In this document: positions 1 through 64,000 of the stretch, one piece after another
Layout of the letters: the number at the start of each line of letters is the position of its first letter
Position numbering within the stretch: position 1 is the first letter of the stretch
Assembly: GCA_903873485.1 (NCBI GenBank)
Contig: CAIQOO010000074.1
Span: 20,453-84,452, forward strand
Direction: 5' to 3'
Length of the DNA: 64,000 nucleotides
Origin: an uncultured beta proteobacterium
GTDB lineage: Bacteria > Pseudomonadota > Gammaproteobacteria > Burkholderiales > Burkholderiaceae_C
Made by a program: the position numbers and the translations under genes
The notes under the pieces: generated by a model
The model's database searches: none
Told to the model about the DNA's origin: nothing
What the model saw: the letters and a program-made list of their open reading frames with translations, nothing else

Positions 1-247
1 CCTTGTAACCGCCACCCATGTCTTCGGTGCCCTTGAGACCCCAGCGCGAGCCTTCCATGATGCCGCTGGCAAGCTGGGTCACGGTGCCGCCTTTCAGGCC
101 GCTGACCGAGGTGATGCCAGCATCGGCCAGGCCATACAGTGTGACACTGGATTGGGCGCTGGCCAGACCGGCGCAGCACAGGGCGCCGGCAACGGCTGCT
201 GATTTGAGGGCAAAGGGCATGGCCGACTTGAGGTTGGAATGATTCAT
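1..247 (-). CDS. Gram-negative porin, 5' part (runs off window start; not in ORF track)
   Basis: Manual minus-strand translation MNHSNLKSAMPFALKSAAVAGALCCAGLASAQSSVTLYGLADAGITSVSG...SRWGLKGTEDMGGGYK; signal peptide plus the SSVTLYG and SRWGLKGxEDLGGG porin motifs shared with the two other porins. Confidence 0.9.
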   Translation of the reverse strand, partial: MNHSNLKSAMPFALKSAAVAGALCCAGLASAQSSVTLYGLADAGITSVSGLKGGTVTQLASGIMEGSRWGLKGTEDMGGGYK

Positions 248-293
248 GATGGTTGAGCAGTGTAGAAAACAAAACAAAAACGGCAAGTTAAAC

Positions 294-305
294 GAACGAC
301 CGTTC
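294..305. promoter_or_regulatory. short dyad GAACG-AC-CGTTC between divergent porin genes, possible repressor operator
   Basis: 5-bp perfect arms about 50 bp upstream of the minus-strand porin start; short, so may be chance. Confidence 0.2.
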
Positions 306-641
306 ACTTTTTTCAATGATGCACTTTTTCGGGGATTTTCTGCACAGGGTTTTCCCGCAACTGGTGCGCTGGATCAAATCTGGACAAAAACACCAACTCT
401 TTGCCACTGTTGAGAAAAATCAAATTTTATTGGTTTGATGGGGGTCGGCAAAGATTGCGGGTTTGTTGCAACTGCGCGACAAAATCAGACCTGTAAAGCC
501 ATTTAATCGCTTGCGCAGGTCTTCAAAAGCAGATTTCAACTGCCTTCATGGTTAAATCGGTTTTGTGATGTTTTGTTCGCTCGTTTGAAACATTTGCACC
601 ACAAGCGTTTCAAATTTTCTGTTTTTTTTTGGAGTTTTGTT

Positions 642-1655
642 ATGAAAAAAAGTCTGATTGCTTTGGCTGTTATGGCCGCATCCGGTGCTTCGTTTGCACA
701 GTCTTCCGTCTCGGTTTATGGTTTGGCTGATATCTGGTTTGGTTCTGTCAAAGTTGATCTGCCAAATGGCAGCAGCACGACCACCACCAAGCTCGATAGC
801 GGTGGAGTGAATACCAGTCGCTGGGGCCTGAAAGGTTCTGAAGATCTCGGTGGTGGTTTGAAGGCCAACTTCAAACTTGAGCAAGCAATTGCGCTTGATA
901 CTGGCGCTGCTTCTGGTTTCTCGCGTTATGCCTACGTCGGTTTTTCTGGCGGTTTTGGTGAAGTCAAGTTGGGAAAAACAGGCACCGCTTACGATGAGGT
1001 CAATGGTTCAGCCAACGCCGTGTTTAACTCTGCCTTGTCGGCTGAAAACTTCGTGTGGACTAACGGCACGTTAGGCGGTCATAGGGGATCCAATGACTAC
1101 AACTGGAATCCCGCCAATACCATTCTCTATCTGTCGCCTGAAATGAGCGGCTTTAGCGGTGCGTTCAGCTACAGCTTGGGTGAAAACAAAACAGCTACAG
1201 TTGATGCAGGCAATATCACGTCGTTCAACCTCAAGTACGCTGCTGGCCCGATTCTGGCCGCTTTTGCGTACCAGAGCGAAAAGGCTACGGGCAATGCCGA
1301 TGAAGAAAAATTTATGCAGTTGAACGGCAGTTACAGCCTCGGCGTAGCTAAGGTATTGGCAGCATACGGCAAGGTAACCAAAAACAACACTGCGGATGTC
1401 AATGAATTCCAGATTGGTGTTGACTATTCAGTGTCACCTGCATTGACGCTGTCTGCCAACTTCGCATCGTCCACGAGTGATTCGTACAAGGGCGCTCCTG
1501 AAGAAAAACGCTCTGGTTTTGGTATTGCTGCAGCTTATTCCTTGTCCAAGCGCACCTTTGTGTATGGTGGTTACAACGGTGCAACCAATGACAATGGCGG
1601 TGGTGGCGATACAAAAGTCGGCTTGTTGGCCGTTGGTGTCCAACACAACTTCTAA
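642..1655 (+). CDS. outer membrane porin (betaproteobacterial trimeric porin family)
   Basis: MKKSLIALAV signal peptide after GGAG RBS at 631-634; SRWGLKGSEDLGGGLKA motif; ends in VQHNF with C-terminal Phe. Confidence 0.95.
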   Translation: MKKSLIALAVMAASGASFAQSSVSVYGLADIWFGSVKVDLPNGSSTTTTKLDSGGVNTSRWGLKGSEDLGGGLKANFKLEQAIALDTGAASGFSRYAYVGFSGGFGEVKLGKTGTAYDEVNGSANAVFNSALSAENFVWTNGTLGGHRGSNDYNWNPANTILYLSPEMSGFSGAFSYSLGENKTATVDAGNITSFNLKYAAGPILAAFAYQSEKATGNADEEKFMQLNGSYSLGVAKVLAAYGKVTKNNTADVNEFQIGVDYSVSPALTLSANFASSTSDSYKGAPEEKRSGFGIAAAYSLSKRTFVYGGYNGATNDNGGGGDTKVGLLAVGVQHNF

Positions 1656-1697
1656 TTGTTTCGGAGTTGGTTGATTCTGGCTTTGATTCAATTCCCT

Positions 1698-1725
1698 AAA
1701 AAAGCCGCCTTCGGGCGGCTTTTTT
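1698..1725 (+). terminator. Rho-independent terminator
   Basis: AAAAAAGCCGCC-TTCG-GGCGGCTTTTTT hairpin with U-tract after the porin stop. Confidence 0.9.
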
Positions 1726-1893
1726 GTTGGGACGATGCGCCGATAGTCGGGTGCAGCTTGCAACCCAACCACGATTTCTTTCAAGCCACTTGGTATCCAC
1801 TCAGCATTCCGACCCCGCAAGCGGGGCAGATGTTCGTGAAGAAACAAAAAAGACAGTGACGGTGGAAATAGCGCAGTGCGTGATTCATATATG

Positions 1894-1950
1894 CCAAATC
1901 AGCCTCTAGCCCCCGTACTGTATGCGCTGATAGCTCTGTTTTTCATATCG
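1894..1950 (+). repeat. 56-bp dispersed element, copy 1 (intergenic)
   Basis: ccaaatcagcctctagcccccgtactgtatgcgctgatagctctgtttttcatatcg matches consensus CAAATnnGCCTCTAGCCCTTAT-n6-GCGC-n3-TAGCTAT-n7-ATAGCA. Confidence 0.8.
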
Positions 1951-2098
1951 TGCTAAAGTTTTTTCTTATGCGCCATGACTGCTTGCAAGGCATCAATGAG
2001 CAAATTGGGAATACTTTTTCGGGTGCGGTGACCGCTGTTCACCTCCGCTTCAAGACGATCAAAAGAACGATCACAAGGACGTTTGGCGGATTGGATGA

Positions 2099-2385
2099 TC
2101 AAAAGTACTGCCGGGCGAAGTTGGCGATTGCCAGAGCAATGACGATGCCCCACCATCCACTGCAATTTGTCGAGCTTGGCATCAAGGCCGTTCATGCGAC
2201 GCTCTACTCTAACCACATCAGCGCGCCGGGTCTGAATGTCTGCCTTGCTCGCCAGAGAAGTATCAGGCACCTCTGCAAAAGCTTCGCGCTGCGCATCTGC
2301 CTGCTGCCGCAGCAAGTTCCCGGCTTGCACCCACTTTTTCCAGGCATTCAACGAACTTCAGGGTGCCGAATGTGATGCGGCTCAT
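2099..2385 (-). pseudogene. DUF1640/CCDC90-like small membrane-anchored coiled-coil protein, two frameshifts
   Basis: Three frames join into one homolog of 3688 and 3935: MSRITFGTLKFVECLEKVGASRE / QADAQREAFAEVPDTSLASKAD...LDKLQWMVG / GIVIALAIANFARQYF-stop. Confidence 0.8.
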
Positions 2386-2590
2386 GCGCCGGAGTTTGCC
2401 TGCCCGGTGCTCCTTTTGCAGGGGCGGGCGTTGTAACAACCCCACATTGGTGCGTTCAATCCATGCCAGACGCTTGAAAACGCTTTGCGCGGATGGGCGG
2501 CTCTGTTTTAATCCACTCAGCTTCTGTTAGAGAAGTGAAACGAAGTGCGAAAAAGCGCTTCAACGAAATCAACAACTTTGGAGTAATTCA

Positions 2591-3565
2591 ATGAAAAAAT
2601 CGCTCGTCGCGCTGGCTGTGCTAGCCGCTTCCGGTGCCGCCATGGCCCAGTCTTCCGTCACTTTGTACGGTGTAGCTGATGTCGGCTTTGCAGTGGAAGA
2701 CAATGGTACAACTTCTACAACCCGCATGGATTCAAGCAACTTGAATGGCAACCGTTGGGGGCTGAAGGGTGCCGAAGACCTCGGCGGTGGCCTGAAAGCC
2801 ATTTTCGTAATCGAAAGCGGGTTTAGCCTTGACACGGGTGCTCAGGCCAGCGCGACATCGCTTTTTAACCGCCAATCTTATGTTGGAGTCAGTGGCGGCT
2901 TCGGTACCGTCAAGTTCGGACGTCAAATGAATTCCGTTTATTCAAATTCCGGCACTTTTGATCCGTTCGGCGATGCGCTGGCTGGTGATACTGCTCGCCT
3001 GCTGAACTACCAAGGCAGCCGCACCGACAATGCGATTACTTACGCCTACGCTGCCAGTGGCTTCCGTGGTGAATTCCAATACGCTTTGGGTGAGGTTGCT
3101 GGCAACAGTTCCGCCAGTCGCATGATTGGTGGCTTTGTGGGTTACAAAAATGGCCCGATCGACGTGGTTTTGACGACTCAAGACACGCGTAATGCAACCG
3201 ATACCGACAGCACCAAGGTGACCTTGTTGGGCGGAAATTACAACTTTGGCTTCGCCAAGGCGTTTTTGACCTTTGACATGGAAAAAGGCACAGGTACAAC
3301 TGACCTGCGTCACCTGGTTGTTGGTGCAACTGTTCCCATCGCTTCTGGCTCACTCATGCTGTCTTACATCCAGCGTCAAGATCAGGTAGTTGATGACAAA
3401 GATGCTGAGCAATTTGCGATTGGCTATACCTATGATTTGTCCAAGCGTACTGCGCTCTACACCAGCTACAGCCGTTTGACGAACGATGCCAAGTCTTCGG
3501 TCAAAGTCGTGAAAGCTGGCGACACAAATTCGTTGTTCAACTTGGGTGTTCGCCACTTCTTCTAA
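2591..3565 (+). CDS. outer membrane porin
   Basis: MKKSLVALAVLA signal peptide, AQSSVTLYG, NRWGLKGAEDLGGGLKA, ends VRHFF; GGAG RBS upstream. Confidence 0.95.
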   Translation: MKKSLVALAVLAASGAAMAQSSVTLYGVADVGFAVEDNGTTSTTRMDSSNLNGNRWGLKGAEDLGGGLKAIFVIESGFSLDTGAQASATSLFNRQSYVGVSGGFGTVKFGRQMNSVYSNSGTFDPFGDALAGDTARLLNYQGSRTDNAITYAYAASGFRGEFQYALGEVAGNSSASRMIGGFVGYKNGPIDVVLTTQDTRNATDTDSTKVTLLGGNYNFGFAKAFLTFDMEKGTGTTDLRHLVVGATVPIASGSLMLSYIQRQDQVVDDKDAEQFAIGYTYDLSKRTALYTSYSRLTNDAKSSVKVVKAGDTNSLFNLGVRHFF

Positions 3566-3602
3566 TCCAGCGCTGGCGCAAGCCAGTTGAAGCTGAAAGT
3601 TC

Positions 3603-3637
3603 AAAACCTCGCCCGGGCAACCCGGCGGGGTTTTTTT
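3603..3637 (+). terminator. Rho-independent terminator
   Basis: aaaacctcgcccggg-caa-cccggcggggttttttt hairpin with U-tract. Confidence 0.8.
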
Positions 3638-3687
3638 GTTGGCTATCGTCGCACACCACTTGACATCAAAATGCTAAACTTTCAGCC

Positions 3688-3954
3688 ATGTCCACCATCA
3701 CCTTTGACACTCACAAATTTGTTCGAAGACTCCAAGAAGCCGGCTTTGACGAGAAGCAAGCCGAGGGCCTGACTGAGGCGATGCGTGCAGCCATTGATGA
3801 GACTGAGTTGGTTACAAAAAAAGATTTGCAGATTGAGCTGGCACCCGTCAAGGCCGACCTGAATCTATTGAAATGGATGATGGGCGCCCTGGTCGCCATC
3901 GCCGTCGCCAACTTTTCAAAGCCGACTTTCCTTTATGGCTACCATTACTTTTGA
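3688..3954 (+). CDS. DUF1640/CCDC90-like protein (head, coiled coil, C-terminal TM anchor)
   Basis: TITFDTHKFVRRLQEAGFDEKQAE head, xTKxDL neck, KWMMGALVAIAVANFSK anchor; overlaps next start by 20 nt. Confidence 0.75.
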   Translation: MSTITFDTHKFVRRLQEAGFDEKQAEGLTEAMRAAIDETELVTKKDLQIELAPVKADLNLLKWMMGALVAIAVANFSKPTFLYGYHYF

Positions 3955-4201
3955 CACCCATAAGTTCGTTCGAAAGCTTCAAGAAGCCGGTTTTGATGAA
4001 AAACAGGCCGAGGGCCTGACGGAGGCATTGCGCGCTGCGATCGATGATTCCGGGCTGGTCACGCGGCGTGATTTGCGCGAGTTTGAGTTGCGGCTGGATC
4101 CACGATTTGAAAGTATCAAAGGGGATATGTCGCTTGTGAAGTGGATGATGGGCGCCTTGATTGCCATCTCTGTCGCCAACTTCTCGAAACAGTTTTTCTG
4201 A
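3935..4201 (+). CDS. DUF1640/CCDC90-like protein, tandem paralog
   Basis: 34 of the first 37 aa identical to the 3688 gene; KWMMGALIAISVANFSKQFF anchor. Confidence 0.8.
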   Translation: MATITFDTHKFVRKLQEAGFDEKQAEGLTEALRAAIDDSGLVTRRDLREFELRLDPRFESIKGDMSLVKWMMGALIAISVANFSKQFF

Positions 4202-4245
4202 GTGCCAAAGCCGATGAAGCAAGCCCGGCTGGCGACCGCTGTGGC

Positions 4246-6114
4246 TTATTCCACCGTCACTGATTTGGCCAGGTTGCGCGGCTTGTCCACATCGGTGCCC
4301 CGGGCGCAGGCCGTGTGGTAGGCCAGCAACTGCAGCGGCACCACGTGCAACAGGGGTGAGAGCTGGCCGTAGTTCTCTGGCATCCGGATCACGTGCAGGC
4401 CGTCGCCGCTGTTTATGCGCGAATCCGCATCGGCCAGCACATACAGCACGCCGCCACGGGCACGCACCTCATGCATGTTGCTCTTGAGTTTTTCCAGCAG
4501 CGCGTCATTGGGGGCGACGGTGACCACCGGCATGGCGCTGGTCACCAGTGCCAGCGGGCCGTGCTTGAGTTCGCCGGCCGGATAGGCCTCGGCATGGATG
4601 TAGCTGATTTCCTTGAGCTTCAGGGCGCCTTCAAGGGCAATCGGGTAATGCAGGCCACGGCCCAGAAACAGCGCATTTTCTTTGGCGGTAAAGTCTTGCG
4701 CCCAGGCGATCACCTGCGGCTCCAGCGCCAGCACTGCCTGCAATGCGGCGGGCAAGTGGCGCAGCGACTTGATATGGCGCGCCTCCTCGACATCGCTGAG
4801 CCGCCCGCGCGACTGGGCCAGTGCCAGTGTCAGCAAAAACAGCCCGGCCAACTGTGCGGTGAAGGCCTTGGTCGAGGCCACGCCAATTTCCACCCCGGCG
4901 CGGGTGATGTAGGCCAGTTCGCATTCGCGCACCATGGCGCTGCTGGCCACGTTGCAGACCGTCAGGGTGTGTGTCATGCCCAGACTGGTGGCGTGGCGCA
5001 GCGCTGCCAGGGTGTCGGCGGTTTCGCCGCTTTGGCTGATGCTGACCACCAGCATGCGCGGGTTGGGCACCGATTCGCGGTAGCGGTATTCGCTGGCCAC
5101 CTCCACCTGGGTCGGTATTTTGGCGATGCTCTCCAGCCAGTATTTGGCGGTGCAGCCGCTGTAGTAGCTGGTGCCGCAAGCCAGAATCAGCACCGAATCA
5201 ATCTCTTTGAAGACCCGCGCCGCGCTGGCATGGGCGCCGTCAAACAACTCCGGCATGATGTTGTCCACACCCTGCAAGGTGTCGGCAATGGCGCGCGGCT
5301 GCTCAAAAATCTCTTTTTGCATGTAGTGGCGGTATGGCCCCAGTTCTGCCGCACCGCTATGGGCATGGACCGTTTTGACCGGGCGTTGCGCTGGCGTGAG
5401 CGCCTTGAAGGCCTTGTCTGCCAGCCAGTATTTACCCAGTTGGATATCGGCCACGTCACCTTCTTCCAGATAAATAATCTGGTCGGTGACACCCGCCAGG
5501 GCCATCGCGTCACTGGCCAGGTAGTGCGCCTGAGCGTCTGCGCCAACACCCAGAATCAGCGGCGAGCCGGCGCGTGCACCCACCAGCCGGTGCGGCTCGT
5601 CCTTGCAAAATACGGCAATCGCGTAGGCACCACGCAGTGAAACCAGAGCGGCTTTGACGGCATCAAACAAGTCACCGTCATACAGGCTGTCGATCAGGTG
5701 GGCAATCACTTCGGTATCGGTCTGGCTTTGAAACACATAGCCTTTGGCCTGCAGGGTGGCCCGCAATTCGTCGTGGTTTTCAATGATGCCGTTATGCACC
5801 AGCGCAATGCGGCCGGGTCGCTGGCCGGCATCGATGCCGGGGCCGTGGCTGAAATGCGGGTGTGCGTTGTGTACGGCAGGCGCACCATGGGTGGCCCAGC
5901 GGGTATGCGCAATGCCGGTGCTGCCCGCCAACTGCGTGCTGCTGATCTGCTCCATTAGCTCGGCGACCCGCGAAGTGCTGCGCGCGCGCTGCAAGCCATT
6001 GGCATACACCGCCACGCCGCAAGAGTCATAGCCGCGGTATTCCAGCCGGGCCAAACCTTGCACCAGAATCGGGACGATATTTTTGGTTGAGACTGCACCG
6101 ACAATGCCACACAT
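4246..6114 (-). CDS. glmS: glutamine--fructose-6-phosphate aminotransferase (isomerizing)
   Basis: N-terminal MCGIVG nucleophile, [27 protein letters not shown]-terminal [13 protein letters not shown]. Confidence 0.98.
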
Positions 6115-6295
6115 AAACTGCTCCTTGAATGAGACCTTGATGTTAGAGATGTCAATGTGAAATAGGTGTTCAATTTTTTGTTATATTTGATTTTTTATTT
6201 CTACAATAATTTGCTTTGAAGTTTTATTTCAATATAAGCTGAATTTCGAATGAAAACATCATTGTCTTTTCGTCATTTTTTGTCGGCACAGGCGC

Positions 6296-6805
6296 ATGGA
6301 CGCGCCTGAGCTTGACGCAATTGACCTGCAGTTGCTGACGCGGTTGCAGCTTGATTCGTCCCTGAGCAACCAGGCTTTGGCCGAACTGGTGCATGTGTCG
6401 CCGCCAACTTGCCTGCGTCGCGTCAAGCGGCTGCATGAGGCCGGGCTGATTGAGCGCGAAATCGCCGTGCTCAGTGTTGACATTCTGGCCCGGGTGCTCG
6501 GTTATGGCTTGACGGCGCTGCTGGAGGTCACGCTGGACCGGCAAGACCAGGCCGCGCTCGAAGCCTTTGAGCAGCGCGTCATGCAAGAAGACGCAGTGCA
6601 GCAGTGTTACCGGGTGTCGCCGGGTCCGGACTTTTGTCTGGTGGTGCATGCCGCCAACATGCCCGACTACCTGGCGTTAACCCAGCGGCTGCTGACGGCC
6701 GATGCCAATGTGCGCAATGTAAAAACTTTTTTCAGCATCAAGCGCAGCAAATTTGGCGCCCGGCTGCCGCTGCCCAAAACGACGCATTGGGCGCCATCGG
6801 GGTGA
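6296..6805 (+). CDS. Lrp/AsnC family transcriptional regulator, divergent from glmS
   Basis: LDAIDLQLLTRLQ...SNQALAELVHVSPPTCLRRVKRLHEAGLI HTH; C-terminal RAM-like domain. Confidence 0.93.
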   Translation: MDAPELDAIDLQLLTRLQLDSSLSNQALAELVHVSPPTCLRRVKRLHEAGLIEREIAVLSVDILARVLGYGLTALLEVTLDRQDQAALEAFEQRVMQEDAVQQCYRVSPGPDFCLVVHAANMPDYLALTQRLLTADANVRNVKTFFSIKRSKFGARLPLPKTTHWAPSG

Positions 6806-6807
6806 CG

Positions 6808-7800
6808 CTAGGCCACCAGCGCCAGTGCGCCAAAGTCGCCGACTTTTTCACCCAGGCCGGCGCTGACCAGTTCGCAGCCATCGGTCAGTGGCGGCAACTT
6901 GCCATGAATCGCGTTGCGCAGACGCGGCAGCAGGTAGTCGCGGTGGTGCCAATAGACACTGCCGCCGATGCTGATGCGCGCCAGGTCGAGCGTGGCGATC
7001 AGGTTGTAGAGCATCCTCCCCATCACCTCACATATATCATCAATAATGGCTGTAGCCCTTATGTCACCTGCGTAAGCTGCTATAAAAAGACTAGCTGAGT
7101 CAGCGTAACCGGACGGTGCAAAACGCCGTGCCAGGGCATTGCCGGCAATCAGGCTTTCGACATCGCCGACGTTGCCGCAGCCGCACAGCGCGTCATCGTT
7201 GTCGCTGACAAAAATATGACCGGCATGACCGGCATTACCGTTTTTGCCGCGCAGCACACGGCCATCGACACACAGCCCGGTGCCAATGCCGGTGCTCCAG
7301 GTGACATAAGCACAGTTGTCCAGCGCCACACCATCAAGTTGCAAAGCGCCCCAGCGCCGCTCGGCCTCCAGCGCGCCAATCCCATCGTTCTCGACCCGTA
7401 CATGGGCAAAAGCGGCGCGCAGTGGCGCTTCTAGCAAGGCGGTTTTCCAGTCATTGGGCAAACCGCGTGCCCGTCCAGCCAGTCCGCCACAGATATTGGG
7501 CGTGGCCAGTTCGACCTGGCCACGATGGCGCACAAACGGCCCGCATGATGCCACACCGACCCGGGCAATGCGCTCCACCGGCACACCCGAAGCAGCACAG
7601 CTCTGGCCGATCAGCCGAATGATCTGCTGGCCCAGCGCATCGTTGCTGCCAGAGGTGGCAGTCGGCTCGAAAACCTTGCCGCGAACGCCTTGCGCATCGA
7701 CGATATTGACCGCTACCTTGGTGCCGCCAATATCGACACAGGCCACAGGTGCGGCGCCAACCGGCAGCCTGAAACCATCCAGCAATATATTTGAGCTCAT
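6808..7800 (-). CDS. ROK family sugar kinase-like protein
   Basis: DIGGTK ATP motif, ENDG, STGIGTG, GNAGHAGH, CGCGNVG. Confidence 0.88.
   Translation of the reverse strand: MSSNILLDGFRLPVGAAPVACVDIGGTKVAVNIVDAQGVRGKVFEPTATSGSNDALGQQIIRLIGQSCAASGVPVERIARVGVASCGPFVRHRGQVELATPNICGGLAGRARGLPNDWKTALLEAPLRAAFAHVRVENDGIGALEAERRWGALQLDGVALDNCAYVTWSTGIGTGLCVDGRVLRGKNGNAGHAGHIFVSDNDDALCGCGNVGDVESLIAGNALARRFAPSGYADSASLFIAAYAGDIRATAIIDDICEVMGRMLYNLIATLDLARISIGGSVYWHHRDYLLPRLRNAIHGKLPPLTDGCELVSAGLGEKVGDFGALALVA
7041..7096 (+). repeat. 56-bp dispersed element, copy 2 (inside ROK CDS)
   Basis: caataatggctgtagcccttatgtcacctgcgtaagctgctataaaaagactagc; AT-rich patch within a GC-rich CDS. Confidence 0.75.
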
Positions 7801-7856
7801 AAAATCTGTCCTGAAACATTGACCCCCCGAGTATCACGCACGACCGTAGTCATCGC

Positions 7857-8294
<438 letters not shown>

Positions 8295-8358
8295 GGCAGT
8301 ACCTTTCTGAACAAGCAAATTGCGGCAATTGCTGCTTTTTCAAGCGTGCCGGGTGACA

Positions 8359-8553
8359 TCAGAGCACTTTTGAGATGCCTGCAGCCACCAGACTCAAAAT
8401 GATGGTGGTGGTCAGCGGGATAAAAATCTGGCGGCCAAAAATCTTGAAACGCAGGTCGCCCGGCAGTCGGCCAAAACCGAGCTTTTGCAGCCAGGGCGTA
8501 AAGCCGTTGATCAAAATCAGCGCCAATAAAACAACGATCAGCCAGCGGATCAT
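8359..8553 (-). CDS. DUF2905-like small membrane protein
   Basis: 64 aa, two hydrophobic segments around the GRLPGD motif. Confidence 0.8.
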   Translation of the reverse strand: MIRWLIVVLLALILINGFTPWLQKLGFGRLPGDLRFKIFGRQIFIPLTTTIILSLVAAGISKVL

Positions 8554-8568
8554 GGGGTGATGGCCTGG

Positions 8569-9711
8569 TTACAGCGTGTGCGTTTTGTCGCCATGCGCAA
8601 AGCCGAGTGCTTGCCAGGGCGCGCCCTGGTAAAAACCGATCACCTTGAACAACTCGCCCATTTCATGCTCCATCAGCAGTTTTTGTGCCATCACCCGGGT
8701 TGGCAGGTCGGCCGCCTGCAGTTGCGCGGGCAAACCACAGTTGATCAAAAAGTGTGCCTGGTTGCAGTAGCCCAGCACACCCAGACCGGCCGTATTGCCA
8801 GCCAGCGCCAGACCGGTGAAGTTGACATGCGCGGTGATGTCTTTTTGACCGACATTGGTCAGCGGATCTGTATCGGCCTGATGCGCCTGGTGGCACATCA
8901 CCGTGCCCATGTGCCGCTGCGGGTGGTAATACTCGGCTTCAGGAAAGCCGTAATCGATGAAAAAGGCCGCGCCGCGCACCAGTTTGTCACCGAGCGTGCG
9001 CAGCAAGGATTCGCCCTGCAAGTGAATTTCGGTCAGGTAATCATGCGCACCCGCCACCGGCAGCGGCGGGCGCAACTCGGTCGGGCGGTCTTGCCAGACG
9101 AATGTGGGGCTGCCATCCATTGCCTCCGCGCCCAAAGCCACGCCGCGTTCGTGCCAGAACCCCTGGCTGCGCGCCAGCAACTTGACCGGCACGGCATCCA
9201 GCAATTCATTGCCCAGCAGCACGCCTGACAGTTGTTGCGGCAAGGCATCGACCCAGCGCACCTGCGCTTCAAACCCGGCCAAAGTGGCGCGCTGGCGCTG
9301 GCGCAGACTGCCTGAAATATCGACGATGGTGTAACGCTGCAATGGCACGCCCTGCGCCTGCAAGGCTTGCAGCACCTGCAAGGCCAGCGCACCCGAGCCG
9401 GCGCCAAACTCCCACACTTCGGTGGTGCCGGTTACCTGCAGGGCCTGCGCCACCTGCTGCGCCAGGGTCCAGCCAAACAAGGGGCTTAGCTCGGGCGCGG
9501 TGACAAAGTCGCTGCCGGCAACCCGCAACCCATCCTGCATGGCGTAGGGCAAGCGGCCAAACTTGGCACTGTCGCAGGCGTAATAGCCCAACTCTGGCGT
9601 GTACAAGGCCAAGTGCATGAAGGCATCAAAGCCAATCCAGCCCGCTGCGTCATGGATGTCTTGTGCAATTTTGCGGCACAGCGCGCTCGTTAAACTCGGG
9701 GGTGATGTCAT
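8569..9711 (-). CDS. SAM-dependent methyltransferase, MidA/NDUFAF7 family
   Basis: FMHLALY, DFVTAPELS, EFGAGSG, NELLDA, FIDYG, DITAHVNF, EHEMGELFKV motifs. Confidence 0.9.
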   Translation of the reverse strand: MTSPPSLTSALCRKIAQDIHDAAGWIGFDAFMHLALYTPELGYYACDSAKFGRLPYAMQDGLRVAGSDFVTAPELSPLFGWTLAQQVAQALQVTGTTEVWEFGAGSGALALQVLQALQAQGVPLQRYTIVDISGSLRQRQRATLAGFEAQVRWVDALPQQLSGVLLGNELLDAVPVKLLARSQGFWHERGVALGAEAMDGSPTFVWQDRPTELRPPLPVAGAHDYLTEIHLQGESLLRTLGDKLVRGAAFFIDYGFPEAEYYHPQRHMGTVMCHQAHQADTDPLTNVGQKDITAHVNFTGLALAGNTAGLGVLGYCNQAHFLINCGLPAQLQAADLPTRVMAQKLLMEHEMGELFKVIGFYQGAPWQALGFAHGDKTHTL

Positions 9712-9731
9712 AGCCTGTGGATTGTCCTTGA

Positions 9732-10541
9732 ATGTCTAACGAAACCCCTCCCGCCCTGCGCCCGCGCACTGTTTTAATCACCGGTGCGGCCAAGCGGCTG
9801 GGCCGCGAAATTGCCCTGACCCTGGCCCGCGAGGGCTGGCGGGTTGCCGTCCACTTTCGCGACTCGGTCGAAGATGCTTCTAAAACTGTAGCTGACTGCG
9901 CAAGACTGGCGGGGGCTAGCGCCTCATTTCGTGCCAATCTGGCAAATGAGACGGCGGTGCGCAACCTGCTGCCCAATGTGATCAGCCAGTTTGGCTATGT
10001 GGATGCGCTGGTCAACAGCGCCTCCACCTTTGAGCATGACACGACCGAAACCTTCAGCTTTGCCGCCATGGAAAAACACATGCGAAGCAATGCCGGTGCG
10101 GCGATTTTGCTCAGCCAGGCGCTGCATGATCACCTGCAAAGCCGTGCTGATGCCAGCGGTGTGGTGATCAACCTGCTGGACCAGAAGCTGTGGAACCCCA
10201 ACCCCGACTTCACCAGCTACACCCTGTCCAAAGCGGCACTTGAGGCGGCCAACACCATGCTGGCGATGGCGCTGGCGCCGCGCATCCGGGTGGTCGGCGT
10301 GGCGCCGGGCCTGACGCTGGCCAGCCACTGGTCCAAACCGGACAACCTAGTCGGTGCGCCGCAACCCGGTATGCTGGAATTTTCTTCCACCGCCAGCGAT
10401 GTTGCCGCCACCGTGGCGTTTGCCTTGAACAACAAGTCGATCAACGGCACCACGCTACTGGTCGATGGCGGCCAGCATCTGGCCCTGCACAATGCCGCCG
10501 CCAATCGGTCGCCTGCAGCCGCCACTGCGCACCATGTCTAA
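9732..10541 (+). CDS. SDR oxidoreductase, pteridine reductase (FolM/PTR1)-like
   Basis: TGAAKRLG, VNSAS, LLDQK, YTLSK. Confidence 0.85.
   Translation: MSNETPPALRPRTVLITGAAKRLGREIALTLAREGWRVAVHFRDSVEDASKTVADCARLAGASASFRANLANETAVRNLLPNVISQFGYVDALVNSASTFEHDTTETFSFAAMEKHMRSNAGAAILLSQALHDHLQSRADASGVVINLLDQKLWNPNPDFTSYTLSKAALEAANTMLAMALAPRIRVVGVAPGLTLASHWSKPDNLVGAPQPGMLEFSSTASDVAATVAFALNNKSINGTTLLVDGGQHLALHNAAANRSPAAATAHHV
9875..9930 (-). repeat. 56-bp dispersed element, copy 3 (inside SDR CDS)
   Basis: reverse complement gaaatgaggcgctagcccccgccagtcttgcgcagtcagctacagttttagaagca. Confidence 0.7.
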
Positions 10542-11334
10542 AAATGTGCTGATCACCGGTGGTGCCCAGCGGCTCGGGTCGCTGCTGTGCCGCTGCTTTG
10601 CCCAGGCTGGCTGGCAGGTCTGGTGCCATTACCACCGGTCGGATGCAGCGGCTGAACTGCTGCGGGCTGAACTGCAGCAGCAGGGCTGGTCGATGCAGAC
10701 AATTGCCGCCGATCTGGCGGATCAGGCACAACGCCAGGCGATGATGCGCCAGATCATGGCGACATCGGGTCCGCTGCATTGCCTGGTCAACAATGCGTCG
10801 AGCTTTGAGCCAGACAGCGCCACTGCCTTTGACCTGAATGCAGCGCGCGGGCAACTCGAAGTCAATCTGCTGGCCCCGATGGCGCTGTCGGCCCTGATGG
10901 CCGAAACACTGCCGCAGCATGACCCGACCGGTGCACGCAGCATCATTCATCTGCTCGATCAAAAGGTGTTCAACCTGAATCCGGACTATTTTTCTTACAC
11001 CCTGTCCAAACTGGCGCTGGAGCGCGCGGTGGCGCTGCAAGCGCAGGCGCTGGCACCCCGGCTGCGGGTTTGTGGCGTGGCACCAGGCCTGATGTTTTTG
11101 AGCGGTCCGCAAACCCAAGACAACTTTGACCAGGCCAGCCGGATCAACCTGATGCGCCAGCCGACCGATCCAGGACAAGTTGCCGCAAGCTGCCTGTTTC
11201 TGGCCGACAACCCCTGCATCACCGGCGTGACGCTGGCGGTGGACAATGGCCAGCACCTGATCCCCTTGCCGCGCGACGTGATGTTTGTCGTGCAAGACCT
11301 GCTCAAAGATGCCCGATGCATAACACCGACCTGA
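10534..11334 (+). CDS. second pteridine reductase-like SDR
   Basis: TGGAQRLG, VNNAS, LLDQK, YTLSK, VDNGQHL; overlaps the upstream SDR stop. Confidence 0.88.
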   Translation: MSKNVLITGGAQRLGSLLCRCFAQAGWQVWCHYHRSDAAAELLRAELQQQGWSMQTIAADLADQAQRQAMMRQIMATSGPLHCLVNNASSFEPDSATAFDLNAARGQLEVNLLAPMALSALMAETLPQHDPTGARSIIHLLDQKVFNLNPDYFSYTLSKLALERAVALQAQALAPRLRVCGVAPGLMFLSGPQTQDNFDQASRINLMRQPTDPGQVAASCLFLADNPCITGVTLAVDNGQHLIPLPRDVMFVVQDLLKDARCITPT

Positions 11335-11714
11335 GTAACTTGGCGCTGCGTTGCCGCAGGCTGTTTCTGCGTGACCATGTTCTTGACATCATGATCGGTG
11401 CCCATGCTTTTGAAAAAGGCCAGCCGCAGCGGGTGGCCTTCAATGTAGAACTGTTTGTGCCCTATGCACATTCCACGCCGCAAAGTGACTGCCTGGCCGA
11501 GGTGGTGGATTACGATTTTGTGCGTGAAGTGATCGCCCGACGGGTGCGCGTTGGGCACATCGAGTTGCAGGAAACCTTGTGCGACCAGCTTGCCGCCGAG
11601 TTGCTGGCGCATCCGCAAGTGCAGGCGGTGCGCTTGTCAAGCTGCAAACTCGACGTGTACCCCGACTGCGCCGGGGTTGGCGTTGAGGTTTTTCTGATGA
11701 AAGAAGGGCCATGA
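11316..11714 (+). CDS. folB: dihydroneopterin aldolase family protein
   Basis: IGAHAFEKGQPQRV, VDYD, LQETL, KLDVY. Confidence 0.85.
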   Translation: MHNTDLSNLALRCRRLFLRDHVLDIMIGAHAFEKGQPQRVAFNVELFVPYAHSTPQSDCLAEVVDYDFVREVIARRVRVGHIELQETLCDQLAAELLAHPQVQAVRLSSCKLDVYPDCAGVGVEVFLMKEGP

Positions 11715-12085
11715 TGCATGCCATCACCGGTTTGCAGACTCTGACCCTCACCGGGCTGCGTTTTGATGCCAACCTGGGCATTCTGGATGCCGAAAAGACC
11801 GCCCCGCAGCCGATTCAGGTGGATGCCGAACTCAGCCTGGGCGCGCAGCCGCTGCTGCCGCGCGACGACGACATCACCCATGTGCTGGACTACCGCAAGG
11901 TGCGCAAGATCATCATTGATGAATGCACCGCCGAGCATGTCAACCTGCTCGAAACCCTGATTGGCAAGCTGGCCAGCCGGCTGATGCGCCTGCCCGGCGT
12001 GACCGGCGTGCGGGTGAAAATTGCCAAACTGGAGATTTTTGCCGACTGCGAAGTGGCCATCCGGATGGAAGCCGGGCAGTGGTAA
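11711..12085 (+). CDS. folB: second dihydroneopterin aldolase family protein
   Basis: LGILDAEKTAPQPI, LDYRK, LLETL, KLEIF; ATGA overlap with upstream gene. Confidence 0.85.
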   Translation: MMHAITGLQTLTLTGLRFDANLGILDAEKTAPQPIQVDAELSLGAQPLLPRDDDITHVLDYRKVRKIIIDECTAEHVNLLETLIGKLASRLMRLPGVTGVRVKIAKLEIFADCEVAIRMEAGQW

Positions 12086-12179
12086 ACCCGCAAAACATGG
12101 AACCGGATCGGCAGCTATTTATAAATAATCCATTCAAATCAATGTTTTGCAGAAATAAGTCAACAAAATTATTCTGCAT

Positions 12180-12605
12180 TTATAAATTTTTATCCTGCAT
12201 TTTGTCTATCCAAACCCAGCTCGGTGCCTTGCGTGCGCCGATGTTGCTGATCTTGCCGGCACGCCGCATGTTGCTTAGCAGATTGCTGATTTTGTTGCGC
12301 TTTTGCGCTGCATCCAAAACATCGCTCAACTTGTCCCACAGCAGTTTTTCAATCTCCAAGCGGGGCGATGCGCCAAATTGGGTGAGGTAGTCTTGCACCA
12401 GTCGGGCATAAAACGCATCGTCTTGTGCGCGGGTGCGGATGTATTCGGCCTTGCTGGCGGTCGCTGTGGCCACGCTGGCAGAGACATACAGGTGCGGTTT
12501 ACGGCCTTCGACCAACCTGGCTCGCCGCAAGTGTTTCACTACGGAATCGTCCAGCGGCAACTGTTTTTGAACCCGATCAAGCGCCAAAATATCAGCCAGT
12601 GACAT
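12180..12605 (-). pseudogene. 3' fragment of a larger DNA-binding/ATP-binding protein (resembles the C-terminus of AlbA_2/RecG-C-like proteins)
   Basis: [12 protein letters not shown]...EGRKPHLYVSASVA...EYIRTRAQDD...LWDKLSD...NKISNLLSNMRRAGKI; no N-terminal domains; opposite strand to flanking operon; family call from memory. Confidence 0.6.
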
Positions 12606-12734
12606 GCCGTGTTGGCCTATTCTGCCCATCTGGCTGGCGCGCAAGCTATCATCACCCGCAACCTGCGCGACTTTGCCAAAAGCCCCGTGCGCGCATACAC
12701 CCCGGCCCAATTTTTGGTCCTGCAAACCCCATAA
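12606..12734 (+). pseudogene. 3' remnant of a PIN-domain toxin gene (not in ORF track)
   Basis: Manual translation [42 protein letters not shown]-stop; IxTRNxxDF is the PIN C-terminal motif; no start codon. Confidence 0.75.
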
Positions 12735-12741
12735 AGAACCC

Positions 12742-13743
12742 ATGAACGCTCTCTGGCCCGATACCGAAGCCGTTGCCGACGTGCAAGACGACGGACCCCG
12801 CGACACCACGGCTGCGACATTGGCATCTACCTGCGCCAAAGAATCCAAAAACGAACGCAATGCAACGCTGCGCGCCGCGCGTGAAATCAACAAGCTCGAA
12901 AAACGCCTGTGCCGCCAAGTGGGCCAGGCCATCATCGACTTCAACATGATCGAAGCGGGCGACCGGGTGATGGTCTGCATCAGTGGTGGCAAGGACAGCT
13001 TTGGCCTCCTGGACATCCTGCTGAAGCTGCAAAAGCGCGCACCAATCAACTTCGAGATTGTGGCGGTCAACCTGGACCAGAAACAACCCGGTTTTCCGGC
13101 GCATATCCTGCCCGACTACTTGCGCCAGCTCGGTATCGAGTACCACATTGAGACCCAAGACACCTACAGCATCGTCAAAAAAGTGGTGCCCGAGGGCAAA
13201 ACCATGTGCAGCCTGTGCAGCCGGCTGCGCCGAGGCATCTTGTACCGGGTCGCCGACCAGCTCAAGATCAGCAAAATCGCGCTGGGCCACCACCGCGACG
13301 ATATGCTGCACACCTTCTTTTTGAACCTGTTTTTTGCCGGCAAGCTCAAGGGCATGCCGCCCAAGCTGGTCAGCGACGACGGCGGTCACATCGTGATCCG
13401 ACCGCTGGCCCATGTGAATGAAAAAGACCTGATCCGCTGGGCCGCGCACCGGCAGTTTCCGATCATCCCGTGCAGCCTGTGCGGCAGCCAGGAAAACCTG
13501 CAACGCCAGGAAATCAAGCGCATGGTGCAGCAGTGGGAGCGCCAATACCCGGGCCGCACCGAGACCATGTTCACCGCGCTGCAAAATGTCGTGCCGTCAC
13601 ACCTGATGGATGCCCGGCGTTATGATTTCAAGGGCATCCAGATCACCGGCGCAGCCGATGCAGACGGTGACCGGGTGTTTGATGAGCAAGCGTTCCCGCT
13701 GCCCGCCTTGTCTGGTGTTGGTGTGGTGCAGTTTGGGGTTTAA
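12742..13743 (+). CDS. ttcA: tRNA 2-thiocytidine(32) synthetase
   Basis: SGGKDS PP-loop, [24 protein letters not shown]. Confidence 0.97.
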
Positions 13744-13747
13744 GTAC

Positions 13748-13803
13748 CAAATAACCTTCTAGCCCTTATGAATAAAGCGTTGATAGCTATATTTATAGTA
13801 GCA
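13748..13803 (+). repeat. 56-bp dispersed element, copy 4 (supplies start of lipoprotein gene)
   Basis: caaataaccttctagcccttatgaataaagcgttgatagctatatttatagtagca; contains ATG 13768. Confidence 0.85.
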
Positions 13804-14352
13804 AGTTCAGTCTCTGGCTGCACCGGTGTGCGGTTGGTGGACAACCAGGTCAGCAGTTTTGCAGCCAGATCCGTGGCGCCTGGTTCGAGCTACCGCTTTG
13901 AACGTCTGCCGTCGCAGCAGGCCGAGGCCGCCACGCAAGACCGTCTTGAGCGCAGCGCCGAGGCGGCGCTGGCCCGGGTTGGTCTCAAGCGGGCCGATAC
14001 GTCGGCCACGCTGATCGCCCAGGTTTTGTTGACGCAGCGGGTCGAGATCGGCTCCATCGATCGGCCCGCGTTTGGCTGGGGTTTTGGCTGGTTCGGCCGC
14101 CACGGTGGCATCAGCCTGGGCCACGGGCCGCTGTTTCCGGGGCTCGATGAGCGGCCCAATTATTGGCGCGAGGTGCGCCTGACCCTGCGCGATGTAGCGA
14201 CCCAAACCGTGGTGTTCGAGACCCGCGCCAGCCACGACGGCCCCTGGTCTGACAGCACGGCGATTGTGCCGGCCATGCTCGATGCGGCGCTGCAGGGCTT
14301 TCCCGATCCCCCGCAAGGCGAGCGGCGCGTCAATATCGAAATTGCCCGCTGA
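13768..14352 (+). CDS. DUF4136-like lipoprotein
   Basis: Signal peptide ending in lipobox VSGC; YxF-ERLPSQ, Gly-rich loop, VFETRA, AMLDAALQGFP. Confidence 0.75.
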   Translation: MNKALIAIFIVASSVSGCTGVRLVDNQVSSFAARSVAPGSSYRFERLPSQQAEAATQDRLERSAEAALARVGLKRADTSATLIAQVLLTQRVEIGSIDRPAFGWGFGWFGRHGGISLGHGPLFPGLDERPNYWREVRLTLRDVATQTVVFETRASHDGPWSDSTAIVPAMLDAALQGFPDPPQGERRVNIEIAR

Positions 14353-14488
14353 GGCTGCCGCTTTGGCCGGTTCAGAGTCGCACATCTCGGGCGACTCTGC
14401 CGGATGTCATATTTCGTTTGTATGATCGGTGGGGTCGCCAGCCTGTTTTTGCCGCCGGGATTGTCGGCAAACCATTGAGTTCCTTGCC

Positions 14489-15796
14489 ATGCCCACAGAA
14501 GATACCCGCTCCGAAACCATTGATGTCACGCAGTTGCGGGTGGGCATGTACATCGAGCTTGAACTTGGCTGGATGGCGCATCCGTTTCCCACCGGCAGCT
14601 TCAAGATCAGCTCCGACAAGCAGATTGACGTGATTCGCGGGCTGGGGCTTAAACAGATTCGCTACATCCCCGGCAAAAGCGACCTTATGACGATCGCCGA
14701 ACCGGTTGCAGCGGCAGAGCCGACAGCCGCCGAGCCAACCGAAGCCGCCCCGGTTCGCGCTGACGCACAGACGCGCGACTTGCAATTGCGCAAGCAACGT
14801 AGCGACATGCTGGGCGCGCAGCAACGCGAGTTGATCGCCTGCGAGCGGCGTTACAGCCAGACGGTTCGGGCCTACAAACAGGTCATCGAGCAGGTGGAAA
14901 GCCAGCCGGTCAAGGTCATGGAGCAATGCCGCGACATGGTCGCGGGCTTTGTCAGCGAACTGCTCGGCGCCGGGGAATCGGCGATCCGATTGCTGTCGGA
15001 CGGCATGGGCGACAAGCTGGCCCTGCATCCGGTCAATGTCAGTGTCATCGCGCTGCTGCTGGGCAAATACATGGGCTTGCCAGCGGACGAGATGGCTGAC
15101 TTGGGGATGGCGGCTTTTTTGCATGATATCGGCAAATTGCAGTTGCCTGAGCGGGTGCGCTGGCAGGAAGACAACTTCTCCAGCGCCGAGCAAAAGATGT
15201 ACCAGCAGCATGTGGTCATGGGCGTGGCGCTGGCCAGACGTATGGAACTCGCGCCCGGTGCGCTGCAAGCCATTGCGCAACACCACGAGATGGTCGATGG
15301 CAGCGGTTTTCCGGCCCGGCTCAAAGGCGATGTGCTGTCGCGGCCGGCCAAGGTGCTGGCGCTGGTGGACCGCTACGAAACCCTGTGCAACCCAAGTCGG
15401 TCGACTGCGGCAGTCACCCCGCATGAGGCGCTGGCGCTGATTTTTGCGCAATTGAAACCGCGTTTCGATGCCACCGTGCTGGGTGCCTTCATTCGCATGA
15501 TGGGGGTGTATCCACCCGGCTCGATCGTGCAACTGACCGATGAGCGCTATGCCATGGTGGTGTCGGTCAACTCGTCACGGCCACTCAAGCCACGCATCAT
15601 CGTTTTTGAGGCGCGGGTGTCCAAGCACGAAGCGCTGATGCTGGACCTGGAGAGCCAGCCCGAGCTGGGCATTCGGCGCAGCCTCAAGCCAGCCAGCTTG
15701 CCGCGTGCGGCGATGGATTATTTGTCGCCACGTCAGCGCATCTGTTATTTTTTCGAGCGCGCCATTGACCCGCCAATGGAAGGGGCCGGGCCGTGA
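14489..15796 (+). CDS. HD-GYP c-di-GMP phosphodiesterase with DUF3391-like N-terminus
   Basis: LRVGMYIEL...WMAHPF N-terminus, HDIGK, HHE..DGSGFP. Confidence 0.9.
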   Translation: MPTEDTRSETIDVTQLRVGMYIELELGWMAHPFPTGSFKISSDKQIDVIRGLGLKQIRYIPGKSDLMTIAEPVAAAEPTAAEPTEAAPVRADAQTRDLQLRKQRSDMLGAQQRELIACERRYSQTVRAYKQVIEQVESQPVKVMEQCRDMVAGFVSELLGAGESAIRLLSDGMGDKLALHPVNVSVIALLLGKYMGLPADEMADLGMAAFLHDIGKLQLPERVRWQEDNFSSAEQKMYQQHVVMGVALARRMELAPGALQAIAQHHEMVDGSGFPARLKGDVLSRPAKVLALVDRYETLCNPSRSTAAVTPHEALALIFAQLKPRFDATVLGAFIRMMGVYPPGSIVQLTDERYAMVVSVNSSRPLKPRIIVFEARVSKHEALMLDLESQPELGIRRSLKPASLPRAAMDYLSPRQRICYFFERAIDPPMEGAGP

Positions 15797-18207
15797 AACG
15801 CATCGCCTGGGCACCGCTGATTGACGGCCTGCTGGAGTCGGTCTGGCTGGTGGACCCGGTCAGTCTGCGGATTCTGGCGGTCAACCAGTCCGCTTGTGAT
15901 CTGATTGGCCTGAGCAGGGAGGAACTGGTGGGCAAGCTGGTGGTTGATTTGGCAGCAACGCCGCAAGACCAGTTTTTTTGGGAAGACGTGGCCGCCGGGC
16001 AAGCCGATGGCATTCACTCGGAAACCTTGTTGCGCGCTGCCGATGGCATGCCGGTGGCGGTTGATCGCCGGGTCAGCCGGGTCTGGCCCGAGGCCGATCG
16101 GGCGGTTTATCTGGTCGGCATCCATGACTTGCGCCAGCAACGCCGGGCCGAAAACGAGCTGGAAAAACTGGTAGCCGAACTGCGTGCCACGCTGGAGTCC
16201 ACCGCCGATGGCATTTTGGTCAGTGACCTGAGTGGCGATATCCGCAACTACAACCGGCACTTTGCCAAGCTGTGGAATGTGCCGCAAGAGCTGCTGCTCA
16301 ACCGCAATGACCAGGCCTTGTACGCCCATCTGGCCAGCCAGGTCAGCGATGCGGAAGGTTATCAGCAGCGGTTGCGGCAGATTGAAGAAAACCCCTTGCT
16401 CGATGCCACCGACATTCTGCTGTTGGTCAGCGGCTGCGTGCTGGAGCGGGTGACGCGGCCGCAATACAGCCGGGGTCACCCGACCGGACGGGTGTTTTGT
16501 TTTCGCGACATCACCCAGCATCTGATGCAGCAGTCCCAGCTCAAGCTTGCCGCCAAGGTGTTTGAGTCGAGTCTGGAGGCGATTTTCATCACCAGCCCGG
16601 AGTTTTTGATTCTCGCCGTCAATCCGGCCTGCGAGGCCCTGACCCAGTGCCCGCAGCACCAGTTGATTGGCGCCTCGCCCGACGACTTCTTCCATGATCC
16701 GCATGACCCGCTGTTCATGGCCACCGTGCAGGGCAAGCTCAAAGAGCATGGTTTTTGGCGTGGCCGGATCTGGATTCGACAAAACGCCGAGACCGTCTGC
16801 GCGGCACAGGCATCCTGGGTGTTGCTGCGCGATGATCAGGGCCGGGTGTTGCACACCGTCGGTTTTTTCCGCGATTTGACCGAAGAGCTGGCCGCGCAAA
16901 AGCGCATCGAGCAACTGGCCTACAACGATGTCCTGACCGGCTTGCCCAATCGCTTGCTGCTGTCGCAGCGGGCCGAGTTTGCCTTGCGGCTGGTCGAGCG
17001 CAGCGGTGGCGCGTGCGGTGTTTTCTTTATCGATCTGGACCGATTCAAGAATATCAACGACTCGATGGGCCACACCTTTGGCGACCGGGTGCTGGTCGAT
17101 GTGGCCGGGCGTCTCAGGCATTGCCTGCGCGATGTCGATACTTTGTGCCGGCTTGGTGGCGACGAGTTTGTGATCTTTGTGCAAGACATTGACGGCCATG
17201 GTGCCGAGGTGCTGGCGCGGCGCATTCTGGACGGCATGGGGCAGGCTTTCCAGATTGACGGCATGAGCTTTTCGGTCGGCTGCAGCATGGGCATTGCCAT
17301 GTACCCGGCGGACGGCAAAACGCTCGATGCCCTGATCAAGTGTGCCGATACCGCCATGTACCTGGTGAAAGCGCGCGGGCGCGGCAGCTTCCGGTTTTAC
17401 CAGCCGCAGATGAACGTGAACTTGTTGTCGCACATCAAGATTGACCATGCCATGCGCCGGGCCATGGAGCAGGGTCTGTTCCGGCTGCACTACCAGCCGC
17501 AGATTTCGCTGGCCAGCGGCGCCTTGCTTGGCGCCGAGGCGCTGATTCGCTGGCTCGATGCCGACCTGGGCAATATGTCGCCCGCGCTGTTTATTCCGCT
17601 GGCCGAAGAGTCGGGTTTCATCACCACCATTGGCACCTGGGTGCTCGAAGAGGCGGTGCGTCAGGCGGTGCTGTGGCAAAACGCCGGAACACCGGTGACG
17701 GTGTCGATCAACGTCTCGGCACTGCAATTTCAACAGGCCGATTTCATCGAAACGGTGGCCGTTGTGATCAAGGCCGCTGCGCTCGCGCCGCATCTGCTGG
17801 AGCTGGAGTTGACCGAGTCGATTCTGATCCAGGATGCCCATGAAACCCTGAACCGCCTGCACGCGCTGGCGGCATTGGGCGTGACGATGTCGATTGATGA
17901 CTTTGGCACCGGCTACTCCAGCCTGGCCTATCTGAAAAAGTTCCCGATCTCCAAGCTCAAGATTGACCGCTCCTTTGTCATCGGTCTGCCCGACGACGAG
18001 GGTGACCGGGCGATTGTCAGCGCCACCATTGGCATGGCACGCGGGCTTAAGCTCAAGGTGGTGGCCGAAGGGGTCGAGACGCTGGCGCAGCACGACTACC
18101 TGGCTGGCCTGGGGTGTGAATCTTTTCAGGGGTTTTTGTGCTCGCCGGGCCTGCCCGCCTTGCAGTTTGAGGCCTTGATGGCGGGCTTGCCGAAACACCC
18201 GCGCTAA
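15793..18207 (+). CDS. multi-PAS GGDEF-EAL protein
   Basis: Several PAS-like segments, DxLTGLPNR, GGDEF, EAL, DDFGTGYSSL, EGVET. Confidence 0.95.
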   Translation: MKRIAWAPLIDGLLESVWLVDPVSLRILAVNQSACDLIGLSREELVGKLVVDLAATPQDQFFWEDVAAGQADGIHSETLLRAADGMPVAVDRRVSRVWPEADRAVYLVGIHDLRQQRRAENELEKLVAELRATLESTADGILVSDLSGDIRNYNRHFAKLWNVPQELLLNRNDQALYAHLASQVSDAEGYQQRLRQIEENPLLDATDILLLVSGCVLERVTRPQYSRGHPTGRVFCFRDITQHLMQQSQLKLAAKVFESSLEAIFITSPEFLILAVNPACEALTQCPQHQLIGASPDDFFHDPHDPLFMATVQGKLKEHGFWRGRIWIRQNAETVCAAQASWVLLRDDQGRVLHTVGFFRDLTEELAAQKRIEQLAYNDVLTGLPNRLLLSQRAEFALRLVERSGGACGVFFIDLDRFKNINDSMGHTFGDRVLVDVAGRLRHCLRDVDTLCRLGGDEFVIFVQDIDGHGAEVLARRILDGMGQAFQIDGMSFSVGCSMGIAMYPADGKTLDALIKCADTAMYLVKARGRGSFRFYQPQMNVNLLSHIKIDHAMRRAMEQGLFRLHYQPQISLASGALLGAEALIRWLDADLGNMSPALFIPLAEESGFITTIGTWVLEEAVRQAVLWQNAGTPVTVSINVSALQFQQADFIETVAVVIKAAALAPHLLELELTESILIQDAHETLNRLHALAALGVTMSIDDFGTGYSSLAYLKKFPISKLKIDRSFVIGLPDDEGDRAIVSATIGMARGLKLKVVAEGVETLAQHDYLAGLGCESFQGFLCSPGLPALQFEALMAGLPKHPR

Positions 18208-18244
18208 CCGCCAGGGGCCTGTCCAAATCGCTACAATTCAATAC

Positions 18245-18300
18245 AAAATTGACCTCTAGCCCTTATGGAACAAGCGTAGCTAGCTCTATTTTTAATAGCA
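18245..18300 (+). repeat. 56-bp dispersed element, copy 5 (intergenic)
   Basis: caaaattgacctctagcccttatggaacaagcgtagctagctctatttttaatagca. Confidence 0.85.
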
Positions 18301-18322
18301 ATTTCTGATTCACACCGATCTC

Positions 18323-18961
18323 ATGCAAGCCACCCGCATCATTGCCATCCGCCACGGCGAAACCGCCTGGAACGTCGTCACCCGACTGCAAGGTCATCTC
18401 GACATTGCCTTGAACGAGGTCGGCCTGTGGCAGGCTGGCCGGGTGGCGCAGGCGCTGGCTGACGAGTCGATCGACACCATTTATACCAGCGACTTGCAGC
18501 GTGCCCGGCAAACGGCCCAGGCGATTGCCGAGGTGGCAGGCTGTCCGGTGATTGCCGACGCGGGGCTGCGCGAGCGCGGTTTTGGCCAGTTTGAGGGCCA
18601 AACCCATGCCGAAATCGAATCCGCCTGGCCCGAGATGTCGCTGCAATGGCGCAGACGCGATCCGCTGTGGGCACCGCCCGGCGGCGAATCGCTGACCACC
18701 ATGCGCGAGCGGGTGCTGGGCACCGCATCGGCGCTGGCGGCCCGGCACATTGGCGGCCAGATTGTGCTGGTGGCCCACGGCGGCGTGATGGACATCCTGT
18801 ACCGCCTGGCCACCGGCCAGGAGTTGCAGGCCCCGCGCTCCTGGAACCTGACCAATGCCGCCATCAACCGCCTGCTCTGGACCCCCGAGGGCTTTACCGT
18901 GGTCGGCTGGGCCGACACCGGCCATCTGGAAAACAGCAGTCTGGATGAAGCCATCACCTGA
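18323..18961 (+). CDS. histidine phosphatase / phosphoglycerate mutase family protein
   Basis: RHGETAWN, SDLQRA, LRERGFG, VAHGG. Confidence 0.92.
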   Translation: MQATRIIAIRHGETAWNVVTRLQGHLDIALNEVGLWQAGRVAQALADESIDTIYTSDLQRARQTAQAIAEVAGCPVIADAGLRERGFGQFEGQTHAEIESAWPEMSLQWRRRDPLWAPPGGESLTTMRERVLGTASALAARHIGGQIVLVAHGGVMDILYRLATGQELQAPRSWNLTNAAINRLLWTPEGFTVVGWADTGHLENSSLDEAIT

Positions 18962-18994
18962 TGCGGCCATGTCAGCGCGATTGATGCCAGCCCG

Positions 18995-20593
18995 ATGATT
19001 TTCAGTTCACCGCAATTCATCCTGTTGTTTTTGCCGGCGGCGTTCTTTGGTTACTTTTACCTCAACCGGCAGCGCCTGGTGGTGGCCGGCAAGGTCTGGC
19101 TGGTGGCTTTGAGCCTGCTGTTTTACGCGGTCTGGAATGTGGCCTACCTGCCGCTGCTGCTGGCATCGATTGTGTTCAATTTTGTGCTTGGCTCGCGCCT
19201 AGCCGCCAGCCGTGCCGATACCGGCAGGCAGCGATGGTGGCTGCTGGTAGCCGGCATCAGCGCCAATCTGCTGCTGCTGGGCTATTTCAAATATGCCGGG
19301 TTCCTTGTTGGCAACCTCAACGGATTGTTTCAACTGCAACTCGGTTTGCCGCAAATTCTGTTGCCGCTGGGCATCAGTTTCTTCACCTTCACCCAGGTAG
19401 CGTTTCTGGTTGACAGTTATCGCGGGGCGGCCAAAGAATATGAATTGCTCAACTACAGCTTGTTTGTAACTTTTTTCCCGCACCTGATTGCCGGCCCGAT
19501 CCTGCACCACAGCGAGATGATGCCGCAGTTCAACTCACGCTGGACGCTGGACGCTGGCGGTGCGCTGGCGCGGCCACGCCTGCCAGCGCGCGAACCCTGG
19601 TGGGATGCCAGCCGGCTCTACAACATCGACTTTCTGATGGCGCAGGTCAGCCGGGTGCTCTACCACGCCGGCATTTCAACCGATCCGGCCCAGGTCATCA
19701 TCGGCAAAAACCACTGGCTCTACCTTGGTGATGCGCATGGCGAGGGGATTTCGGTCAAGCGGCGCCAGCCGGGCATTGACGATGAGGCGATCAACAGCCA
19801 GATTGCTGCGGCCGCGCTGGCCTGGGAATACTGGTTCAAGGGCCAAGGTGTGCGCCTGTACCGGGTGCTGCTGGCACCCGACAAAAGCTCGGTTTATCCC
19901 GAATTCCTGCCCGACTGGGCACAGCCCCGGCAGATCACGGCGATTGACGGGCTGCTCAAGGGCGCGCACCACAGCATCTATGTCGATAGCCGGGCGGCCC
20001 TGGCCGCTGCCAAAACCGAGTTTGCCGAAGCGCTGTATCCGCCCAACAACACGCACTGGAATGCGCTGGGCGCCTGGGCCGGATTTCGCCAGCTCGGCCA
20101 GTCCATGCGGTTGGCCGAACCGGGCCTGCGCTGGCCCGCCGACAGCCAACTGCGCGTGGTGAAGGCCGAGATGATCACTGGCGGCGATCTGGCCAGCTTT
20201 CTGCGCATGGGCGATGTGCTGCAAGACCGGGAGCTGACCACCGAAGTCAGCACCGGCTTGGCCATCGAGACCCGGCAAACCGATTTTGAGTCCGGCCAGT
20301 TGCTGCTGTCGGGCGGCAATCCGCGCCTTGGCGCACCGCAGACACCGCTACTGGTGACATCCCCGCAGGCGCTGAACCAGCGCCGGGTGCTGTGGTTGCG
20401 CGATTCTTTTGGCGTTGCCATGTCGCCCTACATGGCAGCCACCTTCACCGAGACGCTGCAATTGCACTACAGCGCCGCCGACCCCGCTTTGGTGGCCCGC
20501 CTGGTAGCACAGTTCAAGCCCGACTATGTGCTGGTCAGCGTGGTGGAGCGCGATGCCCGGTCCGCCTGGTTCACCCGGCGGCCACCGGGCTAA
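18995..20593 (+). pseudogene. in-frame fusion of the N-terminal third of an AlgI-type MBOAT O-acyltransferase to an N-truncated AlgJ/AlgX-like SGNH protein
   Basis: LPLGISFFTF and FFPHLIAGPI MBOAT motifs stop at about aa 185, with no C-terminal MBOAT His motif; then IGKNHWLYLG, LAPDK, THWN, RDSF AlgJ-like motifs. Confidence 0.75.
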
Positions 20594-21648
20594 AGCCCCG
20601 GCAACTCTGGCGCGGACTGGGGCGGCATGACGCCGAGATGGCGGTATGCCGCCAGCGTGGCAATGCGGCCACGCGGGGTGCGTTGCAAGTAACCTTGCTG
20701 AATCAGATAGGGTTCGATCACGTCTTCGATGGTTTCGCGCTCTTCGCCAATGCTCGCTGCAATGTTGTCAAGCCCGACCGGGCCGCCATCAAAGCGGTGG
20801 ATCACCGCCTCCAGCAACTTGCGGTCCATCAAGTCAAAACCTTGCGGATCGACATCGAGCATGGCCAGCGCGCGGTTGGCAATGTCAAGCGAAATTTCGC
20901 CTTTGCCCTTGACGTCGGCGTAATCACGCACCCGGCGCAGCAGCCGGTTGGCAATGCGCGGCGTGCCACGCGAGCGCCGGGCAATCTCGAAGCCGCCTGC
21001 TTCATCGGTCGGCACATTGAGCAGGCCGGCGCTGCGCTTGACAATCAGCGCCAGTTCTTGCGGGGTGTAAAACTCCAGCCGCGCCACAATGCCAAAACGG
21101 TCGCGCAGCGGATTGGTCAGCATGCCGGCCCGGGTGGTGGCGCCTACCAGGGTAAAGGGTTGCAAATCGAGCTTGATCGAGCGTGCCGCCGGTCCTTCGC
21201 CGATCATGATGTCGATCTTGTAGTCCTCCAGCGCCGGGTACAAGATTTCTTCCACCACCGGGCTTAGGCGGTGAATTTCATCGATGAACAGCACATCGTT
21301 CTTTTCCAGATTGGTCAACAAGGCGGCCAGGTCCTTGGGCTTTTCCAGCACCGGGCCGCTGGTCTGGCGCAGATTGACGCCGAGTTCGTGCGCAATGATG
21401 TGGCTCAGGGTCGTCTTGCCCAAGCCGGGCGGGCCAAACAGCAGCACATGGTCGAGTGCTTCGCCGCGCATTTTGGCGGCAGCAATAAATATCTGCAGTT
21501 GCTCGCGCGCCTTGGCTTGGCCCACATAGTCATCCATCAGCTTGGGCCGCAGGGCACGCTCAACCGCTTCTTCGTTGGGCGAGGCGGGGGCATTGGAGAC
21601 CACGCGTTTGGGTGGTGCGCTGGCGAAATCGTCGGTTTGAATGCTCAC
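20590..21648 (-). CDS. ruvB: Holliday junction branch migration ATPase RuvB
   Basis: [40 protein letters not shown]; GTG start. Confidence 0.98.
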
Positions 21649-21769
21649 GGCAGGCTCGGTTGCAGGCTAAGGCTGGCACTATAGCGCCCAGCGTTCAAGC
21701 CGGTTCCAGGTTCTGCCGATAACATGACATAAAAGACTCTTTGCGGGGCGCCGACGCCCCGGTCATGCC

Positions 21770-23032
21770 ATGAAAACACCGTACTCCCGCTTCGCTCCAG
21801 CCCACTTGCAGCACCCCCGGCCTGCCTTGATCAACTGGCCGCTCATGGCCTGCCTGGCGCTGACCGGGGCGCTGGCTGCTGTGCCAAGGGTGCAGGCCGC
21901 AGCCGCCGAGCACGGCGCCAGCGCCGCCCCGGTGGCCAGCAAAGCCGCCGCCAGCAAGCCAGCCCCGGCCAGCGCCGACACCCAGGACCTGGGCACCGAT
22001 CTGAAAAAGGCCATCAAGGACAATCTGGTCGATAAAAAGACGTTGAAACTGGTCATCACCGACAAACCGGCCTCCAAGCCAGGGCCGGCCAGCGCCAAGG
22101 CTGGCGAACATGAGGCCCCCAAGGCGGCGGCAGCGCCCGCTGCCGCCCACGCGGCAATGCCGGCGGTGGCCGCGCACCCGGCGGCTGGGCACTCGCCAGC
22201 AGCGACCGAACATGCGCCAGCGGCGACCGGGCATACACCAGCGGTGGCGAGTCCGCGCGCCAGCCGCGACTACATCAAGGCACGCGCTGCGGCCCTCACC
22301 GGTCACACCGCCGCGTCAGAGACACCAGCCGGTGATGCCCACGGCGGTGAGGTCCATTGGTCTTATGACGGCGACACCGGCCCGCAGGCCTGGGGCAAAC
22401 TCAAGCCCGAATTCAACCTGTGTGCCATTGGCAAGCGCCAGTCGCCAATCAATATCGAGGACTCCGGCACCCTGCAGGGGCCGGCCGAGCCGCTGCGATT
22501 CAACTACACACCCTCCAGCGGCAGCGTGGTCAACAATGGCCACACCATCCAAGTTGACTTGCAGGGCGACAACACGCTTGCGGTGCGCGGCATGGTCTAT
22601 AAGCTGGTGCAATTTCACTTTCATACCCCGTCCGAGGAGCAGGTGAACTACCGCAATTCGGCGATGGTGACGCATCTGGTGCACAAAAGCGCCGACGGAC
22701 AACTCGCGGTGGTGGCCGTTTTGATGGACCCCGGCGTCATCAACCCGCTGATCAACAAGGTCTGGACTTACATGCCGCTTGACACCCTTGACCGGGTGCG
22801 GCTGCCAGTGGACAGCATCGACATCAACGAACTGCTGCCCAAAGACCAGCGCTACTACCAGTTCATCGGCTCGCTGACTACGCCGCCCTGCACCGAAGGC
22901 GTGTTGTGGCTGGTGCTCAAACAGCCCACCCAGGTCGGCAAAGAACAGATCCGGCTGTTTCAGCAGCTCTATCCCGGCAATGCCCGACCGGTGCAATCGG
23001 TCAATGGGCGACCGATCAGAAACGCACAATAG
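21770..23032 (+). CDS. alpha-class carbonic anhydrase with signal peptide and long Ala/Pro/His-rich N-terminal region
   Basis: HWSY, QSPINI, NNGHT, QFHFH, HLVH, GSLTTPPCTEGV, NARPVQ. Confidence 0.92.
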   Translation: MKTPYSRFAPAHLQHPRPALINWPLMACLALTGALAAVPRVQAAAAEHGASAAPVASKAAASKPAPASADTQDLGTDLKKAIKDNLVDKKTLKLVITDKPASKPGPASAKAGEHEAPKAAAAPAAAHAAMPAVAAHPAAGHSPAATEHAPAATGHTPAVASPRASRDYIKARAAALTGHTAASETPAGDAHGGEVHWSYDGDTGPQAWGKLKPEFNLCAIGKRQSPINIEDSGTLQGPAEPLRFNYTPSSGSVVNNGHTIQVDLQGDNTLAVRGMVYKLVQFHFHTPSEEQVNYRNSAMVTHLVHKSADGQLAVVAVLMDPGVINPLINKVWTYMPLDTLDRVRLPVDSIDINELLPKDQRYYQFIGSLTTPPCTEGVLWLVLKQPTQVGKEQIRLFQQLYPGNARPVQSVNGRPIRNAQ

Positions 23033-23071
23033 CCGACACGGGTGCGCCTTGCGCCAGCCTGCCGGAACCCG

Positions 23072-24943
23072 TCATATCTCGATTTTTGACCCCAGCTCGA
23101 CCACCGCATTGCTGGGCAGCTTCAGAAAGTCGGCCGCGCCGCTGGCGTTAAGGTGCATCTGGGCGAACAGTTTTTCACGCCAAAACGCCATGCCGCTGCC
23201 AATCGTCGGGCAGATGGTGTCGCGGCTCAAAAAGTAGCTGGTTGTCATCGGTTCAAGCTCACAACCGCGGCTTTTCATATTCAGCAGTGCCTTGGGCAAA
23301 TCCGGGTCATTCTTGAATCCGTAATTGACGATCACCGACCAGCAGTCGTGACCAAGCGCCTCGATCGTCAGGCGTTTGTCAAGGCCAATCCACGGCACTT
23401 CATGGTTGACCACGGTGACAAACAGGTTGACCTCATGCAGAATTTTGTTGTGCTTGAGGTTGTGCAGCATGGCGTTGGGCACGGTGCCGGACTCGGCGGT
23501 CAAAAACACGGCGGTGCCGGGCACCCGTGCCGGTGGACTGACAAATACTGCTTCCAGAAAACTGCCGAGGTCAATCGCCTCGACCATGAGTTTTTGTTTC
23601 ATTAGACGCCTGCCGTCTTTCCAAGTCAGCATAATGACAAACACGGCACCGGCGACAGCGATGGGAAACCAGCCACCTTCCACCAGTTTGATCATATTGG
23701 AGGAAAAAAATGCCAGATCGATCAGAAAAAACACGCCCGTAGCAGCCAGACACAGCCAAAGCGGGTAATGCCAGGCATAACGAATCACAAAAAAGGTCAG
23801 CACCGTGGTGATCAGCATGTCGAGCGTGACGGCAATGCCGTAAGCGGCCGCCAGATTGCTCGACGACTTGAACAGCGCCACCGCCAGCGCGATCAGCACA
23901 AACAGGCCCCAGTTGACAAATGGGATGTAGATTTGGCCGGTTTCCTTGACACTGGTGTGCCAGACCTGAAGACGCGGCAAATAACCCAGTTGAATCACTT
24001 GCTTGGTAACTGAAAACGCCCCGGTAATCAGCGCCTGCGAGGCAATCACCGTGGCCATCGTGGCCAGCACCACCATCGGCAGCAGCGCCCACGCCGGAGT
24101 CATCATGAAAAACGGGTTTTTCACCGCCGCCGGGTTGCTCAGCAGCAGTGCGCCCTGGCCAAAATAGTTCAGTGTCAGGCACGGCATGACGATGGAAAAC
24201 CAGGCCAGGCGAATCGGCTTCTTGCCAAAATGGCCCATGTCGGCGTACAGCGCCTCGCCACCGGTGACGCACAGCACCACCGCGCCCAAAATGATGAAGG
24301 TGGTCATCGGGTTGGTCCAGATGAAATCGAGCGCATAGTGCGGACTCAGCGCCAGCAAAATCTCCGGGTTGTGCCAGATGTGCGAGACACCCAGCACCGC
24401 AATGGCGACAAACCACACCAGCGTGATCGGGCCGAAAAACTTGCCAATGTCGGCAGTGCCACGTTTTTGCACCATAAACAGGCCCAGCAAAATCAGCAAG
24501 GTCAGCGGAATCACCGCCTTTTTGAAAGTCGGTGACACCACTTCCAGACCTTCGACCGCCGACAGCACCGAAATCGCCGGGGTGATGACCCCGTCGCCAT
24601 AAAACAGGCAGGTGCCAAAAATGCCGACAAACAGCAGCACCCGCCGCAGTCTGGGTTTGCTCTTGACCGACTGCGAGGCCAGCGCCAGCATGGCGACCAG
24701 ACCGCCTTCGCCATTGTTGTCGGCCCGCAACACCAGCGTGACATATTTGAGGGAAATGATGACGGTCAAGGTCCAGAAAAAGATCGACAACACCCCCATC
24801 ACGTTGTCGCTGGTGAACGGCACATGCCCGGCACCAAACACTTCTTTGACCGCATACAGCACACTGGTGCCGATATCGCCATACACCACACCGATGGCAC
24901 CCAGGGTGAGCGCACGCAGAGACGTTTGAGAGGAGTTTGCCAA
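23072..24943 (-). CDS. kup: KUP/HAK/KT potassium uptake protein
   Basis: [45 protein letters not shown]; TTG start inferred. Confidence 0.97.
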
Positions 24944-25027
24944 GCAGTCACCGCGCCGCAATACTGGCGAGGCTCCGTGTCATGAGGGGACGCTATTTTG
25001 CGTCAGAAACCCGGGCGGGCAATGAAC

Positions 25028-26323
25028 CTACGCGTAAATCTCGGCTTCCGGGTCGGTAGCTTCCAGCTCGTAGCTCGCCGCCAGCATGGCCAGCCGCCCG
25101 ACCACCCCGTACATGTAAAAACGGTTGGGCACACTGGCACCGGGTTTGCTGCCGGGCTGCGGCAGCAGCGTGCTGTGCTCGAATGCCAGCGGCACATAGT
25201 CGGAGCCGGGCGCATTCAGCGCTTCATCGACGCCGCGCCCGGCATGAACCCGGTAGAAACCACCCACCACATAACGGTCCATGGTGTAGATCACCGGCTC
25301 GGCCACCGCATCGTTGACCCGTTCCTGCGTCAGCACGCCTTCTTGCACCATGAAGTCATGCGGCAGCAGCGGTTTATTGCGGCCCTCGGTCAGGGTTCTG
25401 GCCTGCTCGCACAGCCCCTGCATGTCTTTGGCATCGCGCACCGTGACGATGCCCAGGGCATGGGTGCCGTGGTCGGCCTTGACCACCACAAAGGGTTTTT
25501 CCTTGATGCCGTATTCCTTGTACTTGCGCCGCACCCGGGCCAGTAGCAGATCGACCTGGGCGCTCAGGCAATCCAGGCGATCGGGCTGGTCGAGCAACAC
25601 GGCTTCGCATTTTTCAAACAGCGGGTTGATCAGCCAGGGATCAACCCCCATCAGCTTGCCCAGCCGTTTGGCCACTTCTTCATAACACTTGAAGTGGGTG
25701 CTCATGCGCCGGGTTGGCCAGGCGGCTTGCAGCGGGGGCAGCAGGTATTGCTCAAAAACCTCTTCAAGAATGCCGGGCACCCCGGCGACCAGGTCGTTGT
25801 TGAGCAATATGGTGCAGGGGTCAAAGTTTTTCAGGCCCAGGCGGCGTTTGCCGCGAAGGACCGGCTCCAGCGTCACGGTTTCGCCGTTTGGCAATTCAAA
25901 CGTGGTGTTTTGCTTGATGGCCGGGTCAATCGAGCCCAGGCGCACATTGAGCCCCGCCATGTTGAAAATGCGCTGCAACTGCACCAGATTGGCCAGGTAC
26001 AAGCTGCCGGGCTTGCCGTTTTCTGGAATCAGCATCAGGTTGCGCGCTTCGGGGCAGATTTTTTCGATGGCTGCCATGGCCGCCTGCACAGCCAGCGGCA
26101 GCATTTCGGCGGTCAGGTTTTGCCAACTGCTGGGAAACAGGTTGGTATCGACCGGCGACAGCTTGAAGCCGGCGTTGCGGATATCGACCGAGCTGTAAAA
26201 CGGCGGCGTGTGCTCCATCCACTCCAGACGAAACCAGCGCTCGATGGCCGGCATTGAGTCCAGCACACGCTGCTCTAGTTCGTTGATCGGCCCGGTCAGG
26301 GCGGTAATGAGGTGGGGAACCAT
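25028..26323 (-). CDS. gshA: glutamate--cysteine ligase (betaproteobacterial type)
   Basis: MVPHLITAL start, PPFYSSVDIRNAGFKL.PVDTNLFP, YVVGGFYRVH; upstream extension in the ORF track is repeat-derived. Confidence 0.92.
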   Translation of the reverse strand: MVPHLITALTGPINELEQRVLDSMPAIERWFRLEWMEHTPPFYSSVDIRNAGFKLSPVDTNLFPSSWQNLTAEMLPLAVQAAMAAIEKICPEARNLMLIPENGKPGSLYLANLVQLQRIFNMAGLNVRLGSIDPAIKQNTTFELPNGETVTLEPVLRGKRRLGLKNFDPCTILLNNDLVAGVPGILEEVFEQYLLPPLQAAWPTRRMSTHFKCYEEVAKRLGKLMGVDPWLINPLFEKCEAVLLDQPDRLDCLSAQVDLLLARVRRKYKEYGIKEKPFVVVKADHGTHALGIVTVRDAKDMQGLCEQARTLTEGRNKPLLPHDFMVQEGVLTQERVNDAVAEPVIYTMDRYVVGGFYRVHAGRGVDEALNAPGSDYVPLAFEHSTLLPQPGSKPGASVPNRFYMYGVVGRLAMLAASYELEATDPEAEIYA

Positions 26324-26465
26324 GAAAAGCCTTGCGTCAGTTGGAAGCCCAATTTTAGGACGCGCCAATGACCGCCTGGGCCAAAAAGTCGCCCCGGCCA
26401 GTCCGGCCCGCGAGATTCGCGCCTGTCCGGCGCGCCAGCCGCCACCACGGGTTTCAGCAGGGTAC

Positions 26466-26540
26466 TTTGACGTGAAACACCCCCGTTCGTGGTGAGCTTG
26501 TCGAACCACATGCCCTTCGACTGCGCTCAGGGCGAACGGT
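26466..26540. repeat. REP-like imperfect hairpin doublet with parS-like tail
   Basis: tttgacgtgaaaca-ccccc-gttcgtggtgagcttgtcgaacc...ccttcgactgcgctcagggcgaacgg; 26466-26508 is the inverted near-copy of 59351-59392. Confidence 0.8.
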
Positions 26541-26574
26541 TTCATCATTCGGAGAGGGCAAGAGTCCATGCAAG

Positions 26575-27942
26575 TCAGCCGCGCACTTCGCCTTGGCCCA
26601 GCACCACATACTTGAGCGAGGTCAGCCCCTCGATGCCGACCGGGCCACGGGCGTGAAACTTGTCGGTGCTGATGCCGATTTCGGCTCCCAGCCCATACTC
26701 GAAGCCATCGGCAAAACGGGTGCTGGTGTTGACCATCACGCTGGCCGAATCGACCTCGCGCAAAAACTGCTGCGCATGCAGGTGGTCGCGCGTCAGGATG
26801 GCATCGGTGTGGTGGCTGCCATAGTGGTTGATGTGGTCAATCGCCTCATCGACTCCGGCCACGATCCGGATGCTGATGATCGGAGCGAGGTACTCGGCAA
26901 ACCAGTCGGACGGCTGCGCCGGAACCAGTTTCAAGGCCGCTGAACCGGCGTTGCCAAGGCCTTGATTTGCTACAGAATAGCTAGCTGTCAGCGCACTGCC
27001 AGCATAGGCTAGAGCACGATTTTGTTCAAAAGTCTGGAGCAGCAGCAGGGCTTCGGCATCACAGCGCATTTCAACCCCTTTGGCGGCGTAAATGGCGGCA
27101 ATCGGGGGCAAAAACACGGCCGCCACGCCGCGCGCCACCAGCAGGCTTTCGGTTGCGTTGCACGGGCTGTATTTGCTGGTTTTGGCGTTGTCGGCCACCC
27201 TTACTGCCATCTCCAGATCACACGGCTCATCGACATAGGTGTGGCAGTTGCCGTCGAGGTGCTTGATCACCGGCACCTTGGCACCGGCACTGATGCGCTC
27301 AATCAACCCTTTGCCGCCGCGCGGAATGATCAGATCAACATACTGCGGCATGGCGATGAGTTGGTCCACCACGGCGCGGTCGGTGGTTTGCACCAGTTGC
27401 ACCGCGTTTTCTGGCAGGCCGCTTAAGTGCAGCGCCTGTTGCACCAGTCTGGCCAGTGCCCGGTTGGACTCGATCGCCTCGGAGCCGCCGCGCAAAATGC
27501 AGGCGTTGCCACTTTTGATCGACAGGCTGGCGGCTTCGATCGTCACATTGGGCCGACTCTCGAACACCATGCCAAACACGCCAATCGGCACCCGCATCTG
27601 CCCGACCCGGATGCCGCTGGGCTGCTGCCTGATGCCGATCACCTCGCCAATCACATCCGGCATGGCGGCCAGTTGCTCGCAACCCTGGGCGCAGGTTTCG
27701 ATCACGCCGGGCGTCAGCTTGAGCCGATCTACCAGCGGTGCCGCTAGGCCAGCCGACACGGCGCGTTCGATGTCTTTGGCATTGTCAAGCTGCAGTGCGC
27801 CGACGTTGCCCCGCAGCAACTCGGCGAGTTGTCGAAGTGCCTTGTTTTTAAGGGCTGGCGGCGCTTTGGCCATCAGGGCCGAAGCCTGCTTGGCCTGCAA
27901 ACCCAGGGTCTGGGTGTAGTCGGTGATGTCGGATAGGTTCAT
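26575..27942 (-). CDS. proA: gamma-glutamyl phosphate reductase
   Basis: [47 protein letters not shown]; carries an internal insertion. Confidence 0.97.
26968..27023 (-). repeat. 56-bp dispersed element, copy 6 (in frame inside proA)
   Basis: reverse complement aaaatcgtgctctagcctatgctggcagtgcgctgacagctagctattctgtagca, translated as [19 protein letters not shown]. Confidence 0.8.
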
Positions 27943-27989
27943 GCCGCCATTTTGGCATGCGTAAACTGCAGGCCAGAGGCAACCAACCG

Positions 27990-28850
27990 ATGAACACCAT
28001 CACCCATTTATCTCCTTCATGGCAGGCCTGGCTGGCCGACAACCTGGCGCGTGGCTGCAGCACGGCATCGCTGGCAGAGCGCATGGTCCAGTCTGGCTTT
28101 GACCCGGTATTTGCCGGCAATGCCGTGCAGCAGGCCCGCGTCGCCGCACAAGCCGGTGCTGCCGTGCCGGCCAGCCCGGCCGGTGGCTATGTGTATGAAA
28201 CGCCGCGTCTGCCGCAAACCGGCAATGTCTTGGCCACCCATGACCGCGATGTCAGGGTCACGCTGCGGCTGCGCCAGCCGGTGCTGGCGGTGTTTGACAA
28301 CCTGATGACGACCGGCGAATGCGACGAACTGGTGGAGCTGTCGCGTGTCAAGCTCACGCGCTCGGCGATTGTTGATCCGGCCACCGGCGAGTCCCGGGTG
28401 ATTGACAACCGCAGCAGCTATGGCACGTTTTTTCATCTGAACGAAAACGACTTCATTGCCCGGCTGGACCGCCGCATTGCCGATCTGATGCACTGGCCAG
28501 TCGAAAACGGCGAGGGCATCCAGATTTTGCATTACCCGGCAGGCGGCGAATACAAGGCGCACTTTGATTATTTTCCAGTCGAAAACCCCGGCAGCTCGGT
28601 GCATCTGGACAAGGGCGGGCAGCGCGTCAGCACGCTGGTGATGTACCTCAACGACGTGGCCGAGGGCGGCGAGACCACCTTTCCGTCGATCCATCTGACG
28701 GTCAGCCCGAAAAAAGGTTCGGCGGTCTATTTTGAGTATTGCAACAGCCGGGGTCAGGTGGACCCGCTGTCCTTGCATGCCGGCCAGCCGGTGCTGCAAG
28801 GCGAGAAATGGATTGCCACCAAGTGGATGCGCGAGCGCAAGTATGGCTAA
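27990..28850 (+). CDS. prolyl 4-hydroxylase-like 2OG-Fe(II) oxygenase
   Basis: [42 protein letters not shown]. Confidence 0.9.
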
Positions 28851-28937
28851 GGCGCGCTGGCGGTGGCTGCCCCCCGGCACACCGTCTTAAACTCAAACGG
28901 ATTTTCAGACCCCCCCTTTTAATTTTGACTGACTGCC

Positions 28938-29858
28938 ATGACCAGCGCTCCGATTGCCACCGTTCACACCTCAAATCTTGCCTCTTTGACCCTGCTGGCG
29001 CGCGGCAAGGTGCGCGACAACTACGCCGTCGGCGACGACCGCATCTTGATGGTGGCCAGTGACCGCATCAGCGCCTTTGATGTGATCATGGGCCAGCCGA
29101 TTCCCGGCAAGGGTGTGCTGCTGACGCAAATGGCGCTGTTCTGGTTTGACCAGCTCGGCCCGAATGGCCTGAACATTTGCCCGATTCACCTGACCGGCGA
29201 CGCGCCCGAAAGCGTCGTGAGCGCCGCCGACAGGCCGCAGGTGACTGGTCGCTCAATGCTGGTGCGGCGGCTCAAGCCGATTCCGGTCGAGGCAGTGGTG
29301 CGCGGTTATCTGGCGGGCAGCGGCTGGCAGGAATACCAGCAAAACAGCCGCGTGTGTGGCGTGGCGCTGCCCGCTGGCCTGCACAATGCCAGCCAGTTGC
29401 CGATGCCCATCTACACCCCGGCGGCCAAGGCGGCACTTGGCGAGCACGATGAAAACATCACCTTTGAGCGCACCGTGGCGATGATTGGCGCCGACCTGGC
29501 CGGGCGCATCCGCGACATCAGCCTGGCGCTTTACCAGGCCGCCAGCCAGATTGCCGCCGCCAAAGGCATCATCATTGCCGACACCAAGTTTGAGTTTGGG
29601 TTGGACCAAGATGGCACCCTGGTGTTGATGGACGAGGTGCTGACCCCCGATTCGTCGCGTTACTGGCCGGCGACAAGTTATGCACAGGGCCGCAATCCGC
29701 CCAGTTTTGACAAGCAGTTTTTGCGCGACTGGCTGGAAACCGCCCAAGTGGCCGGCAAACCCTGGAGCAAGACCCCTCCAGCACCGCATCTGCCGCGCGA
29801 GGTGATCGACAAGACAGCCGCCAAGTACCAGGAAGCGTGGACCCGGCTGTGTCCCTGA
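28938..29858 (+). CDS. purC: phosphoribosylaminoimidazole-succinocarboxamide synthase
   Basis: [43 protein letters not shown]. Confidence 0.97.
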
Positions 29859-29867
29859 AATTTATAA

Positions 29868-29922
29868 TAAATAGGCCTCTAGCCCTTGTCCAATAAGCGC
29901 ATCTAGCTATCTTAAAAATAGC
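29868..29922 (+). repeat. 56-bp dispersed element, copy 7 (after purC stop)
   Basis: taaataggcctctagcccttgtccaataagcgcatctagctatcttaaaaatagca. Confidence 0.85.
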
Positions 29923-30050
29923 AAATCAGCGGTATTCGGCAACTTCGGCCTGGCCTGCGGCGGGCCGCCATGTGGCCGCCCGCTGCCACCATGTGCTGAC
30001 GTGTCGTGCAACAATGGCCATCCCCTTTCAACAATTTTCAGGAGACCGAG

Positions 30051-30632
30051 ATGGCAGCGAAAAAGATTTTGATGATTTGTGGCGACTACTGCGAGGACTA
30101 CGAAACCATGGTGCCGTTCCAGGCGCTGCTGGCGGTCGGTCATACGGTGCATGCGGTGTGCCCGGACAAAAAAGCCGGCGAGCAGATCAAGACCGCGATT
30201 CATGATTTTGAGGGTGCCCAAACTTACAGCGAAAAACCGGGCCACAACTTTGCCCTGAACGCCACATTTGCCGAGATTGCGGTGCAGGACTATGACGCAC
30301 TGCTGCTGCCCGGCGGTCGCGGCCCGGAATACTTGCGCACTTACCCAGCGGTGGTGGTCATGGTGCGGCACTTTTTTGAGGCCAACAAACCAGTGGCGGC
30401 GATTTGCCATGCGGCGCAGTTGCTGGCTGGCGCGGATGTGCTGCGCGGCCGCTCGTGCTCAGCCTATCCGGCCTGCCAGGTCGAGGTCGAGCGCGCTGGC
30501 GGCACTTTTGCCGCGATTGCCATTGACGCGGCTTTTACCGAAGGCAATCTGGTCAGCGCACCGGCCTGGCCGGCGCACCCGGCCTGGATCGCCCAGTTTC
30601 TGGCGCTGCTGGGCACCCAAATCACGCTCTGA
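30051..30632 (+). CDS. DJ-1/PfpI family protein
   Basis: GDYCEDYE, YDALLLPGGR, AICHA nucleophile Cys; GGAG RBS. Confidence 0.93.
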   Translation: MAAKKILMICGDYCEDYETMVPFQALLAVGHTVHAVCPDKKAGEQIKTAIHDFEGAQTYSEKPGHNFALNATFAEIAVQDYDALLLPGGRGPEYLRTYPAVVVMVRHFFEANKPVAAICHAAQLLAGADVLRGRSCSAYPACQVEVERAGGTFAAIAIDAAFTEGNLVSAPAWPAHPAWIAQFLALLGTQITL

Positions 30633-30962
30633 GGTGGATCTTTTTTAAATTTCCAAAAGACCTACTTTAGGCCCAGCAGTGTCAAGATCGGTGTCGGAAA
30701 ATTTAGGCAGCTACCCGTTGCCAAACCCTTGGCGGACAGATTTTTTCTGTTTTCTGAGACGACTCCCAAATACGCCGCGCAAATTGGCGGCATAGAAAAC
30801 CCCTGGCAAACTCATTTTTCAGAAGCAAATTTTGAAACGCTGGGATCAAACTCTGGCGCGAATTGACAAAATCCGAGGTATTGAAGGTTAAAAGGCTTGA
30901 AATCAGTGCGCCAGATTGAGCGCCACTGCGGTGAATCAGACAAGTGATCCAATTTTTATAGG

Positions 30963-31019
30963 CCAAATCAGCCTGCAGCGCCTGTCCAGATTGCGCTGGC
31001 AGCTACGCTTTGCGAATCA
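30963..31019 (+). repeat. 56-bp dispersed element, copy 8
   Basis: ccaaatcagcctgcagcgcctgtccagattgcgctggcagctacgctttgcgaatca. Confidence 0.7.
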
Positions 31020-31147
31020 TCTCAGGCGTGTCAGGCCGCACCTGCGGCCAGCACTGCAGCGGTGCCGACGGGTCTATCGCTGACCTTGCGGTGGCAACTC
31101 ATACTGCTTGTTGCACAATGCACGATGCATACAAACAGGAGAGCACC

Positions 31148-31378
31148 ATGCAAAGGCGCATGACCATCACCATGGACGAGGCGGTTTACGACGGGCTGAT
31201 GCGGGTCGTCGGGCGCGGCAAGGTGAGCCAGTTTCTTGAGGCGCTGGCCCGGCCGCATGTGCTTGACACGTCGCTGGACGAGGGGTACGGCGCCATGAGC
31301 CGTGATCGTGATCGGGAGCAAGAGGCCACAGAGTGGGTCAATGGGCTGACTGCAGACGTTGCCAATGCAACGCGGTGA
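31148..31378 (+). CDS. type II antitoxin (N-terminal RHH-like region), partner of the MazF-type toxin
   Basis: MQRRMTITMDEAVYDGL; acidic C-terminal half; overlaps toxin start. Confidence 0.75.
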   Translation: MQRRMTITMDEAVYDGLMRVVGRGKVSQFLEALARPHVLDTSLDEGYGAMSRDRDREQEATEWVNGLTADVANATR

Positions 31379-31691
31379 GGTCTGGTGGGTTGAATTTGAC
31401 CCGGCCGTCGGCAGCGAAATTCGCAAGATCCGCCCTGGTGTCATTGTCAGCAACAACGCCGCCAATCGAAATCTGTCACGCGTGATCGTGCTGCCATTGA
31501 CCAGCAACACCGAGCGGCTTTACCCCGGTGAAGCGCGCGTGAACGTGGCTGGCACCCAGAGCAAAGCCATGGCTGACCAGCTCATGACGGCCGACAAGGC
31601 GCGCCTCAAATCCCGGTTGGGTGAGCTGTCCAAGCCCGATATGCAAGCCGTTGAGGCCGCCATTCGGCTGCAACTTGGACTTGCTAAATAG
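31365..31691 (+). CDS. PemK/MazF family endoribonuclease toxin
   Basis: RGEVWWVEFDPAVGSEIRKIRPGVIVSN, VLPLTS, DQLMTADKARL. Confidence 0.92.
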   Translation: MQRGEVWWVEFDPAVGSEIRKIRPGVIVSNNAANRNLSRVIVLPLTSNTERLYPGEARVNVAGTQSKAMADQLMTADKARLKSRLGELSKPDMQAVEAAIRLQLGLAK

Positions 31692-31740
31692 TGTCTGCAT
31701 TGCCCGTCCATCAAGCGCTGGCAGCTCTCATTTTGAGTGC
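31684..31740 (+). repeat. 56-bp dispersed element, copy 9 (overlaps toxin stop)
   Basis: ctaaatagtgtctgcattgcccgtccatcaagcgctggcagctctcattttgagtgc. Confidence 0.65.
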
Positions 31741-31900
31741 GACAGACAGCGCTACCGGCAAGACCTTGCAGGCTGGGTTAGCGCCAAGCGCGTTCCCCAA
31801 AACACCCCGCCGTGGTGTCAACACCGGCGCTTGGTGTCGAACATCAACCCGGTAGATGCTGTGCTGCTGGCGGGCTACGGTGTTCAGGCCAGCCTTTACA

Positions 31901-32137
31901 TCACGAAACACACTCGATCAACGTTTGTCGAACGATAACCAGGCGGCTGCTGGCACTGAGTTCCTCAACCCGAGGCCAAATCCGCTGCAAAAAGCTGTGC
32001 AAATCCCGCAATTGCATATTGCCTATGCGCAGGTGAATGATGCGCGGCGGTGGCTCGCACAGCCGGTCCATCAAGGCGGTAGCAAAACGCAGGCAGGCGC
32101 GTATGTCTTCCGTTTCTACGCATTGACTTGGCACCAA
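31901..32137 (-). pseudogene. fused remnant of a DUF433 antitoxin C-terminus and a DUF5615 PIN-like toxin C-terminus
   Basis: EDIRACLRFA (DUF433 C-terminal motif) joined directly to PPPRIIHLRIGN (DUF5615-like motif); both N-terminal halves absent. Confidence 0.65.
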
Positions 32138-32184
32138 GGCGCGGGCAAGCTGGCAGACCAGACGCCAACTTACGGAGCCGCCCC

Positions 32185-32589
32185 ATGTGCCAGGTTTTCA
32201 TCAACGCCGACCAGCATCTCTACCAGTACCGCGCCCGCTCGGTGCGGCTGCACGGTGTCGCCACCAGCATCCGGCTGGAAAACCTGTTCTGGAACGTGCT
32301 CGCCGAGATTGCGCGGCGTGACCGCATGAGTGTGCCGCAGCTCTGCACCAAACTCTACGATGAACTGGTGGCCCAGCGCCATGTGGTGGACAACTTTGCC
32401 TCGTTCTTGCGCGTCTGCTGCGGGCGTTATCTGGCGCTGCAACTCTCTGGCGGCATTCCGCAAGACAACTCGATTCCGATTGGCAGCCTCAATCCGCAAC
32501 AGGTGCTGGCCACCGAGCACTGGCCAGCCGCTGCCTTCGAGCCGCTGAAGCTGGTGCCCCGGTCAGGGCAACAGTCGCGTGCCGCTTGA
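32185..32589 (+). CDS. ribbon-helix-helix domain protein (RHH_4-like)
   Basis: RSVRLHGVATSIRLENLFWNVLAEIA...NFASFLRVCC. Confidence 0.85.
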   Translation: MCQVFINADQHLYQYRARSVRLHGVATSIRLENLFWNVLAEIARRDRMSVPQLCTKLYDELVAQRHVVDNFASFLRVCCGRYLALQLSGGIPQDNSIPIGSLNPQQVLATEHWPAAAFEPLKLVPRSGQQSRAA

Positions 32590-35127
32590 TGCCGGCAGCG
32601 GCTGGCTGCCGGGCTGTCGCCGCAGCGCCATCCATGCCTCGAATTCAGCCGTCGCTACCGGTTTGGAATACAAATAACCCTGCGCGTAGTCACATCCCGC
32701 AGCGGCCAGCAAGTCGCGCTGCAATTCGGTTTCCACACCTTCGGCGATGACCTTCATGCCCAGTGCGTGCGCCATCGCGATGATGGCGCGGCATAACACC
32801 AGATCGGTGGAGCCGGAGCGCAGTTGGCGCACAAACGACTGGTCGATCTTGATGTAATCGATGTCAAATTTTTGCAGATAGGACAGTGACGAGTAGCCGG
32901 TGCCAAAGTCATCAAGCGACACCTGGATGCCATCACAGCCCAGGCTCAGCAGTTGTCCGAAGACGCTGTCGCTGGTCGATAACAACAGGCCCTCGGTGAT
33001 CTCGACGGCGATGCTGTCACCGCCGAGCCCGCGGTCCTTGAGCTGGGCGATCCAGGACTGATGCGTCGGGTCGGGGTTTTCGAACTGCACTGGCGACTTG
33101 TTGATGCTGATCTGAAAGCCGGCGTGCAAGCTGCGTCGCCAAGCCTGCACCTGGTCTGCCGCCTGCTGGAACACCCATTCACCGATGCCGACAATCAGGC
33201 CGCTTGACTCGGCTACCGGAATGAACTCGGCCGGGCTGACCAGGCCGCGTCTCGGGTGTTGCCAGCGCACCAGCGCCTCGGCCTTGTGGACCGCGCCGCT
33301 GGCCATTTCGATGATCGGCTGGTACAACACCCGAAACTGTTGTGCTGCCAGCGCGTGGTGCAAGTCCCGCGTCAACTGGGCCCGCGATTGCGCCGCCTGC
33401 TGCAGCGCCGGGGTAAAAAAACTGAAGCGGTTGCGCCCGGCGCTTTTCGCCACATACAGCGCCTGGTCGGCGTTTTTCAGCAGATTTTCAATGTCGGTGG
33501 CATCCCCCGGGCAAATCGTGACGCCGATGCTTGCCGAGATAAACACCTGCTCGGGGCCGAGCTGAAACGCCGCGCCCAGGGCCTTGAGAATCTTGTGCAG
33601 CACCGGCTCCAGATGCTGCAACTGCTGCAGCTCGGTGAGTATCACGGTGAACTCGTCGCCACCCATGCGCGCCACGGTATCGACTTCGCGCACACAGTCG
33701 GCAATGCGCCGGGCCGCCTCGGTCAGCAGCAGGTCGCCCCAGTCGTGCCCGAGCGTGTCGTTGACCTCCTTGAAGCGGTCTAGGTCAATGAACAGCAGCG
33801 CCAGTTGCAGCCCGTCACGGCGGTTTTTCTTGATCTCTTGCGCAAGCCGCTCGCGCATCAGGCGGCGGTTGGGCAGGCCGGTGAGCGAATCAAAATGGGC
33901 TTGCTGCCAGATCGTGGCCTCGGCTGCCTTGCGCTCGCTGATGTCGGTGTGGGTGCCAATCATGCGCAGCGGCTGGCCCCGTGCGTCACGGCTGATCACC
34001 ATGCCGCGTGTCAGCACCCATTTCCAGGAGCCATCTTTGCAGCGAATCCGGTGTTCGTTGACATAAGTCGGGGTCAGGCCGGCAAAATGCGCCTGCCGCT
34101 GCTGATTGAGCTGGGCTATGTCATCCGGATGGGTGCGCCCATCAAGCTCGCTGGCGTTGTTGCGGATGTCTTGCGCATCCAGTCCGTACATTCGCAGCAG
34201 GCTCGCCGAGAAAAACTCTTCCCCGCTCGGGATATGCCAGTCCCAGACACCGTCGCCGGTGCTCTCGAGCGCCAGTTTCCAGCGTTCTTCGTTTTCTTGC
34301 AGGGCCGCCTTGGCTTTCACATGGTCGGTGATGTCGGCAAAGGTTCTGACCATGCCGCCGTCTTGCAGCAATTCGGTCTTGACTTCCAGTGTTCGCCCGG
34401 CGGTGGTTTCACGCAGGTAGTTCAGCGGCGGCTCACCGATGCCGTGGCTAACTACAAACGGGCGCGCATTGCTGCCGACCAGGCAGGCATCCGGACCAAA
34501 GTCGCCGCGCTCGCTTTGAAACCGGCTGACGCGGGCAAGAGTGGGGCCGGTGGCCAGCAGTGCCGACGGCAAATCAAGCAGCTCGCACACCCGCAGGTTG
34601 AAGGCAATGATGCGCCACTGCGCGTCAAACACCAAAATGCCCTGGCTGATATGGGCCAGGGTGGTTTGCAGCAGCCGGGTTTTTTCCTGCAGGCGGGCAT
34701 TGAGCGTGATCAGCGCCTGCTCGGCCTGCTTGCGCTCGGAGATGTCGGTGTGGGTGCCGATCATGCGGGTCGGCTGGCCGTTGGCCGCGCGGCTGACGAT
34801 CACGCCATAGGTCTGAATCCATTTCCAGTGGCCGTCTTTGCAGCGCAGCCGCAGTTCAGCGGTATAACGGTCAGACTGACCTGCCAGGCAGGCGGCGACA
34901 GCGGCGTTGAGCGAGGCCAGGTCATCGGGGTGAAGGCGCGACAAAAAATCGGCGTAACCCTGATTGAGTTCGCCCGCGCCATAGCCGATCAAGGCTTCCC
35001 AGCGGGGCGAATGGGTTTGGGCGCCGGTCAGCAGATTCCAGTCCCAGATGCCGGCCCCCGAGCCTTCCAGCGCCAGCTTCCAGGGGTTTTCCGGCTGGTC
35101 AAAAGGGGATGATGGAACCATGTTCAT
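32563..35127 (-). CDS. PAS-PAS-PAS GGDEF-EAL protein
   Basis: Two GIWDW/GVWDW PAS_3-PAC units around a PAS_7-like unit, GGDEF, EAL, DDFGTGYSSL. Confidence 0.95.
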   Translation of the reverse strand: MNMVPSSPFDQPENPWKLALEGSGAGIWDWNLLTGAQTHSPRWEALIGYGAGELNQGYADFLSRLHPDDLASLNAAVAACLAGQSDRYTAELRLRCKDGHWKWIQTYGVIVSRAANGQPTRMIGTHTDISERKQAEQALITLNARLQEKTRLLQTTLAHISQGILVFDAQWRIIAFNLRVCELLDLPSALLATGPTLARVSRFQSERGDFGPDACLVGSNARPFVVSHGIGEPPLNYLRETTAGRTLEVKTELLQDGGMVRTFADITDHVKAKAALQENEERWKLALESTGDGVWDWHIPSGEEFFSASLLRMYGLDAQDIRNNASELDGRTHPDDIAQLNQQRQAHFAGLTPTYVNEHRIRCKDGSWKWVLTRGMVISRDARGQPLRMIGTHTDISERKAAEATIWQQAHFDSLTGLPNRRLMRERLAQEIKKNRRDGLQLALLFIDLDRFKEVNDTLGHDWGDLLLTEAARRIADCVREVDTVARMGGDEFTVILTELQQLQHLEPVLHKILKALGAAFQLGPEQVFISASIGVTICPGDATDIENLLKNADQALYVAKSAGRNRFSFFTPALQQAAQSRAQLTRDLHHALAAQQFRVLYQPIIEMASGAVHKAEALVRWQHPRRGLVSPAEFIPVAESSGLIVGIGEWVFQQAADQVQAWRRSLHAGFQISINKSPVQFENPDPTHQSWIAQLKDRGLGGDSIAVEITEGLLLSTSDSVFGQLLSLGCDGIQVSLDDFGTGYSSLSYLQKFDIDYIKIDQSFVRQLRSGSTDLVLCRAIIAMAHALGMKVIAEGVETELQRDLLAAAGCDYAQGYLYSKPVATAEFEAWMALRRQPGSQPLPASSGTRLLP

Positions 35128-35169
35128 GGGCAGACAGGGTAATTCGCCGGGCCGATCACATGCCGCCGC

Positions 35170-36654
35170 TCATGACGGCTGCATTCTTGGCGGCACCGGC
35201 GGATGGATGTCGGCGGGCCGGTTTTTGCTGGCGCGCGGCAGCAGCAACTGCACCCGCAAGCCCTGTGGCACCATCGCCATCACCGCTGCACTGCCCGCAT
35301 GGCGCTGGGCGATCTCTTTGACGATTGCCAGCCCCAGACCACAGCCGCCCGGCACATCGCTGGCGCGCCAGAAGCGCTCAAACACATGGGGCAGATCGGC
35401 CTGCGACAAACCTTTGCCGTTGTCCTGAACCTCGATTTGCACCTGTTGGCCGTGCGCCTGCACCCGCAGCGTCACCTCGCTGTTGGCCCCGGCATAGATT
35501 ACGGCGTTGTCGATCAGGTTGTTCAGGGCTTCGCGCAATAGCAGCGCCTCGCCCATCACCAGCAGGTGGTCGGCGCCTTCGTAACCCAGATCGACGCCGG
35601 CCTTGAGGGCGCGCGGCGCCCATTGGCGCGCCACATCGCGCGCCAGCTCCGCCATGTCGAGCGGCTCAAGCTGGACCTCCACCTCGTTGCGCGCCAGCGA
35701 CAGCAGTTGGTGCACCAGGTGGGCGCTGCGCTGCGCCCCCGACAGCACCTTGGTCAAACGCGTGCGCAGGGCCTGCGGGTCGGTTTCGGTCAGGGCCAGT
35801 TCGGTCTGGCTGATCAAGCCGGCCAGCGGCGTGCGCAACTGGTGCGCCGCATCATTCAAAAACCGCTTTTCCTGCCCCAGACTGCGCCGCACCGCCGACA
35901 GCAACTGGTTGACTGCCGCCGCCAGTGCATGCACCTCTTGCGGTGCTTCGGTCAGTTCGATTGGCGACAAGGCCGACAGCGCCGGCTCAGTGCGGTCGCC
36001 CAACTGCGCCTGCAGCCGGGTCAGCGGCTGCAGCCCGCGCAAAATGCCGCCATACACCAGCAGGCTCAGCACCGTGCCCAGCAGCAGCAGCGGGGCCATC
36101 ATGTCGGCGATCAGTTCGGTGGTCAGGCGCTGCTGCACCGCCAGGCTCTTGGCCACCTGCACCCGCAGGCGTTGTGGCGACTGGTCATCGCCGTAGTCCA
36201 GCTCCAGCAGCGCCACCCGCATCGCCTTGCCGTCAATCCGGGTGTTGTAGAGCACCGCCTCATGGGTCAGCACCGGCGCCGTGCCAATCGGGTCGGGCAA
36301 CTTGCCATTGCCCAGCAAAAACTGCCCTGGCGGCGACGACACCATGTAGCTGACCCGGTCTTTCGGGTCTTGTTCAAGAATGTCCTGGGCGGCGCGCGGA
36401 AAGTCAACCAGCAGCCCGGAGCCGACCGGCTTGACCTGGCGCGCCAGCGAACGTACCGATTGGGTCAGCGACTGGTCAATGGCTTTTTCGGCGTAGCTCA
36501 GGGCAATCCGGTAGGCCAGCGCGCCACCGACCAAAAACAGCACCAGTTGCGGCAGCAGCAGCCACAGCAGCAACTGGCGCTTGAGCGACAAGCCCGGCCC
36601 GGCCGTGCTGCTGGCCGCAGGCAGGGCTGGGTCAGGCTGGGCCGGCAGGTTCAT
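35170..36654 (-). CDS. sensor histidine kinase (TctE/QseC-like)
   Basis: N-terminal TM plus periplasmic 2CSK_N-like region, AAHQLRTPL H-box, NLIDNA, DNGKG, GLGLAIV. Confidence 0.93.
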   Translation of the reverse strand: MNLPAQPDPALPAASSTAGPGLSLKRQLLLWLLLPQLVLFLVGGALAYRIALSYAEKAIDQSLTQSVRSLARQVKPVGSGLLVDFPRAAQDILEQDPKDRVSYMVSSPPGQFLLGNGKLPDPIGTAPVLTHEAVLYNTRIDGKAMRVALLELDYGDDQSPQRLRVQVAKSLAVQQRLTTELIADMMAPLLLLGTVLSLLVYGGILRGLQPLTRLQAQLGDRTEPALSALSPIELTEAPQEVHALAAAVNQLLSAVRRSLGQEKRFLNDAAHQLRTPLAGLISQTELALTETDPQALRTRLTKVLSGAQRSAHLVHQLLSLARNEVEVQLEPLDMAELARDVARQWAPRALKAGVDLGYEGADHLLVMGEALLLREALNNLIDNAVIYAGANSEVTLRVQAHGQQVQIEVQDNGKGLSQADLPHVFERFWRASDVPGGCGLGLAIVKEIAQRHAGSAAVMAMVPQGLRVQLLLPRASKNRPADIHPPVPPRMQPS

Positions 36655-37352
36655 GCGGCGGTGGATTCGAGCATGTAACCGAGGCCGCGCACATTGCGAA
36701 TGTTCAGGCCCGAATCGATCAACTTGCGGCGCAGCCGGTGGATATACACCTCCAGCGCGTTGGAAGTCACGCCGACGCCATCACCAGGCTCGGACTGCCA
36801 GGTGGCCAGCACGTCTTCGCGGCTGACCACCCGCCCGGCGTGGGTGACCAGCAAGGACAGCAAGGCCCATTCACGCTGCGTCAGTTCCAGCGCCTCGTCA
36901 CCCAGCCAGGCTTGCGGCAGCGTGGCATCGACGCGCAAACGGCGGGTGGTGTTGCTGGCCACTTCGAGCGTACCGCCAAAGGCTGGCAGCCGGGCGCGGC
37001 GCAGCATCGCCGCCAGGCGCGCTTGCAGCTCGGCCATGTCAAAGGGTTTGGTCAGGTAGTCGTCGGCACCGGCGTTGAGGCCCTGCACCCGGTCATCGAT
37101 GCCGTCGCGCGCCGTCAAAATCAGCACCGGCAGTGCCGGCAGGCGTTGGCGAATCCAGTGCAGCATGTCGAGTCCGCTGATTCTGGGCAGGCCCAGGTCC
37201 AGCACCACGCCGTCAAAGCGGTGTTTTTCCATCAGCGCCTGGGCAGTTTCGCCGTCAGCGGCGGTCGTCACCGTGTGGCCGACCCGTGCCAATTGGGCAT
37301 TCAGGCCATCACGCAGCAATTCATCGTCTTCAATAATGAGCAAACTTGACAT
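36651..37352 (-). CDS. OmpR-family response regulator (TctD-like)
   Basis: IEDD, LDLGLP, LTAR, KPF, winged helix VYIHRLRRKL...RGLGY. Confidence 0.95.
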   Translation of the reverse strand: MSSLLIIEDDELLRDGLNAQLARVGHTVTTAADGETAQALMEKHRFDGVVLDLGLPRISGLDMLHWIRQRLPALPVLILTARDGIDDRVQGLNAGADDYLTKPFDMAELQARLAAMLRRARLPAFGGTLEVASNTTRRLRVDATLPQAWLGDEALELTQREWALLSLLVTHAGRVVSREDVLATWQSEPGDGVGVTSNALEVYIHRLRRKLIDSGLNIRNVRGLGYMLESTAA

Positions 37353-37398
37353 GGCGCAAGCATACCCCAGAGCTTTTTGCCCGACTTGCTCGCTTGGC

Positions 37399-37418
37399 CA
37401 AGCGCAGGCCGAACGGTT
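37399..37418 (+). repeat. degenerate half of REP-like element, left border of RM block
   Basis: caagcgcaggccgaacggtt; 18/20 identical to 42778-42797. Confidence 0.5.
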
Positions 37419-37453
37419 GAGTTGAATCGATTGGTTGAAATGAGCTACTGTTG

Positions 37454-40400
37454 CTACGCCGTCAGCAGCGCCAGCGCTGCCAGGATGTCGTCTTGCGTGC
37501 GGTAGCGGCCAAAGGCGCGGATGTCTTGCTCGCGCACGATCGGGAAACTGTCGAGGATGTAGGCGGCTTCATCTGCATCCAGCCCGTAGAGGTAGAAAAA
37601 CAGCGCATCCAGTGCCGCCAGCCGGGCGCGGCGCTCCTCCTCGTTCCAGATGAAGGGCGGCAACACCAAGCCGACGGCATCGACATAACCCAGATCGCGG
37701 GCCAGCGGGGCCATGTCGTGCGCGGTGTAGCTTAGCGCCAGAACCTGTGGCACGACAAAGTCGGCCACCGTCGGATGCGGATGGTGGCCGTTCATCAGTT
37801 GGGCGGCACGCATGGCGGCAGCAAAGGCGGCGGGCAGGGGGTCGTTGAAGCGGGCCGGGGCGATGACCGGGAGCTGCTCGACGATGTACCAGTTCAGGTG
37901 TGTGCTTTGCGCCTTTTGTCGCGCGATGTAGTCGAACGGAATTGAATTCAAGTTAGCCAATACCAATGACATCTCACCCGCAGCAAGGGTCTCATTGATC
38001 AGCAACGGCAAGGTGTTTCCTGTAGCCGTACCTGGAACGAAGGCCGCAATCATGGTTCGTACATCGGTAGATCGTGCAATATCGCGAAAGCCTAAAACCC
38101 ACTCACGGCGCAGAGTGGCTGGAACGGCTTCTGCATCAACCCAGTATTGGGGGTTTGGGAACGTATTGGGATTGCTTTTTTCGCTGACCGAAAGCACAGA
38201 GCCGAGCGCAGCATTCTGAAGGTTGCTTTCGTTGACTGTCACGCTGGCGTGCCGATGGTCGTATTGGTGAATCATGCGTCCAACATACAAAGGCAGTGCC
38301 AGCTTATTTTCTTTCTCCCAGCGATTGAGCGGCTTGTGTTGCCAGCCGTGCTGACCAAGTTCAGATCTTTTCATAAACAACTTCGAGTCCGAGGTCATGT
38401 TGAACATTCCCTGATAAAACTTCACTGGCCAGGCTTTCAGATCGGGTTGTTTGCCTTTTGACGTGCTGATCTCGCCTTGCCTGACCAACACAGGGTGATT
38501 GGCGTAGAGTTTGAGGGTGATGTCGGCATCGCGCTGGCTGCGAAAGATGGGGGCCGCACCGGTGTTGGGGTTGACGCTTTGAAAATCGATAGCCTTGAGC
38601 TTGAGCACGCGCGCCGGGTCTTCCAGTTCTTTTATGTGGTGCAAATAAAAAGCGCAGCGAGTCTGATCAAAAGTCCGACCAATACCGCCAAATACCAGCG
38701 TACAAAATTTGAAACTGGCATGGACATCAGGAAAAAATACTTTTTTGTTTTCAAAGTCGAATAACGCGCCAAGTCGGCCGGTACTGCTGAGGCTGCGGAA
38801 AAACGCCGAAGCGCCTTTATCCGCCGCAATGCCGCTGGGTACCAGCAACGCCACCAGCCCGTTGGGTGCAGTGAGGGCTTGCGCCCGTTCTACAAATAGT
38901 TTGTACAGGTTGCTTCGGCCTTCCGCAAGCATCGGGTAGTCGCCGCAAGTTCTCACGACGAATTGCTCCTGGTCTGCGCGTGTGCTGGCGGCCTGAAACT
39001 GCGCCCAAACTTGCCGGTTTGTTGTGGGCAACTCTGCAATCAGCCGTTTGCGGTCAGCAGCACGCAGTTGCGTGGCAATTGCCATGACACGTTCTGAAAA
39101 CCACTCCACCTCCTGCATTTGCAGCATGTCCCACGGCGGGTTGCCGATAACTGCGTCAAAACCACCCTTTGAACCGGTGCCAAATACCGTCGGAAAACTG
39201 GTCCACCAGTGGAAAAACGTCTCCCGAGCTGCCAATGCGCGGGTTTCCACCATGAGTGCATTGGCCGCTTGCGTCGCGGCATCGTTGCCTGCAATTTTTC
39301 CGGTGTTGAGTACACCAACCAAATTAAGCACGGGGTCGAGCAATCTCAATATGCCATCCAAAATCGGGTTTGGCTTGTCTTTGTTCGCCTTCAGCAATTT
39401 TGGAAGATGGCTCATTTTGGCCACCGGCCAGCCTGGTACCAGCCAGCGCATGGCCCGCCAAAAATCCAGCATGGCATGGATAGGGGCAATTTCAGTCGCC
39501 GCTTCGGTCGCCAACTGTTTGGACAACTGCGCCTCGGCAATATCAACATCGGTTAAATCTGCCACTTGCGCGATGTTTTTGGCGGCCAGCGCCAGCCGGT
39601 CAAATTCGCTTTGCATCAGCAGAGCGCCCAATTGCTCCAGGTTGCGCTGCACGATGGACAGTTGCTCGCCGTGCAGGCTGTCGCCGGTTCTCAGATGATG
39701 ATCGAGAAAACTCAAGGGTGCACCGACGGTAAAGGTGTGCAGCCATAGCGCGGTTTTGGCCAGTTCGACGGCCATCGGGTTTTTATCGACCCCGAAAATG
39801 GTCTTTTTCAGAATCATGCGTCGAACAATATGGCGGTCGTCCAATTGCGCATCGGTCACCGCCCAGCCATGATTTTTGGCAGTGGTCTTGATGCTGCCCC
39901 GGATATAAGCGATGCGTGCCACCAAGGGGCTGACCCAGGGCTGCCCTAGTTCCAGCAAATGTGCGGACCAAGGCTGGGTACTGACCTGGAGCGTAGCGGC
40001 TGCAATAGCTTCCAGCACCCGATCCGCCAGGTCGTCCACTAGCGCCACCAAAAAGTGCCCACTCCCCATGGCAGGGTCGCAAATTTTGAGTTCCAGAATT
40101 TGGCTGGCGGGGTCTTTGGCATCAAGCGCATCCCAGTCACCCGGATTGAGAGAGGACTTTGTGCCTAATTTTTTGAGGTGCGCTTCAAAGGCATCCATCC
40201 GCTCATGGACAAGCACACCGACCGATTCACGCAAAATCAGGTGCACCAGATCGTCGTGCGTGTAGTAACTGCCTGATACCTTGCGGGCAAAGCTGGCCGG
40301 CAGCGCGCTGATGCGGTCGATCTCGGGCTGGTCTTTGTCGTCGTCTTTGGCCTGCACCTGATGCACCAGGCTGTACTCCAGCAGCCGCTCGTAAATGCTG

Positions 40401-41764
40401 CCCAGGTGGGCTACCGCCAGGTCGCGGTAGTTGATCCAGCCGGCGACCGATTGTTCTGAGCCTGTCGAAGAGCGGCGGCGCGACAGGGCATCCATGATCG
40501 GGGCCATCACCCGGTCGGGGACTTTGGTGCGGTTAAGCAGCGGCGCACGTGCCCGGTTAAACAGGCCGCCGTTATAGGCCGGCATGCCCAGGTCGTCTTC
40601 GCCTTCGTCAATCAGCTCGATCACTGCGTTCAAACGCAGCCAGATACTGCTGACCGTGCGAGAAAAAACGCCCCCGGCCTCGACCTTGTCACGCACATCT
40701 TCCCGTATCCGGCGCACGCTGTAAGCCGCATAACGCGCATCGCGCACCGGCAGCAGATGGCGGTCTTCGGCGTAAAACAGAAACAGCAGCCGGTACAGCA
40801 GCACCAGCGCCGCCTCGCGCACTTCGTCGAGGTACGCAGGGGTGAACTGGCGGCGCCTGAACTGGCCAAAACCGGTTTCCTGGGTTGCCGCCTGCAGGTC
40901 TGAGCGTGCCAGCGCATCGGCGAGTTGCGGAAAAATATCGGCAAACACCCGCGCCCCCAGGTCTTGCGAGACCCGTTCTTCATACAGCCGGGCCTCGTTG
41001 AGCGCGTAGGCGTGGAATGTGCGGCCAGCGCTTTCCCCTTGTTCGAGCAGCCAGTCCTGCGGCAAAAAGGCGCTGCGCTGAAAAAACACATAAAACAGCC
41101 GCAAGGCGTGGGCGGCGGTCACCAGCCCCAGCGCGGTGTCGGCCTGATCGGCGATCAGCTCGTTTTGCATGCCCTGGACCCCCAGCGCCGCCGCTACATC
41201 GACCTCAAAAAACTCTTCTGATCTGGAGCGCGCATCCTGCCAGTACAGCCGCCAGACGTTGCCGTTGGTCAAGATGCCCCATTTGATGGCGCGCTCCGAG
41301 GCCAGCTCGGCGCGGCTCAGGTAACGCAGCATCTGTGAGGAGGGCGCATCGGGGTCAAAGGCCTCTGACGCATCGCCCCGATCCAGTGGGCGCAGCCAGC
41401 GCTTGGCCTCCAGAATGACCAAGCCGTGGCGGTAGCGGCGCTGGTCCTTGGTCTCGGCCAGCGCTCTGGCTTTTTGGGCGCTGTTGGCAAACAGCAGGCA
41501 GTCGGGCACATCCTGGCGGCGCTTGCCAGACAGGTTGACTTGCGGCAGCGTGTCGTCGCCCCAGCCCAAAGCGACCAGCACCTTGTTGATGACCAGCGCC
41601 TCGGTTTGCGCCTCGTTGATGGTCGAAACAGCACTCAAGCCCTGATAGATACTGCGCAGCGTGCTCTCAAAATGAATGAGACTGGCAGCATCGAACAGTT
41701 GCCACGGCGGTGTTTCGAGCACGCCACGGGTCAAAAAATCCTGGGTAAAGAGTTGGCCTTGCAT
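37454..41764 (-). CDS. single-polypeptide type IIG restriction-modification enzyme (endonuclease, adenine MTase, target recognition domain)
   Basis: N-terminal PD...EAK nuclease motif (PDCLLF...LEAKRW), YNGGLF, GSYYT, DPAMGSGHFL (motif I), IGNPPW (motif IV); 1436 aa. Confidence 0.88.
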   Translation of the reverse strand: MQGQLFTQDFLTRGVLETPPWQLFDAASLIHFESTLRSIYQGLSAVSTINEAQTEALVINKVLVALGWGDDTLPQVNLSGKRRQDVPDCLLFANSAQKARALAETKDQRRYRHGLVILEAKRWLRPLDRGDASEAFDPDAPSSQMLRYLSRAELASERAIKWGILTNGNVWRLYWQDARSRSEEFFEVDVAAALGVQGMQNELIADQADTALGLVTAAHALRLFYVFFQRSAFLPQDWLLEQGESAGRTFHAYALNEARLYEERVSQDLGARVFADIFPQLADALARSDLQAATQETGFGQFRRRQFTPAYLDEVREAALVLLYRLLFLFYAEDRHLLPVRDARYAAYSVRRIREDVRDKVEAGGVFSRTVSSIWLRLNAVIELIDEGEDDLGMPAYNGGLFNRARAPLLNRTKVPDRVMAPIMDALSRRRSSTGSEQSVAGWINYRDLAVAHLGSIYERLLEYSLVHQVQAKDDDKDQPEIDRISALPASFARKVSGSYYTHDDLVHLILRESVGVLVHERMDAFEAHLKKLGTKSSLNPGDWDALDAKDPASQILELKICDPAMGSGHFLVALVDDLADRVLEAIAAATLQVSTQPWSAHLLELGQPWVSPLVARIAYIRGSIKTTAKNHGWAVTDAQLDDRHIVRRMILKKTIFGVDKNPMAVELAKTALWLHTFTVGAPLSFLDHHLRTGDSLHGEQLSIVQRNLEQLGALLMQSEFDRLALAAKNIAQVADLTDVDIAEAQLSKQLATEAATEIAPIHAMLDFWRAMRWLVPGWPVAKMSHLPKLLKANKDKPNPILDGILRLLDPVLNLVGVLNTGKIAGNDAATQAANALMVETRALAARETFFHWWTSFPTVFGTGSKGGFDAVIGNPPWDMLQMQEVEWFSERVMAIATQLRAADRKRLIAELPTTNRQVWAQFQAASTRADQEQFVVRTCGDYPMLAEGRSNLYKLFVERAQALTAPNGLVALLVPSGIAADKGASAFFRSLSSTGRLGALFDFENKKVFFPDVHASFKFCTLVFGGIGRTFDQTRCAFYLHHIKELEDPARVLKLKAIDFQSVNPNTGAAPIFRSQRDADITLKLYANHPVLVRQGEISTSKGKQPDLKAWPVKFYQGMFNMTSDSKLFMKRSELGQHGWQHKPLNRWEKENKLALPLYVGRMIHQYDHRHASVTVNESNLQNAALGSVLSVSEKSNPNTFPNPQYWVDAEAVPATLRREWVLGFRDIARSTDVRTMIAAFVPGTATGNTLPLLINETLAAGEMSLVLANLNSIPFDYIARQKAQSTHLNWYIVEQLPVIAPARFNDPLPAAFAAAMRAAQLMNGHHPHPTVADFVVPQVLALSYTAHDMAPLARDLGYVDAVGLVLPPFIWNEEERRARLAALDALFFYLYGLDADEAAYILDSFPIVREQDIRAFGRYRTQDDILAALALLTA

Positions 41765-41935
41765 GGGTGTCTGTGGGAAGGGGTGTGTGAAAGCTGCCAA
41801 GGGCGCTGCCGGTTGGCCGAGTGTAGGGCGGGCGGCGGCACAAGCGGCGGGCTAGAAGCCGTGATGCCTGCCCGGGCGAGCCGGGCTGTGACAGATTCGG
41901 CGGCTTGCTTTTTGCCTTGTTGCGGCCAACAACCA

Positions 41936-42646
41936 TCAGGGGTGGCAATTCAGATCATTGGGCATGCAAACACCCAAAATACCCTGCGAATCAGATCGGG
42001 GAGTGGCAGCGCCGGCGGCAGGCGGCGGCCCGGAAGGCTGAGCTGCGACAGCGGCACCGGTTCGCTGTGACTGAAGATGATTCTGGATGCCAGCAATCGA
42101 CTGTCGGTACTGCACCCCCCAGCGACGATAGTAGCTGCTCCATTGACGCAGGCGAGAACTCTCGGTTTGCAACCAAGCGTCCCAAGCAGCACGACAAGCG
42201 CCGGATTGATAACAGGCCATGGCATCAGGCCGCCTGCTGACATAGTCAACGAACAGGTTTCTTTCGAGCGAATCGACTTTCGCGGCTTCTGCGTCCAGGG
42301 AATTGGCAGCATTTGTGAAAGCTGCGGCGCTTTGGCTGTCGAAGACATCCGGCCCGGAACCGTAGATTGATGCTGATTCAGGGCCGAACAGCGCCACCAC
42401 CGTTTGCTCGTTTTCGGCGGTGACTGCCTTGAGGCATCGGTATGTGGCTGCCTCCTCAAGCCCATCGGCTGGTCGAATGACCCGCCCGGTCTTGACGCAC
42501 ATTGGAAACTGTCTTTTCCTGATCTGCCAGTACATCGCCGGACTCTTGACGGCATCATAAGAAAAAAGAATATCAGTTGCGCCAGCCGACAGCGAGACCG
42601 AGCCAATCGTGAATGTCACGAGAATCGAAAACATTGAAGTGTTCAT
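41936..42646 (-). CDS. hypothetical exported protein
   Basis: 236-aa ORF with signal-peptide-like N-terminus, five Cys in the mature part, Pro/Ala linker; atypical codon usage; family not recognised. Confidence 0.55.
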   Translation of the reverse strand: MNTSMFSILVTFTIGSVSLSAGATDILFSYDAVKSPAMYWQIRKRQFPMCVKTGRVIRPADGLEEAATYRCLKAVTAENEQTVVALFGPESASIYGSGPDVFDSQSAAAFTNAANSLDAEAAKVDSLERNLFVDYVSRRPDAMACYQSGACRAAWDAWLQTESSRLRQWSSYYRRWGVQYRQSIAGIQNHLQSQRTGAAVAAQPSGPPPAAGAATPRSDSQGILGVCMPNDLNCHP

Positions 42647-42777
42647 AACCCTCCTTAAATGATCAAGATCAAATGAAGGATAGTCCAAAACACGGGCTAA
42701 TCTTTGATTGGAATCAACAACTTGGCAAGCAGGAATCTAAATGACACCATAGGGCATCGGTGTCGCCAACGATCCGG

Positions 42778-42797
42778 CAAGCTCAGGGCGAACGGTT
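42778..42797 (+). repeat. half REP-like element, right border of RM/ORFan block
   Basis: caagctcagggcgaacggtt; same family as 26515-26540 and 59274-59295. Confidence 0.6.
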
Positions 42798-42857
42798 TCA
42801 TTATTCTGAGCACCGCCAACTGTTTCGCCGCCAGGCGGGTAACGCATGGTTTGCGGT

Positions 42858-43322
42858 TCAAATGCCAAAATTCTCCGGCATCTGAATTGCAACAACTTCA
42901 CCCCGGGCAGTGGCCACACCGGCGGCATAAACGGTGGCTTCGACCACCACCTTGCGTCCCTTAATCTCCTTGACGCGACCACGAATCTCAAGAGAGCTGC
43001 TGATCGGCGTGGGTTTCAGGTAATCCACATGCAGCGAGCCGGTGACGAACCGGAAACCCGGCAGCGTATCCATCTCGCGCCCGGCCTGCCGGTACATGGC
43101 GGCGGCGGCCGTGCCGGTGCCGTGGCAATCAATCAGCGATGCCAGCAAACCGCCATAGGTAAAGCCGGGCACCGCCGTGTGAAAGGGTTCGGGCGTGAAG
43201 CGGGTGACGGTTTCGTCGCCGTCCCAAAAGGTCTTGATGCGGTGACCGTGGTCGTTTTTTGCACCGCAGCCGTAGCAGTGCGACAGGTTTTCAGGGTAAT
43301 AGTCTTGAAAGGCTTTCATCAT
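42858..43322 (-). CDS. PaaI/hotdog-fold thioesterase
   Basis: CYGCG, YGGLLASLIDCHG, FVTGSLHVDYLKPTP. Confidence 0.88.
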   Translation of the reverse strand: MMKAFQDYYPENLSHCYGCGAKNDHGHRIKTFWDGDETVTRFTPEPFHTAVPGFTYGGLLASLIDCHGTGTAAAAMYRQAGREMDTLPGFRFVTGSLHVDYLKPTPISSSLEIRGRVKEIKGRKVVVEATVYAAGVATARGEVVAIQMPENFGI

Positions 43323-43348
43323 GTCTGCTCTCTTTAAAATCAAAAAAT

Positions 43349-43404
43349 TGCTATTTAATATATAGCTCTTGGTGCAATGAGTATAAAGTCCCAAGCCTGT
43401 TTTG
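43349..43404 (-). repeat. 56-bp dispersed element, copy 10
   Basis: reverse complement caaaacaggcttgggactttatactcattgcaccaagagctatatattaaatagca. Confidence 0.7.
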
Positions 43405-43424
43405 ATGAAGTTTCGCGCTGCGCC

Positions 43425-43542
43425 AGATAGTGCGCAGCGTGCTCTCAAAATTGATGTAACCGGCAGCATCGGGCAGTTGCCACGGCGGTGTTTCGAGCAC
43501 GCCACGGGTCAAAAAATCCGGGGTAAAAAGTTGGCCTTGCAT
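43425..43542 (-). pseudogene. truncated second copy of the 5' end of the type IIG RM gene
   Basis: MQGQLFTPDFLTRGVLETPPWQL; 43425-43546 matches 41647-41768 with about 10 mismatches in 122 bp. Confidence 0.85.
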
Positions 43543-43569
43543 GGGTTTGCCGGTTCGTGTTGGTCGCCG

Positions 43570-44502
43570 CTACCGACGATCTGCTTCAACCCGGTTTCTG
43601 CCGTCGGTCTTGGCCCGGTAGAGAGCTGCGTCTGTCCGGGCCAGCAGGACTGTGACAGATTCGCCGACTTCGAGTTGGGCCACACCGAAGGAGCCGGTGA
43701 CCTGTCCGATCATGGCAAAGTCATGCAACTGCATCGATTGCCGCATATGTTCGGCGATGACAATGGCACCGTCTAAATCAGTGTTGGGACAGATGACCAT
43801 GAATTCCTCGCCGCCCCAACGCCCGATCGTGTCGGTCTTGCGCACACTTTGGCGCAGAATATTGGCGATCGAGGTCAACACCATGTCGCCCACTTGATGC
43901 CCGTGAACATCGTTGACCCGCTTGAAATTGTCGATATCGACCATCACAACCGAAAGCGACTGACCATAACGCACACTGCGCTCGACCTCGCTGAGAAAAG
44001 TGGCATCAAGCTTGTGCCGGTTGAAAAGGCCGGTCAGGCTGTCGGTGACGGAGGTCATTTTGAGTTCAATGTTCTGAAGCGATATCTGGGCGTGTGCTTC
44101 GGCCAATTCGTTCTGGACCTTTTTCAGGGTGCTGATGTCCACCGCAATGGCGTATTTGGCGGTTCTGCCGTCGAACCAGGCAATCAGCTTTTCTTGCAAC
44201 TGATACCAGTGGTCATCGGCTTCGTTGAAATGCTCAAAAATAATTTCGCCGCCGCCACAGCCGGCCTGGGTCAACTCCGGGATGCGACAAAAGGAACAGG
44301 GATCATCTGACTGGTAGATGGCCAAGTGGCAAGGCTTGCCAAGCGCCCCGGCCATGCGTTTGCGCATCGCCAGGTTGGCGGCGATGACCTCATAGGTGGC
44401 GACATCCGCGACATAAATCGGGAAAGGGATGAGGTCGAATATGGTTTGCCAATACTCGGAATCGATCACGCTGGGTAATGGCTTGTTCAATTTGGCCCCC
44501 AT
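43570..44502 (-). CDS. PAS-GGDEF diguanylate cyclase
   Basis: DSLTGLFNR, DIDNFKRVND, RKTD I-site, RWGGEEF; Cys-containing PAS N-terminus. Confidence 0.93.
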   Translation of the reverse strand: MGAKLNKPLPSVIDSEYWQTIFDLIPFPIYVADVATYEVIAANLAMRKRMAGALGKPCHLAIYQSDDPCSFCRIPELTQAGCGGGEIIFEHFNEADDHWYQLQEKLIAWFDGRTAKYAIAVDISTLKKVQNELAEAHAQISLQNIELKMTSVTDSLTGLFNRHKLDATFLSEVERSVRYGQSLSVVMVDIDNFKRVNDVHGHQVGDMVLTSIANILRQSVRKTDTIGRWGGEEFMVICPNTDLDGAIVIAEHMRQSMQLHDFAMIGQVTGSFGVAQLEVGESVTVLLARTDAALYRAKTDGRNRVEADRR

Positions 44503-44521
44503 AGGTTTTATTTGCCGCAGC

Positions 44522-44890
44522 CTATCGTCCGATTACCCGGGCGATATGAGCGGCCAGTTTTTCGGCGTCGACCGGCTTTAGGACATAGCCCAGGGCACCG
44601 GCTTTGAGGGCCTCGCGCACCATGTCTTCCTGGCCGTGCGAGGTGACCATGATGATTTTGGCATCACGAAACTCGGCCAATATGGTTCGGGTGGCCTCGA
44701 TGCCGTCCATGCCGGGCATGGTGATGTCCATGGTCACCAGGTCGGGGTTGTGATCCCGGTAGGCCTGCACTGCGGCCGTCCCGGAGGTCACCGCGCGCAC
44801 CACCCGGTGGCCCATTGCCGTCAGCATGGTTTCCATCTTGCGGGTAGCCAGCAGGGAGTCGTCAACGATCATTACATTCAACGGGGTCAT
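44522..44890 (-). CDS. single-domain CheY-like response regulator
   Basis: IVDD, MDITMP phospho-Asp, VTS, LKP; 122 aa with no output domain. Confidence 0.93.
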   Translation of the reverse strand: MTPLNVMIVDDSLLATRKMETMLTAMGHRVVRAVTSGTAAVQAYRDHNPDLVTMDITMPGMDGIEATRTILAEFRDAKIIMVTSHGQEDMVREALKAGALGYVLKPVDAEKLAAHIARVIGR

Positions 44891-44899
44891 GCGTGTTCC

Positions 44900-45427
44900 T
44901 CAATTTGCAATCAAATTATCGTTAAACAGATGACGCGGCAAAATAAAATCGACATCGAGCTGGCCGTGGGCCGTCTGATGGCTGACGCAGGTGAAAACGG
45001 CTCCCTTGGGGCGATGCAGCCGGCCGCCGTCTTCCAGCACCATGGGAGCCGACAGCACCACCGGGTTGCCCGCCTCCGTTAGGTCTGCCGTGCTGTGGCC
45101 AAGCACAATGTTGATGGTCTCAGCCACCGTATCGAGCAGAAACTGCGGTCGTTCATCCTCTGTCAGGGATAGCCCGGCGGTCTCGACTTCGAGCAGAAAA
45201 GCCGCCAGGGAGCGATCAAAACTGAAGGCGGCAAGGATGCTGACCGGGCCGCCAACGCTGATGATGGCCGTCAGATTGCGCAAAGTCAGCGCATCAATCT
45301 TGCCCTCTGAGAGGGTTGTGGTGGCCAGGAACGCAATGCCCAGCTCATCCTCGAAATGCTGCCGGGTACGCTCCAGCACGCAGGCCATGATGCGCTGGAC
45401 TTGTTGTTCCATTTGACGACTGGTCAT
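44900..45427 (-). CDS. CheX-like phosphatase
   Basis: AETINIVLG (ExxN catalytic motif), SAPMV; CheC/CheX-type organisation. Confidence 0.8.
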   Translation of the reverse strand: MTSRQMEQQVQRIMACVLERTRQHFEDELGIAFLATTTLSEGKIDALTLRNLTAIISVGGPVSILAAFSFDRSLAAFLLEVETAGLSLTEDERPQFLLDTVAETINIVLGHSTADLTEAGNPVVLSAPMVLEDGGRLHRPKGAVFTCVSHQTAHGQLDVDFILPRHLFNDNLIAN

Positions 45428-47823
45428 GCGGCGCTCCTTGCGGTGTTTGAAAGCGGAATGCGAAAAATAAAACTTGTGCCCTGCGCGGCGCGTGATTGCA
45501 GCCGAACTTCGCCGCCCAGGCGCGTCACTTCGGCCTTCACGGCCGCCATGCCTACGCCACGCCCGGACAGCTCGGTGGCTGTCTCGCGGCTGGAAATGCC
45601 GTCGGCCAAGACCAGATCGACGAGCGACCCGTCGGTGACATTGTCGGCGGCCAGTTGCTGCGCCCGCCGGCGCAGAGCGGCCTCGTCAATGCTGGTGCCG
45701 TCATCGCTGATTTCCAGCAACAACTGCAAAGCGGTGCGGGAAATGCGGCAGGTGATGGTGCCGAGCTCGCTCTTGGCAGCGGCAAAGCGGGTTTCCGGGT
45801 CTTCGATGCCGTGGTCAACGGCATTGCGAAAAATGTGGCCCAGACTGCGCAGAAAGGAGCCGAAAACGTCCGGGTCCAGGCGAATGTCCTCGCCCTCGAC
45901 CGCCAGCGGGCCGACTTCCTTGCCCAGTCGGGCCGCGAGCTGCTGAATCAGTCGATCGAAGCCCTTCAACTCTTGGCTCAGAGAGACCCAGCGCAGTTGC
46001 GCAAGTTCGGCCGCGATGGCCCGCTGCGGCCCAGACAAGGCTGGCATTTTCAGAAACTCCGCCGCCAGTTGCTCAAAGCGTCGCGCCTGCTCGGGCGACA
46101 GGGTAACGGCACCGCCCCGGTTGACGTAATCTTCACCCAGGGCATCCATCACCGTGGCCAGGTCAAGATTGAGAAGATGAGTCCATCTGGTGGCAAAGAC
46201 CAGGGCGGCGGCGTGGCTGCCAGCCGGGCCGCCGGGCGTTTGACCTTTACGCGCCTGCAATGCGCTCTCAGTTTCATGCAGGGCGGCCGGCAGATGCTGA
46301 AAACCGAACTGATTGAACGAGCCTTTGAAGGTGTGAATGGCGCGGTAAAGGTCGGCTTCAGACTGCGTGCGCCACGGCAACTGGCCGGCCTGCGCAAAAG
46401 CGCGGAACTCATCGACGGTGGCAAAGAAATCCGGGCCATCCGTCACCGCCGCCAAAATCATCTCCATGCGCCGGGTTTCCTGGGTGACCTTTTGTGCCAG
46501 CTTGCGCGTCTCGGTCACATCGGACAACACCGCCATGATGCGGTTGTCGATCGGGATGAATTCGGCCTTGAGCATTTTGTCGGCCACCTGCAACTCGGTG
46601 GGAATGATCGACAGAAACAGCGCCTGGCGCTGCGGATCGGTTTCAGCCAGGGCATCCTGGATGCAGTCACGCATCAATTTGCGCTGCAGGGCTTGCGTTG
46701 GAAACAGCAATTCGTCCACCGCCTGCCCGGTTGGTGTGCTGCCCAGCAGGCTGATGCAGGCCCGGCTGAACTTGCCGGTGACCAGCAGGTCGGCACCAAA
46801 GGACAAAAACCCCTGGCCGGAGTTGTCGAGCAGGGCCGCAACTTGCTCAAGGGTCTGCGTCACCACCTGATGCTGCTTGGCAATCAGCAGGTTTTTCTCG
46901 CTGATCTGGTGGTTGAATTTGGCCAGCTTGCGGTTCCAGCCGGCAACGCCCAGCAGCAGCAGCCCCATGGCCCCGGCTATCTTCCACAGCAGCGCATAGT
47001 CAAAACCGTGTTCCATGCGCACCGAAATCCATTTGTTGATGATGTCGCGGCGTTCCTGGTCGCTGATCGAGTCAGCCGCCTTTTGCATGATGCCGGCCAG
47101 CAGCGGCTCGTCGTTGCGCGAGGTCACGCAAAGGTCGAGGGTGAAATCGAGCTTGCCCGAAATTTTCAGATCGAGCATGGAAAATTTCTGCAACGAATAG
47201 GCGATGGTCGGCATGGTGTCGATGTAGCCCCACAGTTCGCCCTTGCGCACCCGCTCAAGGCCGTCCTGGGCGCTCTGCACCTCGGTGATCTGAATGCCGG
47301 GGTAGCGGTTGCGCAACATGGCGACAAAGACATAACCCTTGATGATGCCGATCTTGCGCGTGCCGATCTCGGAGCCATCCTTGATGAAAAGTTCCTTGGA
47401 CTGGGTGGCAATCACCAGCGGCTCGACGATGTAGGGCCGGCTGAAATTCATCACGTCACGGCGGTTCGGGACATTCGCCGACATTGACAGGATGTCGCAC
47501 TGGCGGCTGCGCAGGGCCGCCACCGACTCGCTCCAGACCTTGGTTGGCTGCAGCACCAGCGTGATACCCAGCCGCTCGCTCATCAAGGCCATCAGCTCGG
47601 CCCCGATGCCCTCGTGCCGGCCTTTTTCGTTGATGCGCTCGTAGGGCAGCCAATCGGGCTGCACGCACATTTTGATAGGACCCTTTTGCGCCAGGTAGGC
47701 GCGTTCGGCATCGGTCAGCGCTACTTGCCCGCCTGCGGGCTGCGCGGCATTGTCGGCGGCGGCCATGCTGACATGGGCGGTCAACACGAGCCAAAGCAGG
47801 AGGAGTCGGGCGAACTGGCTCAT
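45424..47823 (-). CDS. membrane-bound histidine kinase: periplasmic solute-binding sensor, TM, PAS-like, Hpt, CheA-type HATPase, no CheW domain
   Basis: PDWLPYE SBP domain; TM WKIAGAMGLLLLGVAGW; IHTFKG Hpt; HIFRNAVDHGIE, ISDDG, SGRGVGMAAV; ends right after the HATPase. Confidence 0.85.
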   Translation of the reverse strand: MSQFARLLLLWLVLTAHVSMAAADNAAQPAGGQVALTDAERAYLAQKGPIKMCVQPDWLPYERINEKGRHEGIGAELMALMSERLGITLVLQPTKVWSESVAALRSRQCDILSMSANVPNRRDVMNFSRPYIVEPLVIATQSKELFIKDGSEIGTRKIGIIKGYVFVAMLRNRYPGIQITEVQSAQDGLERVRKGELWGYIDTMPTIAYSLQKFSMLDLKISGKLDFTLDLCVTSRNDEPLLAGIMQKAADSISDQERRDIINKWISVRMEHGFDYALLWKIAGAMGLLLLGVAGWNRKLAKFNHQISEKNLLIAKQHQVVTQTLEQVAALLDNSGQGFLSFGADLLVTGKFSRACISLLGSTPTGQAVDELLFPTQALQRKLMRDCIQDALAETDPQRQALFLSIIPTELQVADKMLKAEFIPIDNRIMAVLSDVTETRKLAQKVTQETRRMEMILAAVTDGPDFFATVDEFRAFAQAGQLPWRTQSEADLYRAIHTFKGSFNQFGFQHLPAALHETESALQARKGQTPGGPAGSHAAALVFATRWTHLLNLDLATVMDALGEDYVNRGGAVTLSPEQARRFEQLAAEFLKMPALSGPQRAIAAELAQLRWVSLSQELKGFDRLIQQLAARLGKEVGPLAVEGEDIRLDPDVFGSFLRSLGHIFRNAVDHGIEDPETRFAAAKSELGTITCRISRTALQLLLEISDDGTSIDEAALRRRAQQLAADNVTDGSLVDLVLADGISSRETATELSGRGVGMAAVKAEVTRLGGEVRLQSRAAQGTSFIFRIPLSNTARSAA

Positions 47824-49538
47824 TGCATGGCTTTTTCCAATTGCTTGAGCGACTTGGCCAGACTGAGCGCCGCCTTGTATTCGCCGCTGGCCACGGCCAT
47901 GGCCTGCTGCGCGAGCAGATAGCTGCGGTATTCGCTGCGGTGAAACTCTTCGCGTTTAGTCAGGACATCGAGTAGCTCATGGGCTTCCTTGACCTGTCCT
48001 GCCTGGGCCAGGCAGCGGGCCAGGCCGCAGCGCGCAAACAGATAGTCAGGATCAAGCGCGTAGGCCTGGCGGTACAGCGCAATGATCTCGGCGCGCGGGT
48101 GCTTCAGCCCTTCCTTGATACCGGCCAGATTGACCAGTGCCATGGGATGCTCAGGATGCATCTGTTGCAGTTGCTGCACATAACCCAGCGCCAAGCGCAG
48201 ATCGCCCGAGTCCACGGCTTCGTGCATGCGCTCGTGCAAGGCTTTGCCCGCCGGTGAAAAGGTACTCTCTTTGAATTCGTCGTGGATGCGCAGATTGGTC
48301 GTCTCGATCGTGCGCAATTCCCCTGCCATCCAGACCTCAATCGGCGCGTTGTTGTTGTGCAGTCCATGACTGCTGAGCCAGTTCAGCAGCGTCATGCGAT
48401 CGGAGTCCGACCCTTTCGGGAGCATGAGCTGCGCCTTCAGGTTTGCCAGTGCTGACGCATCACCGCGCGTTGCGCGCAGTTTCAGCACCATCAAGGCCAG
48501 GTGGCGAACCAGGTCATCGCCCAGACTGGCGGCCCGGCCCAGGTAGTCAGCATGGGCATCGCAGGCTTCAAGCAGCGCGTCCCAGCGCTGCTCCCATTGC
48601 GCGCCGGCTGGTCCCTGCGGCTTGCTGGGGATCGCCTTCACGCTGGTCATCCACTGGCTTGGAAACCACAGGGCGTGGCCGCCGGGCAGTTCGCTCTGCG
48701 GGTCTTTCGCCGCGTCGAACACGGTGCGCTGACCCTGGCTGGCGGTTTTCCAGAAAGCCGCCTTTGTTGACTCCTTCCAGGCTTTCTGCGCGGCTTTTTC
48801 GTCATCCAGGAAACGCAGCCCGGCGACCTGTGCAATGGCATCTTCCGAGCGGCGTGGTTGGGTGTGTTTGAACGTGGCGCGAAAGCCCAGGCAGCGCTCC
48901 AGCCCGTCAGACCAGCAGCGCCAGCGCACCACGCGTTCAAGGGCAAACAGGTTGTCCGGGCTGGTCTGCCAGTTGGCTTCCATCACGGCACGCGCCTGCG
49001 CCGCATCGCCGCTCAGGAACAGCGCCAGCGACAGGTTGTTGCGCGCCGACGGGTGATCAATGCCTTGCAGCACCGCCATACAGGCGGCCAGATTGTCATT
49101 GGCGAGGTGCATGCGTGACAGGTCGATCGCCTCGGCCTGCTCCAGGGTCAGCGCGCCCAGCGCGGACTCGATGCTTGGGGGCAGTGGCATATCCTGCCGC
49201 TGCATGACCGCCAGACGCTGGAGCGCGCGGCCATGCACCGCCACCAGACCGGCAGCTTGGGCACTTTGGCACAGGGCCTCAAGCGCCGCTTGGCTGCCGG
49301 GGTCGCTGAGCTGCCATTCCCAGGCCCGGGCAGCGGCTTGCATCGGTGTGCCGCAGTGACTCTCGATCTCCCAGGCCAGGCCCAGCAGGGGCTTGAAGTC
49401 GGGAAAGGACTTGCGCAGTGCTGCCAGGCGCTGGCTCGCCAGCACCTGGTTGCCACGGGCTGCCAGGCGGCTCACCGTCGTGAGCTGTTCAGCACTGGGG
49501 AGCAGAGCGTTTTTTATGTGCTTGTCGGTTTTGGCCAT
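47820..49538 (-). CDS. TPR-like helical repeat protein
   Basis: Ala/Leu-rich helical repeats such as SARNNLSLALFLSGDAAQARAVM and DPDYLFARCGLARCLAQAGQVKEAHELL; stop overlaps the kinase ATG. Confidence 0.7.
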   Translation of the reverse strand: MAKTDKHIKNALLPSAEQLTTVSRLAARGNQVLASQRLAALRKSFPDFKPLLGLAWEIESHCGTPMQAAARAWEWQLSDPGSQAALEALCQSAQAAGLVAVHGRALQRLAVMQRQDMPLPPSIESALGALTLEQAEAIDLSRMHLANDNLAACMAVLQGIDHPSARNNLSLALFLSGDAAQARAVMEANWQTSPDNLFALERVVRWRCWSDGLERCLGFRATFKHTQPRRSEDAIAQVAGLRFLDDEKAAQKAWKESTKAAFWKTASQGQRTVFDAAKDPQSELPGGHALWFPSQWMTSVKAIPSKPQGPAGAQWEQRWDALLEACDAHADYLGRAASLGDDLVRHLALMVLKLRATRGDASALANLKAQLMLPKGSDSDRMTLLNWLSSHGLHNNNAPIEVWMAGELRTIETTNLRIHDEFKESTFSPAGKALHERMHEAVDSGDLRLALGYVQQLQQMHPEHPMALVNLAGIKEGLKHPRAEIIALYRQAYALDPDYLFARCGLARCLAQAGQVKEAHELLDVLTKREEFHRSEYRSYLLAQQAMAVASGEYKAALSLAKSLKQLEKAMQ

Positions 49539-49617
49539 GATGGGTTAAATGGTTTGGATGGAAGTGCCTGTGTCAGTGCCAACACTGACATTATCGAGGT
49601 GTGCCGATAGATTTATG

Positions 49618-49674
49618 CCAAATCAGCCACCAGCCCTTATGCAGCATGCGCTTGTAGCTATAAATAAAATAGCA
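49618..49674 (+). repeat. 56-bp dispersed element, copy 11
   Basis: ccaaatcagccaccagcccttatgcagcatgcgcttgtagctataaataaaatagca. Confidence 0.85.
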
Positions 49675-49771
49675 TTCTGGCGAGCGGTTGATCAAGTGTA
49701 GTGCGGGCGATGGCGCTCTGATCTACTGGCGCAGTTGGCAAAATTGGAGTTGGTGCTGTGCTACGATGAAA

Positions 49772-49786
49772 TTTCGTTTTACGAAA
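49772..49786. promoter_or_regulatory. probable TA autoregulatory operator
   Basis: Perfect dyad TTTCGT-TTT-ACGAAA ending 10 bp before the antitoxin ATG. Confidence 0.4.
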
Positions 49787-49796
49787 ACCTATTTGT

Positions 49797-50066
49797 ATGA
49801 CAAGTGTTGCTGTTTCACCCAAATTTCAAGTCGTCATACCCAAAGATGTCCGCAAGCAACTCAACATCCTGCCCGGCCAGCGGGTGGATGTGCGGGTTGA
49901 GGGCTTGCATATCGTGCTGCAGCCAGAGCTGCCGATGTCGGCTCTGCGCGGACTGTGCCCGGGCATCGATACCAATGTACCCAACGACCCCGAAGGCCCA
50001 GCCTGGCCCGGCGGCTGTGACTTGCTGGCTGAACCTGTCTGGGTGCCGCCGAGCCAGCGCGGATGA
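49797..50066 (+). CDS. AbrB/MazE/SpoVT-type antitoxin (VapB)
   Basis: VAVSPKFQVVIPKDVRKQLNILPGQRV; ATGA overlap with toxin. Confidence 0.85.
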   Translation: MTSVAVSPKFQVVIPKDVRKQLNILPGQRVDVRVEGLHIVLQPELPMSALRGLCPGIDTNVPNDPEGPAWPGGCDLLAEPVWVPPSQRG

Positions 50067-50473
50067 ACATTGTTGATTCATGCGGCTGGCTTGAGTTCAT
50101 TGCCAATGGCCAAAATGCAGACTTTTTTCAGCCAGTGCTGGAGGACGAAGAGCAACTGCTGCTGCCTGGTCTGGTGGCTTTTGAGGTAATCCGTCGCTTG
50201 ATGGCGCTCAAACAGGATGTCGCGATTGGCCCCACGCTGGCCGTTATGGGTCGGTTGAAACGGGTCGATTTGACCGTGGCCCAGTTGGCGCAGGCCGCCT
50301 TCGCCGCCCGCACCCACAAGCTGGCCATGGCGGATGCCATTATTTGGCAAACTGCCCAAGTGAGTCAGGCCAGGCTTTATACCCAGGATATTGATTTGCA
50401 AGGTTTGCCCGGAGTGGTTTACCAAGCCAGGCGGCTCAACAACGAAGGCTTGATCCGACCGGGAAATGCATAA
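50063..50473 (+). CDS. VapC PIN-domain toxin
   Basis: IVDSCGWLE, FEV, MADAII acidic PIN residues. Confidence 0.88.
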   Translation: MNIVDSCGWLEFIANGQNADFFQPVLEDEEQLLLPGLVAFEVIRRLMALKQDVAIGPTLAVMGRLKRVDLTVAQLAQAAFAARTHKLAMADAIIWQTAQVSQARLYTQDIDLQGLPGVVYQARRLNNEGLIRPGNA

Positions 50474-50519
50474 GAAGTCAGCCGCTGGCCCAGCATGTCA
50501 TCGCCTCAGCCGGACAACA

Positions 50520-51821
50520 TCAGGCAATACCCGGCAGCACCGCTTCCGGGGCCGGACTTGACCGGCGCGCCCGCTCGGCGGCCTGCACCGCCGCGACCCT
50601 GGCCTGATGCACCAGTTCACCCACTTTTTGGCCGGTAGCCCCCGCCGCCATTGCGCTGTCAGCTATCTTTTTTGTATCGACCTGCTGCATCACCGCGAGC
50701 ACCGCCAGCAGGTGCTGGCGCTGCGGGTAGGCCTGCCCGGTGTGGCCAAGCCGGCCGCGCGCATCGCATTCGCAGGCCAGCAGGATGTCGGTCATGCGCT
50801 GTGGCTTGCGCAGCGCATCGCAGCGCTCGAGCAGGCGCACCAGCGCGGCGGCGCCGATATCGCTGCTGCGGTGGATGTTGCTGTGTTCGCGTGCCACCAC
50901 ATCAGCGAGTTCGCGCGCCTCGACGGGAATGCGCAGGCGCTGGCAAATTCCCTTGAGCAGTTTGGCGCCGCGCTCTTCGTGGCCCAGATGGCGCGGCAGG
51001 ATGTCGGGCGGGGTGTTGCCTTTGCCCAGGTCGTGAAACAGGCAGGCCACCCGCACCGCCAGTGGCGCCTGCAGCCGGGCCGCCATGTCGAGCACCATCA
51101 TCAGGTGCACGCCGGTATCGACTTCGGGGTGGTAGTCGGCGCGTTGCGACACCCCCCACAGGCAGTCCACTTCGGGCAGCAGGCGCTGCAATGCACCGCA
51201 GGCGCGCAGCACCTCGAACAGGCGCGACGGGGTGGCATCCATCAGTCCGCGCGCCAGTTCCTGCCAGACCCGCTCGGCGACCAGGTGGTCCACCTCGCCG
51301 CTGGCCACCATCTCGCGCATCAGCGCCAGCGTTGCTGGCGCTAGCGTGAAGTCGGCAAAACGCGCGGCAAAACGCGCTACCCGCAGGATGCGCACCGGGT
51401 CTTCCCGAAACTGCGGGCTGACATGGCGCAACAGCCGCGTCGCCAGGTCTGCCATGCCACCATGCGGGTCAATCACCATTTTTGCATCAAAATGGCCTCC
51501 AGCCCTTATGCAGTCTGCGCTGACAGCTATCGCATTAATAGTAAGGTCACGGCGTGCCAGATCGTCTTGCAAGGTCACTTCAGGCGATGCATGGATGACA
51601 AAGCCGTGGTAGCCCGGCGCAGTCTTGCGCTCGGTGCGCGCCAGTGCAAATTCTTCATGGGTTTGTGGGTGCAAAAACACCGGAAAGTCTTTGCCGACCG
51701 GCACAAAGCCTTGGTCGATCAGGGCTTTGGGGGTGGCGCCCACCACCACCCAATCGCGGTCCTTGATCGCCAGTCCCAGCAAGGCATCACGCACCGCACC
51801 GCCCACCAGATAAATTTGCAT
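50520..51821 (-). CDS. cca: multifunctional CCA-adding enzyme with HD domain
   Basis: LVGGAVRD, DRDWV, RRDLTINA, EDPVRILRVARF, HPEVDTGVH, HDLGKG. Confidence 0.96.
   Translation of the reverse strand: MQIYLVGGAVRDALLGLAIKDRDWVVVGATPKALIDQGFVPVGKDFPVFLHPQTHEEFALARTERKTAPGYHGFVIHASPEVTLQDDLARRDLTINAIAVSADCIRAGGHFDAKMVIDPHGGMADLATRLLRHVSPQFREDPVRILRVARFAARFADFTLAPATLALMREMVASGEVDHLVAERVWQELARGLMDATPSRLFEVLRACGALQRLLPEVDCLWGVSQRADYHPEVDTGVHLMMVLDMAARLQAPLAVRVACLFHDLGKGNTPPDILPRHLGHEERGAKLLKGICQRLRIPVEARELADVVAREHSNIHRSSDIGAAALVRLLERCDALRKPQRMTDILLACECDARGRLGHTGQAYPQRQHLLAVLAVMQQVDTKKIADSAMAAGATGQKVGELVHQARVAAVQAAERARRSSPAPEAVLPGIA
51488..51543 (+). repeat. 56-bp dispersed element, copy 12 (inside cca)
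   Basis: caaaatggcctccagcccttatgcagtctgcgctgacagctatcgcattaatagta; antisense reads TINAIAVSADCIRAGGHF. Confidence 0.8.
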
Positions 51822-51822
51822 C

Positions 51823-52506
51823 TCAGGCGTGCAGGCGGTAAGGCTCTTCGAAGTCGCGGAAATCCTGTTCGGCCAGCGCGTCGTCAATCCAGGCCTGGAT
51901 GCCGGGCAGGGCGACTACCCGCTCCAGGTAAGCCAAGATGTCGGGCGGCAGCGGCAGCGCATAAGTGATCAGGCGCGTCAATACCGGCGCAAAGTAGGCA
52001 TCGGCGATGCTGAAGTCGCCAAACAGCAGCGGGCCGCCGTATGTCTTGAGCAGTTGCTGCCACATCGCCACCAGCCGTGCCAGGTCGGCGCGCACGCCGG
52101 GCTGGTCACGCCAGATCAGCGCGCCCACTTGCGGCAGCCGGGCTTCGATGTTCATCGGGCAGGCGCTGCGCAGCGCGCTGAAGCCGCTGTGCATTTCAGC
52201 GCACAGGCTGTGGGCACGGGCACGCGCCGCCTTGTCGGCCGGCCACAGTTGTTTGTCAGGAAACTGCTCGGCGAGGTATTCGGCAATCGCCAGCGTGTCC
52301 CAGATCACCAGCCCAGCATCGACCAGCACCGGCACCTTGGCCACCGGGCTGATTTTGCCGATGGCGGTCTTGAACTGCGAGTCGGGCGTGAAGGCGTCAA
52401 AACGCAGCATGACCTCTTCAAAGTCAATGCCCGCCTGCTTGAGCAGCACCCAGGAGCGCATTGACCAGGAGGAGTAGTTTTTGTTGCCGATGTAGAGTTT
52501 GAGCAT
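51823..52506 (-). CDS. glutathione S-transferase family protein
   Basis: IGNKNYSSWSMR, KVPVL, WDTLAIAEYL, AEMHSGF, ADAYFAP. Confidence 0.93.
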   Translation of the reverse strand: MLKLYIGNKNYSSWSMRSWVLLKQAGIDFEEVMLRFDAFTPDSQFKTAIGKISPVAKVPVLVDAGLVIWDTLAIAEYLAEQFPDKQLWPADKAARARAHSLCAEMHSGFSALRSACPMNIEARLPQVGALIWRDQPGVRADLARLVAMWQQLLKTYGGPLLFGDFSIADAYFAPVLTRLITYALPLPPDILAYLERVVALPGIQAWIDDALAEQDFRDFEEPYRLHA

Positions 52507-52579
52507 GGATGAAATCGGGGAAATAAAGGGCAGGGGGCAAGAGTGGGCCGCGACCGGCAGCGGCCGGGCGCAGCGCCAT

Positions 52580-54562
52580 TCAGGGCAACGCGCGATTTTC
52601 GCCAACTTTTGCGTCACGCGGGCCGATCTGGCCGAGCCGGCTCCTGAGCGACTGGGTTTGCCCGGTGATCATGGCGGCATACAGGGTGGTGTTGGCCAGC
52701 ACTTTTTTGACATAGTCACGGGTTTCGGCAAACGGGATGTTTTCGGCCCAGATGGCGGCTTCGAGCACCGGCGCGCCGCTGCTGCCGCGCCAGGCGCGTG
52801 GCCGACCTGGCCCGGCGTTGTAGGCGGCAGCGGCCAGCGGCATCGAGCCGGCAAAATCGTCAAGCACCAGCTTGAGGTAGCCGGTGCCGATCGCGATATT
52901 GGTGTCGCGGTCATTGATCTGGTGCGGCTTGAACTGGCTCAGGCCGATTTTTTTGGCGGTCCACCGGGCTGTCTCGGGCATCACCTGCATCAGCCCGCTG
53001 GCGCCGACCCCGGAGCGCGCATTGGTGATAAAGCGGCTTTCCTGGCGAATCAGGCCATACACATAGGCCGGATCAAGACCGATTTCGCGGCTGCGCGCCA
53101 GCACTTCTTTTTTGTGCGGCATCGGAAAACGCTGGGTCAGGTCAATCACCGCCCGGGTGCGGTCGCTGGTGTTGATGCAGCGGTCCCATACTTCATGCTG
53201 ACAGGCCAGGTCGGCGGCGGCCAGCAGTTCGCGGTCGCTCATGCCGCCATCGGTGTGCAGATTGGTGCTGTAGTTCCATTCGCGCACACCGTCGGCGCGC
53301 AGGCCCAGCGCCATTGCTGCCAAGGCGCGCTGCAAGCCGGGGTTGTTGCGCGCCTGCTCTTGTTCGGCAGCGGTCAGTGGCTCTGGTGCAAGCGGCGGCA
53401 CGATGCTCAGGCCCAGCGCCTCTTGCGCCAGCATTTCATAAAACCCGCGCACGCTGGCGATGCCTTGCAGCAACTCGCGCGCCTGTTGCTGCTCGGTCTC
53501 GGTGCGACTGGTTTGCATCAGTGCCCGGGCACGCCAATAAACCCAGGTGGACTGGCTGGCCAAGTCGGGGCTCATGGCCAAAATGGCAGCCAACGCGTCT
53601 TGCCACTGGTGGCGGCGCAAGGCGGCGCGGGTGCGCCAGGCCAGATGCTCGTCGCTCATGCCAAGCGGGCTGGCCTTGCTGAAATGGCCGAGCGCATCAT
53701 CAGACAGATTTTGGGCAAATTGCTTGCCAATCGCGCCCCAGGCCCAGGTGCGCTGCGCGGTACTCAGGTGTCGGCTCCAGCGGCTTTCCAGCGCACTGGC
53801 GGCACCTTCGGGGTTGCTGTCGGCCCAGCGCACCAGCGCCAGCAATGCCAATTCTTGCGTCAGCGGTTTGGCTGAAGGGGTCTGGCGGCTGAGAAAACGC
53901 TCGGGGTCTTGCGTCAGTTCGTCAAATTCGGTGTTGGCATCGGGCGCCACGATGGCCACCGCCAGCCGCGCGGCCTTGAGTTGGCGGGCCTCCAGCGCCA
54001 GCCGGGCCTTGCGCCAGATGTCGGCAGCCGTCAGGTGTTTGGCGGCAAAGTGTTGTTGCGCTGCCAGCGCGCAGCCGGCCCCCGAATCCTTTTGCCGGTA
54101 CCACTGAGACTTGAGTTCTTCGGACAGGTTGACGCCACCGAGGATATGTTCTGCCGCCAGCGTGTAGCAGCGCACCTCGGGGTCGTCGTTCATGCGAAAG
54201 TTGGGTGCCACCACGGCAAAACGGCTCCAGTCGCGGCGCTGGCCCAGCAGCAGCAGCCAGTCGTTGCGCAGCCGGTCTTCCTGGTAAGTGCCCTGGTAAC
54301 GGTCTAAAAAATTGGTGATCTCATCGACACTGGCGCTGTCGAGCCGGGCACGCAACTCCCAGTAAGCGGCCCAGGGTTCCAGGATATGGCCACGGGCGTG
54401 CGGCAGCAACTCGGTCAGGCGTTTGCTCTGCCCTTTTTGAAAGGCGAGGCTCATGTCTTGCAGCACGTCATCGGCCCGGCTGTAGCCAGCCAAAGCGGTG
54501 GTGGGGAGCGCGGTCAGTGCGCCCAGGAGGCTAATCGATGTCAAAATGTTTGCGAACTGCAT
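52580..54562 (-). CDS. slt: soluble lytic murein transglycosylase
   Basis: Superhelical N-terminus; IRQES, GLMQVMP, AYNAGPG, ETRDYV. Confidence 0.93.
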   Translation of the reverse strand: MQFANILTSISLLGALTALPTTALAGYSRADDVLQDMSLAFQKGQSKRLTELLPHARGHILEPWAAYWELRARLDSASVDEITNFLDRYQGTYQEDRLRNDWLLLLGQRRDWSRFAVVAPNFRMNDDPEVRCYTLAAEHILGGVNLSEELKSQWYRQKDSGAGCALAAQQHFAAKHLTAADIWRKARLALEARQLKAARLAVAIVAPDANTEFDELTQDPERFLSRQTPSAKPLTQELALLALVRWADSNPEGAASALESRWSRHLSTAQRTWAWGAIGKQFAQNLSDDALGHFSKASPLGMSDEHLAWRTRAALRRHQWQDALAAILAMSPDLASQSTWVYWRARALMQTSRTETEQQQARELLQGIASVRGFYEMLAQEALGLSIVPPLAPEPLTAAEQEQARNNPGLQRALAAMALGLRADGVREWNYSTNLHTDGGMSDRELLAAADLACQHEVWDRCINTSDRTRAVIDLTQRFPMPHKKEVLARSREIGLDPAYVYGLIRQESRFITNARSGVGASGLMQVMPETARWTAKKIGLSQFKPHQINDRDTNIAIGTGYLKLVLDDFAGSMPLAAAAYNAGPGRPRAWRGSSGAPVLEAAIWAENIPFAETRDYVKKVLANTTLYAAMITGQTQSLRSRLGQIGPRDAKVGENRALP

Positions 54563-54573
54563 ATATGGAGATT

Positions 54574-55173
54574 ATGAATAATTCTGATGAAAAAACCGCG
54601 TCCGACAAAAAAGCCTTGCGCAAAATCCTGATCAAGCAGCGTCTGCAACTGCCAGACCGGGCGCAGCGGGTGGATTTGCTGTGCCGCGTCATGCGGATCT
54701 GGCTGGTTGGCCGACCCGACACGGTGATTGGCGCCTACTGGCCGATCAAAGGCGAATTTGACCCGCTGCCGGCGCTGCACCGCTGGAAAGAAGACGGCGA
54801 ACTGGTCGAGCGCCCTCAATTGCGCAAGATTGGACTGCCGGTGGTGGATAAAGTTCACCAAACCATGAGTTTTCATGCCTGGTATCCGGGCTGCCCGATG
54901 GAAGATGATGCGTTTGGCATTCCCAAACCCAAGGACACCGAGCTGATTGTGCCGACCTTGCTGTTTGTCGCCTGTGTCGGTTATGCGCCGGGTGGCTACC
55001 GGCTGGGTTATGGCGGCGGTTTTTACGACCGCACGCTCGCTGGCCTGGCACCCAAACCATTTACCGTCGGCCTGGGGTTTGGCACCGACTTTTTGCCCGA
55101 CTTTGAGCCAGCGCCGCATGACGTGGCGCTGGATGCCATTTTGAACGACCACGGCGTGGTGTGGCCAATTTAG
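54574..55173 (+). CDS. 5-formyltetrahydrofolate cyclo-ligase
   Basis: KALRK, YWPIKGE, GIPKP, RLGYGGGFYDRTL. Confidence 0.92.
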   Translation: MNNSDEKTASDKKALRKILIKQRLQLPDRAQRVDLLCRVMRIWLVGRPDTVIGAYWPIKGEFDPLPALHRWKEDGELVERPQLRKIGLPVVDKVHQTMSFHAWYPGCPMEDDAFGIPKPKDTELIVPTLLFVACVGYAPGGYRLGYGGGFYDRTLAGLAPKPFTVGLGFGTDFLPDFEPAPHDVALDAILNDHGVVWPI

Positions 55174-55175
55174 CC

Positions 55176-56453
55176 ATGACGCTGCACAGTCTGATCGACC
55201 CGCTGATTGATGCCTCGTTCAAGGGCTTTCCGCATCACAGTGCGCCGCTGCTGCGCTCGTGCATTGGCCAGCAGGGCTGGAATGTGTTGCAAGGCGACCT
55301 GCCGCTGCCGCTGGCAGTGGTCAAGCGCGAGGTGCTGCAGCACAACCTGGCCTGGATGCAAGACTTTGCCAGCGCGCGCGGGCTGGGGCTGGCGCCCCAC
55401 GGCAAAACCAGCATGTCGCCGCAGTTGTTTCGCCATCAGCTTGATGCCGGTGCCTGGGGCATGACCTTTGCCAACGTCACGCAGGCGCGCATCGGTGTCG
55501 CGGCTGGCGCGCAACGCTGCCTGATCGCCAACCAGGTGCTAGCCGAGGTGGATTTGCGCGGCATCGACGATCTCAAACACCGGCACCCCGAGTTGCGGCT
55601 GCTGTTTTTTGTCGATTCGGCAGCGCAACTTGAGCTGATCGAAGCCTGGCGCCAGCGCCATCCGGCGGCCCAGGCGTTTGAGGTGCTGCTTGAAATCGGC
55701 ATGCCCGGCGGGCGCACCGGCTGTCGCGATCTGCCACAGGCGTTGCACCTGGCCGAATTGCTGCATGACAGCGCCGCCGTGCGCCTGGCGGGCGTGGCAT
55801 GTTATGAGGGCCTGGCAGCCACCGGCCAAACCGCCCACGATGTCGCCTATGCCCGGCAATGGATCGAGCGGCTGCAGGCGCTGGCCCGGGCTTGCGACGA
55901 ACAGAACCTGTTTGACACCGATGAGGTGCTGCTCAGCGCCGGTGGCTCGGCGATTTTTGACCTGGTGGCCGATGGCCTGAAGCCCCAGTTGAGCCGACCG
56001 GTCATCGGCCTGCTGCGCTCGGGCTGCTATGTCACGCATGACCAGGGCCATTACCGGCGCATGATGCGTGCGGTGACCGACCGCACCGGCTGCGGCAGCG
56101 GTTTGCAGGCGGCGCTGGAGGTGTGGGCCCATGTGCAGTCCTGCCCCGAGCCGGGTCTGGCGCTGCTGGCCGTTGGCAAACGCGATATTTCCTATGACTG
56201 GGATCTGCCCACGCCGCTGCTGGTATGCCCGCGCGGCACCCATGAATTGCAGGCCGCTCCGACCGACTGGCAGATCAGCCAGCTCAACGACCAGCATGCC
56301 TATTTGCAGGGGCCGGCTCCGCTTGCCTTGCAGGTTGGTGACCGGGTTGGCCTGGGCATTTCGCACCCCTGCACCACCTTTGACAAATGGCGCTGGCTGC
56401 CGCTGGTCGATCGGCACTACACCGTGGTGGATGCGCTGGTGACCTGTTTTTGA
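55176..56453 (+). CDS. D-serine dehydratase/D-amino acid deaminase-like PLP enzyme (alanine racemase fold)
   Basis: APHGKT PLP lysine, RTG, YEG, RSGCY, GKRD, NDQH, SHPC. Confidence 0.85.
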   Translation: MTLHSLIDPLIDASFKGFPHHSAPLLRSCIGQQGWNVLQGDLPLPLAVVKREVLQHNLAWMQDFASARGLGLAPHGKTSMSPQLFRHQLDAGAWGMTFANVTQARIGVAAGAQRCLIANQVLAEVDLRGIDDLKHRHPELRLLFFVDSAAQLELIEAWRQRHPAAQAFEVLLEIGMPGGRTGCRDLPQALHLAELLHDSAAVRLAGVACYEGLAATGQTAHDVAYARQWIERLQALARACDEQNLFDTDEVLLSAGGSAIFDLVADGLKPQLSRPVIGLLRSGCYVTHDQGHYRRMMRAVTDRTGCGSGLQAALEVWAHVQSCPEPGLALLAVGKRDISYDWDLPTPLLVCPRGTHELQAAPTDWQISQLNDQHAYLQGPAPLALQVGDRVGLGISHPCTTFDKWRWLPLVDRHYTVVDALVTCF

Positions 56454-56491
56454 GGCGCCGAACCACCGGTTGAGCGCTGGATAATCAAGCC

Positions 56492-57073
56492 ATGAACAAG
56501 AATCTGACCGATGTGCAAGATGTTGTTTTCCGCGAAGTGGTCCAGTTGCCCGCGCCGGTTGCCCCCAGCGCACATTTCATGATGGCGCACCCGGCGCATG
56601 TGATGGCGCTGGGTTTTGGTGCCGGCCTGAGCACCAGGGCACCCGGCACCATGGGCACCCTGTGGGCCTGGGCGGTGTTTGCCGTGCTGCAAGACCGCCT
56701 GAGTGAGTTGCAGTGGGGCGTGCTGATTGCCGCCAGCGTGCTGGCGGGCTGGTGGGCCTGCAGCATCACTGCCCGGCACCTGCGGCTGGCAGACCCCGGC
56801 AGCATTGTGTGGGACGAGATTGCCGCCTTTTGGCTGGTGCTGTGGCTGATCAGCCCAACCGGGTTTTGGGGCCAGTTGGCGGCGTTTGCGCTGTTTCGGT
56901 TTTTTGACGCAGTCAAGCCCGGCCCGGTGGGCTGGGCTGACCAGTTGTTTCATGATGTTGACCCAAGGGTTGACCCGGCGGCCTGGCGCAAGGCCGGCTG
57001 GGGCATCATGCTGGATGATTTGGTGGCGGCATTTTGCACCCTGCTGCTGCTGGCGCTGTGGCGTGCCTGGTAA
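56492..57073 (+). CDS. pgpA: phosphatidylglycerophosphatase A
   Basis: [37 protein letters not shown]. Confidence 0.93.
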
Positions 57074-57077
57074 TCAG

Positions 57078-57605
57078 ATGAATTCCAATATGCTATATAT
57101 TACAGAGCAAGCTACGCATGATCTATGCGGGCTGATGGCCGATTTGCTGCTAAAGAAACACTGGCTGCTGGCAACTGCCGAAAGCTGTACCGGCGGGCTG
57201 ATCGCCGCCGCCTGCACCGACCAAGCCGGCTCCAGCGGCTGGTTTGAGCGCGGTTTTGTGACCTATTCGAATGCCGCCAAGACCGAGCTGCTCGGTGTCG
57301 ATGCCGCGCTGATCCGGCAGCAGGGTGCCGTCAGCGAGGCAGTGGCGCAGGCCATGGCCGCCGGTGCGCTGGCCCGTTCGCATGCCCAGGTGGCGCTGGC
57401 TGTCACCGGGGTGGCCGGCCCGACTGGCGGCAGTGCCGACAAGCCGGTCGGCACCGTCTGGTTTGGCTGGGCCACACCAGCCGGGGTGACCAGCGCGGTG
57501 CAGCACTTTGCCGGCAACCGCGCCGCCGTGCGCGCCGCCACGGTGCAGCATGCGCTGGCGCAGTTGCTGGGCCGGCTGCAAGCCGACCCGGTGGCTGGTG
57601 GCTGA
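57078..57605 (+). CDS. CinA C-terminal domain / NMN deamidase (PncC-like)
   Basis: [29 protein letters not shown]. Confidence 0.92.
57091..57146 (-). repeat. 56-bp dispersed element, copy 13 (encodes CinA N-terminus)
   Basis: reverse complement caaatcggccatcagcccgcatagatcatgcgtagcttgctctgtaatatatagca. Confidence 0.8.
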
Positions 57606-57631
57606 AATGCCAACAAGGGCTGGAACCTGAT

Positions 57632-58258
57632 TTGGCATCAATAGAGTGGGCATCAATTTTGGTCAACTTCTGGAGTGGCCTGGCCACCGGCCTGGCGCTG
57701 ATTGTGGCCATTGGCTCGCAAAACGCCTTTGTGCTGCGGCAGGGCATCTTGCGCGAACATGTGCTGGCGCTGGTGCTGTTTTGTGCGTTGTCGGATGCAC
57801 TGCTGATTGCCGCCGGCATTGCTGGTGCCGGTGTGCTGATTCGGGACAACCCGGCGCTGATGATGCTGACGCGCTATGGCGGTGCGCTGTTTTTGGCCAG
57901 TTATGCCGCCATGGCGGCCCGGCGCGCCTGGGCTGGCAGCCAGATGCAGATACGCCCCGCCACTGGCACCCCGCTGGCGGCGGCGCTGGCCGCGTGTTTT
58001 GGCTTTACTTTTTTGAACCCGCATGTCTATCTTGACACCGTGGTGCTGCTCGGCGCGATTGCCAACCAGCAGCCAGACCCCGGGCGCTGGCTGTTTGGCG
58101 CCGGCGCCTGTACCGGCAGTCTGCTATGGTTTTCGGCGCTGGGTTTTGGCGCCCGTTTTTTGGCGCCGCTGTTTCAGGCCAGCCAGGCCTGGCGCGTGCT
58201 TGACAGCCTGATTGCGCTGACCATGCTGACCATGGCGGTGGCGCTGCTGCGCACCTAA
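57632..58258 (+). CDS. LysE/ArgO family amino acid exporter
   Basis: LIVAIGSQNAFVLRQG, FLNPHVYLDT; start uncertain. Confidence 0.9.
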   Translation: MASIEWASILVNFWSGLATGLALIVAIGSQNAFVLRQGILREHVLALVLFCALSDALLIAAGIAGAGVLIRDNPALMMLTRYGGALFLASYAAMAARRAWAGSQMQIRPATGTPLAAALAACFGFTFLNPHVYLDTVVLLGAIANQQPDPGRWLFGAGACTGSLLWFSALGFGARFLAPLFQASQAWRVLDSLIALTMLTMAVALLRT

Positions 58259-58773
58259 ACCTCTGTACGCCCTTCGAAAAGACGGCTAATGGCCTGTCCG
58301 GGCAACCACAGTGTCAGCGGTGTATCAGGAAATTCTTCAAAGTTCATCTGGCTATAAAAATGATGAGCGCCTGCATTCTTGGCATCGACGATGACACCTG
58401 CCGAGCCTATTTCTTCTGAAAGACGATGGCAGCGGTACAGCGCATCCAGCAGCAGCAACTTGCCGATTCCCTTGCCCTGCTGGCTTTGGTCAACGGCTAA
58501 GCGGGCTAACCGCGCAACCGGTACCGGGTAATGTGGAAACCGCTTTTGCTGCTGCTGCGGCAACTGTTCCCGCCGGATGGCCGCCATGGCCAGGCTGTAG
58601 TAGCCCAGAATGGCGGCTCCCCTGGCTGCAACGTAGGTGCGGCTGATGTTCGACTCGCCGTGCTGACGGGCAAGTTGGCGCAAATAGTTGTCCAGTGCAG
58701 CCTCGCCACAGGCAAAGTTGCGGCGGTCATGATGTTTCGCCAGCGTCTCAATCTGACCATCAAAGGCCATCAT
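58255..58773 (-). CDS. GNAT acetyltransferase toxin (TacT/AtaT-like)
   Basis: HDRRNFACGEAALDNYL, YYSL, LARLAVD, QGKGIG, VDAKN. Confidence 0.9.
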   Translation of the reverse strand: MMAFDGQIETLAKHHDRRNFACGEAALDNYLRQLARQHGESNISRTYVAARGAAILGYYSLAMAAIRREQLPQQQQKRFPHYPVPVARLARLAVDQSQQGKGIGKLLLLDALYRCHRLSEEIGSAGVIVDAKNAGAHHFYSQMNFEEFPDTPLTLWLPGQAISRLFEGRTEV

Positions 58774-58780
58774 GGCATCA

Positions 58781-59077
58781 TCAATTGGCGGTGGTGCGTT
58801 GGGCACGCCAGGCCAAATAGTCCAGCGCAGCAGCTTCAAGTTTTGGTCTGGGCTTGTCGGCGTTGTCCAGCGCGGTAAAAAATGCAGCCCAATCCCGAGT
58901 TGAAAACGTCAGTGACTCGCTCTCAGCCAGAATCTGTTTGGCTCGATCCTGTGCACAAGCGATGAGAAAAGCGCTCAAAGAAACGCCAGCCGTTGTTGCC
59001 GCGCGCACGATCAGTTCCTTGATCTCAGGCGAGGTGCGCAGATCAATGCGCTCAAACGGTTGGGTCAGGGTAGCCAT
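58781..59077 (-). CDS. DUF1778 RHH antitoxin (TacA/AtaR-like)
   Basis: ERIDLRTSPEIKELIVRAA...SLSAFLI; directly upstream of the GNAT toxin. Confidence 0.9.
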   Translation of the reverse strand: MATLTQPFERIDLRTSPEIKELIVRAATTAGVSLSAFLIACAQDRAKQILAESESLTFSTRDWAAFFTALDNADKPRPKLEAAALDYLAWRAQRTTAN

Positions 59078-59194
59078 GCTTAGCTCCAGATTTGTTACGG
59101 AAAAAATACGGAATGATTGTAGGTGATCGGAGAATTTGTGGCATGCCCCGGATGTTGTGAAATCATGCGGGTGCCCACACGAATACAGGAGCCA

Positions 59195-59327
59195 GGCTCC
59201 AATGGCACTGACTTAAGCGCAATTGCTTGCCAAATTCCCCGTTCGCCCTGAGCTTGTCGAAGGGTCAAGAAGGCTTCGACAAGCTCAGCCCGAACAAAAA
59301 CCCCTTTGAGTCAGTGCCATTGGGGCC
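59195..59327. repeat. nested inverted repeats: 21-bp outer arms enclosing a REP-like hairpin
   Basis: Outer ggctccaatggcactgactta / tgagtcagtgccattggggcc (19/21); inner gttcgccctgagcttgtcgaag / cttcgacaagctcagcccgaac (20/22). Confidence 0.85.
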
Positions 59328-59350
59328 AAAGTCAAATTAAATCAAGGCTT

Positions 59351-59378
59351 TGGTTCGACAAGCTCACCATGAACGGGG
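59351..59378 (+). repeat. half REP-like element heading the tandem array
   Basis: tggttcgacaagctcaccatgaacgggg; inverted near-copy of 26481-26508. Confidence 0.75.
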
Positions 59379-59520
59379 TGTTTCACGTCAAAAACGGCGG
59401 TGTTTCACGTCAAAAACGGCGGTGTTTCACGTCAAAAACGGCGGTGTTTCACGTCAAAAACGGCGGTGTTTCACGTCAAAAACGGCGGTGTTTCACGTCA
59501 AAAACGGCGGTGTTTCACGT
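59377..59520 (+). repeat. perfect 22-bp tandem repeat, six full units plus 12 bp
   Basis: Unit GGTGTTTCACGTCAAAAACGGC starting at 59377, 59399, 59421, 59443, 59465, 59487, partial at 59509; no spacers. Confidence 0.97.
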
Positions 59521-59583
59521 TAATCTGGTGGCTGCGAAACCAGCCGACAATGTCACCGGTAAATGCTGCATAGCGACATTCGG

Positions 59584-59640
59584 TGACTATGATATATATA
59601 GCTTGCTACGCTTTATGGATAAGGGCTACAGCCATATTTT
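59584..59640 (-). repeat. 56-bp dispersed element, copy 14
   Basis: reverse complement aaaatatggctgtagcccttatccataaagcgtagcaagctatatatatcatagtca. Confidence 0.8.
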
Positions 59641-59810
59641 GCTTAAAAAATGTGGTTTCAGGCAGGCGGCCCGCAGGCCATTCGCCGCAGCATTTTGACA
59701 GCCGTTTTTTGGCTCCACTATTTCAAGCCGCCAGGCTTGGCGCGTGCTTGTCAGCTTGGTTGCGCTGAGCATGCGGACAATGGCGGCAGCGCTGCTGCGC
59801 AGTCAGCCAG

Positions 59811-61487
59811 ATGCCGACACATTTCCCGGAGACCCTGATGCCATCGCCCGACAATGTTTGTGCCAACCCGATCGTTCATTTGTTTCACGCCAGCCTGGTC
59901 TGGCCCCTGCAGCTTGAGCCGATGCCGCTGGCGGCGGCCAGCAAACGCCACTGGGAGGCGATTGAGAACTGCGGCGACACGCACCCCTGGCATCTGATCG
60001 ACGATGAGTTTACCGAAGACCCGCGCCAATTTCGTGAACGGCATTACCGGGAATTTGTGTCTTTTCTGCCCTATGTGCAGCGGTTTCTGTATGGCGAAGG
60101 CCGCACGGGCCAGGCTGGTGCCGACCCGCTGGCGGGCCGCTCGCCGATGCATGTGTTTCGGCGCAAGGACATCAGCGGCCTGCGCCTGACCCTGCGCCCT
60201 GGGCAAGTGCCGGTGGAACTGCACATTGTGCACATCGACCTTTACCTGTTTGACGACCTGGACCTGGTTCAGTTGAACCTGGAGGTGTGTGCCAGCCAAC
60301 TGCCGCTCGATACCGTGCGCGATATTCTGTTCAGATTTGGCCGGGCCTATCCGTCGGGCTGGGAAGCAGGTGGTGCCGGTCTGCACAACGTCCATCTGGC
60401 CGAGTGGCTTGGCAGCGATGGCCAGGTGCTGGCCCGCTCCGACACCGAGCATCGGCAGAAATACCTCGGTTTTGTCTGCCAGCATCGCAGCCCCTGCATC
60501 TCGGAACACTGGGCCAGCCTGCTGCGCCCGCTGGTGCTGGCCCATTCGGACGAGCCCGGCGACTTGCGTTATCGGCTGATTGAATACCACCGCATGCCGG
60601 TGATGGCCTTTCTGGCGCTGGAGCCGTCGGTGGCACTCAACGCCCACGACTGGCTGCGCATCGGAATGGCCAGCCTGTTGCACCCCGACGAGGCGGTTCC
60701 TGCCAATGACCCGACGGTGATCGAATTTGGCCAGCGCTATTGCCAGGACCAGTTTCGCACCGGCTTGCGCGCCGGCACCAACAGCCGCTTCATCTGTACC
60801 GGCAATTCCCTGACGGTGGTCGGCGACGCCAGCCAGCCATTTTTTTCAGACCCCGAGCGCGGCATGCTGGCGCAGTTCAGACACCAGTATTTTTTGATCT
60901 TTTTGATCGCGCATCTGCACCGCGCCGCGTTGCTGGTGTTTTCGGATGTGCTGGTGGGCGCAGTCAATGCCCTCAATATCCGCGACGACGAATCGGTGCG
61001 GCTGTTCAAGCGCCGGATCCGGGCCAATTTCGAGACCTTTTTGCGCTTCACGCACCGCTACTGGTTTCATGAGCTGTCGGAGCGACCGCACATGCAGGCA
61101 ACTTTTCGGATGTGCTCGGAGCACCTGCGCAACGATGGCCTGTATGACGAGGTGCGCGACGAAATCCGCGAAATGAGCCATTACCTTGACAGCGATTCAC
61201 AACGCCGCCAGTCCAACACCGTGGTGCGCCTGACCGTGCTGACCATTTTGGGCCTGATTGCCACCGTCACCACCGGCTATTTCGGCATGAACATCATCGC
61301 CTTTGGCGATGGTTCGGTGCTGGAGCGCGCGCTGCACGGTCTGCTGGCCGCGCTGGTGTTTGTCGCGCTGGTGATGTTTGCCGTGTCGCGCTCGAAACGC
61401 CTGTCGGATTTTCTGGAAGCCTTGTCCGATGAGCGGCTCAGCTTTGCCGGCAAATGGCGGACGTTCTGGCGGGTGCTGGGTGGCTAG
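59811..61487 (+). CDS. CorA-like (2-TM, GMN motif) protein with enlarged N-terminal soluble region
   Basis: C-terminal long helix, then TM1 ending GYFGMN and TM2; 558 aa. Confidence 0.7.
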   Translation: MPTHFPETLMPSPDNVCANPIVHLFHASLVWPLQLEPMPLAAASKRHWEAIENCGDTHPWHLIDDEFTEDPRQFRERHYREFVSFLPYVQRFLYGEGRTGQAGADPLAGRSPMHVFRRKDISGLRLTLRPGQVPVELHIVHIDLYLFDDLDLVQLNLEVCASQLPLDTVRDILFRFGRAYPSGWEAGGAGLHNVHLAEWLGSDGQVLARSDTEHRQKYLGFVCQHRSPCISEHWASLLRPLVLAHSDEPGDLRYRLIEYHRMPVMAFLALEPSVALNAHDWLRIGMASLLHPDEAVPANDPTVIEFGQRYCQDQFRTGLRAGTNSRFICTGNSLTVVGDASQPFFSDPERGMLAQFRHQYFLIFLIAHLHRAALLVFSDVLVGAVNALNIRDDESVRLFKRRIRANFETFLRFTHRYWFHELSERPHMQATFRMCSEHLRNDGLYDEVRDEIREMSHYLDSDSQRRQSNTVVRLTVLTILGLIATVTTGYFGMNIIAFGDGSVLERALHGLLAALVFVALVMFAVSRSKRLSDFLEALSDERLSFAGKWRTFWRVLGG

Positions 61488-61529
61488 CAGCCGGTGACCC
61501 TGGGCACCGGCAGCGGCTAAACTGGTTCC

Positions 61530-62624
61530 ATGCAACTCAACCCGGCCCAGCTATCCGCCCACCTGAAAAAGGGCCTGAAAAGCCTCTACACCTTGCATGG
61601 CGACGAGCCGCTGCTGATCCAGGAGGCACTCGATGCGATTCGCACGGCGGCGCGGGCGCAGGGTTTTACCGAGCGCACCTCGCACACCGTCAGCGGCACC
61701 CATTTTGACTGGAGCGAGGTGCTGGCGGCCTGCGGCAGCCTGAGCCTGTTTGCCGACAAGCAAATTGTCGAGCTGCGCATCCCCAGCGGCAAACCCGGCA
61801 AGGAGGGCAGCAGCGCCCTGCAACAACTGGTCGATCAAGCGCGCGGCAACCAGTCAACCCTGACGCTGGTGATGTTGCCGCGCCTGGACAAGCCAACCCG
61901 GGCCAGTGCCTGGTTTTCCGCGCTGGAGGGCGGCATCACGCTCGAAGTCAGCCCGGTCGAGCGTGCTGCGCTGCCGCCATGGATTGCCCAGCGCCTGGCG
62001 CTGCAAGGCCAGCGCGTGGCTGCCGGTGAAGAGGGCCAGCGCACATTGCAGTTTTTTGCCGACCGGGTTGAAGGCAACCTGCTGGCGGCGCACCAGGAAA
62101 TCCAGAAGCTCGCCTTGCTGCATCCGGCCGGTGAGCTGAGTTTTGAACAAATTGAGCGGGCCGTGCTGAACGTGGCGCGCTATGACGTGTTCAAGCTCAG
62201 CGAAGCAGTGCTGGCCGGGCAACTGGCGCGGGTGCAGCGCATGCTCGAAGGCTTGCAAGCCGAGGGCGAAGCTGCTGTGCTGGTGCACTACACCCTGGCA
62301 GAAGACATTCGCGCCCTCAAGCGCGTCAAAGATGCGATCCGGCGCGGCAGCCCGTTGCCGCTGGCGCTGCGCGAGCAACGGGTGTGGGGCCAGCGGGAGC
62401 GGCTGTTTGAGCGCGTGCTGCCGCGCCTCGACGATGCCACGCTGGCCCAGTTGCTGCACGGCGCGCACCAGGTTGATGGGGTGGTCAAGGGCCTGAAATC
62501 AGCCGACTGGCCAGACGATCCGTGGCAGGCGCTGGCCCGGCTGGGCTTGCAATTGTGTGCGCTGTGCGCCGCCCAAACCAACCCCGGCATCACCAGCCTG
62601 TCGGCATCTTGCCGCAAGCCATAA
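61530..62624 (+). CDS. holA: DNA polymerase III subunit delta
   Basis: LHGDEPLL, SLFA, VEGNLLAAHQE, NVARYDVFKL. Confidence 0.96.
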   Translation: MQLNPAQLSAHLKKGLKSLYTLHGDEPLLIQEALDAIRTAARAQGFTERTSHTVSGTHFDWSEVLAACGSLSLFADKQIVELRIPSGKPGKEGSSALQQLVDQARGNQSTLTLVMLPRLDKPTRASAWFSALEGGITLEVSPVERAALPPWIAQRLALQGQRVAAGEEGQRTLQFFADRVEGNLLAAHQEIQKLALLHPAGELSFEQIERAVLNVARYDVFKLSEAVLAGQLARVQRMLEGLQAEGEAAVLVHYTLAEDIRALKRVKDAIRRGSPLPLALREQRVWGQRERLFERVLPRLDDATLAQLLHGAHQVDGVVKGLKSADWPDDPWQALARLGLQLCALCAAQTNPGITSLSASCRKP

Positions 62625-62654
62625 AAAAAGCCGCATCCGGCCTGGATGCGGCTT
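62622..62654 (-). terminator. Rho-independent terminator for ggt (between convergent genes)
   Basis: AAGCCGCATCC-ggcct-GGATGCGGCTT stem preceded by an A-run (U-tract on the minus strand). Confidence 0.8.
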
Positions 62655-62674
62655 GACCGGCAGTGATTAGTCGT

Positions 62675-64000
62675 TCAGGGCTTGAAGCTGTCACCCAGCG
62701 CCAGGCCTTCGCGGCGCGGGTCGGCGCCGCCTTCGAGCACGCCGCTGCTGGTCTTGACGATGGTGCTGATGCCGCTGCTCTGGGCATTGACGCTGACCGT
62801 GTGGCCCAGCGCGCGCAGCCCGGTGACCAGCGCGTCGTTGCCACCGGCCAGCCCGCCGGCGGGTGTGCTGTTGTTGACATTCGGGTGCTCGCCGCCGACG
62901 TTGGTGGTGGCGCTGTTGGCGGCACCAAAGTCCACCAGCGAGGTGGCTTGCTGCGCATTGAGGCCCCAGTCAAGCACGCCGACCAGCGTTTTCACCACAT
63001 ACTGAATGATGGTGGCACCACCCGGCGAGCCGGTGCCCAGCAAAAAGTCGCCCATCGAGCCATCGGCATTCAGCTTGAACACCAGCGTTGGCGCCATCGA
63101 ACTGCGCGGGCGCTTGTTGGCCGCCACACTGTTGGCAATCGCGCCGCCGGCATCGGTGCTCAGCACCGAAAAGTCGGTCAACTGGTTGTTGAGCAAAAAG
63201 CCGTTGGTCATGCGAAACGAACCCATGCCACTCTCGATGGTGGTGGTCATCACCACCACGTTGCCCTGCTTGTCAACAATCGTCATGTGGGTGGTGCCCT
63301 TGCCCTCGGTGGCACTGCTGCCGACCGCCGGACTGGCAAACACGCCGGCGCTGGCGGTGCCCATGCTCTTGCTGAAATCAATCAGGTTGGCGCGGCTGCG
63401 CAGGTAGCTCTTGTCGAGCAGTGCAGCGGCGGAGCCGCCGGGCAGGGCGACAAAGTCGGTGTCGGCGATGTACTTGTTGCGGTCGGCATAGGCCAGCCGC
63501 TCGGCTTCGCTGACCAGATGCAAACCCATCACGGTCGGCTTGCCGCCATTGATGTCGAGGCTGGTGGGCTGGTAGCCTGTGAGGTAAAAGTTTTCCAGAA
63601 TGCCCAGCGCCTGGGCCACGGTGATGCCACCCGACGACGGTGCACCCATGCCGCAGACCCAGTAGCTGCGGTAGCTGGTGCATACCGGGTCGCGCTTTTT
63701 GGCCTGGTAATTGGCCAGGTCGCTCAGTTCGGTCAGGCCCGGGGTGATGGCAAAGCTGGGGCTGCCGCCGCTGGTCATTTTGATTTTGTTGACGATATTT
63801 TGGGCAATGGCACCGGTGTAGAGGGCGTTGGCGCCGCTGCTGGCGAGGGTGTTCAAGGTGGCGGCATAGGCCGGGTTTTTGATGATGCTGCCGAGTACCC
63901 GGGCAGAGCCATCGGCGTTGAGGAAATAGGCTGCCGCTTCCGGGTCGGTCTGCAGCAACACTTTGGCGCCGTCAATGGCTGCCGCCATGCGCCCGCTGAT
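62675..64000 (-). CDS. ggt: gamma-glutamyltransferase, 3' part (runs off window end)
   Basis: PSSGG, AYADR, GTTH nucleophile Thr, LNNQLTDF, RPRSSMAP, GSPGG, GADPRR. Confidence 0.95.
   Translation of the reverse strand: MSGRMAAAIDGAKVLLQTDPEAAAYFLNADGSARVLGSIIKNPAYAATLNTLASSGANALYTGAIAQNIVNKIKMTSGGSPSFAITPGLTELSDLANYQAKKRDPVCTSYRSYWVCGMGAPSSGGITVAQALGILENFYLTGYQPTSLDINGGKPTVMGLHLVSEAERLAYADRNKYIADTDFVALPGGSAAALLDKSYLRSRANLIDFSKSMGTASAGVFASPAVGSSATEGKGTTHMTIVDKQGNVVVMTTTIESGMGSFRMTNGFLLNNQLTDFSVLSTDAGGAIANSVAANKRPRSSMAPTLVFKLNADGSMGDFLLGTGSPGGATIIQYVVKTLVGVLDWGLNAQQATSLVDFGAANSATTNVGGEHPNVNNSTPAGGLAGGNDALVTGLRALGHTVSVNAQSSGISTIVKTSSGVLEGGADPRREGLALGDSFKP

Follow-up and report, generated by a model that had tools for sequence, protein, structure and literature searches.

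A ~65-nt dispersed motif of Comamonadaceae, conserved at orthologous sites and often laid over native codons

What is the short sequence that recurs in both orientations throughout a 64-kb stretch of this genome (hereafter the window), and what keeps it there? A sequence-only reading had listed 14 copies of an unnamed dispersed element and offered several identities for it, among them a LysR-type operator, a recombinase core and a non-autonomous mobile element. We searched the window with an nhmmer profile built from the 14 listed copies, counted copies genome-wide, and compared their positions and host genes with those of related genomes. Most plausibly, as that reading had also proposed, the motif is a DNA signal whose reader protein is encoded outside the window. 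Our leading explanation, tentative and given somewhat less than even confidence, is a double-stranded DNA recognition motif kept by sequence-biased drive or selection, most like the DUS of Neisseriaceae and the USS of Pasteurellaceae.

Anatomy of the motif and its copies in the window

All 14 listed copies were recovered in place (32-53 bits, E 4.5e-9 to 1.2e-15) and align without any gap. The element first sized at ~56 bp is real and longer: the conserved unit is ~65 nt, reaching 8-10 nt further 5' through an AT-rich arm, wTTwTAnRnn, before CAAAT. Near-invariant blocks (AAAT, GGCCTCTAGCCCTT, GCGC, CAGCTAT and ATAGC) alternate with free spacers, and among genome copies the blocks hold 1.2-2.0 bits per position versus 0.1-0.4 bits in the spacers; the copies found carry roughly 45-50 bits of information each. 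In the left arm, AT-rich tracts recur about one helical turn apart; the unit has a fixed length near a multiple of three and, taken in full, is no palindrome. Allowing up to 3 mismatches, the 15-mer GCCTCTAGCCCTTAT is present 9 times in the window versus 0.62 expected from shuffles. As first reported, the ends lack terminal inverted repeats; neither a clear target duplication nor a conserved target in the flanks accompanies the copies, and the family is absent from Rfam at gathering and permissive thresholds alike. The GCTAT-N7-ATAGC dyad described earlier was confirmed, though without covariation between its arms. None of three dyads shows base-pair covariation, the Watson-Crick fraction being that expected for independent columns, which indicates that the motif acts as duplex DNA and not as a hairpin.

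Several gene contexts of the window copies were assigned with Pfam, and the ORFs around copy 10 come from our own gene calls. Genes enclose four of the 14 copies: copy 2 (7034..7097, plus strand, 37.4 bits) is antisense within a sugar kinase gene of the ROK family (6808-7800, minus strand), copy 3 (9871..9938, minus, 43.6 bits) is antisense within a FolM-type short-chain reductase (SDR) gene (9732-10541, plus strand), copy 6 (26965..27031, minus, 41.8 bits) is in sense within proA (26575-27942, minus strand), and copy 12 (51479..51546, plus, 52.1 bits) is antisense within cca, the CCA-adding enzyme gene (50520-51821, minus strand). A fifth genic overlap is that of copy 13 (57087..57154, minus, 45.0 bits), which lies at the pgpA-cinA junction over the N-terminal codons of CinA. 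Copy 4 (13741..13807, plus, 46.5 bits) contains the stop codon of a ttcA-like PP-loop gene (12742-13743) together with the start (ATG) and signal-peptide codons of a DUF4136 lipoprotein (13768-14352), while copy 5 (18237..18304, plus, 50.1 bits) begins 30 nt past the stop of a PAS-GGDEF-EAL gene (15793-18207) and copy 7 (29861..29926, plus, 46.5 bits) begins 3 nt past that of purC (28938-29858, SAICAR_synt). Copy 8 (30956..31022, plus, 44.7 bits) is upstream of an antitoxin-MazF pair and copy 9 (31681..31743, plus, 32.2 bits) covers the last codons and stop of the MazF toxin gene (31359-31691, PemK_toxin); the MazEF pair is bracketed by two direct copies. Intergenic copies are copy 1 (1887..1952, plus, 48.0 bits), located 3' of a porin gene (573-1655) and adjoining a minus-strand ORF (1953-2351), copy 10 (43346..43410, minus, 33.9 bits), between two minus-strand ORFs (42858-43322 and 43570-44502), copy 11 (49611..49677, plus, 53.1 bits), upstream of a minus-strand TPR gene (47820-49538), and copy 14 (59584..59648, minus, 47.3 bits). 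Pfam agrees with the ttcA-like, purC and MazF contexts named by the sequence-only reading, whose list had missed one to three weaker copies: one inside cca (50630..50681, plus, 26.7 bits, E 2.5e-7) and two partial copies at 41634..41674 (plus, model positions 20-60, 16.4 bits, E 4e-4) and 57610..57642 (minus, model positions 3-35, 14.8 bits, E 1.4e-3).

Placement in the genome and conservation across genera

At the cut-off for good copies (E<1e-3), the genome holds 760 copies in gapless alignment, or 1 per 6 kb, and ~1,800 further weak or partial matches stand above a reversed-genome control. All copies are different (nearest-neighbor identity 0.76 versus 0.72 in column-shuffled copies), and near-identical copies occur only in paralogous segments. 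Wholly genic copies, found on either strand, make up 28% of the total though ~85% of the genome is coding, which indicates a strong preference for intergenic DNA. The median distance to a stop codon is 22-33 nt, and copies are twofold enriched between convergent gene pairs. Orientation relative to flanking genes in tandem regions shows no preference (154 versus 147), there is no strand bias relative to GC skew or replication, and strands are mixed along one complete chromosome. DNA of atypical codon usage carries copies at a 2.6-fold lower density. Distances between copies are slightly more regular than random (CV 0.89 versus 0.97 +/- 0.04), with 30 gaps of <500 nt versus 53 +/- 6.5 at random.

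The motif's range is limited to some genera within Comamonadaceae. Among copies from other Comamonadaceae with syntenic flanks, 41 of 63 are matched by a copy in the corresponding interval here, versus 15.5 expected (p about 1e-11), and the orthologous pairs have an identity of 0.86 in blocks, 0.45 in spacers (0.32 when pairs are permuted) and 0.41-0.48 in flanks. Lineages carry their own dialects: AGCCCTTAT here, AGCCCCCGT in genome G005 and GCGCTGGCAGCTAT in genome G060. In about half of the congeners the motif has been lost and has decayed, with no obvious replacement; remnants of the right length but free of the motif are seen in proA (G014 and G001) and cinA (G016, G004 and G015), and these may mark decay where the system was lost.

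The spaced motif pairs of Tong et al. 2017 (PMC5217627) belong to the same sequence family. These include GCTTAT-N5-AAGCG, with 114 copies in Acidovorax ebreus, and GCTAT-N6-TATAG and ATAGCT-N22-CAAAAG, with 125 copies in Polaromonas naphthalenivorans, and Rhodoferax ferrireducens T118 tops all genomes in significant pairs (140, of which 34% genic). The pairs were noted to lie near gene ends, frequently between convergent genes, and were presented as statistical pentamer pairs and "potential novel motifs", with no function proposed (PMC5217627). That paper does not describe the 65-bp composite unit, its family-wide distribution, its retention at orthologous sites or its placement over codons.

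Overlay on native codons

Within genes, the motif is often laid over native codons with little or no change in length. The ROK kinase, SDR and cca products have zero to six extra residues relative to solved homologues: the ROK kinase aligns without gaps to glucokinase 3vov, the SDR differs from 5tgd by indels of 1-2 residues only, with no 22-residue insertion, and cca has only 6 extra residues versus 1vfg. Conserved residues are encoded within these copies, the free spacer of copy 2 specifying the G-D of the ROK A-G-D-x-x-A helix and the dyad end of copy 12 the R-R-D-L-T-I-N-A motif of cca. The length of hscA is equal in 23 genomes, motif DNA being present solely in motif-bearing species, and x-L-[ST]-G, an essential residue stretch of HscA, sits in a motif spacer. 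From the pgpA stop to the conserved CinA start there are 50 nt with or without the motif (22 congeneric junctions). Of 24 intragenic copies from other genomes, 18 have a counterpart at the matching site in this genome, most of them without gaps. The one exception is proA, whose loop is 19-26 residues longer than in element-free relatives as judged from split versus contiguous matches plus alignment, and this loop with copy 6 is common to at least 10 congeneric species. Genic copies are under constraint at the DNA level: amino-acid identity is 52% within the motif versus 68% beside it, and the same codon is used for 70% of identical residues within the motif versus 57% beside it (p 6e-5).

What may maintain the motif

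DUS and USS resemble the motif in being present on both strands in copy numbers from hundreds to thousands, often a short way past genes, in entering genes in tolerant frames by substitution and not insertion at poorly conserved residues, in keeping stable orthologous positions with lineage dialects, and in being rare in recently acquired DNA and spaced more evenly than random (PMC2817400). The motif's lack of strand preference, conserved positions, codon overlay, depletion in DNA of atypical codon usage and slightly even spacing have all been reported for coding-region uptake sequences (PMC2817400) and support a signal of this type, and the genome encodes ComEC, DprA and two ComP_DUS-type pilins, which count in the same direction. 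Several observations pull the other way. Competence and uptake bias are not known from these genera, for which we found no report of natural transformation or uptake specificity. DUS and USS have a 9-12-bp core with at most ~30 bp of context at ~1 per 1 kb, whereas the motif is 65 bp in five blocks, some fivefold the length of any known uptake signal and far richer in information, at its lower density. Among 24 congeners, the presence of ComP_DUS pilins, ComEC and Y1 transposases does not track the motif. Its intergenic preference is strong and, unlike in DUS and USS, some presence/absence differences look like block gain or loss. Per-site selection for a chromosome-organizing protein would also give nearly the same pattern.

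In that last alternative, which we consider possible but rather unlikely, the copies are binding sites of an abundant chromosome-organizing or topology protein, needed every few kilobases with a preference for transcription-unit 3' ends, and each is kept by ordinary purifying selection. Binding of gyrase, IHF or another nucleoid protein is a role proposed for REP/BIME elements. Like these and REPIN-RAYT systems, the motif forms hundreds of short copies by gene 3' ends and between convergent genes, with long-term vertical persistence and decay in lineages losing the system; unlike REP/BIME, it has no hairpin with compensatory changes, and it enters genes in more than a quarter of cases. Proximity to stop codons, enrichment between convergent genes, the helical phasing of the AT-rich tracts and the retention of blocks at orthologous sites suit such a protein, and the lack of strand bias and covariation fits recognition of duplex DNA. 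Spacing, although somewhat more even than random, is so weakly regular that a spacing requirement is not evident, the specificity implied by the information content is far above that of any known nucleoid protein, loss from about half of congeners is unexpected for an essential architectural site, and our analysis yielded no candidate protein.

It is improbable that the motif is an ancient, non-autonomous mobile element (MITE-, REPIN- or RPE-like) that some enzyme moves as one 63-66-nt piece, its genic copies being in-frame insertions trimmed afterwards by compensating deletions; as the main mode, this proposal of the sequence-only reading is not supported. The fixed length near a multiple of three and the proA loop would suit it, lineage variants could be replicating subfamilies, and of 22 copies elsewhere that lack a counterpart here, 18 lie in an interval longer than that of this genome (median +98 nt); in one instance presence and absence differ by a clean 63 nt, and plasmid integron cassettes contain copies. 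Intergenic copies may accordingly be gained or lost as blocks in some cases. Rickettsia palindromic elements (RPE), reportedly described by Ogata et al. in 2000 as 100-150-bp insertions making the host protein longer, are likewise an old dispersed family, intergenic and in frame in intact genes, with no known transposase, but most tested genes here change little or not at all in length and the motif is not palindromic overall. Copies that are all different, at orthologous sites across genera and depleted in foreign DNA, with neither terminal repeats nor clear target duplications, argue against transposition, as do the unchanged lengths of hscA, ROK, SDR and the cinA N-terminus. Constrained blocks with free spacers are not the product of neutral insertion decay, and random insertion cannot explain the placing of ROK G-D and HscA x-L-[ST]-G in spacers. 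Nor does a RAYT-like gene co-vary with the motif: a Y1/RAYT-like gene is present in every congener, motif-bearing or not, and the repeat at its flanks is another one, GGCACTGACTTAAG, which occurs 75 times.

A LysR-type T-N11-A operator, a site-specific recombinase core or an integron attC is very improbable: the dyad has the T-N11-A geometry and MazEF lies between direct copies, yet the ~760 copies sit in either orientation mostly at gene 3' ends, between convergent genes and inside genes rather than in front of regulated promoters, the motif has no R''/R' cores (RYYYAAC / GTTRRRY), plasmid integrons carry it inside cassette ORFs flanked by separate canonical attC sites, and hundreds of two-orientation sites would scramble a chromosome whose positions are conserved across genera. 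Least probable of all is action as RNA (a terminator, mRNA-stabilizing hairpin or small RNA module from the dyad), for although copies lie near stop codons and the folding energy z-score is ~-1.2 on both strands, the stem has 5 bp, its loop is AT-rich and a T-run is lacking, no dyad covaries, Rfam has no match, and copies are oriented without regard to the upstream gene and enter genes on either strand.

The motif is probably not a MITE, REP, RNA or attC element, given its lack of terminal repeats, near-identical copies, dyad covariation and Rfam matches, and given that neither genes nor replication bias its strand. Its abundance, block-and-spacer anatomy, conserved position, DNA-level constraint and codon overlay are observations; we infer that a protein reads it and that uptake- or recombination-biased drive, rather than per-site selection, maintains it. 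As an uptake-type signal specific to one clade of Comamonadaceae, it would be recognized as ~65 bp of double-stranded DNA by a trans-acting protein that reads the fixed blocks and ignores the spacers. Transposition would not be the main source of copies, which would be created and kept up at the DNA level: in genes, synonymous and conservative substitutions would write the blocks across native codons, with essential residues kept in spacers, and between genes copies would arise and be kept beside gene ends. The likeliest process may be a molecular drive like that building DUS and USS, in which better-matching DNA is preferentially taken up or recombined and motif-improving alleles spread. Such a drive would give each lineage a separate dialect and let copies decay where the system is lost.

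Anatomy, abundance and distribution of the motif

The 14 dispersed copies listed by the sequence-only reading align without gaps once oriented, and all were recovered (32-53 bits) by a profile that we built from them and used for searches of the window and the whole assembly. With up to 3 mismatches allowed, the window has 9 occurrences of the 15-mer GCCTCTAGCCCTTAT where 0.62 would be expected, and the same profile finds weaker extra copies at 50630-50681, 41634-41674 and 57610-57642. Across the assembly (4.7 Mb, 243 contigs, 60% G+C) it yielded 760 matches at E<1e-3, or 858 with the cutoff relaxed to E<=1; 757 of 761 matches fit the model free of indels. The bit-score distribution is bimodal with a mode at 35-40 bits, and approximately 1,800 weak matches are in excess of a reversed-genome control. 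A strict pattern, AGCCC-N11-GCGC-N4-AGCTAT, is found 383 times in this genome (215 forward, 168 reverse) and 0 times in the reversed control. The genome-wide profile lengthens the conserved unit from the ~56 bp first proposed to ~65 nt, wTTwTAnRnnAAATnGGCCTCTAGCCCTTRT-n6-WGCGCTGnCAGCTAT-n2AWWn2-ATAGCA, within which the near-invariant blocks AGCCC, GCGC, AGCTAT and AG carry 1.1-2.0 bits per position and the adjoining spacers 0.1-0.4 bits. Among the copies of this genome, the two ends of the motif are unrelated, in agreement with the reported absence of matching terminal inverted repeats, and the flanks hold no information.

The GCTAT-N7-ATAGC dyad described earlier is present, but its arms do not covary. 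In this and two further dyads (GGnCT-nn-AGnCC and GCTG-n-CAGC), the Watson-Crick fraction equals the expectation for independent columns, and adjacent columns alone share high mutual information, which argues against a hairpin or RNA. No copy matched an Rfam RNA family, either at the gathering score or with the E-value limit raised to 5, so the family still stands as unnamed in that collection.

The strict pattern occurs in 15 of 24 congeneric genomes (1-104 each, with at least 10 in 12 of those) and in none of 16 other families of the order. With one genome taken per genus, ~18-20 of 150 genera in the family have at least 5 matches, and named records with the motif belong to Rhodoferax, Polaromonas, Hylemonella, Acidovorax, Curvibacter, Variovorax, Giesbergeria, Diaphorobacter and Paracidovorax. 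Single matches in one Undibacterium bin and one Kapabacteria bin may be binning errors. The nearest records to the flanks of this genome are from Rhodoferax, at up to 90-94% in translated comparison, which makes it probable that the organism belongs to that genus. A search of a phage collection with the motif gave no match. Lineages differ in their variant, or dialect, of the motif: AGCCCTTAT in this genome, AGCCCCCGT and GCGCTGGCAGCTAT in two of the genomes compared (G005 and G060), with dialects also seen in a further one (G096). Pieces of this motif family appear among the significant spaced pentamer pairs of Tong et al. 2017 in Acidovorax ebreus, Polaromonas naphthalenivorans and Rhodoferax ferrireducens T118, the last having the most pairs among all genomes analyzed there; the pairs were classed as potential novel motifs, with no function given (PMC5217627). 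The BRE described by Hot et al. 2011 in these genera, a GC-rich tandem repeat of 75-91 bp in 4-29 copies, appears different, being set apart by that description (GC-rich, tandem) and not by sequence.

Copies within genes and at orthologous sites

Several copies are superimposed on native coding sequence without lengthening the protein. The hscA product is of equal length in 23 genomes, five other families included; its site consists of motif DNA in this genome and six congeners and of ordinary GC-rich codons in motif-free congeners, and the pattern D-[ST]-V-[AT]-F-x-[AT]-x-L-[ST]-G-A is retained there. The hscA genes of two congeners (G009:C26:30378-30451 and G010:C128:30300-30373) have ~72 nt extra at residue 254 that are not in other genomes. 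The copy in the ROK kinase gene (7034-7097) is gapless relative to glucokinase 3vov, with a conserved G-D encoded by the free spacer, and that in the FolM-type reductase gene (9871-9938) shows only 1-2-residue indels relative to 5tgd. In cca (51479-51546), the dyad encodes R-R-D-L-T-I-N-A, and the protein has 6 extra residues relative to 1vfg. At the pgpA-cinA junction (57087-57154), 50 nt separate the pgpA stop from the conserved CinA start in five congeners without the motif, and equally in two whose copies are strong (36.7 and 47.5 bits); intermediates exist. The motif stretch here is N-terminal CinA coding sequence, and the cinA-like gene probably starts at the ATG ~5 nt past the pgpA stop (within 57074-57140) and not at 57135; in several congeners this stop and start overlap as ATGA.

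The exception is proA, whose copy falls in a loop that exceeds the one in motif-free relatives by 19-26 residues. This long loop is common to at least 10 species, and decayed remnants of the right length are found in three. Within 100 kb around proA in the complete genome compared (G020), only proA is in common with the window. Many congeners and a Polaromonas bin carry a second copy over the conserved ProA N-terminal helix (A-K-x-A-S...K-N-x-A-L), with length unchanged, at loci that include L123 1548-1604, L130 1548-1605, L134 2713-2770 and L087 2069-2129; this genome has no copy at that site. Rickettsia palindromic elements lengthen the host protein in frame, as the motif does in proA only; unlike them, it leaves the hscA, ROK and SDR products unlengthened and is accompanied by just the 6 extra residues in cca.

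Positions of the motif are held between genomes. For 41 of 63 copies of other Comamonadaceae genomes with syntenic flanks, a copy is present in the matching interval here (15.5 expected, p ~1e-11), and 18 of 24 intragenic copies are at the same site, mostly gapless. Identity of orthologous pairs is 0.86 at blocks, 0.45 at spacers and 0.41-0.48 in flanks, and the spacer value falls to 0.32 when pairs are permuted, so that orthologous pairs share ancestry. As protein, intragenic motif regions are 52% identical versus 68% in the surroundings; identical residues nonetheless use the same codon in 70% of cases in the motif versus 57% outside (p 6e-5). For copies without a counterpart here, the other genome has the longer interval in 18 of 22 cases (median difference +98 nt), which is partly expected because an interval with a 65-nt motif must be long. 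One presence/absence case is clean, at 63 nt or 21 codons beside a start codon, and copies may have been gained or lost as a block.

Genes were called with our own rough codon-usage caller, by which ~375 copies are clear of genes, ~170 lie across a gene end and 215 are wholly within ORFs; some of the "intergenic" copies are N-terminal coding sequence, since the start codons of this caller are unreliable. The 215 within-ORF copies lie in long ORFs with normal codon scores, use four stop-free frames and encode Ala-rich peptides. The median distance of intergenic copies to a stop codon is 22-33 nt, and these copies are twofold enriched in convergent regions, with no enrichment in divergent regions (13% vs 13%) and no preferred orientation in tandem regions (154 vs 147). 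Of the gene contexts named in the sequence-only reading, Pfam bears out copies after the ttcA-like gene and purC and one over the end of MazF; it also places window copies 3' of a PAS-GGDEF-EAL gene and pgpA. The copy at window 13741-13830 contains both the ttcA-like stop codon and the ATG of a DUF4136 lipoprotein, and supplies the first 11 codons (MNKALIAIFIVA) of its signal peptide. Elsewhere in this genome (C167:42341-42524 and 37407-37472), the gene for a 1332-aa protein contains a tandem pair of in-frame copies, 84 nt apart, that encode the repeated peptide LLxNKELxAQVQQGLEADLA, and a paralogue has a further copy. On the chromosome scale, GC skew shows no association with motif strand in this genome, and the full list of G060 copies mixes both strands. 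Copies are spaced slightly more evenly than random, and motif density is 2.6-fold lower in the 10% of the genome whose codon usage is most atypical.

Maintenance of the motif

Fixed blocks, free spacers, and the lack of pairing or strand preference, together with DNA-level constraint at orthologous sites, point to duplex DNA read by a putative protein, in line with the earlier suggestion of a signal whose partner protein is encoded outside the window. Several features match the published properties of uptake sequences (PMC2817400): codon overlay, lineage dialects, scarcity in foreign DNA, slightly even spacing, and decay in lineages without the motif. Molecular drive would account for these features, and we therefore tentatively rank first the reading that uptake- or recombination-biased drive maintains the motif. 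Like the DUS and USS uptake signals of Neisseriaceae and Pasteurellaceae, the motif has hundreds of copies on both strands, far above chance; its coding copies arose by substitution in native sequence (hscA, ROK, SDR, cca and the cinA N-terminus, with the proA exception), and its orthologous positions are stable with lineage dialects. Unlike them, with cores of 9-12 bp, it spans ~65 bp in five conserved blocks, and is much longer than any known uptake signal. Our literature search found no report of natural competence for these genera. The genome encodes an intact ComEC (836 aa), DprA and two minor pilins of the ComP_DUS family (loci for this set: C172:9499-9798, C208:17307-17522 and C14:8611-9414); the occurrence of ComEC and ComP_DUS-type pilins does not track the motif, and their presence in nearly all genomes of the order makes them uninformative on it. 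The DprA gene has an in-frame motif copy at residue 123.

With less confidence, the DNA uptake or recombination signals of Neisseriaceae and Pasteurellaceae could have an independent third counterpart in this motif; this would entail a composite signal of 65 bp among Comamonadaceae of freshwater and soil, a putative receptor, and a drive strong enough to recode hundreds of genes. The protein reading the DNA might instead organize the chromosome, with selection for its binding keeping the motif in place, an alternative that we regard as doubtful.

An old mobile element would fit the longer copy-bearing intervals and the clean 63-nt difference, and is improbable. The proposal of a non-autonomous mobile element fails for a recently active one: all copies differ, with a median nearest-neighbor identity of 0.76 versus 0.72 after column shuffling, the closest pairs belong to paralogous segments, and copies overlay genes without lengthening them. 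A MITE is rejected on the lack of terminal inverted repeats and of a target-site duplication in the clean case. REP stems are imperfect palindromes kept by compensatory changes, which the motif does not show, and a 237-250-aa Y1_Tnp gene is present in 24 of 24 congeners, motif or not, which speaks against a REPIN-RAYT system. The RAYT-like gene of this genome (~240 aa, C11:2487-3197) is bordered by a different repeat, GGCACTGACTTAAG, of 75 copies. It is a single Y1 transposase gene upstream of gltB, flanked by members of this second, unrelated family (C11:2300-3400; window 59204 and 11737), which also includes GGGGTCAGAGTC (~16 copies); family and gene are probably the true REP/RAYT pair of the genome. 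Templated rewriting of the DGR or retron type was set aside by reasoning from the absence of an adenine-template signature in spacer base frequencies and of lagging-strand bias.

An RNA role, and the LysR box or recombinase site proposed earlier, are unlikely: LysR T-N11-A operators precede a regulated promoter and usually have a divergent lysR gene next to them, whereas copies adjoin stop codons, sit between convergent genes and within genes, and are not enriched in divergent regions; and the recombinase-type site, tested as integron attC, lacks the R''(RYYYAAC)...R'(GTTRRRY) cores in its consensus, and in two plasmid integrons the motif is inside cassette ORFs, the cassettes themselves being bounded by separate GTCTAAC...GTTAG sites.

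Plasmid cassettes and significance

The motif also occurs in class 1 integron gene cassettes carried by IncP and IncF plasmids, in small reverse-strand ORFs (pYKBP039, LC623924.1, 2360-4001; C. freundii pNFYY361-2, 2999-3047). The IncP plasmid carries blaIMP-1 followed by six paralogous ~320-bp cassettes, each with its own attC. As a mark of DNA of Comamonadaceae origin, the motif bears on the source of integron cassettes and may identify these as Comamonadaceae-derived.

Approximately 1% of this genome consists of one long motif, as is also the case in many Comamonadaceae genomes; the motif restricts the choice of codons in housekeeping genes and keeps its positions across genera. An architectural role would make it the defining site of a new nucleoid protein system. 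An uptake-type role would instead mean that these signals can greatly exceed the assumed length, that a 65-mer bait offers a direct handle on the receptor, and that gene exchange is sequence-biased in a large, ecologically dominant freshwater and soil group.

Follow-up and report, generated by a model that had tools for sequence, protein, structure and literature searches.

The window, a stretch of 64,000 nucleotides of a Rhodoferax assembly (contig C74:20453-84452), carries genes for a ROK-family sugar kinase, a short-chain dehydrogenase/reductase (SDR) and the CCA-adding tRNA nucleotidyltransferase (cca), each of which is host to one or two copies of a short repeat (Table 1). The copy in the ROK gene forms an AT-rich island of ca. 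60 nt within a GC-rich ORF. Repeat finding showed that the window holds at least 14 copies of this 63-base dispersed family. An nhmmer profile was seeded with seven intergenic copies of the window and iterated over the whole assembly until convergence, which gave 821 copies in 4.70 Mb of 58.9% GC, a density of one per 5.7 kb.

Table 1 Copies of the 63-base repeat and their host genes in the window
Feature	Position	Strand	Basis
Intergenic copy	1888..1947	+	nhmmer 44.6 bits
ROK-family sugar kinase gene, 330 aa, host of copy	6808..7800	-	ORF list
ROK copy	7040..7095	+	nhmmer profile positions 7-62, 32.8 bits, E 2.6e-7
SDR gene, host of copy	9732..10541	+	ORF list; ortholog alignment
SDR copy	9875..9932	-	nhmmer positions 6-63, 34.5 bits, E 7.6e-8
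Intergenic or gene-start copy	13744..13803	+	nhmmer 44.7 bits
Intergenic copy	18241..18300	+	nhmmer 49.4 bits
ORF of 455 residues, presumably proA (gamma-glutamyl phosphate reductase)	26575..27942		
Sense-frame copy inside proA, encodes 21 residues	26967..27030	-	nhmmer 37.0 bits, coding flanks
Intergenic copy	29861..29923	+	nhmmer 52.2 bits
Intergenic copy, 3' end truncated	30957..31008	+	nhmmer 38.7 bits
Intergenic full-length copy 3' of cca, family reference example	49612..49674	+	nhmmer 54.4 bits; covariance model 56.4 bits
cca gene, host of two copies	50520..51887	-	ORF list
Second, weaker cca copy near gene 3' end	50628..50678	+	nhmmer 27.4 bits, E 1.2e-5
cca copy, full length	51481..51543	+	nhmmer positions 1-63, 53.5 bits, E 8.8e-14
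Gene-boundary copy	57091..57148	-	nhmmer 31.3 bits
Intergenic copy adjoining 22-bp tandem array	59587..59647	-	nhmmer 45.3 bits

The consensus of the 821-copy profile is TTTATGTCAAATCGGCCTCTAGCCCTTGTGGAACATGCGCTGGCAGCTATTAATTTTATAGCAA, in which the blocks AAAT, GCCT, AGCCC, GCGC, AGCTAT and (T)AGCA are 85-100% conserved and variable stretches lie between them. The spacers between blocks are AT-rich, and (G/C)TAGCCC is an extended form of the AGCCC block, as is ATAGCA of the last one. The 3' end is a GCTAT-N7-ATAGC dyad with 5-bp GCTAT/ATAGC arms. At the centre, AGCCCTT/AAGCGCT may form an imperfect stem with a constant C.C mismatch and (G/C)TAG before it; base-pair covariation was not found among the 821 copies, the highest mutual information being 0.17 bits. 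An Rfam search of the window matched no family, and a search with a sequence-only covariance model of 16 genomes outside the family but within the order yielded no copy.

Copies are spaced almost at random along the chromosome (coefficient of variation 0.91). Neighbouring copies within 150 bp amount to 2.5% as against 2.9% expected at random, so that there is no inverted-pair (REPIN/BIME) organisation. Convergent spacers, which are 20% of all spacers, hold 30% of the intergenic copies, and divergent spacers are depleted; no bias of the copies by replication strand or transcription orientation was seen. The consensus ends TTTATG... and ...ATAGCAA are not the inverted repeats of a MITE, nor were a target duplication, a parent element or recent empty sites for the study of junctions seen. 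The copy at 59587-59647 adjoins a perfect 22-bp tandem array (GGTGTTTCACGTCAAAAACGGC, ca. 6.5-7 units, window 59355-59552), the left edge of which has a 28-nt inverted match at 26481-26508. The ORF that we take, from its protein family, to be proA is longer than we would expect of ProA proteins, and the copy in it therefore probably adds length.

Copies inside the ROK, SDR and cca genes

The initial annotation had placed full-length copies in the ROK, SDR and cca ORFs, antisense to each gene and without a break in frame. The ROK, SDR and both cca copies are indeed antisense to their host genes and share one common, stop-free frame (..ATA GCT .. AGG/GGG GCT ..), but those in ROK and SDR lack the first ca. 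six profile positions. We back-translated the same peptides with the genome's own codon usage, 1,000 recodings each. Not one of the 1,000 reached the real score for any of the ROK, SDR and cca peptides, the best recoded versus real scores being 8.8 versus 32.8, 12.4 versus 34.5 and 23.9 versus 53.5, respectively. Since the recodings never reach the real scores, the resemblance is one of DNA, in the choice of codons, rather than of peptides.

The element region of the ROK protein reads SLFIAAYAGDIRATAII, and the copy itself encodes SASLFIAAYAGDIRATAIIDDI with zero net length change. This peptide had been quoted correctly and likened to the normal helix of ROK proteins; the segment bears the family LF...AGD..A pattern and is collinear with solved ROK kinases, the PDB matches being glucokinase and N-acetylmannosamine kinase (E 1e-22). 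Twenty Rhodoferax orthologs align to the gene gap-free, and orthologs from other genera of the family are equal in local length and are written in ordinary GC-rich codons. The segment is ALFQAAEAGDAQAGAIVDELC in the element-free ortholog of G045 versus SLFIAAYAGDIRATAIIDDIC here; the two share 12 of the 21 residues, and in ten codons the change is synonymous and runs toward A/T and the element. The ROK copy originated close to the base of Rhodoferax, out of native sequence that was GC-rich and exactly as long.

The SDR copy encodes ASKTVADCARLAGASASFRA, again with zero net length change, and the protein aligns gap-free with orthologs of the genus, of four other families and of other genera as well as with the neighbouring paralog. 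Its peptide differs in a cluster (..CARLAGASASFRA.. here versus ..IKALGRRSVALQC.. in outgroups), and four further element-rich genera have the copy too, at 21-35 bits. In both ROK and SDR, the codon alignments that had been proposed as a check revealed clustered substitutions converging on the element consensus, many of them at synonymous sites. Elsewhere in the SDR protein, residues ca. 206-225 read SHWSKPDNLVGAPQPGMLEFSS in this genome only and SHMLSPEKFEALHKLSPLGHSS in all orthologs, and the protein extends 18 residues further than normal and overlaps the beginning of the SDR gene that follows; a compensated frameshift with a lost stop, or else a sequencing error, seems to lie behind this.

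The full-length cca copy encodes TINAIAVSADCIRAGGHFDAK and brings a net gain of ten residues as compared to other families and element-free genera, in which the loop has five residues (QGDDG) versus at least 15 in Rhodoferax. The dyad end of the element had been said to encode a conserved motif, which is borne out: the codons ACT ATT AAT GCG ATA GCT (TINAIA) underlie the 3' dyad, and the TINA(I/M)A region is GCTATTGAATTGATAGT here versus GCCATCGCATTGATGGT in outgroups. Orthologs of cca were present in all 17 genera searched. The second copy, which the initial annotation had not listed, encodes KKIADSAMAAGATGQKV, adds ca. four residues relative to other families (alignment columns 401-432) and was detected in five orthologs. 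The proposal that copies replace an equal-length stretch thus holds for ROK and SDR, which have no net indel, and also for MutS, RibD, IspD and others, but fails for cca with its gain of ca. ten residues. The intergenic presence or absence of copies around cca and ROK in relatives could not be used to define empty sites, synteny being too broken. A second insert, of 13-15 residues and with a conserved Trp (..P..W...G), follows directly on the element peptide in about half of the cca genes of Rhodoferax (alignment A3 columns 116-131; loci L038, L039, L042, L044, L045, L051 and L055); this insert is absent from this genome and from other families.

In-gene copies across the genome and their age

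We estimate from open frames, coding-like flanks and a codon log-odds model trained on long ORFs that 118-152 of the 821 copies (ca. 15-18%) lie in coding sequence and are translated in frame. They use all six frames, mainly the two that are stop-free, sense PNQPPALAGQALPAIKNIA and antisense SIAASAxxIRARGQKD. Flanked segments of in-gene copies were concatenated and searched against 8-10 outgroup genomes, and the net gain across ca. 28 copies overall ranged from 0 to +24 residues, MetH (about +38) apart. The gain relative to outgroups amounted to the full element length or more in MetH, MoeA (+24) and XseA (+23), to about half of it in ThiL, PurL (two sites), DapF, PurK, LeuS and one more (+7 to +14), to a few residues in ArgF, FolC and the second cca site (+2 to +4), and to about zero in MutS, RibD, IspD and about five to seven other genes. 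About one third of the tested copies, then, add no residues and have replaced native sequence. Equal-length replacement, unit insertion and partial replacement are all common. Zero-length copies score lower than peptide-adding ones (25-46 versus 44-58 bits), and their sites show no length polymorphism in 15-21 genomes. Within-genome paralog alignments were too noisy for measuring net length, with the exception of SDR.

Unit insertion was shown by MoeA and XseA. The 23 extra residues of MoeA lie exactly around the 21-residue element and the outgroup flanks are contiguous, so that the element came in as a unit. In adding full-length peptides the family does as Rickettsia elements do, contrary to the contrast that had been drawn with the latter. 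Pgi gains six residues at the element and loses an unrelated six or seven ca. 25 residues downstream, for an apparent net change of zero. The Pgi of G000 (contig C109:23066-23485) is without the conserved W-x-G-Y-T-G-K segment of three aligned other-family orthologs. The PurL alleles of G018, G001, G008 and G007 are 9-13 residues shorter and back at outgroup length, and that of G018 keeps the 3' part of the element despite the shortening. Compensating deletion after insertion occurs, as these four alleles demonstrate; since such 'empty' alleles look like secondary deletions, they provide no clean junctions. The purL gene of G000 (contig C153:49489-53905) has two copies of the element, YMPNQPPALAGQALSAIESVV and SAKSASSPYGVCAASYQKES, which differ in frame and orientation; two copies per gene were also found in putA and cca.

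Replacement of native sequence was shown most clearly in MutS. Three element-free genera have the native form TLQ-LLPQLQGTVPAGS-ALL, and five element-rich genera have TLQ-KSELLAHSGQGLE-ALL or close variants; the two forms are of equal length and share no residue across the 13-residue core. When placed against the profile in register, native sequences scored from -103 to -120, which is the random level (null mean -97). As the native MutS DNA scores at random, neither homology-anchored conversion nor gradual convergence is supported for MutS. Similarity of native targets to the element as an anchor for recombination was rejected, because the matches seen by eye in MutS and PurL were not above random in register.

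Of 121 genera sampled from the bacterial family of Rhodoferax, at least 45 have the element, the counts in ca. 27 of these 45 being lower bounds. The 24 Rhodoferax genomes are bimodal: fourteen have at least 129-130 copies, two have 41-47 and nine have 0-5. In single-gene and concatenated trees, the element-poor genomes fall within groups of rich ones, and the MutS of element-poor Rhodoferax still encodes a decayed element peptide, which together indicate at least five losses of the family. In-gene copies at orthologous sites score 10-50 bits where the genome is rich in the element and next to nothing where it is poor; those in MutS and SDR are orthologous in at least five genera, four of them beyond Rhodoferax.

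The AT content at third codon positions of the element region in ROK, SDR and MutS was 0.78, 0.61 and 0.56, respectively, in element-rich genomes (flanks 0.23-0.29) and 0.38, 0.26 and 0.25 in element-poor genomes (flanks 0.25-0.28). Compared pairwise, rich genomes show at least as high an identity at these positions as in the flanks. In the lineages without the family (at least five), the AT-rich synonymous sites have decayed to the host GC content and the derived peptide has been kept. The suggestion in the initial annotation of selection for a DNA site within genes fits these conserved AT-rich synonymous sites. Its other suggestion, conversion-like spread, was not seen as a current process: the copies are orthologous across species and genera, and identity at the 26 variable positions within the genome averages 0.37 and reaches 0.85 in only 8 of 178,503 pairs. 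The best-partner identity at these positions has a median of 0.69 and is 0.58-0.69 for the ROK, SDR, cca and MutS copies. This low identity indicates that the copies are old within the genome. The in-gene events are ancient and ongoing conversion is not supported; whole-element gene conversion and recent bursts were both rejected on the near absence of similar pairs. The simplest reading of the above results is that individual copies, whether in genes or between them, have long been under block-wise purifying selection, which would be lifted on loss of a putative trans-acting component.

Origin and maintenance of the in-gene copies

The element is best explained as an old, vertically inherited, REP-like dispersed element of ca. 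63 nt that is common to many genera of the Rhodoferax family. It is hypothesised that copies came into genes by integration with variable loss of target DNA, were filtered by selection and have since been under purifying selection at the DNA level; as an overall explanation, we give this an even chance of being right. The element would enter a gene as a unit, and target DNA of variable length (0 to about 60 nt) would be lost, either at integration, through break repair or template switching, or soon afterwards through a compensating deletion. Selection would retain only in-frame products of tolerable length, namely those of equal length in helices and strands and longer ones in loops. Block-wise purifying selection at the DNA (or RNA) level would follow, presumably via a putative trans-acting factor, and loss of this factor would account for the en-bloc decay of sites.

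Several observations weigh on this integration model. Integration machinery and a clean recent empty site were both sought in vain, and, with no such site, neither the junctions nor a target duplication nor a loss of target DNA during integration was observed. With its 12 of 21 native residues kept and its ten synonymous changes, ROK looks more like in-place rewriting than the swapping in of a foreign block, and is therefore an awkward case. As zero-length sites lack length polymorphism, a two-step path must have been completed on one stem branch every time. Purifying selection on ca. 800 separate sites, moreover, needs a function, which counts against the model.

The main rival is gradual convergence in place, by which a genome-wide functional signal, either a protein-binding site or an uptake-type sequence, is written by many point substitutions, with no insertion at zero-length sites, under selection or molecular drive as in Haemophilus and Neisseria. 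We consider this unlikely. The ROK copy, with its retained family AGD..A motif and its synonymous changes, is what such convergence predicts, and other features are in keeping with it: the copies are old, conserved in position across species and genera and almost devoid of recent duplicates; they have no strand or replication bias and near-random spacing; the family is either abundant or absent, with all sites decaying together; and zero-length copies score below peptide-adding ones. However, 13 consecutive residues were swapped in MutS from a native start without detectable similarity, and MoeA and XseA acquired clean units of 21-24 residues. The known uptake sequences, USS of Pasteurellaceae and DUS of Neisseriaceae, have cores of 9-12 nt, and a 63-nt multi-block signal far exceeds the length of any of them. 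Like uptake sequences, the element has many in-gene copies without indels, preferred frames and positions conserved between species; it is preserved as DNA, and all sites go together once the system has changed. Its length, its density and its clean unit insertions, unlike these features, do not fit that model.

Ongoing ectopic gene conversion, by which ca. 800 donors would repeatedly convert partly similar segments and refresh old in-gene copies, is distinctly improbable. Zero-length replacement would be its expected product, and in-gene copies stay near the consensus only in genomes that hold many copies. Against it, the variable positions are unique to each copy, as the best-partner median indicates, orthologous copies share descent in the variable loop (e.g. 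CCGT... in MutS), and native MutS offers no homology for anchoring. A plain full-length insertion everywhere, with the zero-length cases being alignment artefacts or insertions combined with an unrelated deletion, is highly improbable. Pgi, with its apparent net of zero, is such a case, and the loop lengths of cca and PurL vary among species; ROK, SDR and MutS, however, are gap-free through structured conserved segments against close and distant homologs and solved structures, with native and element forms staying in register on either side. Chance resemblance or local codon bias, the latter an objection already raised with the initial annotation, could appeal to the conserved blocks reading as Ala codons and to the GCN positions that Ala-rich helices share with the element, but it is refuted by the recoding null with 0 of 1,000 synonymous recodings at the real scores, by genome-wide E-values of the order of 1e-7 or better, by the lack of matches in 16 outgroup genomes and by a signal that tracks the presence of the family across genomes.

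Comparison with known repeats

Most known cases of translated repeats within bacterial genes come from Rickettsia and a few REP families, and have been treated as tolerated insertions. The Rickettsia palindromic elements (RPE-1 and relatives) were reportedly described by Ogata et al. in 2000. Compared by behaviour, the present element resembles these RPEs in being a short dispersed repeat with both intergenic copies and in-frame copies in many unrelated genes that are often essential, in the use of stop-free frames only, in the many copies that add a 20-24-residue peptide (MoeA, XseA), and in being old and orthologous between species. Unlike the RPEs, it resides in a free-living host with a GC-rich, 4.7-Mb genome, is shorter, and has no clear palindrome or covariation; about one third of its tested in-gene copies add nothing and replace native sequence, and it shows synonymous-site conservation at the DNA level and en-bloc decay.

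Intragenic GTAG/CGTC REPs have been catalogued (Di Nocera et al. 2013, PMC3733652), and intragenic RPE-4/-6 are discussed in the same paper. The behaviour of the element is closest to that of the Rickettsia RPEs and of these intragenic REPs. It shares with REPs the hundreds of vertically inherited, long-lived copies that prefer convergent, 3' intergenic regions, the (G/C)TAG tag ahead of a short imperfect stem, copies that supply stop codons, and some copies inside genes, repair genes included (MutS, UvrD-like, XseA). The published intragenic REPs, however, are described as insertions, equal-length replacement not being part of the description (PMC3733652), and neither a conservation of synonymous sites across genera nor a decay en bloc figures in the descriptions of RPEs and intragenic REPs. 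The Betaproteobacterial repeat element (BRE; Hot et al. 2011, PMC3110155) occurs in Comamonadaceae including Rhodoferax, with some copies in coding sequence; it is ca. 90 bp long with 69% GC, has four copies in R. ferrireducens and is often tandem, and was ruled out as the present element on length, GC content, copy number and tandem arrangement. A limited literature search, which is no proof that the family is undescribed, found no description of the present 63-nt family.

The element may be a genome-wide DNA or RNA signal, putatively a factor-binding or uptake-type site, that writes itself into coding sequence at unchanged length and is held for the lifetimes of whole genera, a reading to which we assign only a small chance. 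The writing would proceed through synonymous and conservative substitutions or short templated patches, and hundreds of genic and intergenic sites would decay together once the cognate factor was lost. If true, essential bacterial genes would be subject to an additional sequence constraint of a new class. The family is distinctive in four respects, namely the free-living betaproteobacterial host with ca. one sixth of some 820 copies inside genes, the sizeable class of copies that replace structured native sequence at equal length, the synonymous sites conserved across genera within copies, and the natural 'knock-outs' provided by lineages without the family, in which the sites are decaying. 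What maintains short dispersed repeats over very long periods, and to what extent a DNA-level signal can overlay coding sequence, can thus be tested by comparative genomics and simple genetics. Element segments also distort analyses of codon usage, horizontal transfer and selection in housekeeping genes of Comamonadaceae-type genomes.

REP and REPIN elements are associated with RAYT transposases (Bertels and Rainey, PMC3116915). Unlike REPINs, the copies described here are not in inverted pairs. The idea that a RAYT or IS200 transposase mobilises or maintains the element was rejected, as the presence of such a gene does not track element richness. G000 has a single RAYT-like Y1 transposase gene of 239 codons (contig C11:2478-3197, region 2280-3330). 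Unlike in REP-RAYT systems, this gene is flanked by another repeat, a second family that stands inverted on its two sides (GGGGTCAGAGTCGAAT / ATTCGACTCTGACCCC), and it is present regardless of the element family, in rich as well as in poor genomes. Of the RAYT-like gene, only the last codons (KPN) and the stop come from the 63-nt element, and in an element-poor relative the tail of this gene survives as ..NKPNQKQPE.

What the first reader, a model, noticed from the sequence alone, without database searches (positions are those of the whole stretch)
43570..49538. Receptor-less chemosensory-like operon: self-sensing CheA-type kinase, CheX, CheY and diguanylate cyclase
Seen: five co-oriented genes with ATGA overlaps (47820-47823, 45424-45427) and gaps of 9 and 19 bp. 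The kinase has its own periplasmic solute-binding domain and TM helix, then a PAS-like segment, an Hpt (IHTFKG) and a CheA-class ATPase (NAVDHG, DDG, SGRGVG). It has no HisKA H-box and no CheW domain, and no MCP, CheW, CheR or CheB is encoded nearby. Known: CheA normally needs MCP and CheW; CheW-less sensor-Hpt-CheA kinases were proposed from genomics as class III histidine kinases, intermediates between two-component and chemotaxis systems, and I know of little experimental work on them. Inference: ligand binding drives phosphorylation of a stand-alone CheY reset by a dedicated CheX, and the output is the REC-less cyclase controlled in trans. This would be a minimal ligand-to-c-di-GMP circuit and is the best candidate for an undescribed system in this window.
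Basis: partly seen in the sequence, partly recalled or inferred. Interest (0 to 1): 0.82.

Follow-up and report, generated by a model that had tools for sequence, protein, structure and literature searches.

The report
Receptor-free kinase-CheX-CheY-cyclase signalling cassette
This is a real, widely conserved four-gene signalling cassette in which a membrane sensor fused directly to a chemotaxis-type kinase works with its own CheY switch, CheX reset enzyme and a c-di-GMP-making enzyme; the kinase type was named from genomics in 2017, but I found no description of the cyclase-coupled form.

Summary
Gene coordinates, overlaps, gaps and motifs are as described. The kinase is SBP_bac_3, TM, PAS, Hpt (His497) and a CheA-type ATPase, with no HisKA and no CheW domain. 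No MCP or CheW lies on the contig.

- The upstream TPR gene is a resident Burkholderiales gene, not part of the module.
- The cyclase is not a bare output. It has its own PAS domain with an invariant Cys triad (C58-x10-C69-x2-C72). That triad marks a large PAS subfamily with no solved relative.

The kinase-CheX-CheY core fits the class III histidine kinases (Adebali et al. 2017), so the core is a known kind.

What I found described nowhere is the link to the cyclase. Among 55 distinct metagenomic relatives of this Cys-PAS cyclase:
- a CheY gene is adjacent in 44 of 52;
- CheX is nearby in 42 of 45;
- a class III kinase is in the locus in 22 of 26.

The commonest CheY-cyclase junction is a 4-bp overlap. 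One contig carries an in-frame CheY-CysPAS-GGDEF fusion. The same cassette occurs in Desulfovibrionales genomes.

Best model: periplasmic ligand, then His497~P, then CheY~P (reset by CheX), then control of the cyclase. The last step is inferred. Verdict: new variant of a known kind, interest about 0.6.

The parts
45424..47823 (-). Class III-type sensor histidine kinase, 799 aa: signal/TM1, periplasmic SBP_bac_3, TM2, coiled-coil helix, PAS, Hpt, short helical hairpin, CheA-type ATPase; ends 7 residues after the ATPase
   Evidence: AF2 model of residues 300-799 has pLDDT 91.9. Foldseek best hits are CheA P3P4/P4. The profile also hits CheA P1 structures.
47026..47676 (-). Periplasmic solute-binding (SBP_bac_3 / Venus-flytrap) sensor domain, residues 50-266
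   Evidence: Pfam 62 bits. BvgS VFT2 and the sensor domain of an EAL protein match at E 1e-26. It is the best conserved part of the kinase: 84% identity to L115 against 63-66% for the rest, and 44% to Solidesulfovibrio against 34-39%.
46936..46998 (-). Second transmembrane segment, residues about 276-296
   Evidence: Hydropathy peak.
46519..46815 (-). Family-specific cytoplasmic PAS domain (residues about 337-435) with motif LLDNSGQGFLSF and an invariant Cys356
   Evidence: AF2 secondary structure. Invariant columns in the 54-sequence alignment A1.
46138..46437 (-). Hpt (P1-like) four-helix bundle, residues about 463-562; predicted phospho-accepting His497 in IHTFKG (codon 46333-46335)
   Evidence: Pfam Hpt. 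H, T, K and G of HTFKG are invariant. HTFKG sits 166-172 residues before the N-box in 91 of 120 homologues. The profile matches CheA P1 structures 1tqg, 2ld6 and 1i5n.
46000..46095 (-). Short helical hairpin (residues about 577-608) in the place of the CheA P3 dimerisation domain
   Evidence: AF2 helices 278-292 and 299-309 of the model. Foldseek aligns 245 columns to T. maritima CheA P3P4 (4xiv, TMt 0.64). Sequence profiles match only the last residues of P3.
45454..45981 (-). CheA-type (P4) ATP-binding domain, residues about 615-790, with N-box NAVDHG, G1 DDG and G2 SGRGVG
44900..45427 (-). CheX-type CheY-P phosphatase, 175 aa, with intact D99-x3-E103-x2-N106-x22-P129 signature
   Evidence: Pfam CheX 45.6 bits. 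Motif check. Conserved next to the kinase in relatives.
44522..44890 (-). Stand-alone CheY-type receiver, 122 aa (D10, D11, D55, T83, Y102, K105)
   Evidence: Pfam Response_reg 106.9 bits; best NCBIfam model is CheY. Residue check.
43570..44502 (-). Diguanylate cyclase, 310 aa: Cys-triad PAS, coiled-coil linker (QNxLAEAHA), GGDEF with GGEEF (230-234) and I-site R221-x-x-D224
   Evidence: AF2 model pLDDT 88.4. Foldseek best hits are PAS-GGDEF proteins.
44137..44460 (-). Cys-triad PAS domain of the cyclase (residues about 15-122); invariant C58, C69 and C72 (codons 44287-44331)
   Evidence: Invariant columns. The triad is kept in 149 of the 150 best of 4072 relatives. No sequence relative in the PDB.
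47820..49538 (-). TPR protein, 572 aa: adjacent upstream gene whose stop overlaps the kinase start; NOT part of the conserved module
   Evidence: Pfam TPR_19. About 98 homologues. The two looked up (Rhodoferax sp. and a Burkholderiales MAG) have no kinase, CheX or CheY beside them.

Best explanation
Genes 43570-47823 form a four-gene, receptor-array-independent phosphorelay of the class III histidine-kinase type, and its output is c-di-GMP.

1. A periplasmic Venus-flytrap (SBP_bac_3) domain binds a small ligand (inferred).
2. The signal passes through the membrane helix, a coiled coil and a family-specific PAS domain to a CheA-type ATPase. The ATPase phosphorylates His497 of the Hpt domain on the same protein (inferred from homology to CheA P1 and P4).
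3. The phosphoryl group goes to Asp55 of the stand-alone CheY, and the dedicated CheX removes it, giving a fast, resettable signal (inferred from intact catalytic signatures and conserved gene linkage).
4. CheY-P then regulates the neighbouring Cys-triad-PAS diguanylate cyclase. This is most likely by binding to its PAS/coiled-coil part and changing how the two GGDEF domains pair. The cassette would then act as a PleD- or WspR-like receiver-cyclase split into two proteins.
5. The cyclase's PAS domain, with three invariant cysteines, probably holds a metal or Fe-S cofactor and adds a second, cytoplasmic input. An RxxD I-site limits the output by product inhibition.

Shown here: the domain anatomy, the absence of CheW, HisKA and MCP, and the conservation of the cassette. 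Inferred: every biochemical step, and above all step 4.
For: Anatomy.

The kinase core (PAS-Hpt-ATPase, about 500 aa) is a large family attached to many different sensor domains (PAS, GAF, HAMP, Reg_prop/Y_Y_Y, CHASE, MHYT, SBP_bac_3). It is sometimes fused to CheX or REC.

Linkage seen from the cyclase side:
- Every database relative of the Cys-PAS cyclase that I looked up sits directly after a REC gene, and those on contigs that reach further upstream also follow a CheX gene.
- This includes Megalodesulfovibrio gigas, Solidesulfovibrio magneticus and Maridesulfovibrio.
- In 80 metagenomic loci found with the Cys-PAS domain alone, de-duplicated to 55 cyclase clusters, REC is adjacent in 44 of 52, CheX is within 3.5 kb in 42 of 45, and a class III kinase is in the locus in 22 of 26.
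- The most frequent REC-cyclase junction is a 4-bp overlap.
- Control: of 69 GGDEF ORFs in the window's own genome, only this one lies near such a CheX or has this PAS domain.

Fusions: one contig has REC-CysPAS-GGDEF in a single open frame (L138), and another has CheX-REC fused (L170).

Tree: kinase and cyclase identities fall together across loci. Cyclase-linked kinases fill one well-supported clade (SH-aLRT 97) with a few unlinked members scattered inside it. That pattern suggests old linkage with losses.
Against: - No experiment and no complex prediction supports CheY-P binding to the cyclase.
- The same Cys-triad PAS domain is fused to HisKA kinases inside sister operons. It is also a general sensory module in more than 1000 proteins, with up to four copies per protein. 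This argues that it is a sensor in its own right rather than a CheY-P docking domain.
- The kinases closest to the window's (55-59% identical) have CheX and/or CheY but no cyclase, so the phosphorelay works without it.
- The fusion is a single metagenomic contig and could be an assembly error.
- The 80 loci were selected by similarity to the cyclase, so they say nothing about how common the cyclase is among class III kinase operons. It was present in 3 of roughly 20 loci found from the kinase side.
- The Hpt hit of this particular protein is just below Pfam's cut-off.
Confidence: 0.55

Rival explanations
1. Parallel outputs. The kinase-CheX-CheY relay acts on something else, such as the flagellar or type IV pilus machinery, as proposed for class III kinases. 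The cyclase is an independent redox or metal sensor working through its Cys-triad PAS domain. The genes stay together only because both pathways serve the same behaviour (motile versus sessile).
For: The Cys-triad PAS domain is a widespread stand-alone sensory module with several kinds of output. Many class III kinase operons lack any cyclase. The CheY has all the residues of a motor-type CheY, including the aromatic switch Tyr102. The genome is highly motile and chemotactic, with 8 CheA, 19 CheW-domain and 41 MCP hits.
Against: Mere co-regulation does not explain the very tight and ancient REC-cyclase juxtaposition, with a 4-bp overlap as the commonest junction and adjacency in 44 of 52 clusters. 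It also does not explain the in-frame REC-CysPAS-GGDEF fusion.
Confidence: 0.25
2. Reverse or convergent wiring. The Cys-triad PAS proteins act upstream of CheY. In five-gene versions a CysPAS-HisKA kinase also phosphorylates the same CheY. The cyclase would form PAS-mediated heterodimers with that kinase, or act as a phosphate-independent partner. CheY would then be an integration point or phosphate sink rather than the regulator of the cyclase.
For: Twelve of 69 cyclase loci carry an extra CysPAS-HisKA-HATPase gene between REC and the cyclase. In some loci a CysPAS hybrid kinase replaces the cyclase after CheX-REC. The PAS domain and its linker motif QNxLAEAHA are nearly identical between kinase and cyclase within one operon.
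Against: The window's operon, and most others, have no CysPAS kinase. This wiring therefore cannot be the general logic.
Confidence: 0.12
3. It is an ordinary CheA-type kinase that still depends on receptor arrays (MCP and CheW) encoded elsewhere in this chemotaxis-rich genome, so the operon is only an incomplete che cluster.
For: The genome encodes many MCPs and CheW proteins. The ATPase domain is closest to CheA P4.
Against: The protein ends right after the ATPase, so the P5/CheW-like domain that couples CheA to arrays is absent. It has its own periplasmic sensor and transmembrane segments. The same core is attached to dozens of sensor types in genomes and metagenomes. Intact full-length orthologues exist in distant phyla.
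Confidence: 0.03

Closest known systems
Class III histidine kinases (HKIII; Adebali, Petukh, Reznik, Tishkov, Upadhyay & Zhulin, J Bacteriol 2017, 199:e00218-17)
   Same: The sensor domain is on the same polypeptide as an Hpt domain and a CheA-type ATPase. There is no CheW-like domain and no recognisable dimerisation domain. The partners are a single-domain response regulator and CheX. The genome's second copy (contig C25) also has the soluble MCP-like protein that, as I recall, that paper describes.
   Different: The paper is not held in the library. Its content is from my memory of the abstract, and only the reference itself was verified. As I recall, it proposes regulation of type IV pilus motility and reports a narrow phyletic range. 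Here the operon ends in a dedicated Cys-triad-PAS diguanylate cyclase. The window's kinase falls in a large clade separate from the MCP-associated copy. I could not check whether that clade was part of the 2017 set.
Wsp chemosensory system of Pseudomonas (WspA-F, WspR)
   Same: A chemotaxis-type kinase drives c-di-GMP synthesis through a phosphorylated receiver.
   Different: Wsp needs an MCP, two CheW-type proteins, CheR and CheB, and its receiver is fused to the GGDEF domain. None of these is present here. Here the receiver is a separate CheY with its own CheX, and the cyclase has a PAS domain.
Hk1-Rrp1 of Borrelia burgdorferi (recalled; reviewed in PMC4013479, which I listed but did not read)
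   Same: Periplasmic family-3 solute-binding domains on a kinase control a c-di-GMP synthase by phosphorylation.
   Different: Hk1 is a class I hybrid kinase with HisKA, and Rrp1 is a fused REC-GGDEF protein. There is no Hpt/CheA-type core, no CheX and no PAS cyclase.
SiaABCD of Pseudomonas aeruginosa (SiaD-SiaC complex, PDB 7e6g)
   Same: It is a precedent for a receiver-less diguanylate cyclase switched on in trans by a small protein whose phosphorylation state is set by a kinase/phosphatase pair. SiaD is the best NCBIfam match of the GGDEF half (176.8 bits, below its 290 cut-off) and is a Foldseek hit.
   Different: The partner is an anti-sigma-antagonist-like protein phosphorylated on Thr, not a CheY. 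SiaD has no PAS domain.
BvgS/EvgS-type Venus-flytrap sensor kinases
   Same: A periplasmic SBP_bac_3 domain lies directly before the membrane helix. BvgS VFT2 matches at E 2e-26. The Desulfovibrionales orthologues have tandem VFT domains like BvgS.
   Different: BvgS and EvgS have class I HisKA cores with REC and Hpt relay domains. Here the core is Hpt plus a CheA-type ATPase.
NreB PAS domain with a three-cysteine [2Fe-2S] cluster (PMC13478379)
   Same: A PAS domain in which three conserved cysteines are the sensory site.
   Different: The spacing and order differ: C-x2-C-x11-C in NreB against C-x10-C-x2-C here. There is no detectable sequence similarity to any solved structure. This is only a lead for what the triad might bind.

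Membership tests
CheA (class II histidine kinase; four core domains P1, P3, P4, P5 as used by Berry, Andrianova & Zhulin 2023, PMC10782961) | P1/Hpt domain with phospho-accepting His | tested here: met
   Pfam Hpt 22.7 bits, below the 24.6 cut-off for this protein. Family profile A1 hits CheA P1 structures (1tqg, E 5e-7). His497 is invariant. AF2 predicts a helical bundle.
CheA (class II histidine kinase; four core domains P1, P3, P4, P5 as used by Berry, Andrianova & Zhulin 2023, PMC10782961) | P3 dimerisation domain | tested here: inconclusive
   No H-kinase_dim hit. Sequence matches to CheA start only at the last residues of P3. The AF2 model has a short two-helix hairpin there, and Foldseek aligns it with P3P4.
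CheA (class II histidine kinase; four core domains P1, P3, P4, P5 as used by Berry, Andrianova & Zhulin 2023, PMC10782961) | P4 CheA-type ATP-binding domain | tested here: met
   E 1e-31 to E. coli CheA. Foldseek TM 0.8 to T. maritima P4. NCBIfam CheA models match over P4 only.
CheA (class II histidine kinase; four core domains P1, P3, P4, P5 as used by Berry, Andrianova & Zhulin 2023, PMC10782961) | P5 CheW-like receptor-coupling domain | tested here: not met
   No CheW hit at E <= 0.1. The protein ends 7 residues after the ATPase.
Class III histidine kinase system (HKIII) | Sensor (input) domain on the same polypeptide as the Hpt and CheA-type ATPase, with no CheW-like domain | tested here: met
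   SBP_bac_3, two hydrophobic segments, PAS, Hpt and HATPase_c.
Class III histidine kinase system (HKIII) | Adjacent single-domain response regulator and CheX phosphatase | tested here: met
   The arrangement is conserved in relatives.
Class III histidine kinase system (HKIII) | Soluble MCP-like protein (recalled as present 'in many instances', so not strictly defining) | tested here: not met
   No MCPsignal hit on contig C74. One is present beside the paralogue on C25.
Class III histidine kinase system (HKIII) | Falls within the protein set and phylogeny defined in the 2017 paper | not testable with these tools
   The paper is not held. The window's kinase and the MCP-linked paralogue lie in different clades.
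Class I histidine kinase (HisKA/DHp) | DHp domain with an H-box next to the ATPase | tested here: not met
   No HisKA-family hit. Class I kinases match only the G2/lid end of the ATPase.
CheX (CheC/CheX/FliY phosphatases) | Pfam CheX domain and the D/S-x3-E-x2-N-x22-P active-site signature | tested here: met
   45.6 bits against a cut-off of 27. D99, E103, N106 and P129 are present. Activity was not tested.
CheY-type receiver | Acidic pocket, phospho-Asp, and the Thr, Tyr and Lys switch residues in a single-domain protein | tested here: met
   D10, D11, D55, T83, Y102 and K105. Best NCBIfam model is CheY, below its equivalog cut-off.
Active diguanylate cyclase (GGDEF) | GG(D/E)EF active site, plus the RxxD inhibitory site | tested here: met
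   GGEEF at 230-234 and R221-x-x-D224 five residues upstream. Pfam GGDEF 147 bits. Enzyme activity is not testable here.
Wsp-type chemosensory pathway | MCP, CheW, CheR, CheB and a REC-GGDEF output in one cluster | tested here: not met
   No MCP or CheW domain on the contig. The window's REC and GGDEF are separate proteins. CheR and CheB were not searched separately.
NreB-type Fe-S PAS sensor | Three conserved Cys ligating a [2Fe-2S] cluster inside the PAS fold | tested here: inconclusive
   Three invariant Cys exist, but in a different order and spacing from NreB. There is no sequence match to solved structures. The cofactor is not testable here.

The most novel reading that the evidence does not exclude
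The CheX-CheY-CysPAS cassette may be an unrecognised, widespread output unit. In it, the Cys-triad PAS domain would be the dedicated receiver of CheY-P, and it would also carry a metal or Fe-S cofactor. A chemotaxis-style signal, fast and reset by a phosphatase, would then be turned directly into pulses of c-di-GMP, or in sister operons into a second phosphorelay, and would be gated by cellular redox or metal state. That would be a split, two-input version of PleD/WspR, coupled to array-free CheA-like kinases with many different sensors.
Probability: 0.3. Interest if true: 0.75.

Novelty: new variant of a known kind. Interest (0 to 1): 0.6.

Why it matters
Class III kinases show that the CheA catalytic core can run without receptor arrays, yet I found almost no experimental work on them.

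This locus, and more than 50 distinct relatives of it, supply what that class has lacked: a concrete and easily assayed output. The output is a diguanylate cyclase that almost always sits directly after the CheY gene.

If CheY-P controls the cyclase, the cassette is a compact route from an extracellular ligand to c-di-GMP with a built-in fast reset. That bears on how bacteria switch between swimming and attachment. It would also be useful as a small, portable sensor circuit.

The Cys-triad PAS domain has more than 1000 members and no solved relative. It is a separate lead for a new cofactor-binding sensor.

Tried and rejected
- The 2017 class III kinase paper could not be read by DOI or PMC id. 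Searches for 'HKIII' and related phrases found no further relevant papers.
- Promoter and terminator scans gave counts at chance level and say nothing about the transcription unit.
- TPR gene as a fifth member: rejected.
- Cryptic HisKA or CheW domain: none found by Pfam, NCBIfam, PDB profile search or the AF2 model.
- Cyclase PAS domain as a relative of a solved structure, NreB included: no sequence hit with either a single sequence or a profile. The Foldseek hits of the whole cyclase are generic PAS-GGDEF proteins.
- A literature look-up of the closest solved sensor domain (7EJG) gave only methods papers.
- The genome-contig scan with the kinase profile was diluted by ordinary CheA genes. 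Only about 13 of the 80 loci were true family members.
- The idea that the cyclase is a recent add-on specific to the window's lineage was rejected, because the linkage is found across the main kinase clade.


Full report
**Observation.** This gives two 4-bp overlaps and gaps of 9 and 19 bp. Translation and Pfam/NCBIfam scans give these products:
- a TPR protein;
- a 799-aa kinase with SBP_bac_3 (residues 50-266), a weak Hpt hit (487-533, 22.7 bits against a cut-off of 24.6) and HATPase_c (660-792);
- a CheX (45.6 bits);
- a single-domain receiver whose best NCBIfam model is CheY;
- a GGDEF protein (147 bits) with a weak PAS hit at its N-terminus.

No HisKA, H-kinase_dim or CheW family appears for the kinase, even at E <= 0.1. 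The quoted motifs (IHTFKG, NAVDHG, DDG, SGRGVG) are all present. Two hydrophobic segments, at about residues 4-23 and 276-296, bracket the SBP domain, so it is periplasmic. The genome is rich in chemotaxis genes: 19 CheW-domain hits, 41 MCP hits and 8 ordinary CheA genes. None of the CheW or MCP hits lies on the window's contig.

**The kinase.** Against solved structures, the C-terminal 190 residues match CheA P4 at E 1e-31, and the periplasmic domain matches BvgS VFT2 at E 2e-26. I aligned residues 300-799 with 53 homologues (A1). The AlphaFold model has pLDDT 91.9. In protein numbering it shows:
- a long helix leaving the membrane;
- a PAS fold (about 337-435);
- a connecting helix;
- a helical bundle carrying His497 (about 463-562);
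- a short two-helix hairpin (about 577-608);
- the ATPase (about 615-790).

The chain ends there, so there is no room for a CheW-like domain. Foldseek's best hits are CheA P3P4 and P4. The family profile also finds CheA P1 structures at E 5e-7. Sequence matches to CheA begin only at the very end of P3. Whether the hairpin is a reduced dimerisation domain therefore stays open. H497, T498, K500 and G501, the N-box, and the G1 and G2 boxes are invariant in A1. The His motif lies 166-172 residues before the N-box in 91 of 120 homologues.

**Family and literature.** The 500-residue core has very many relatives. The best 120 cover 87-100% of it. They carry quite different N-terminal sensors (PAS, GAF, HAMP, Reg_prop/Y_Y_Y, CHASE, MHYT, dCache, SBP_bac_3), and some are fused to CheX or REC. 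This matches what I recall of the class III histidine kinases of Adebali et al. 2017: a sensor domain, Hpt plus a CheA-type ATPase, no dimerisation or CheW domain, and partners CheY, CheX and often a soluble MCP. That paper is not in the library. I could verify only its reference, so the comparison rests on memory. By the four-domain definition of CheA in PMC10782961, this protein is not a CheA. The window's genome has a second such kinase on contig C25, with a soluble MCP-like gene and two CheX-like genes beside it. That copy fits the 2017 description even better.

**The TPR gene.** Its homologues (about 98, 35-61% identical) are far more common than the kinase among the close relatives found; the named ones are from Burkholderiales. 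The two I looked up, a Rhodoferax sp. and a Burkholderiales MAG, have no kinase, CheX or CheY next to them. A 65%-identical kinase on another contig is followed by the same CheX, CheY and cyclase. The conserved unit therefore has four genes. The cassette sits directly behind a resident gene. The kinase type is patchy in the order: about 6 of 201 genomes carry it, and none of four genomes from the same family does.

**The cyclase.** The model (pLDDT 88.4) shows a PAS fold (15-122), a long linker helix (124-150) and a GGDEF domain. The GGDEF domain has GGEEF at 230-234 and an RxxD I-site. Alignment with relatives shows three invariant cysteines (C58, C69, C72) and an invariant linker motif QNxLAEAHA. 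A full-library search with residues 1-145 finds 4072 proteins, 1265 of them at E <= 1e-10. Of the best 150, 149 keep the motif C-x(8-11)-P-C-x-[FHW]-C. The domain occurs in about 300-aa cyclases, in about 385-aa HisKA kinases, in hybrid kinases, and in up to four copies in multi-PAS proteins. Neither the single sequence nor the profile matches any solved structure. A recent paper describes a three-cysteine [2Fe-2S] PAS domain in NreB. There the cysteines are ordered C-x2-C-x11-C, so it is only a lead that the triad binds a metal or cluster. The cyclase is therefore unlikely to be a passive output.

**Linkage.**
- From the kinase side, operons of relatives usually hold CheX and/or CheY, but most have no cyclase.
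- From the cyclase side, the picture is very different. Every database relative of the Cys-PAS cyclase that I looked up follows a REC gene, and those on contigs that reach further upstream also follow a CheX gene.
- In Megalodesulfovibrio gigas, Solidesulfovibrio magneticus and a Maridesulfovibrio MAG the cassette lies beside a class III kinase. The first two kinases carry SBP_bac_3 sensors that align end to end with the window's kinase.
- A metagenome scan with the Cys-PAS domain alone returned 80 loci. After de-duplication at 90% identity there are 64 clusters, 55 of them cyclases. Among those with enough flanking sequence, REC is adjacent in 44 of 52, CheX is within 3.5 kb in 42 of 45, and a class III kinase is in the locus in 22 of 26.
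- The commonest REC-cyclase junction is a 4-bp overlap.
- As a control, the window's own genome has 69 GGDEF ORFs. Only this one is near such a CheX or carries this PAS domain.
- Variants are informative. Twelve loci insert a CysPAS-HisKA kinase between REC and the cyclase. In a few loci a CysPAS hybrid kinase replaces the cyclase. One contig has CheX fused to REC. One has REC, CysPAS and GGDEF in a single open frame.

**Evolution.** I built a maximum-likelihood tree of 72 kinase cores. It separates a small group that is never cyclase-linked, which includes the C25 paralogue, from a large clade (SH-aLRT 97). In that clade cyclase-linked kinases are spread throughout and a few unlinked ones are nested among them. 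At least 7 changes of state are needed. The window's kinase sits with unlinked relatives that are 55-59% identical, whereas most linked ones are 25-45% identical. Cyclase and kinase identities fall roughly together. The simplest reading is old linkage with repeated loss. The sample is biased towards linked loci, however, because most were found through the cyclase. The sensor domain is the best conserved part of the kinase: 84% against 63-66% with the closest relative, and 44% against 34-39% with Solidesulfovibrio. This points to a conserved ligand.

**Mechanism.** The shown facts are the anatomy, the intact catalytic signatures of CheX, CheY and the cyclase, the lack of array components, and the conserved cassette. 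I infer the following chain:
1. Ligand binding in the periplasm controls autophosphorylation at His497.
2. The phosphate passes to CheY Asp55.
3. CheX resets CheY.
4. CheY-P acts on the cyclase, whose PAS domain adds a second input.

The last step rests on gene order, translational coupling and one natural fusion. I put it at about even odds, and the whole model at 0.55. The main rival (0.25) is that CheY-P goes to the motility apparatus and the cyclase senses on its own. The broad use of the Cys-triad PAS domain as a sensor favours that rival. A second rival (0.12) is reverse or convergent wiring, in which the Cys-triad PAS proteins act upstream of CheY; it cannot be general, because most operons have no CysPAS kinase. 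Functionally the cassette resembles Wsp and Hk1-Rrp1 (kinase to c-di-GMP), and SiaC-SiaD (a receiver-less cyclase activated in trans). It fails the membership tests for each of these.

**Earlier notes of this scan** (unchecked AI notes). They record similar sensor-fused CheA-like kinases with CheY and CheX in other genomes, and some were filed under class III kinases. They also record CheY-CheC-PAS-GGDEF cassettes with a different PAS subtype. These notes agree with the general picture but are not independent evidence.

**Verdict.** The kinase-CheX-CheY core is a member of a kind already named from genomics. I found the cyclase-coupled form, with its Cys-triad PAS domain, described nowhere in the searchable literature. 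It is conserved widely enough to be a real functional unit. I rate it a new variant of a known kind, with interest 0.6.

**Limits.** No complex prediction was possible. The key 2017 paper could not be read.

Noticed in passing
window 46756-46758 (Cys356 of the kinase): The family-specific PAS domain of the kinase has an invariant cysteine (motif YSRAC) in all 54 aligned family members. The motif LLDNSGQGFLSF is nearly invariant too. No cofactor or role is known.
   Followed up: no
G000 contig C25:29152-34852 (L100:9152-14852): A second class III-type kinase (HAMP-Hpt-ATPase, 951 aa) lies beside a REC gene, a 354-aa CheX-containing protein, a 184-aa CheX-like protein and a 289-aa soluble MCP-signalling protein. 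A 1536-aa dCache-PAS-PocR-GGDEF-EAL gene lies upstream. This kinase belongs to a separate clade that is never linked to the Cys-PAS cyclase.
   Followed up: partly
L112:2219-8093 (also L157, L169): A class III kinase is fused to an Fe-hydrogenase-like sensor (Fe_hyd_lg_C, Fer4) and to CheX. It is followed by REC, CheX, REC and the Cys-PAS cyclase. This is a possible H2- or redox-sensing version of the cassette.
   Followed up: no
L138:1430-2434: REC, Cys-triad PAS and GGDEF are read in one open frame with no stop codon. This is a possible natural fusion of the CheY and the cyclase. It is a single metagenomic contig that ends inside the GGDEF domain.
   Followed up: partly
L002:8436-9590, L004:2123-3277, L110:5896-7071: Desulfovibrionales versions of the operon carry an extra class I kinase (CysPAS-HisKA-HATPase, about 385 aa). 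Its PAS domain and linker are close copies of the cyclase's.
   Followed up: partly
L089:981-7434 (Magnetospirillum sp. XM-1): A related kinase (49% identical core) sits in an operon with REC, TPR, HEAT-repeat and family-2 glycosyltransferase genes and a second REC. This suggests a polysaccharide-synthesis output in that lineage.
   Followed up: no
window 49797-50473 and 37454-41800: The cassette lies in a variable neighbourhood. A MazE-PIN toxin-antitoxin pair lies upstream of the TPR gene, and a large Eco57I-type restriction-modification gene lies downstream of the cyclase (gene calls).
   Followed up: no

Follow-up and report, generated by a model that had tools for sequence, protein, structure and literature searches.

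A parS-like 22-bp tandem array in a betaproteobacterial draft genome is probably a young minisatellite grown from the tail of a dispersed palindromic element

The 22-bp tandem array described here was best explained, with a probability of roughly 80%, as a young minisatellite (VNTR) with no selected function, produced when replication stalled by a hairpin slipped at the foot of a dispersed repeat. The repeat unit derives from the tail of a REP/MITE-like element, arrays of the same kind recur at other copies of that element, and the true parS sites of the genome lie elsewhere. The resemblance of the units to parS comes from the conserved end of that repeat, and the array is not a parS site.

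The window (the whole stretch of 64,000 nucleotides that was analysed) corresponded to positions 20453-84452 of contig C74 in a draft genome of 243 contigs with a total length of 4.70 Mb and a GC content of 58.9%. The array sits inside a 730-bp intergenic region. The features of this region, of its flanks and of the related element copy in the window were as follows.

26466-26578, minus strand: full class-1 sister copy in which the shared tail variant GTGTTTCACGTCAAA is not expanded (CACGTCAAA)
58255-58839, minus strand: GNAT acetyltransferase toxin-like gene (Pfam PF13508/PF00583), left flank
58781-59077, minus strand: TacA-like antitoxin (Pfam PF08681, 5.4e-23), left flank
58255-59077, minus strand: the toxin-antitoxin pair as a whole, making up the left flank, with a promoter-like site at 59144-59116 (promoter scan)
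59195-59327, no strand assigned: class-2 nested palindromic element with ends CCAATGGCACTGACTTAAG and a REP hairpin (59241-59295) inside
59351-59391, plus strand: right half of a class-1 REP/MITE-like element, consisting of stem arm GGTTCGACAAGCTCACCATGAACGG, a 1-nt spacer and tail GTGTTTCACGTCAAA; origin of the array
59372-59520, plus strand: 22-bp tandem array of 6.8 copies (Tandem Repeats Finder, repeat search and sequence reading)
59580-59655, plus strand: unrelated dispersed repeat of ~60 nt with at least 89 genome copies, separating the array from the downstream gene
59681-59801, plus strand: relic copy of the 3' end of a LysE-family gene, 83% identical to 58132-58253
59811-61487, plus strand: right flank, a gene conserved throughout the genus whose 558-aa product has a C-terminus weakly like CorA

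Tandem Repeats Finder called the array with a period of 22, 99% matches and a score of 291, which exceeded that of every other tandem array of the window by a wide margin. At 59377-59508, direct reading and a repeat search resolved it into six identical units of GGTGTTTCACGTCAAAAACGGC; the partial unit after them, GGTGTTTCACGTTAAT, closes with GTTAAT, the usual terminus of the element. The perfect 22-bp array of the preliminary description was thus confirmed, and the recent tandem expansion proposed there was supported by the six identical units, which point to a recent origin. Perfect arrays of 190-198 bp were assembled inside contigs elsewhere in the same genome, which suggests that an array of 149 bp was resolvable; the exact copy number, as assembled, is to be taken as provisional. 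Exact-pattern scans for sister alleles with the unit junction in public genome and metagenome contigs found none (records of the genome itself were possibly hidden from these scans), and a scan of public metagenome contigs with the right flank junction gave no match.

An ORF of 130 aa (59306-59698) traverses the array. It was rejected as a gene and considered a by-product, since a 22-bp period shifts the reading frame from unit to unit until all three are used, and the plus strand of the unit is free of stop codons. Folded as a single strand, the array gave a nearly unpaired centroid and a weak, ill-defined fold (z = -2.6), and for that reason a role as structured RNA or structured DNA was dropped. 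The search for known RNA families in 58500-60500 returned sub-threshold chance matches only. The class-2 element, which lies 45 bp upstream of the array, had a predicted fold of -48.1 kcal/mol as single-strand DNA (z = -6.1).

BLAST of the array intergenic region against its own genome showed that the region is a mosaic of repeats. The class-2 element has more than 40 genome copies at ~90% identity and stands at this locus in place of the left half of the class-1 element, while the class-1 right half gave ~30 matches at 85-96%. The LysE-family gene ends at 58258, and the copy of its 3' end at 59681-59801 delimits the inserted block on the right. With one copy of this 3' end on either side, the repeats, the array and the toxin-antitoxin pair form a single bracketed block, and the duplication looks as though an inserted cassette had brought the gene end with it or restored it. 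The 558-aa gene starts 290 bp downstream of the array. Other Pfam assignments among the neighbours were LysE, CinA and DNA polymerase III delta (holA). Other species of the genus had no conserved counterpart of the array intergenic region. In them the 558-aa gene is preceded by a different neighbour, both in the complete genome G020 (lysA-like) and in genome G021, so that an orthologous intergenic comparison of the array locus was impossible. As a separate observation, the ~60-nt repeat has the layout TTGCTAT-N9-ATAGCT-N5-GCGCTT-N5-ATAAGGGCTAGAGCC-N-ATTTT, is multicopy in other species of the genus too and had no Rfam match.

The parS-like half-site was identified as the conserved 14-nt right terminus GTGTTTCACGTTAAC of the class-1 element. 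This REP/MITE-like element of ~130 nt has the layout CTAACTTGCATGG...CCGTTCGCCCTGAGCcTGTCGAAGGGC-loop-GGTTCGACAAGCTCACCACGAACGG-nn-GTGTTTCACGTTAAC, with CTAACTTGCATGG as its left end. Genome-wide, GTGTTTCACGT is nearly always found immediately 3' of the hairpin arm GGTTCGACAAGCTCACCACGAACGG. When the right-half cores of the genome were anchored on the stem arm, 36 of them had GTGTTTCACGTTAA at 1-4 nt past the stem, and conservation of the tail was 30-36 out of 36 across 14 positions before falling abruptly to 19, 15 and 11. The complete class-1 element including the tail was also found in a Rhodoferax sp. MAG, which was the sole outside match to the element and makes it probable that the genome studied here is itself from Rhodoferax; a literature search with the hairpin sequence found no paper. 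Within the window, the 15-mer GTGTTTCACGTCAAA had 9 matches at ≤2 mismatches compared to 0.15 expected from shuffles. The 9 include an exact minus-strand copy that stands singly at 26466-26480, the single-copy relative that had been claimed at 26466, and the sister element to which it belongs is 95% identical to 59351-59392 over 43 nt.

The composition of the unit connects the array to this tail. Each 22-bp unit consists of the 15-nt tail variant GTGTTTCACGTCAAA, AACGG from the end of the hairpin stem and the 2-nt spacer CG, and the succession of AACGG, CG and tail is exactly the stem-end, spacer and tail order of other element copies. The junction of stem foot and tail is therefore rebuilt in every unit. 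The onset of the array was located 1 nt past the stem, so the unit both derives from and adjoins a dispersed repeat. Growth from the tail of a REP-like element, as the preliminary description had it, was in this way borne out and extended, with the array starting at the tail and 36 genome copies sharing that tail.

The same process was found at other copies of the element, and the studied array belongs to a series of at least 15 such expansions in this genome. A genome-wide set of 83 arrays (Tandem Repeats Finder; periods of 10-50, ≥2.5 copies, ≥85% matches) contained 15 within 30 bp of a hairpin core compared to ~0.3 expected, such zones being 0.34% of the genome. The binomial P of this enrichment was 9e-22, or 1e-7 when a tenfold larger target space was used to allow for intergenic bias. 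The stem end ACGG or CCGT was present in 11 of the 15 core-adjacent consensus units by the author's own reading. Four of the related loci are built from the tail itself.

C175:9844-9939: tail-derived sister array, 19 bp × 5.1, unit ACGGTTGTATTTCACGCAA
C154:5454-5515: tail-derived sister array, 20 bp × 3.1
near C164:5260: tail-derived sister array of three units (direct reading)
C83:71781-71843: tail-derived duplication, 21 bp (direct reading)

Together with the studied array, the tail-built sister arrays are different stages of expansion (2, 3, 5 and ~7 copies). A pattern of three spaced CGAACGG motifs gave 17 matches in this genome, and among 40 others of the genus a single genome had any, a contrast that is partly technical because many of the 40 are fragmented MAGs. 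In addition, near-perfect arrays with units of 15-20 bp and 6-13 copies were noted at C83:44788-44985, C42:45431-45620, C148:21249-21380 and C154:5566-5683; all four share this hairpin core, start at its foot and are stronger cases than the studied array. A second array-forming repeat family was also observed, in which a GGGACAGAGC...GCTCTGTCCC hairpin forms the core of tandem units of 60-82 bp, at C235:52147-52405, C80:5467-5779, C93:13549-13777 and C216:34922-35107.

The periods of the core-adjacent arrays were 11, 15, 15, 16, 18, 19, 20, 20, 20, 21, 21, 22, 31, 39 and 42 bp. Multiples of 10.5 were not favoured and there was no helical-phase preference. At 10.5 bp per turn, the 22-bp period of the studied array is roughly two helical turns, as had been stated, but it rotates successive sites by 34 degrees and amounts to ~206 degrees across the array, so that the accompanying statement that all sites lie on one face of the DNA did not hold. 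The sister periods of 19 and 20 bp and the overall core-adjacent range of 11-42 bp argue against selection for helical phasing.

For the growth of the array, we infer slippage at a stalled fork rather than a transposase-driven process. In the proposed course of events, a polymerase copying the tail would stall on entry into the stable hairpin. The nascent end would then slip back to the ACGG/tail homology and the tail would be copied again, giving a 22-bp duplication with ~17 bp of direct repeat, which slipped-strand mispairing could afterwards enlarge to ~7 copies. A stall at hairpin entry followed by upstream re-pairing was proposed because the first bases of the stem are present in the units without exception. 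The parS-like half-site would be a passive passenger of such an expansion.

A transposase-driven origin, in which a REP-associated tyrosine transposase (RAYT) nicks at the foot of the hairpin and repeated nicking and rejoining or re-initiation leaves tandem copies as transposase footprints, appears rather improbable. Y1 transposases act at the junction of stem foot and flank of hairpin substrates, and this is the junction that the units span. A RAYT-like Y1-transposase-like protein of 234 aa is encoded in this genome at C11:2493-3194, directly downstream of a class-2 element, and arrays are far commoner here than in other species of the genus. Nunvar et al. also held that slippage alone was unlikely to explain BIME dynamics (PMC2817692). 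However, the protein scored 74.5 bits against NF047646, under the cut-off of 80, and the element that flanks its gene is of class 2 and not the tail-bearing class 1. Moreover, the period and the unit boundaries vary between arrays, which is unlike the product of a fixed cleavage site and fits microhomology-guided slippage better than a transposase. The excess of stem-foot arrays in this genome compared to other species of the genus could nonetheless reflect a lineage-specific active process, for example one that works through the C11 RAYT-like transposase. Separately, in the region C11:2331-3300 the RAYT-like gene lies upstream of a gltB-like gene, and it is a candidate for mobilising the repeats of class 2.

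Comparison with parS showed that TGTTTCACGTCAAAAA, contained in each of the six units, matches parS TGTTTCACGTGAAACA at 14 of 16 positions. The first arm is perfect and both mismatches fall in the second arm, which reads GTCAAAAA instead of GTGAAACA. The 14/16 match with one perfect half-site that the preliminary description had given was hence correct. On it rested the proposal of a functional centromere-like array, in which degenerate parS units load ParB-CTP clamps and the copy number tunes the loading. The proposal can also draw on the GTTTCAC heptamer, of which seven occur in 150 bp at the array and at most two in any other 200-bp window, making the array the densest half-parS heptamer cluster of the genome.

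The remaining evidence made such a centromere very unlikely. Three of four features of parS were assessed and the array had none of them. First, a parS site is a 16-bp palindrome with both arms matching TGTTNCAC, and in the array unit the palindrome is lost. The ParB clamp closes when a dimer of ParB occupies a full parS. Second, the array is not close to the origin or to parAB. The genuine parS cluster was found on contig C47, where two perfect and two one-mismatch parS palindromes lie within 2 kb (19724-21719) beside a ParB_N-domain gene (parB, C47:18389-18709). Apart from this cluster and the array, no locus with ≤2 parS mismatches was found in the genome, where ~0.57 such loci are expected by chance. 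The preliminary description had suggested that the position of the array be checked relative to parAB. The array and parB are on different contigs, and in G020, with a chromosome of 4.94 Mb, parB (at 54 kb) is 1.30 Mb from the orthologue of the array-flanking 558-aa gene (at 1.351 Mb). If synteny is conserved, roughly a quarter of the chromosome would therefore separate the array from the partition locus. Third, the array is not conserved among related genomes, since 300 other genomes of the family yielded no comparable array. A triple-GTTTCACG pattern with a spacing of 8-18 bp occurred in 1 of the 300 and was unrelated there.

The motif is, furthermore, the terminus of a mobile-looking repeat with 36 tail-bearing copies, and the sister arrays with periods of 19 and 20 bp carry degenerate motifs such as GTATTTCACGCAA. 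The copy-number-tunable ParB-loading array of the preliminary description was consequently not supported, and since the look-alike is explained by the end of a repeat element, the array is not to be annotated as a centromere. Two side observations concern these searches. The one family match, at G107:C16:28620-28669 in another genus of the family, is a 21-bp × 3 array of CGCTTCACGCTGGCGTGAAAC just past a gene end that has GTTTCACG in common with the studied array and is otherwise unrelated. A second ParB_N-domain protein (80 bits) was found at C133:5786-6076, inside an open frame of 743 aa that lies apart from the parS cluster.

Binding of ParB without loading was considered separately. Pseudomonas aeruginosa ParB binds GTTTCAC and GTTCCAC genome-wide, independently of spreading and dimerisation (PMC10419367), and the chromosome-1 ParB of Burkholderia cenocepacia keeps 49% of its binding score on half-parS (PMC5450999). 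The ParB of the present genome evidently uses canonical parS. The density of half-parS heptamers at the array together with this published half-parS binding makes a weak, non-loading binding of ParB to the half-sites reasonably possible, by analogy and as a side effect of the element terminus. That the array should be understood as an incidental ParB sink is nevertheless unlikely. Half-parS binding depends on the ParB and was almost absent for some ParBs of the same study (PMC5450999), while mutation of 25 top half-sites in P. aeruginosa caused moderate expression changes with no dominant local effect (PMC10419367). In addition, the genome contains 542 GTTTCAC heptamers overall, and the array is young and lineage-specific and showed no sign of selection. 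A combined scenario was judged improbable; in it, the hairpin or the RAYT-like enzyme would drive an unusually active, foot-anchored micro-amplification that seeds hypervariable arrays, and the 22-bp array would titrate ParB from the origin in a copy-number-dependent manner.

An iteron-type or other regulatory array, for example a plasmid-like origin whose iterons measure 22 bp or an operator for the TacAT-like pair or the downstream gene, was regarded as extremely unlikely. Iteron origins have a direct-repeat layout that seven 22-bp repeats resemble, the toxin-antitoxin pair adjoins the array, and an AT-rich stretch with a DnaA-box-like TTATCCATA is present ~100 bp to its right. That stretch, however, is part of the dispersed repeat with at least 89 copies. 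Neither an adjacent replication-initiator gene (the neighbours are TacA/GNAT, the CorA-like membrane protein, the LysE-family gene and holA) nor a plasmid or phage context was found, and a similarity search against plasmid and phage records gave no match. As for an operator, the array is ~300 bp from the promoter-like site of the toxin-antitoxin pair with two repeat elements in between. Like arrays also occur at many other element copies with other periods.

Among known systems, the array shares with theta-plasmid iterons (e.g. 22-bp direct repeats) the direct orientation, the period of ~22 bp and the ~7 copies, but differs from them in having no initiator gene, plasmid context or plasmid similarity and in having paralogous arrays with other periods. 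With parS (TGTTNCACGTGAAACA) and half-parS it has in common 14 of 16 bases, one perfect arm and the GTTTCAC heptamer bound by P. aeruginosa ParB (PMC10419367); unlike parS, it is non-palindromic, distant from parAB, unconserved and repeat-derived, and a canonical parS cluster exists elsewhere in the genome. The likeness to REP clusters, as in Escherichia coli BIME-2 and the REP/REPIN clusters of Pseudomonas fluorescens SBW25, is a tandem amplification tied to a dispersed extragenic palindrome, and tandem higher-order REP/REPIN clusters have already been documented (PMC3116915, PMC2817692). Both those clusters and the arrays described here are intergenic, lineage-specific and present at many loci per genome. 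REP/REPIN clusters, however, repeat whole REPs or REPINs in units of ~70-180 bp, whereas the units here are 11-42 bp of stem foot and tail and the hairpin stays single. With bacterial minisatellites (VNTRs) the array shares head-to-tail identical units within 10-100 bp, an intergenic location, a partial last unit and near-perfect identity. VNTRs are defined by copy-number polymorphism whereas this array is known from one assembly, and it has a more specific origin than a generic VNTR, namely a defined element terminus.

Overall, the array is an ordinary young repeat-derived minisatellite, most likely without a selected function, with a modest side value in the genome-wide stem-foot series. Its practical effects are a presumably hypervariable locus, an extra spacer of 130 bp between the TacAT-like cassette and the downstream gene, and seven incidental ParB half-sites. 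The value of the case is mainly cautionary, as it shows a parS look-alike produced by a conserved repeat terminus. The series of stem-foot expansions could serve as a natural system for hairpin-stimulated slippage, the arrays are possible strain-typing markers, and the studied array offers a convenient natural test of a betaproteobacterial ParB on clustered half-parS sites. Finally, a CRISPR-like array with a 37-nt repeat ATTTAAATACCTGCCCTGATTTCAAAGGGATTAAGAC and a period of ~71 bp was observed at C98:16310-18875.
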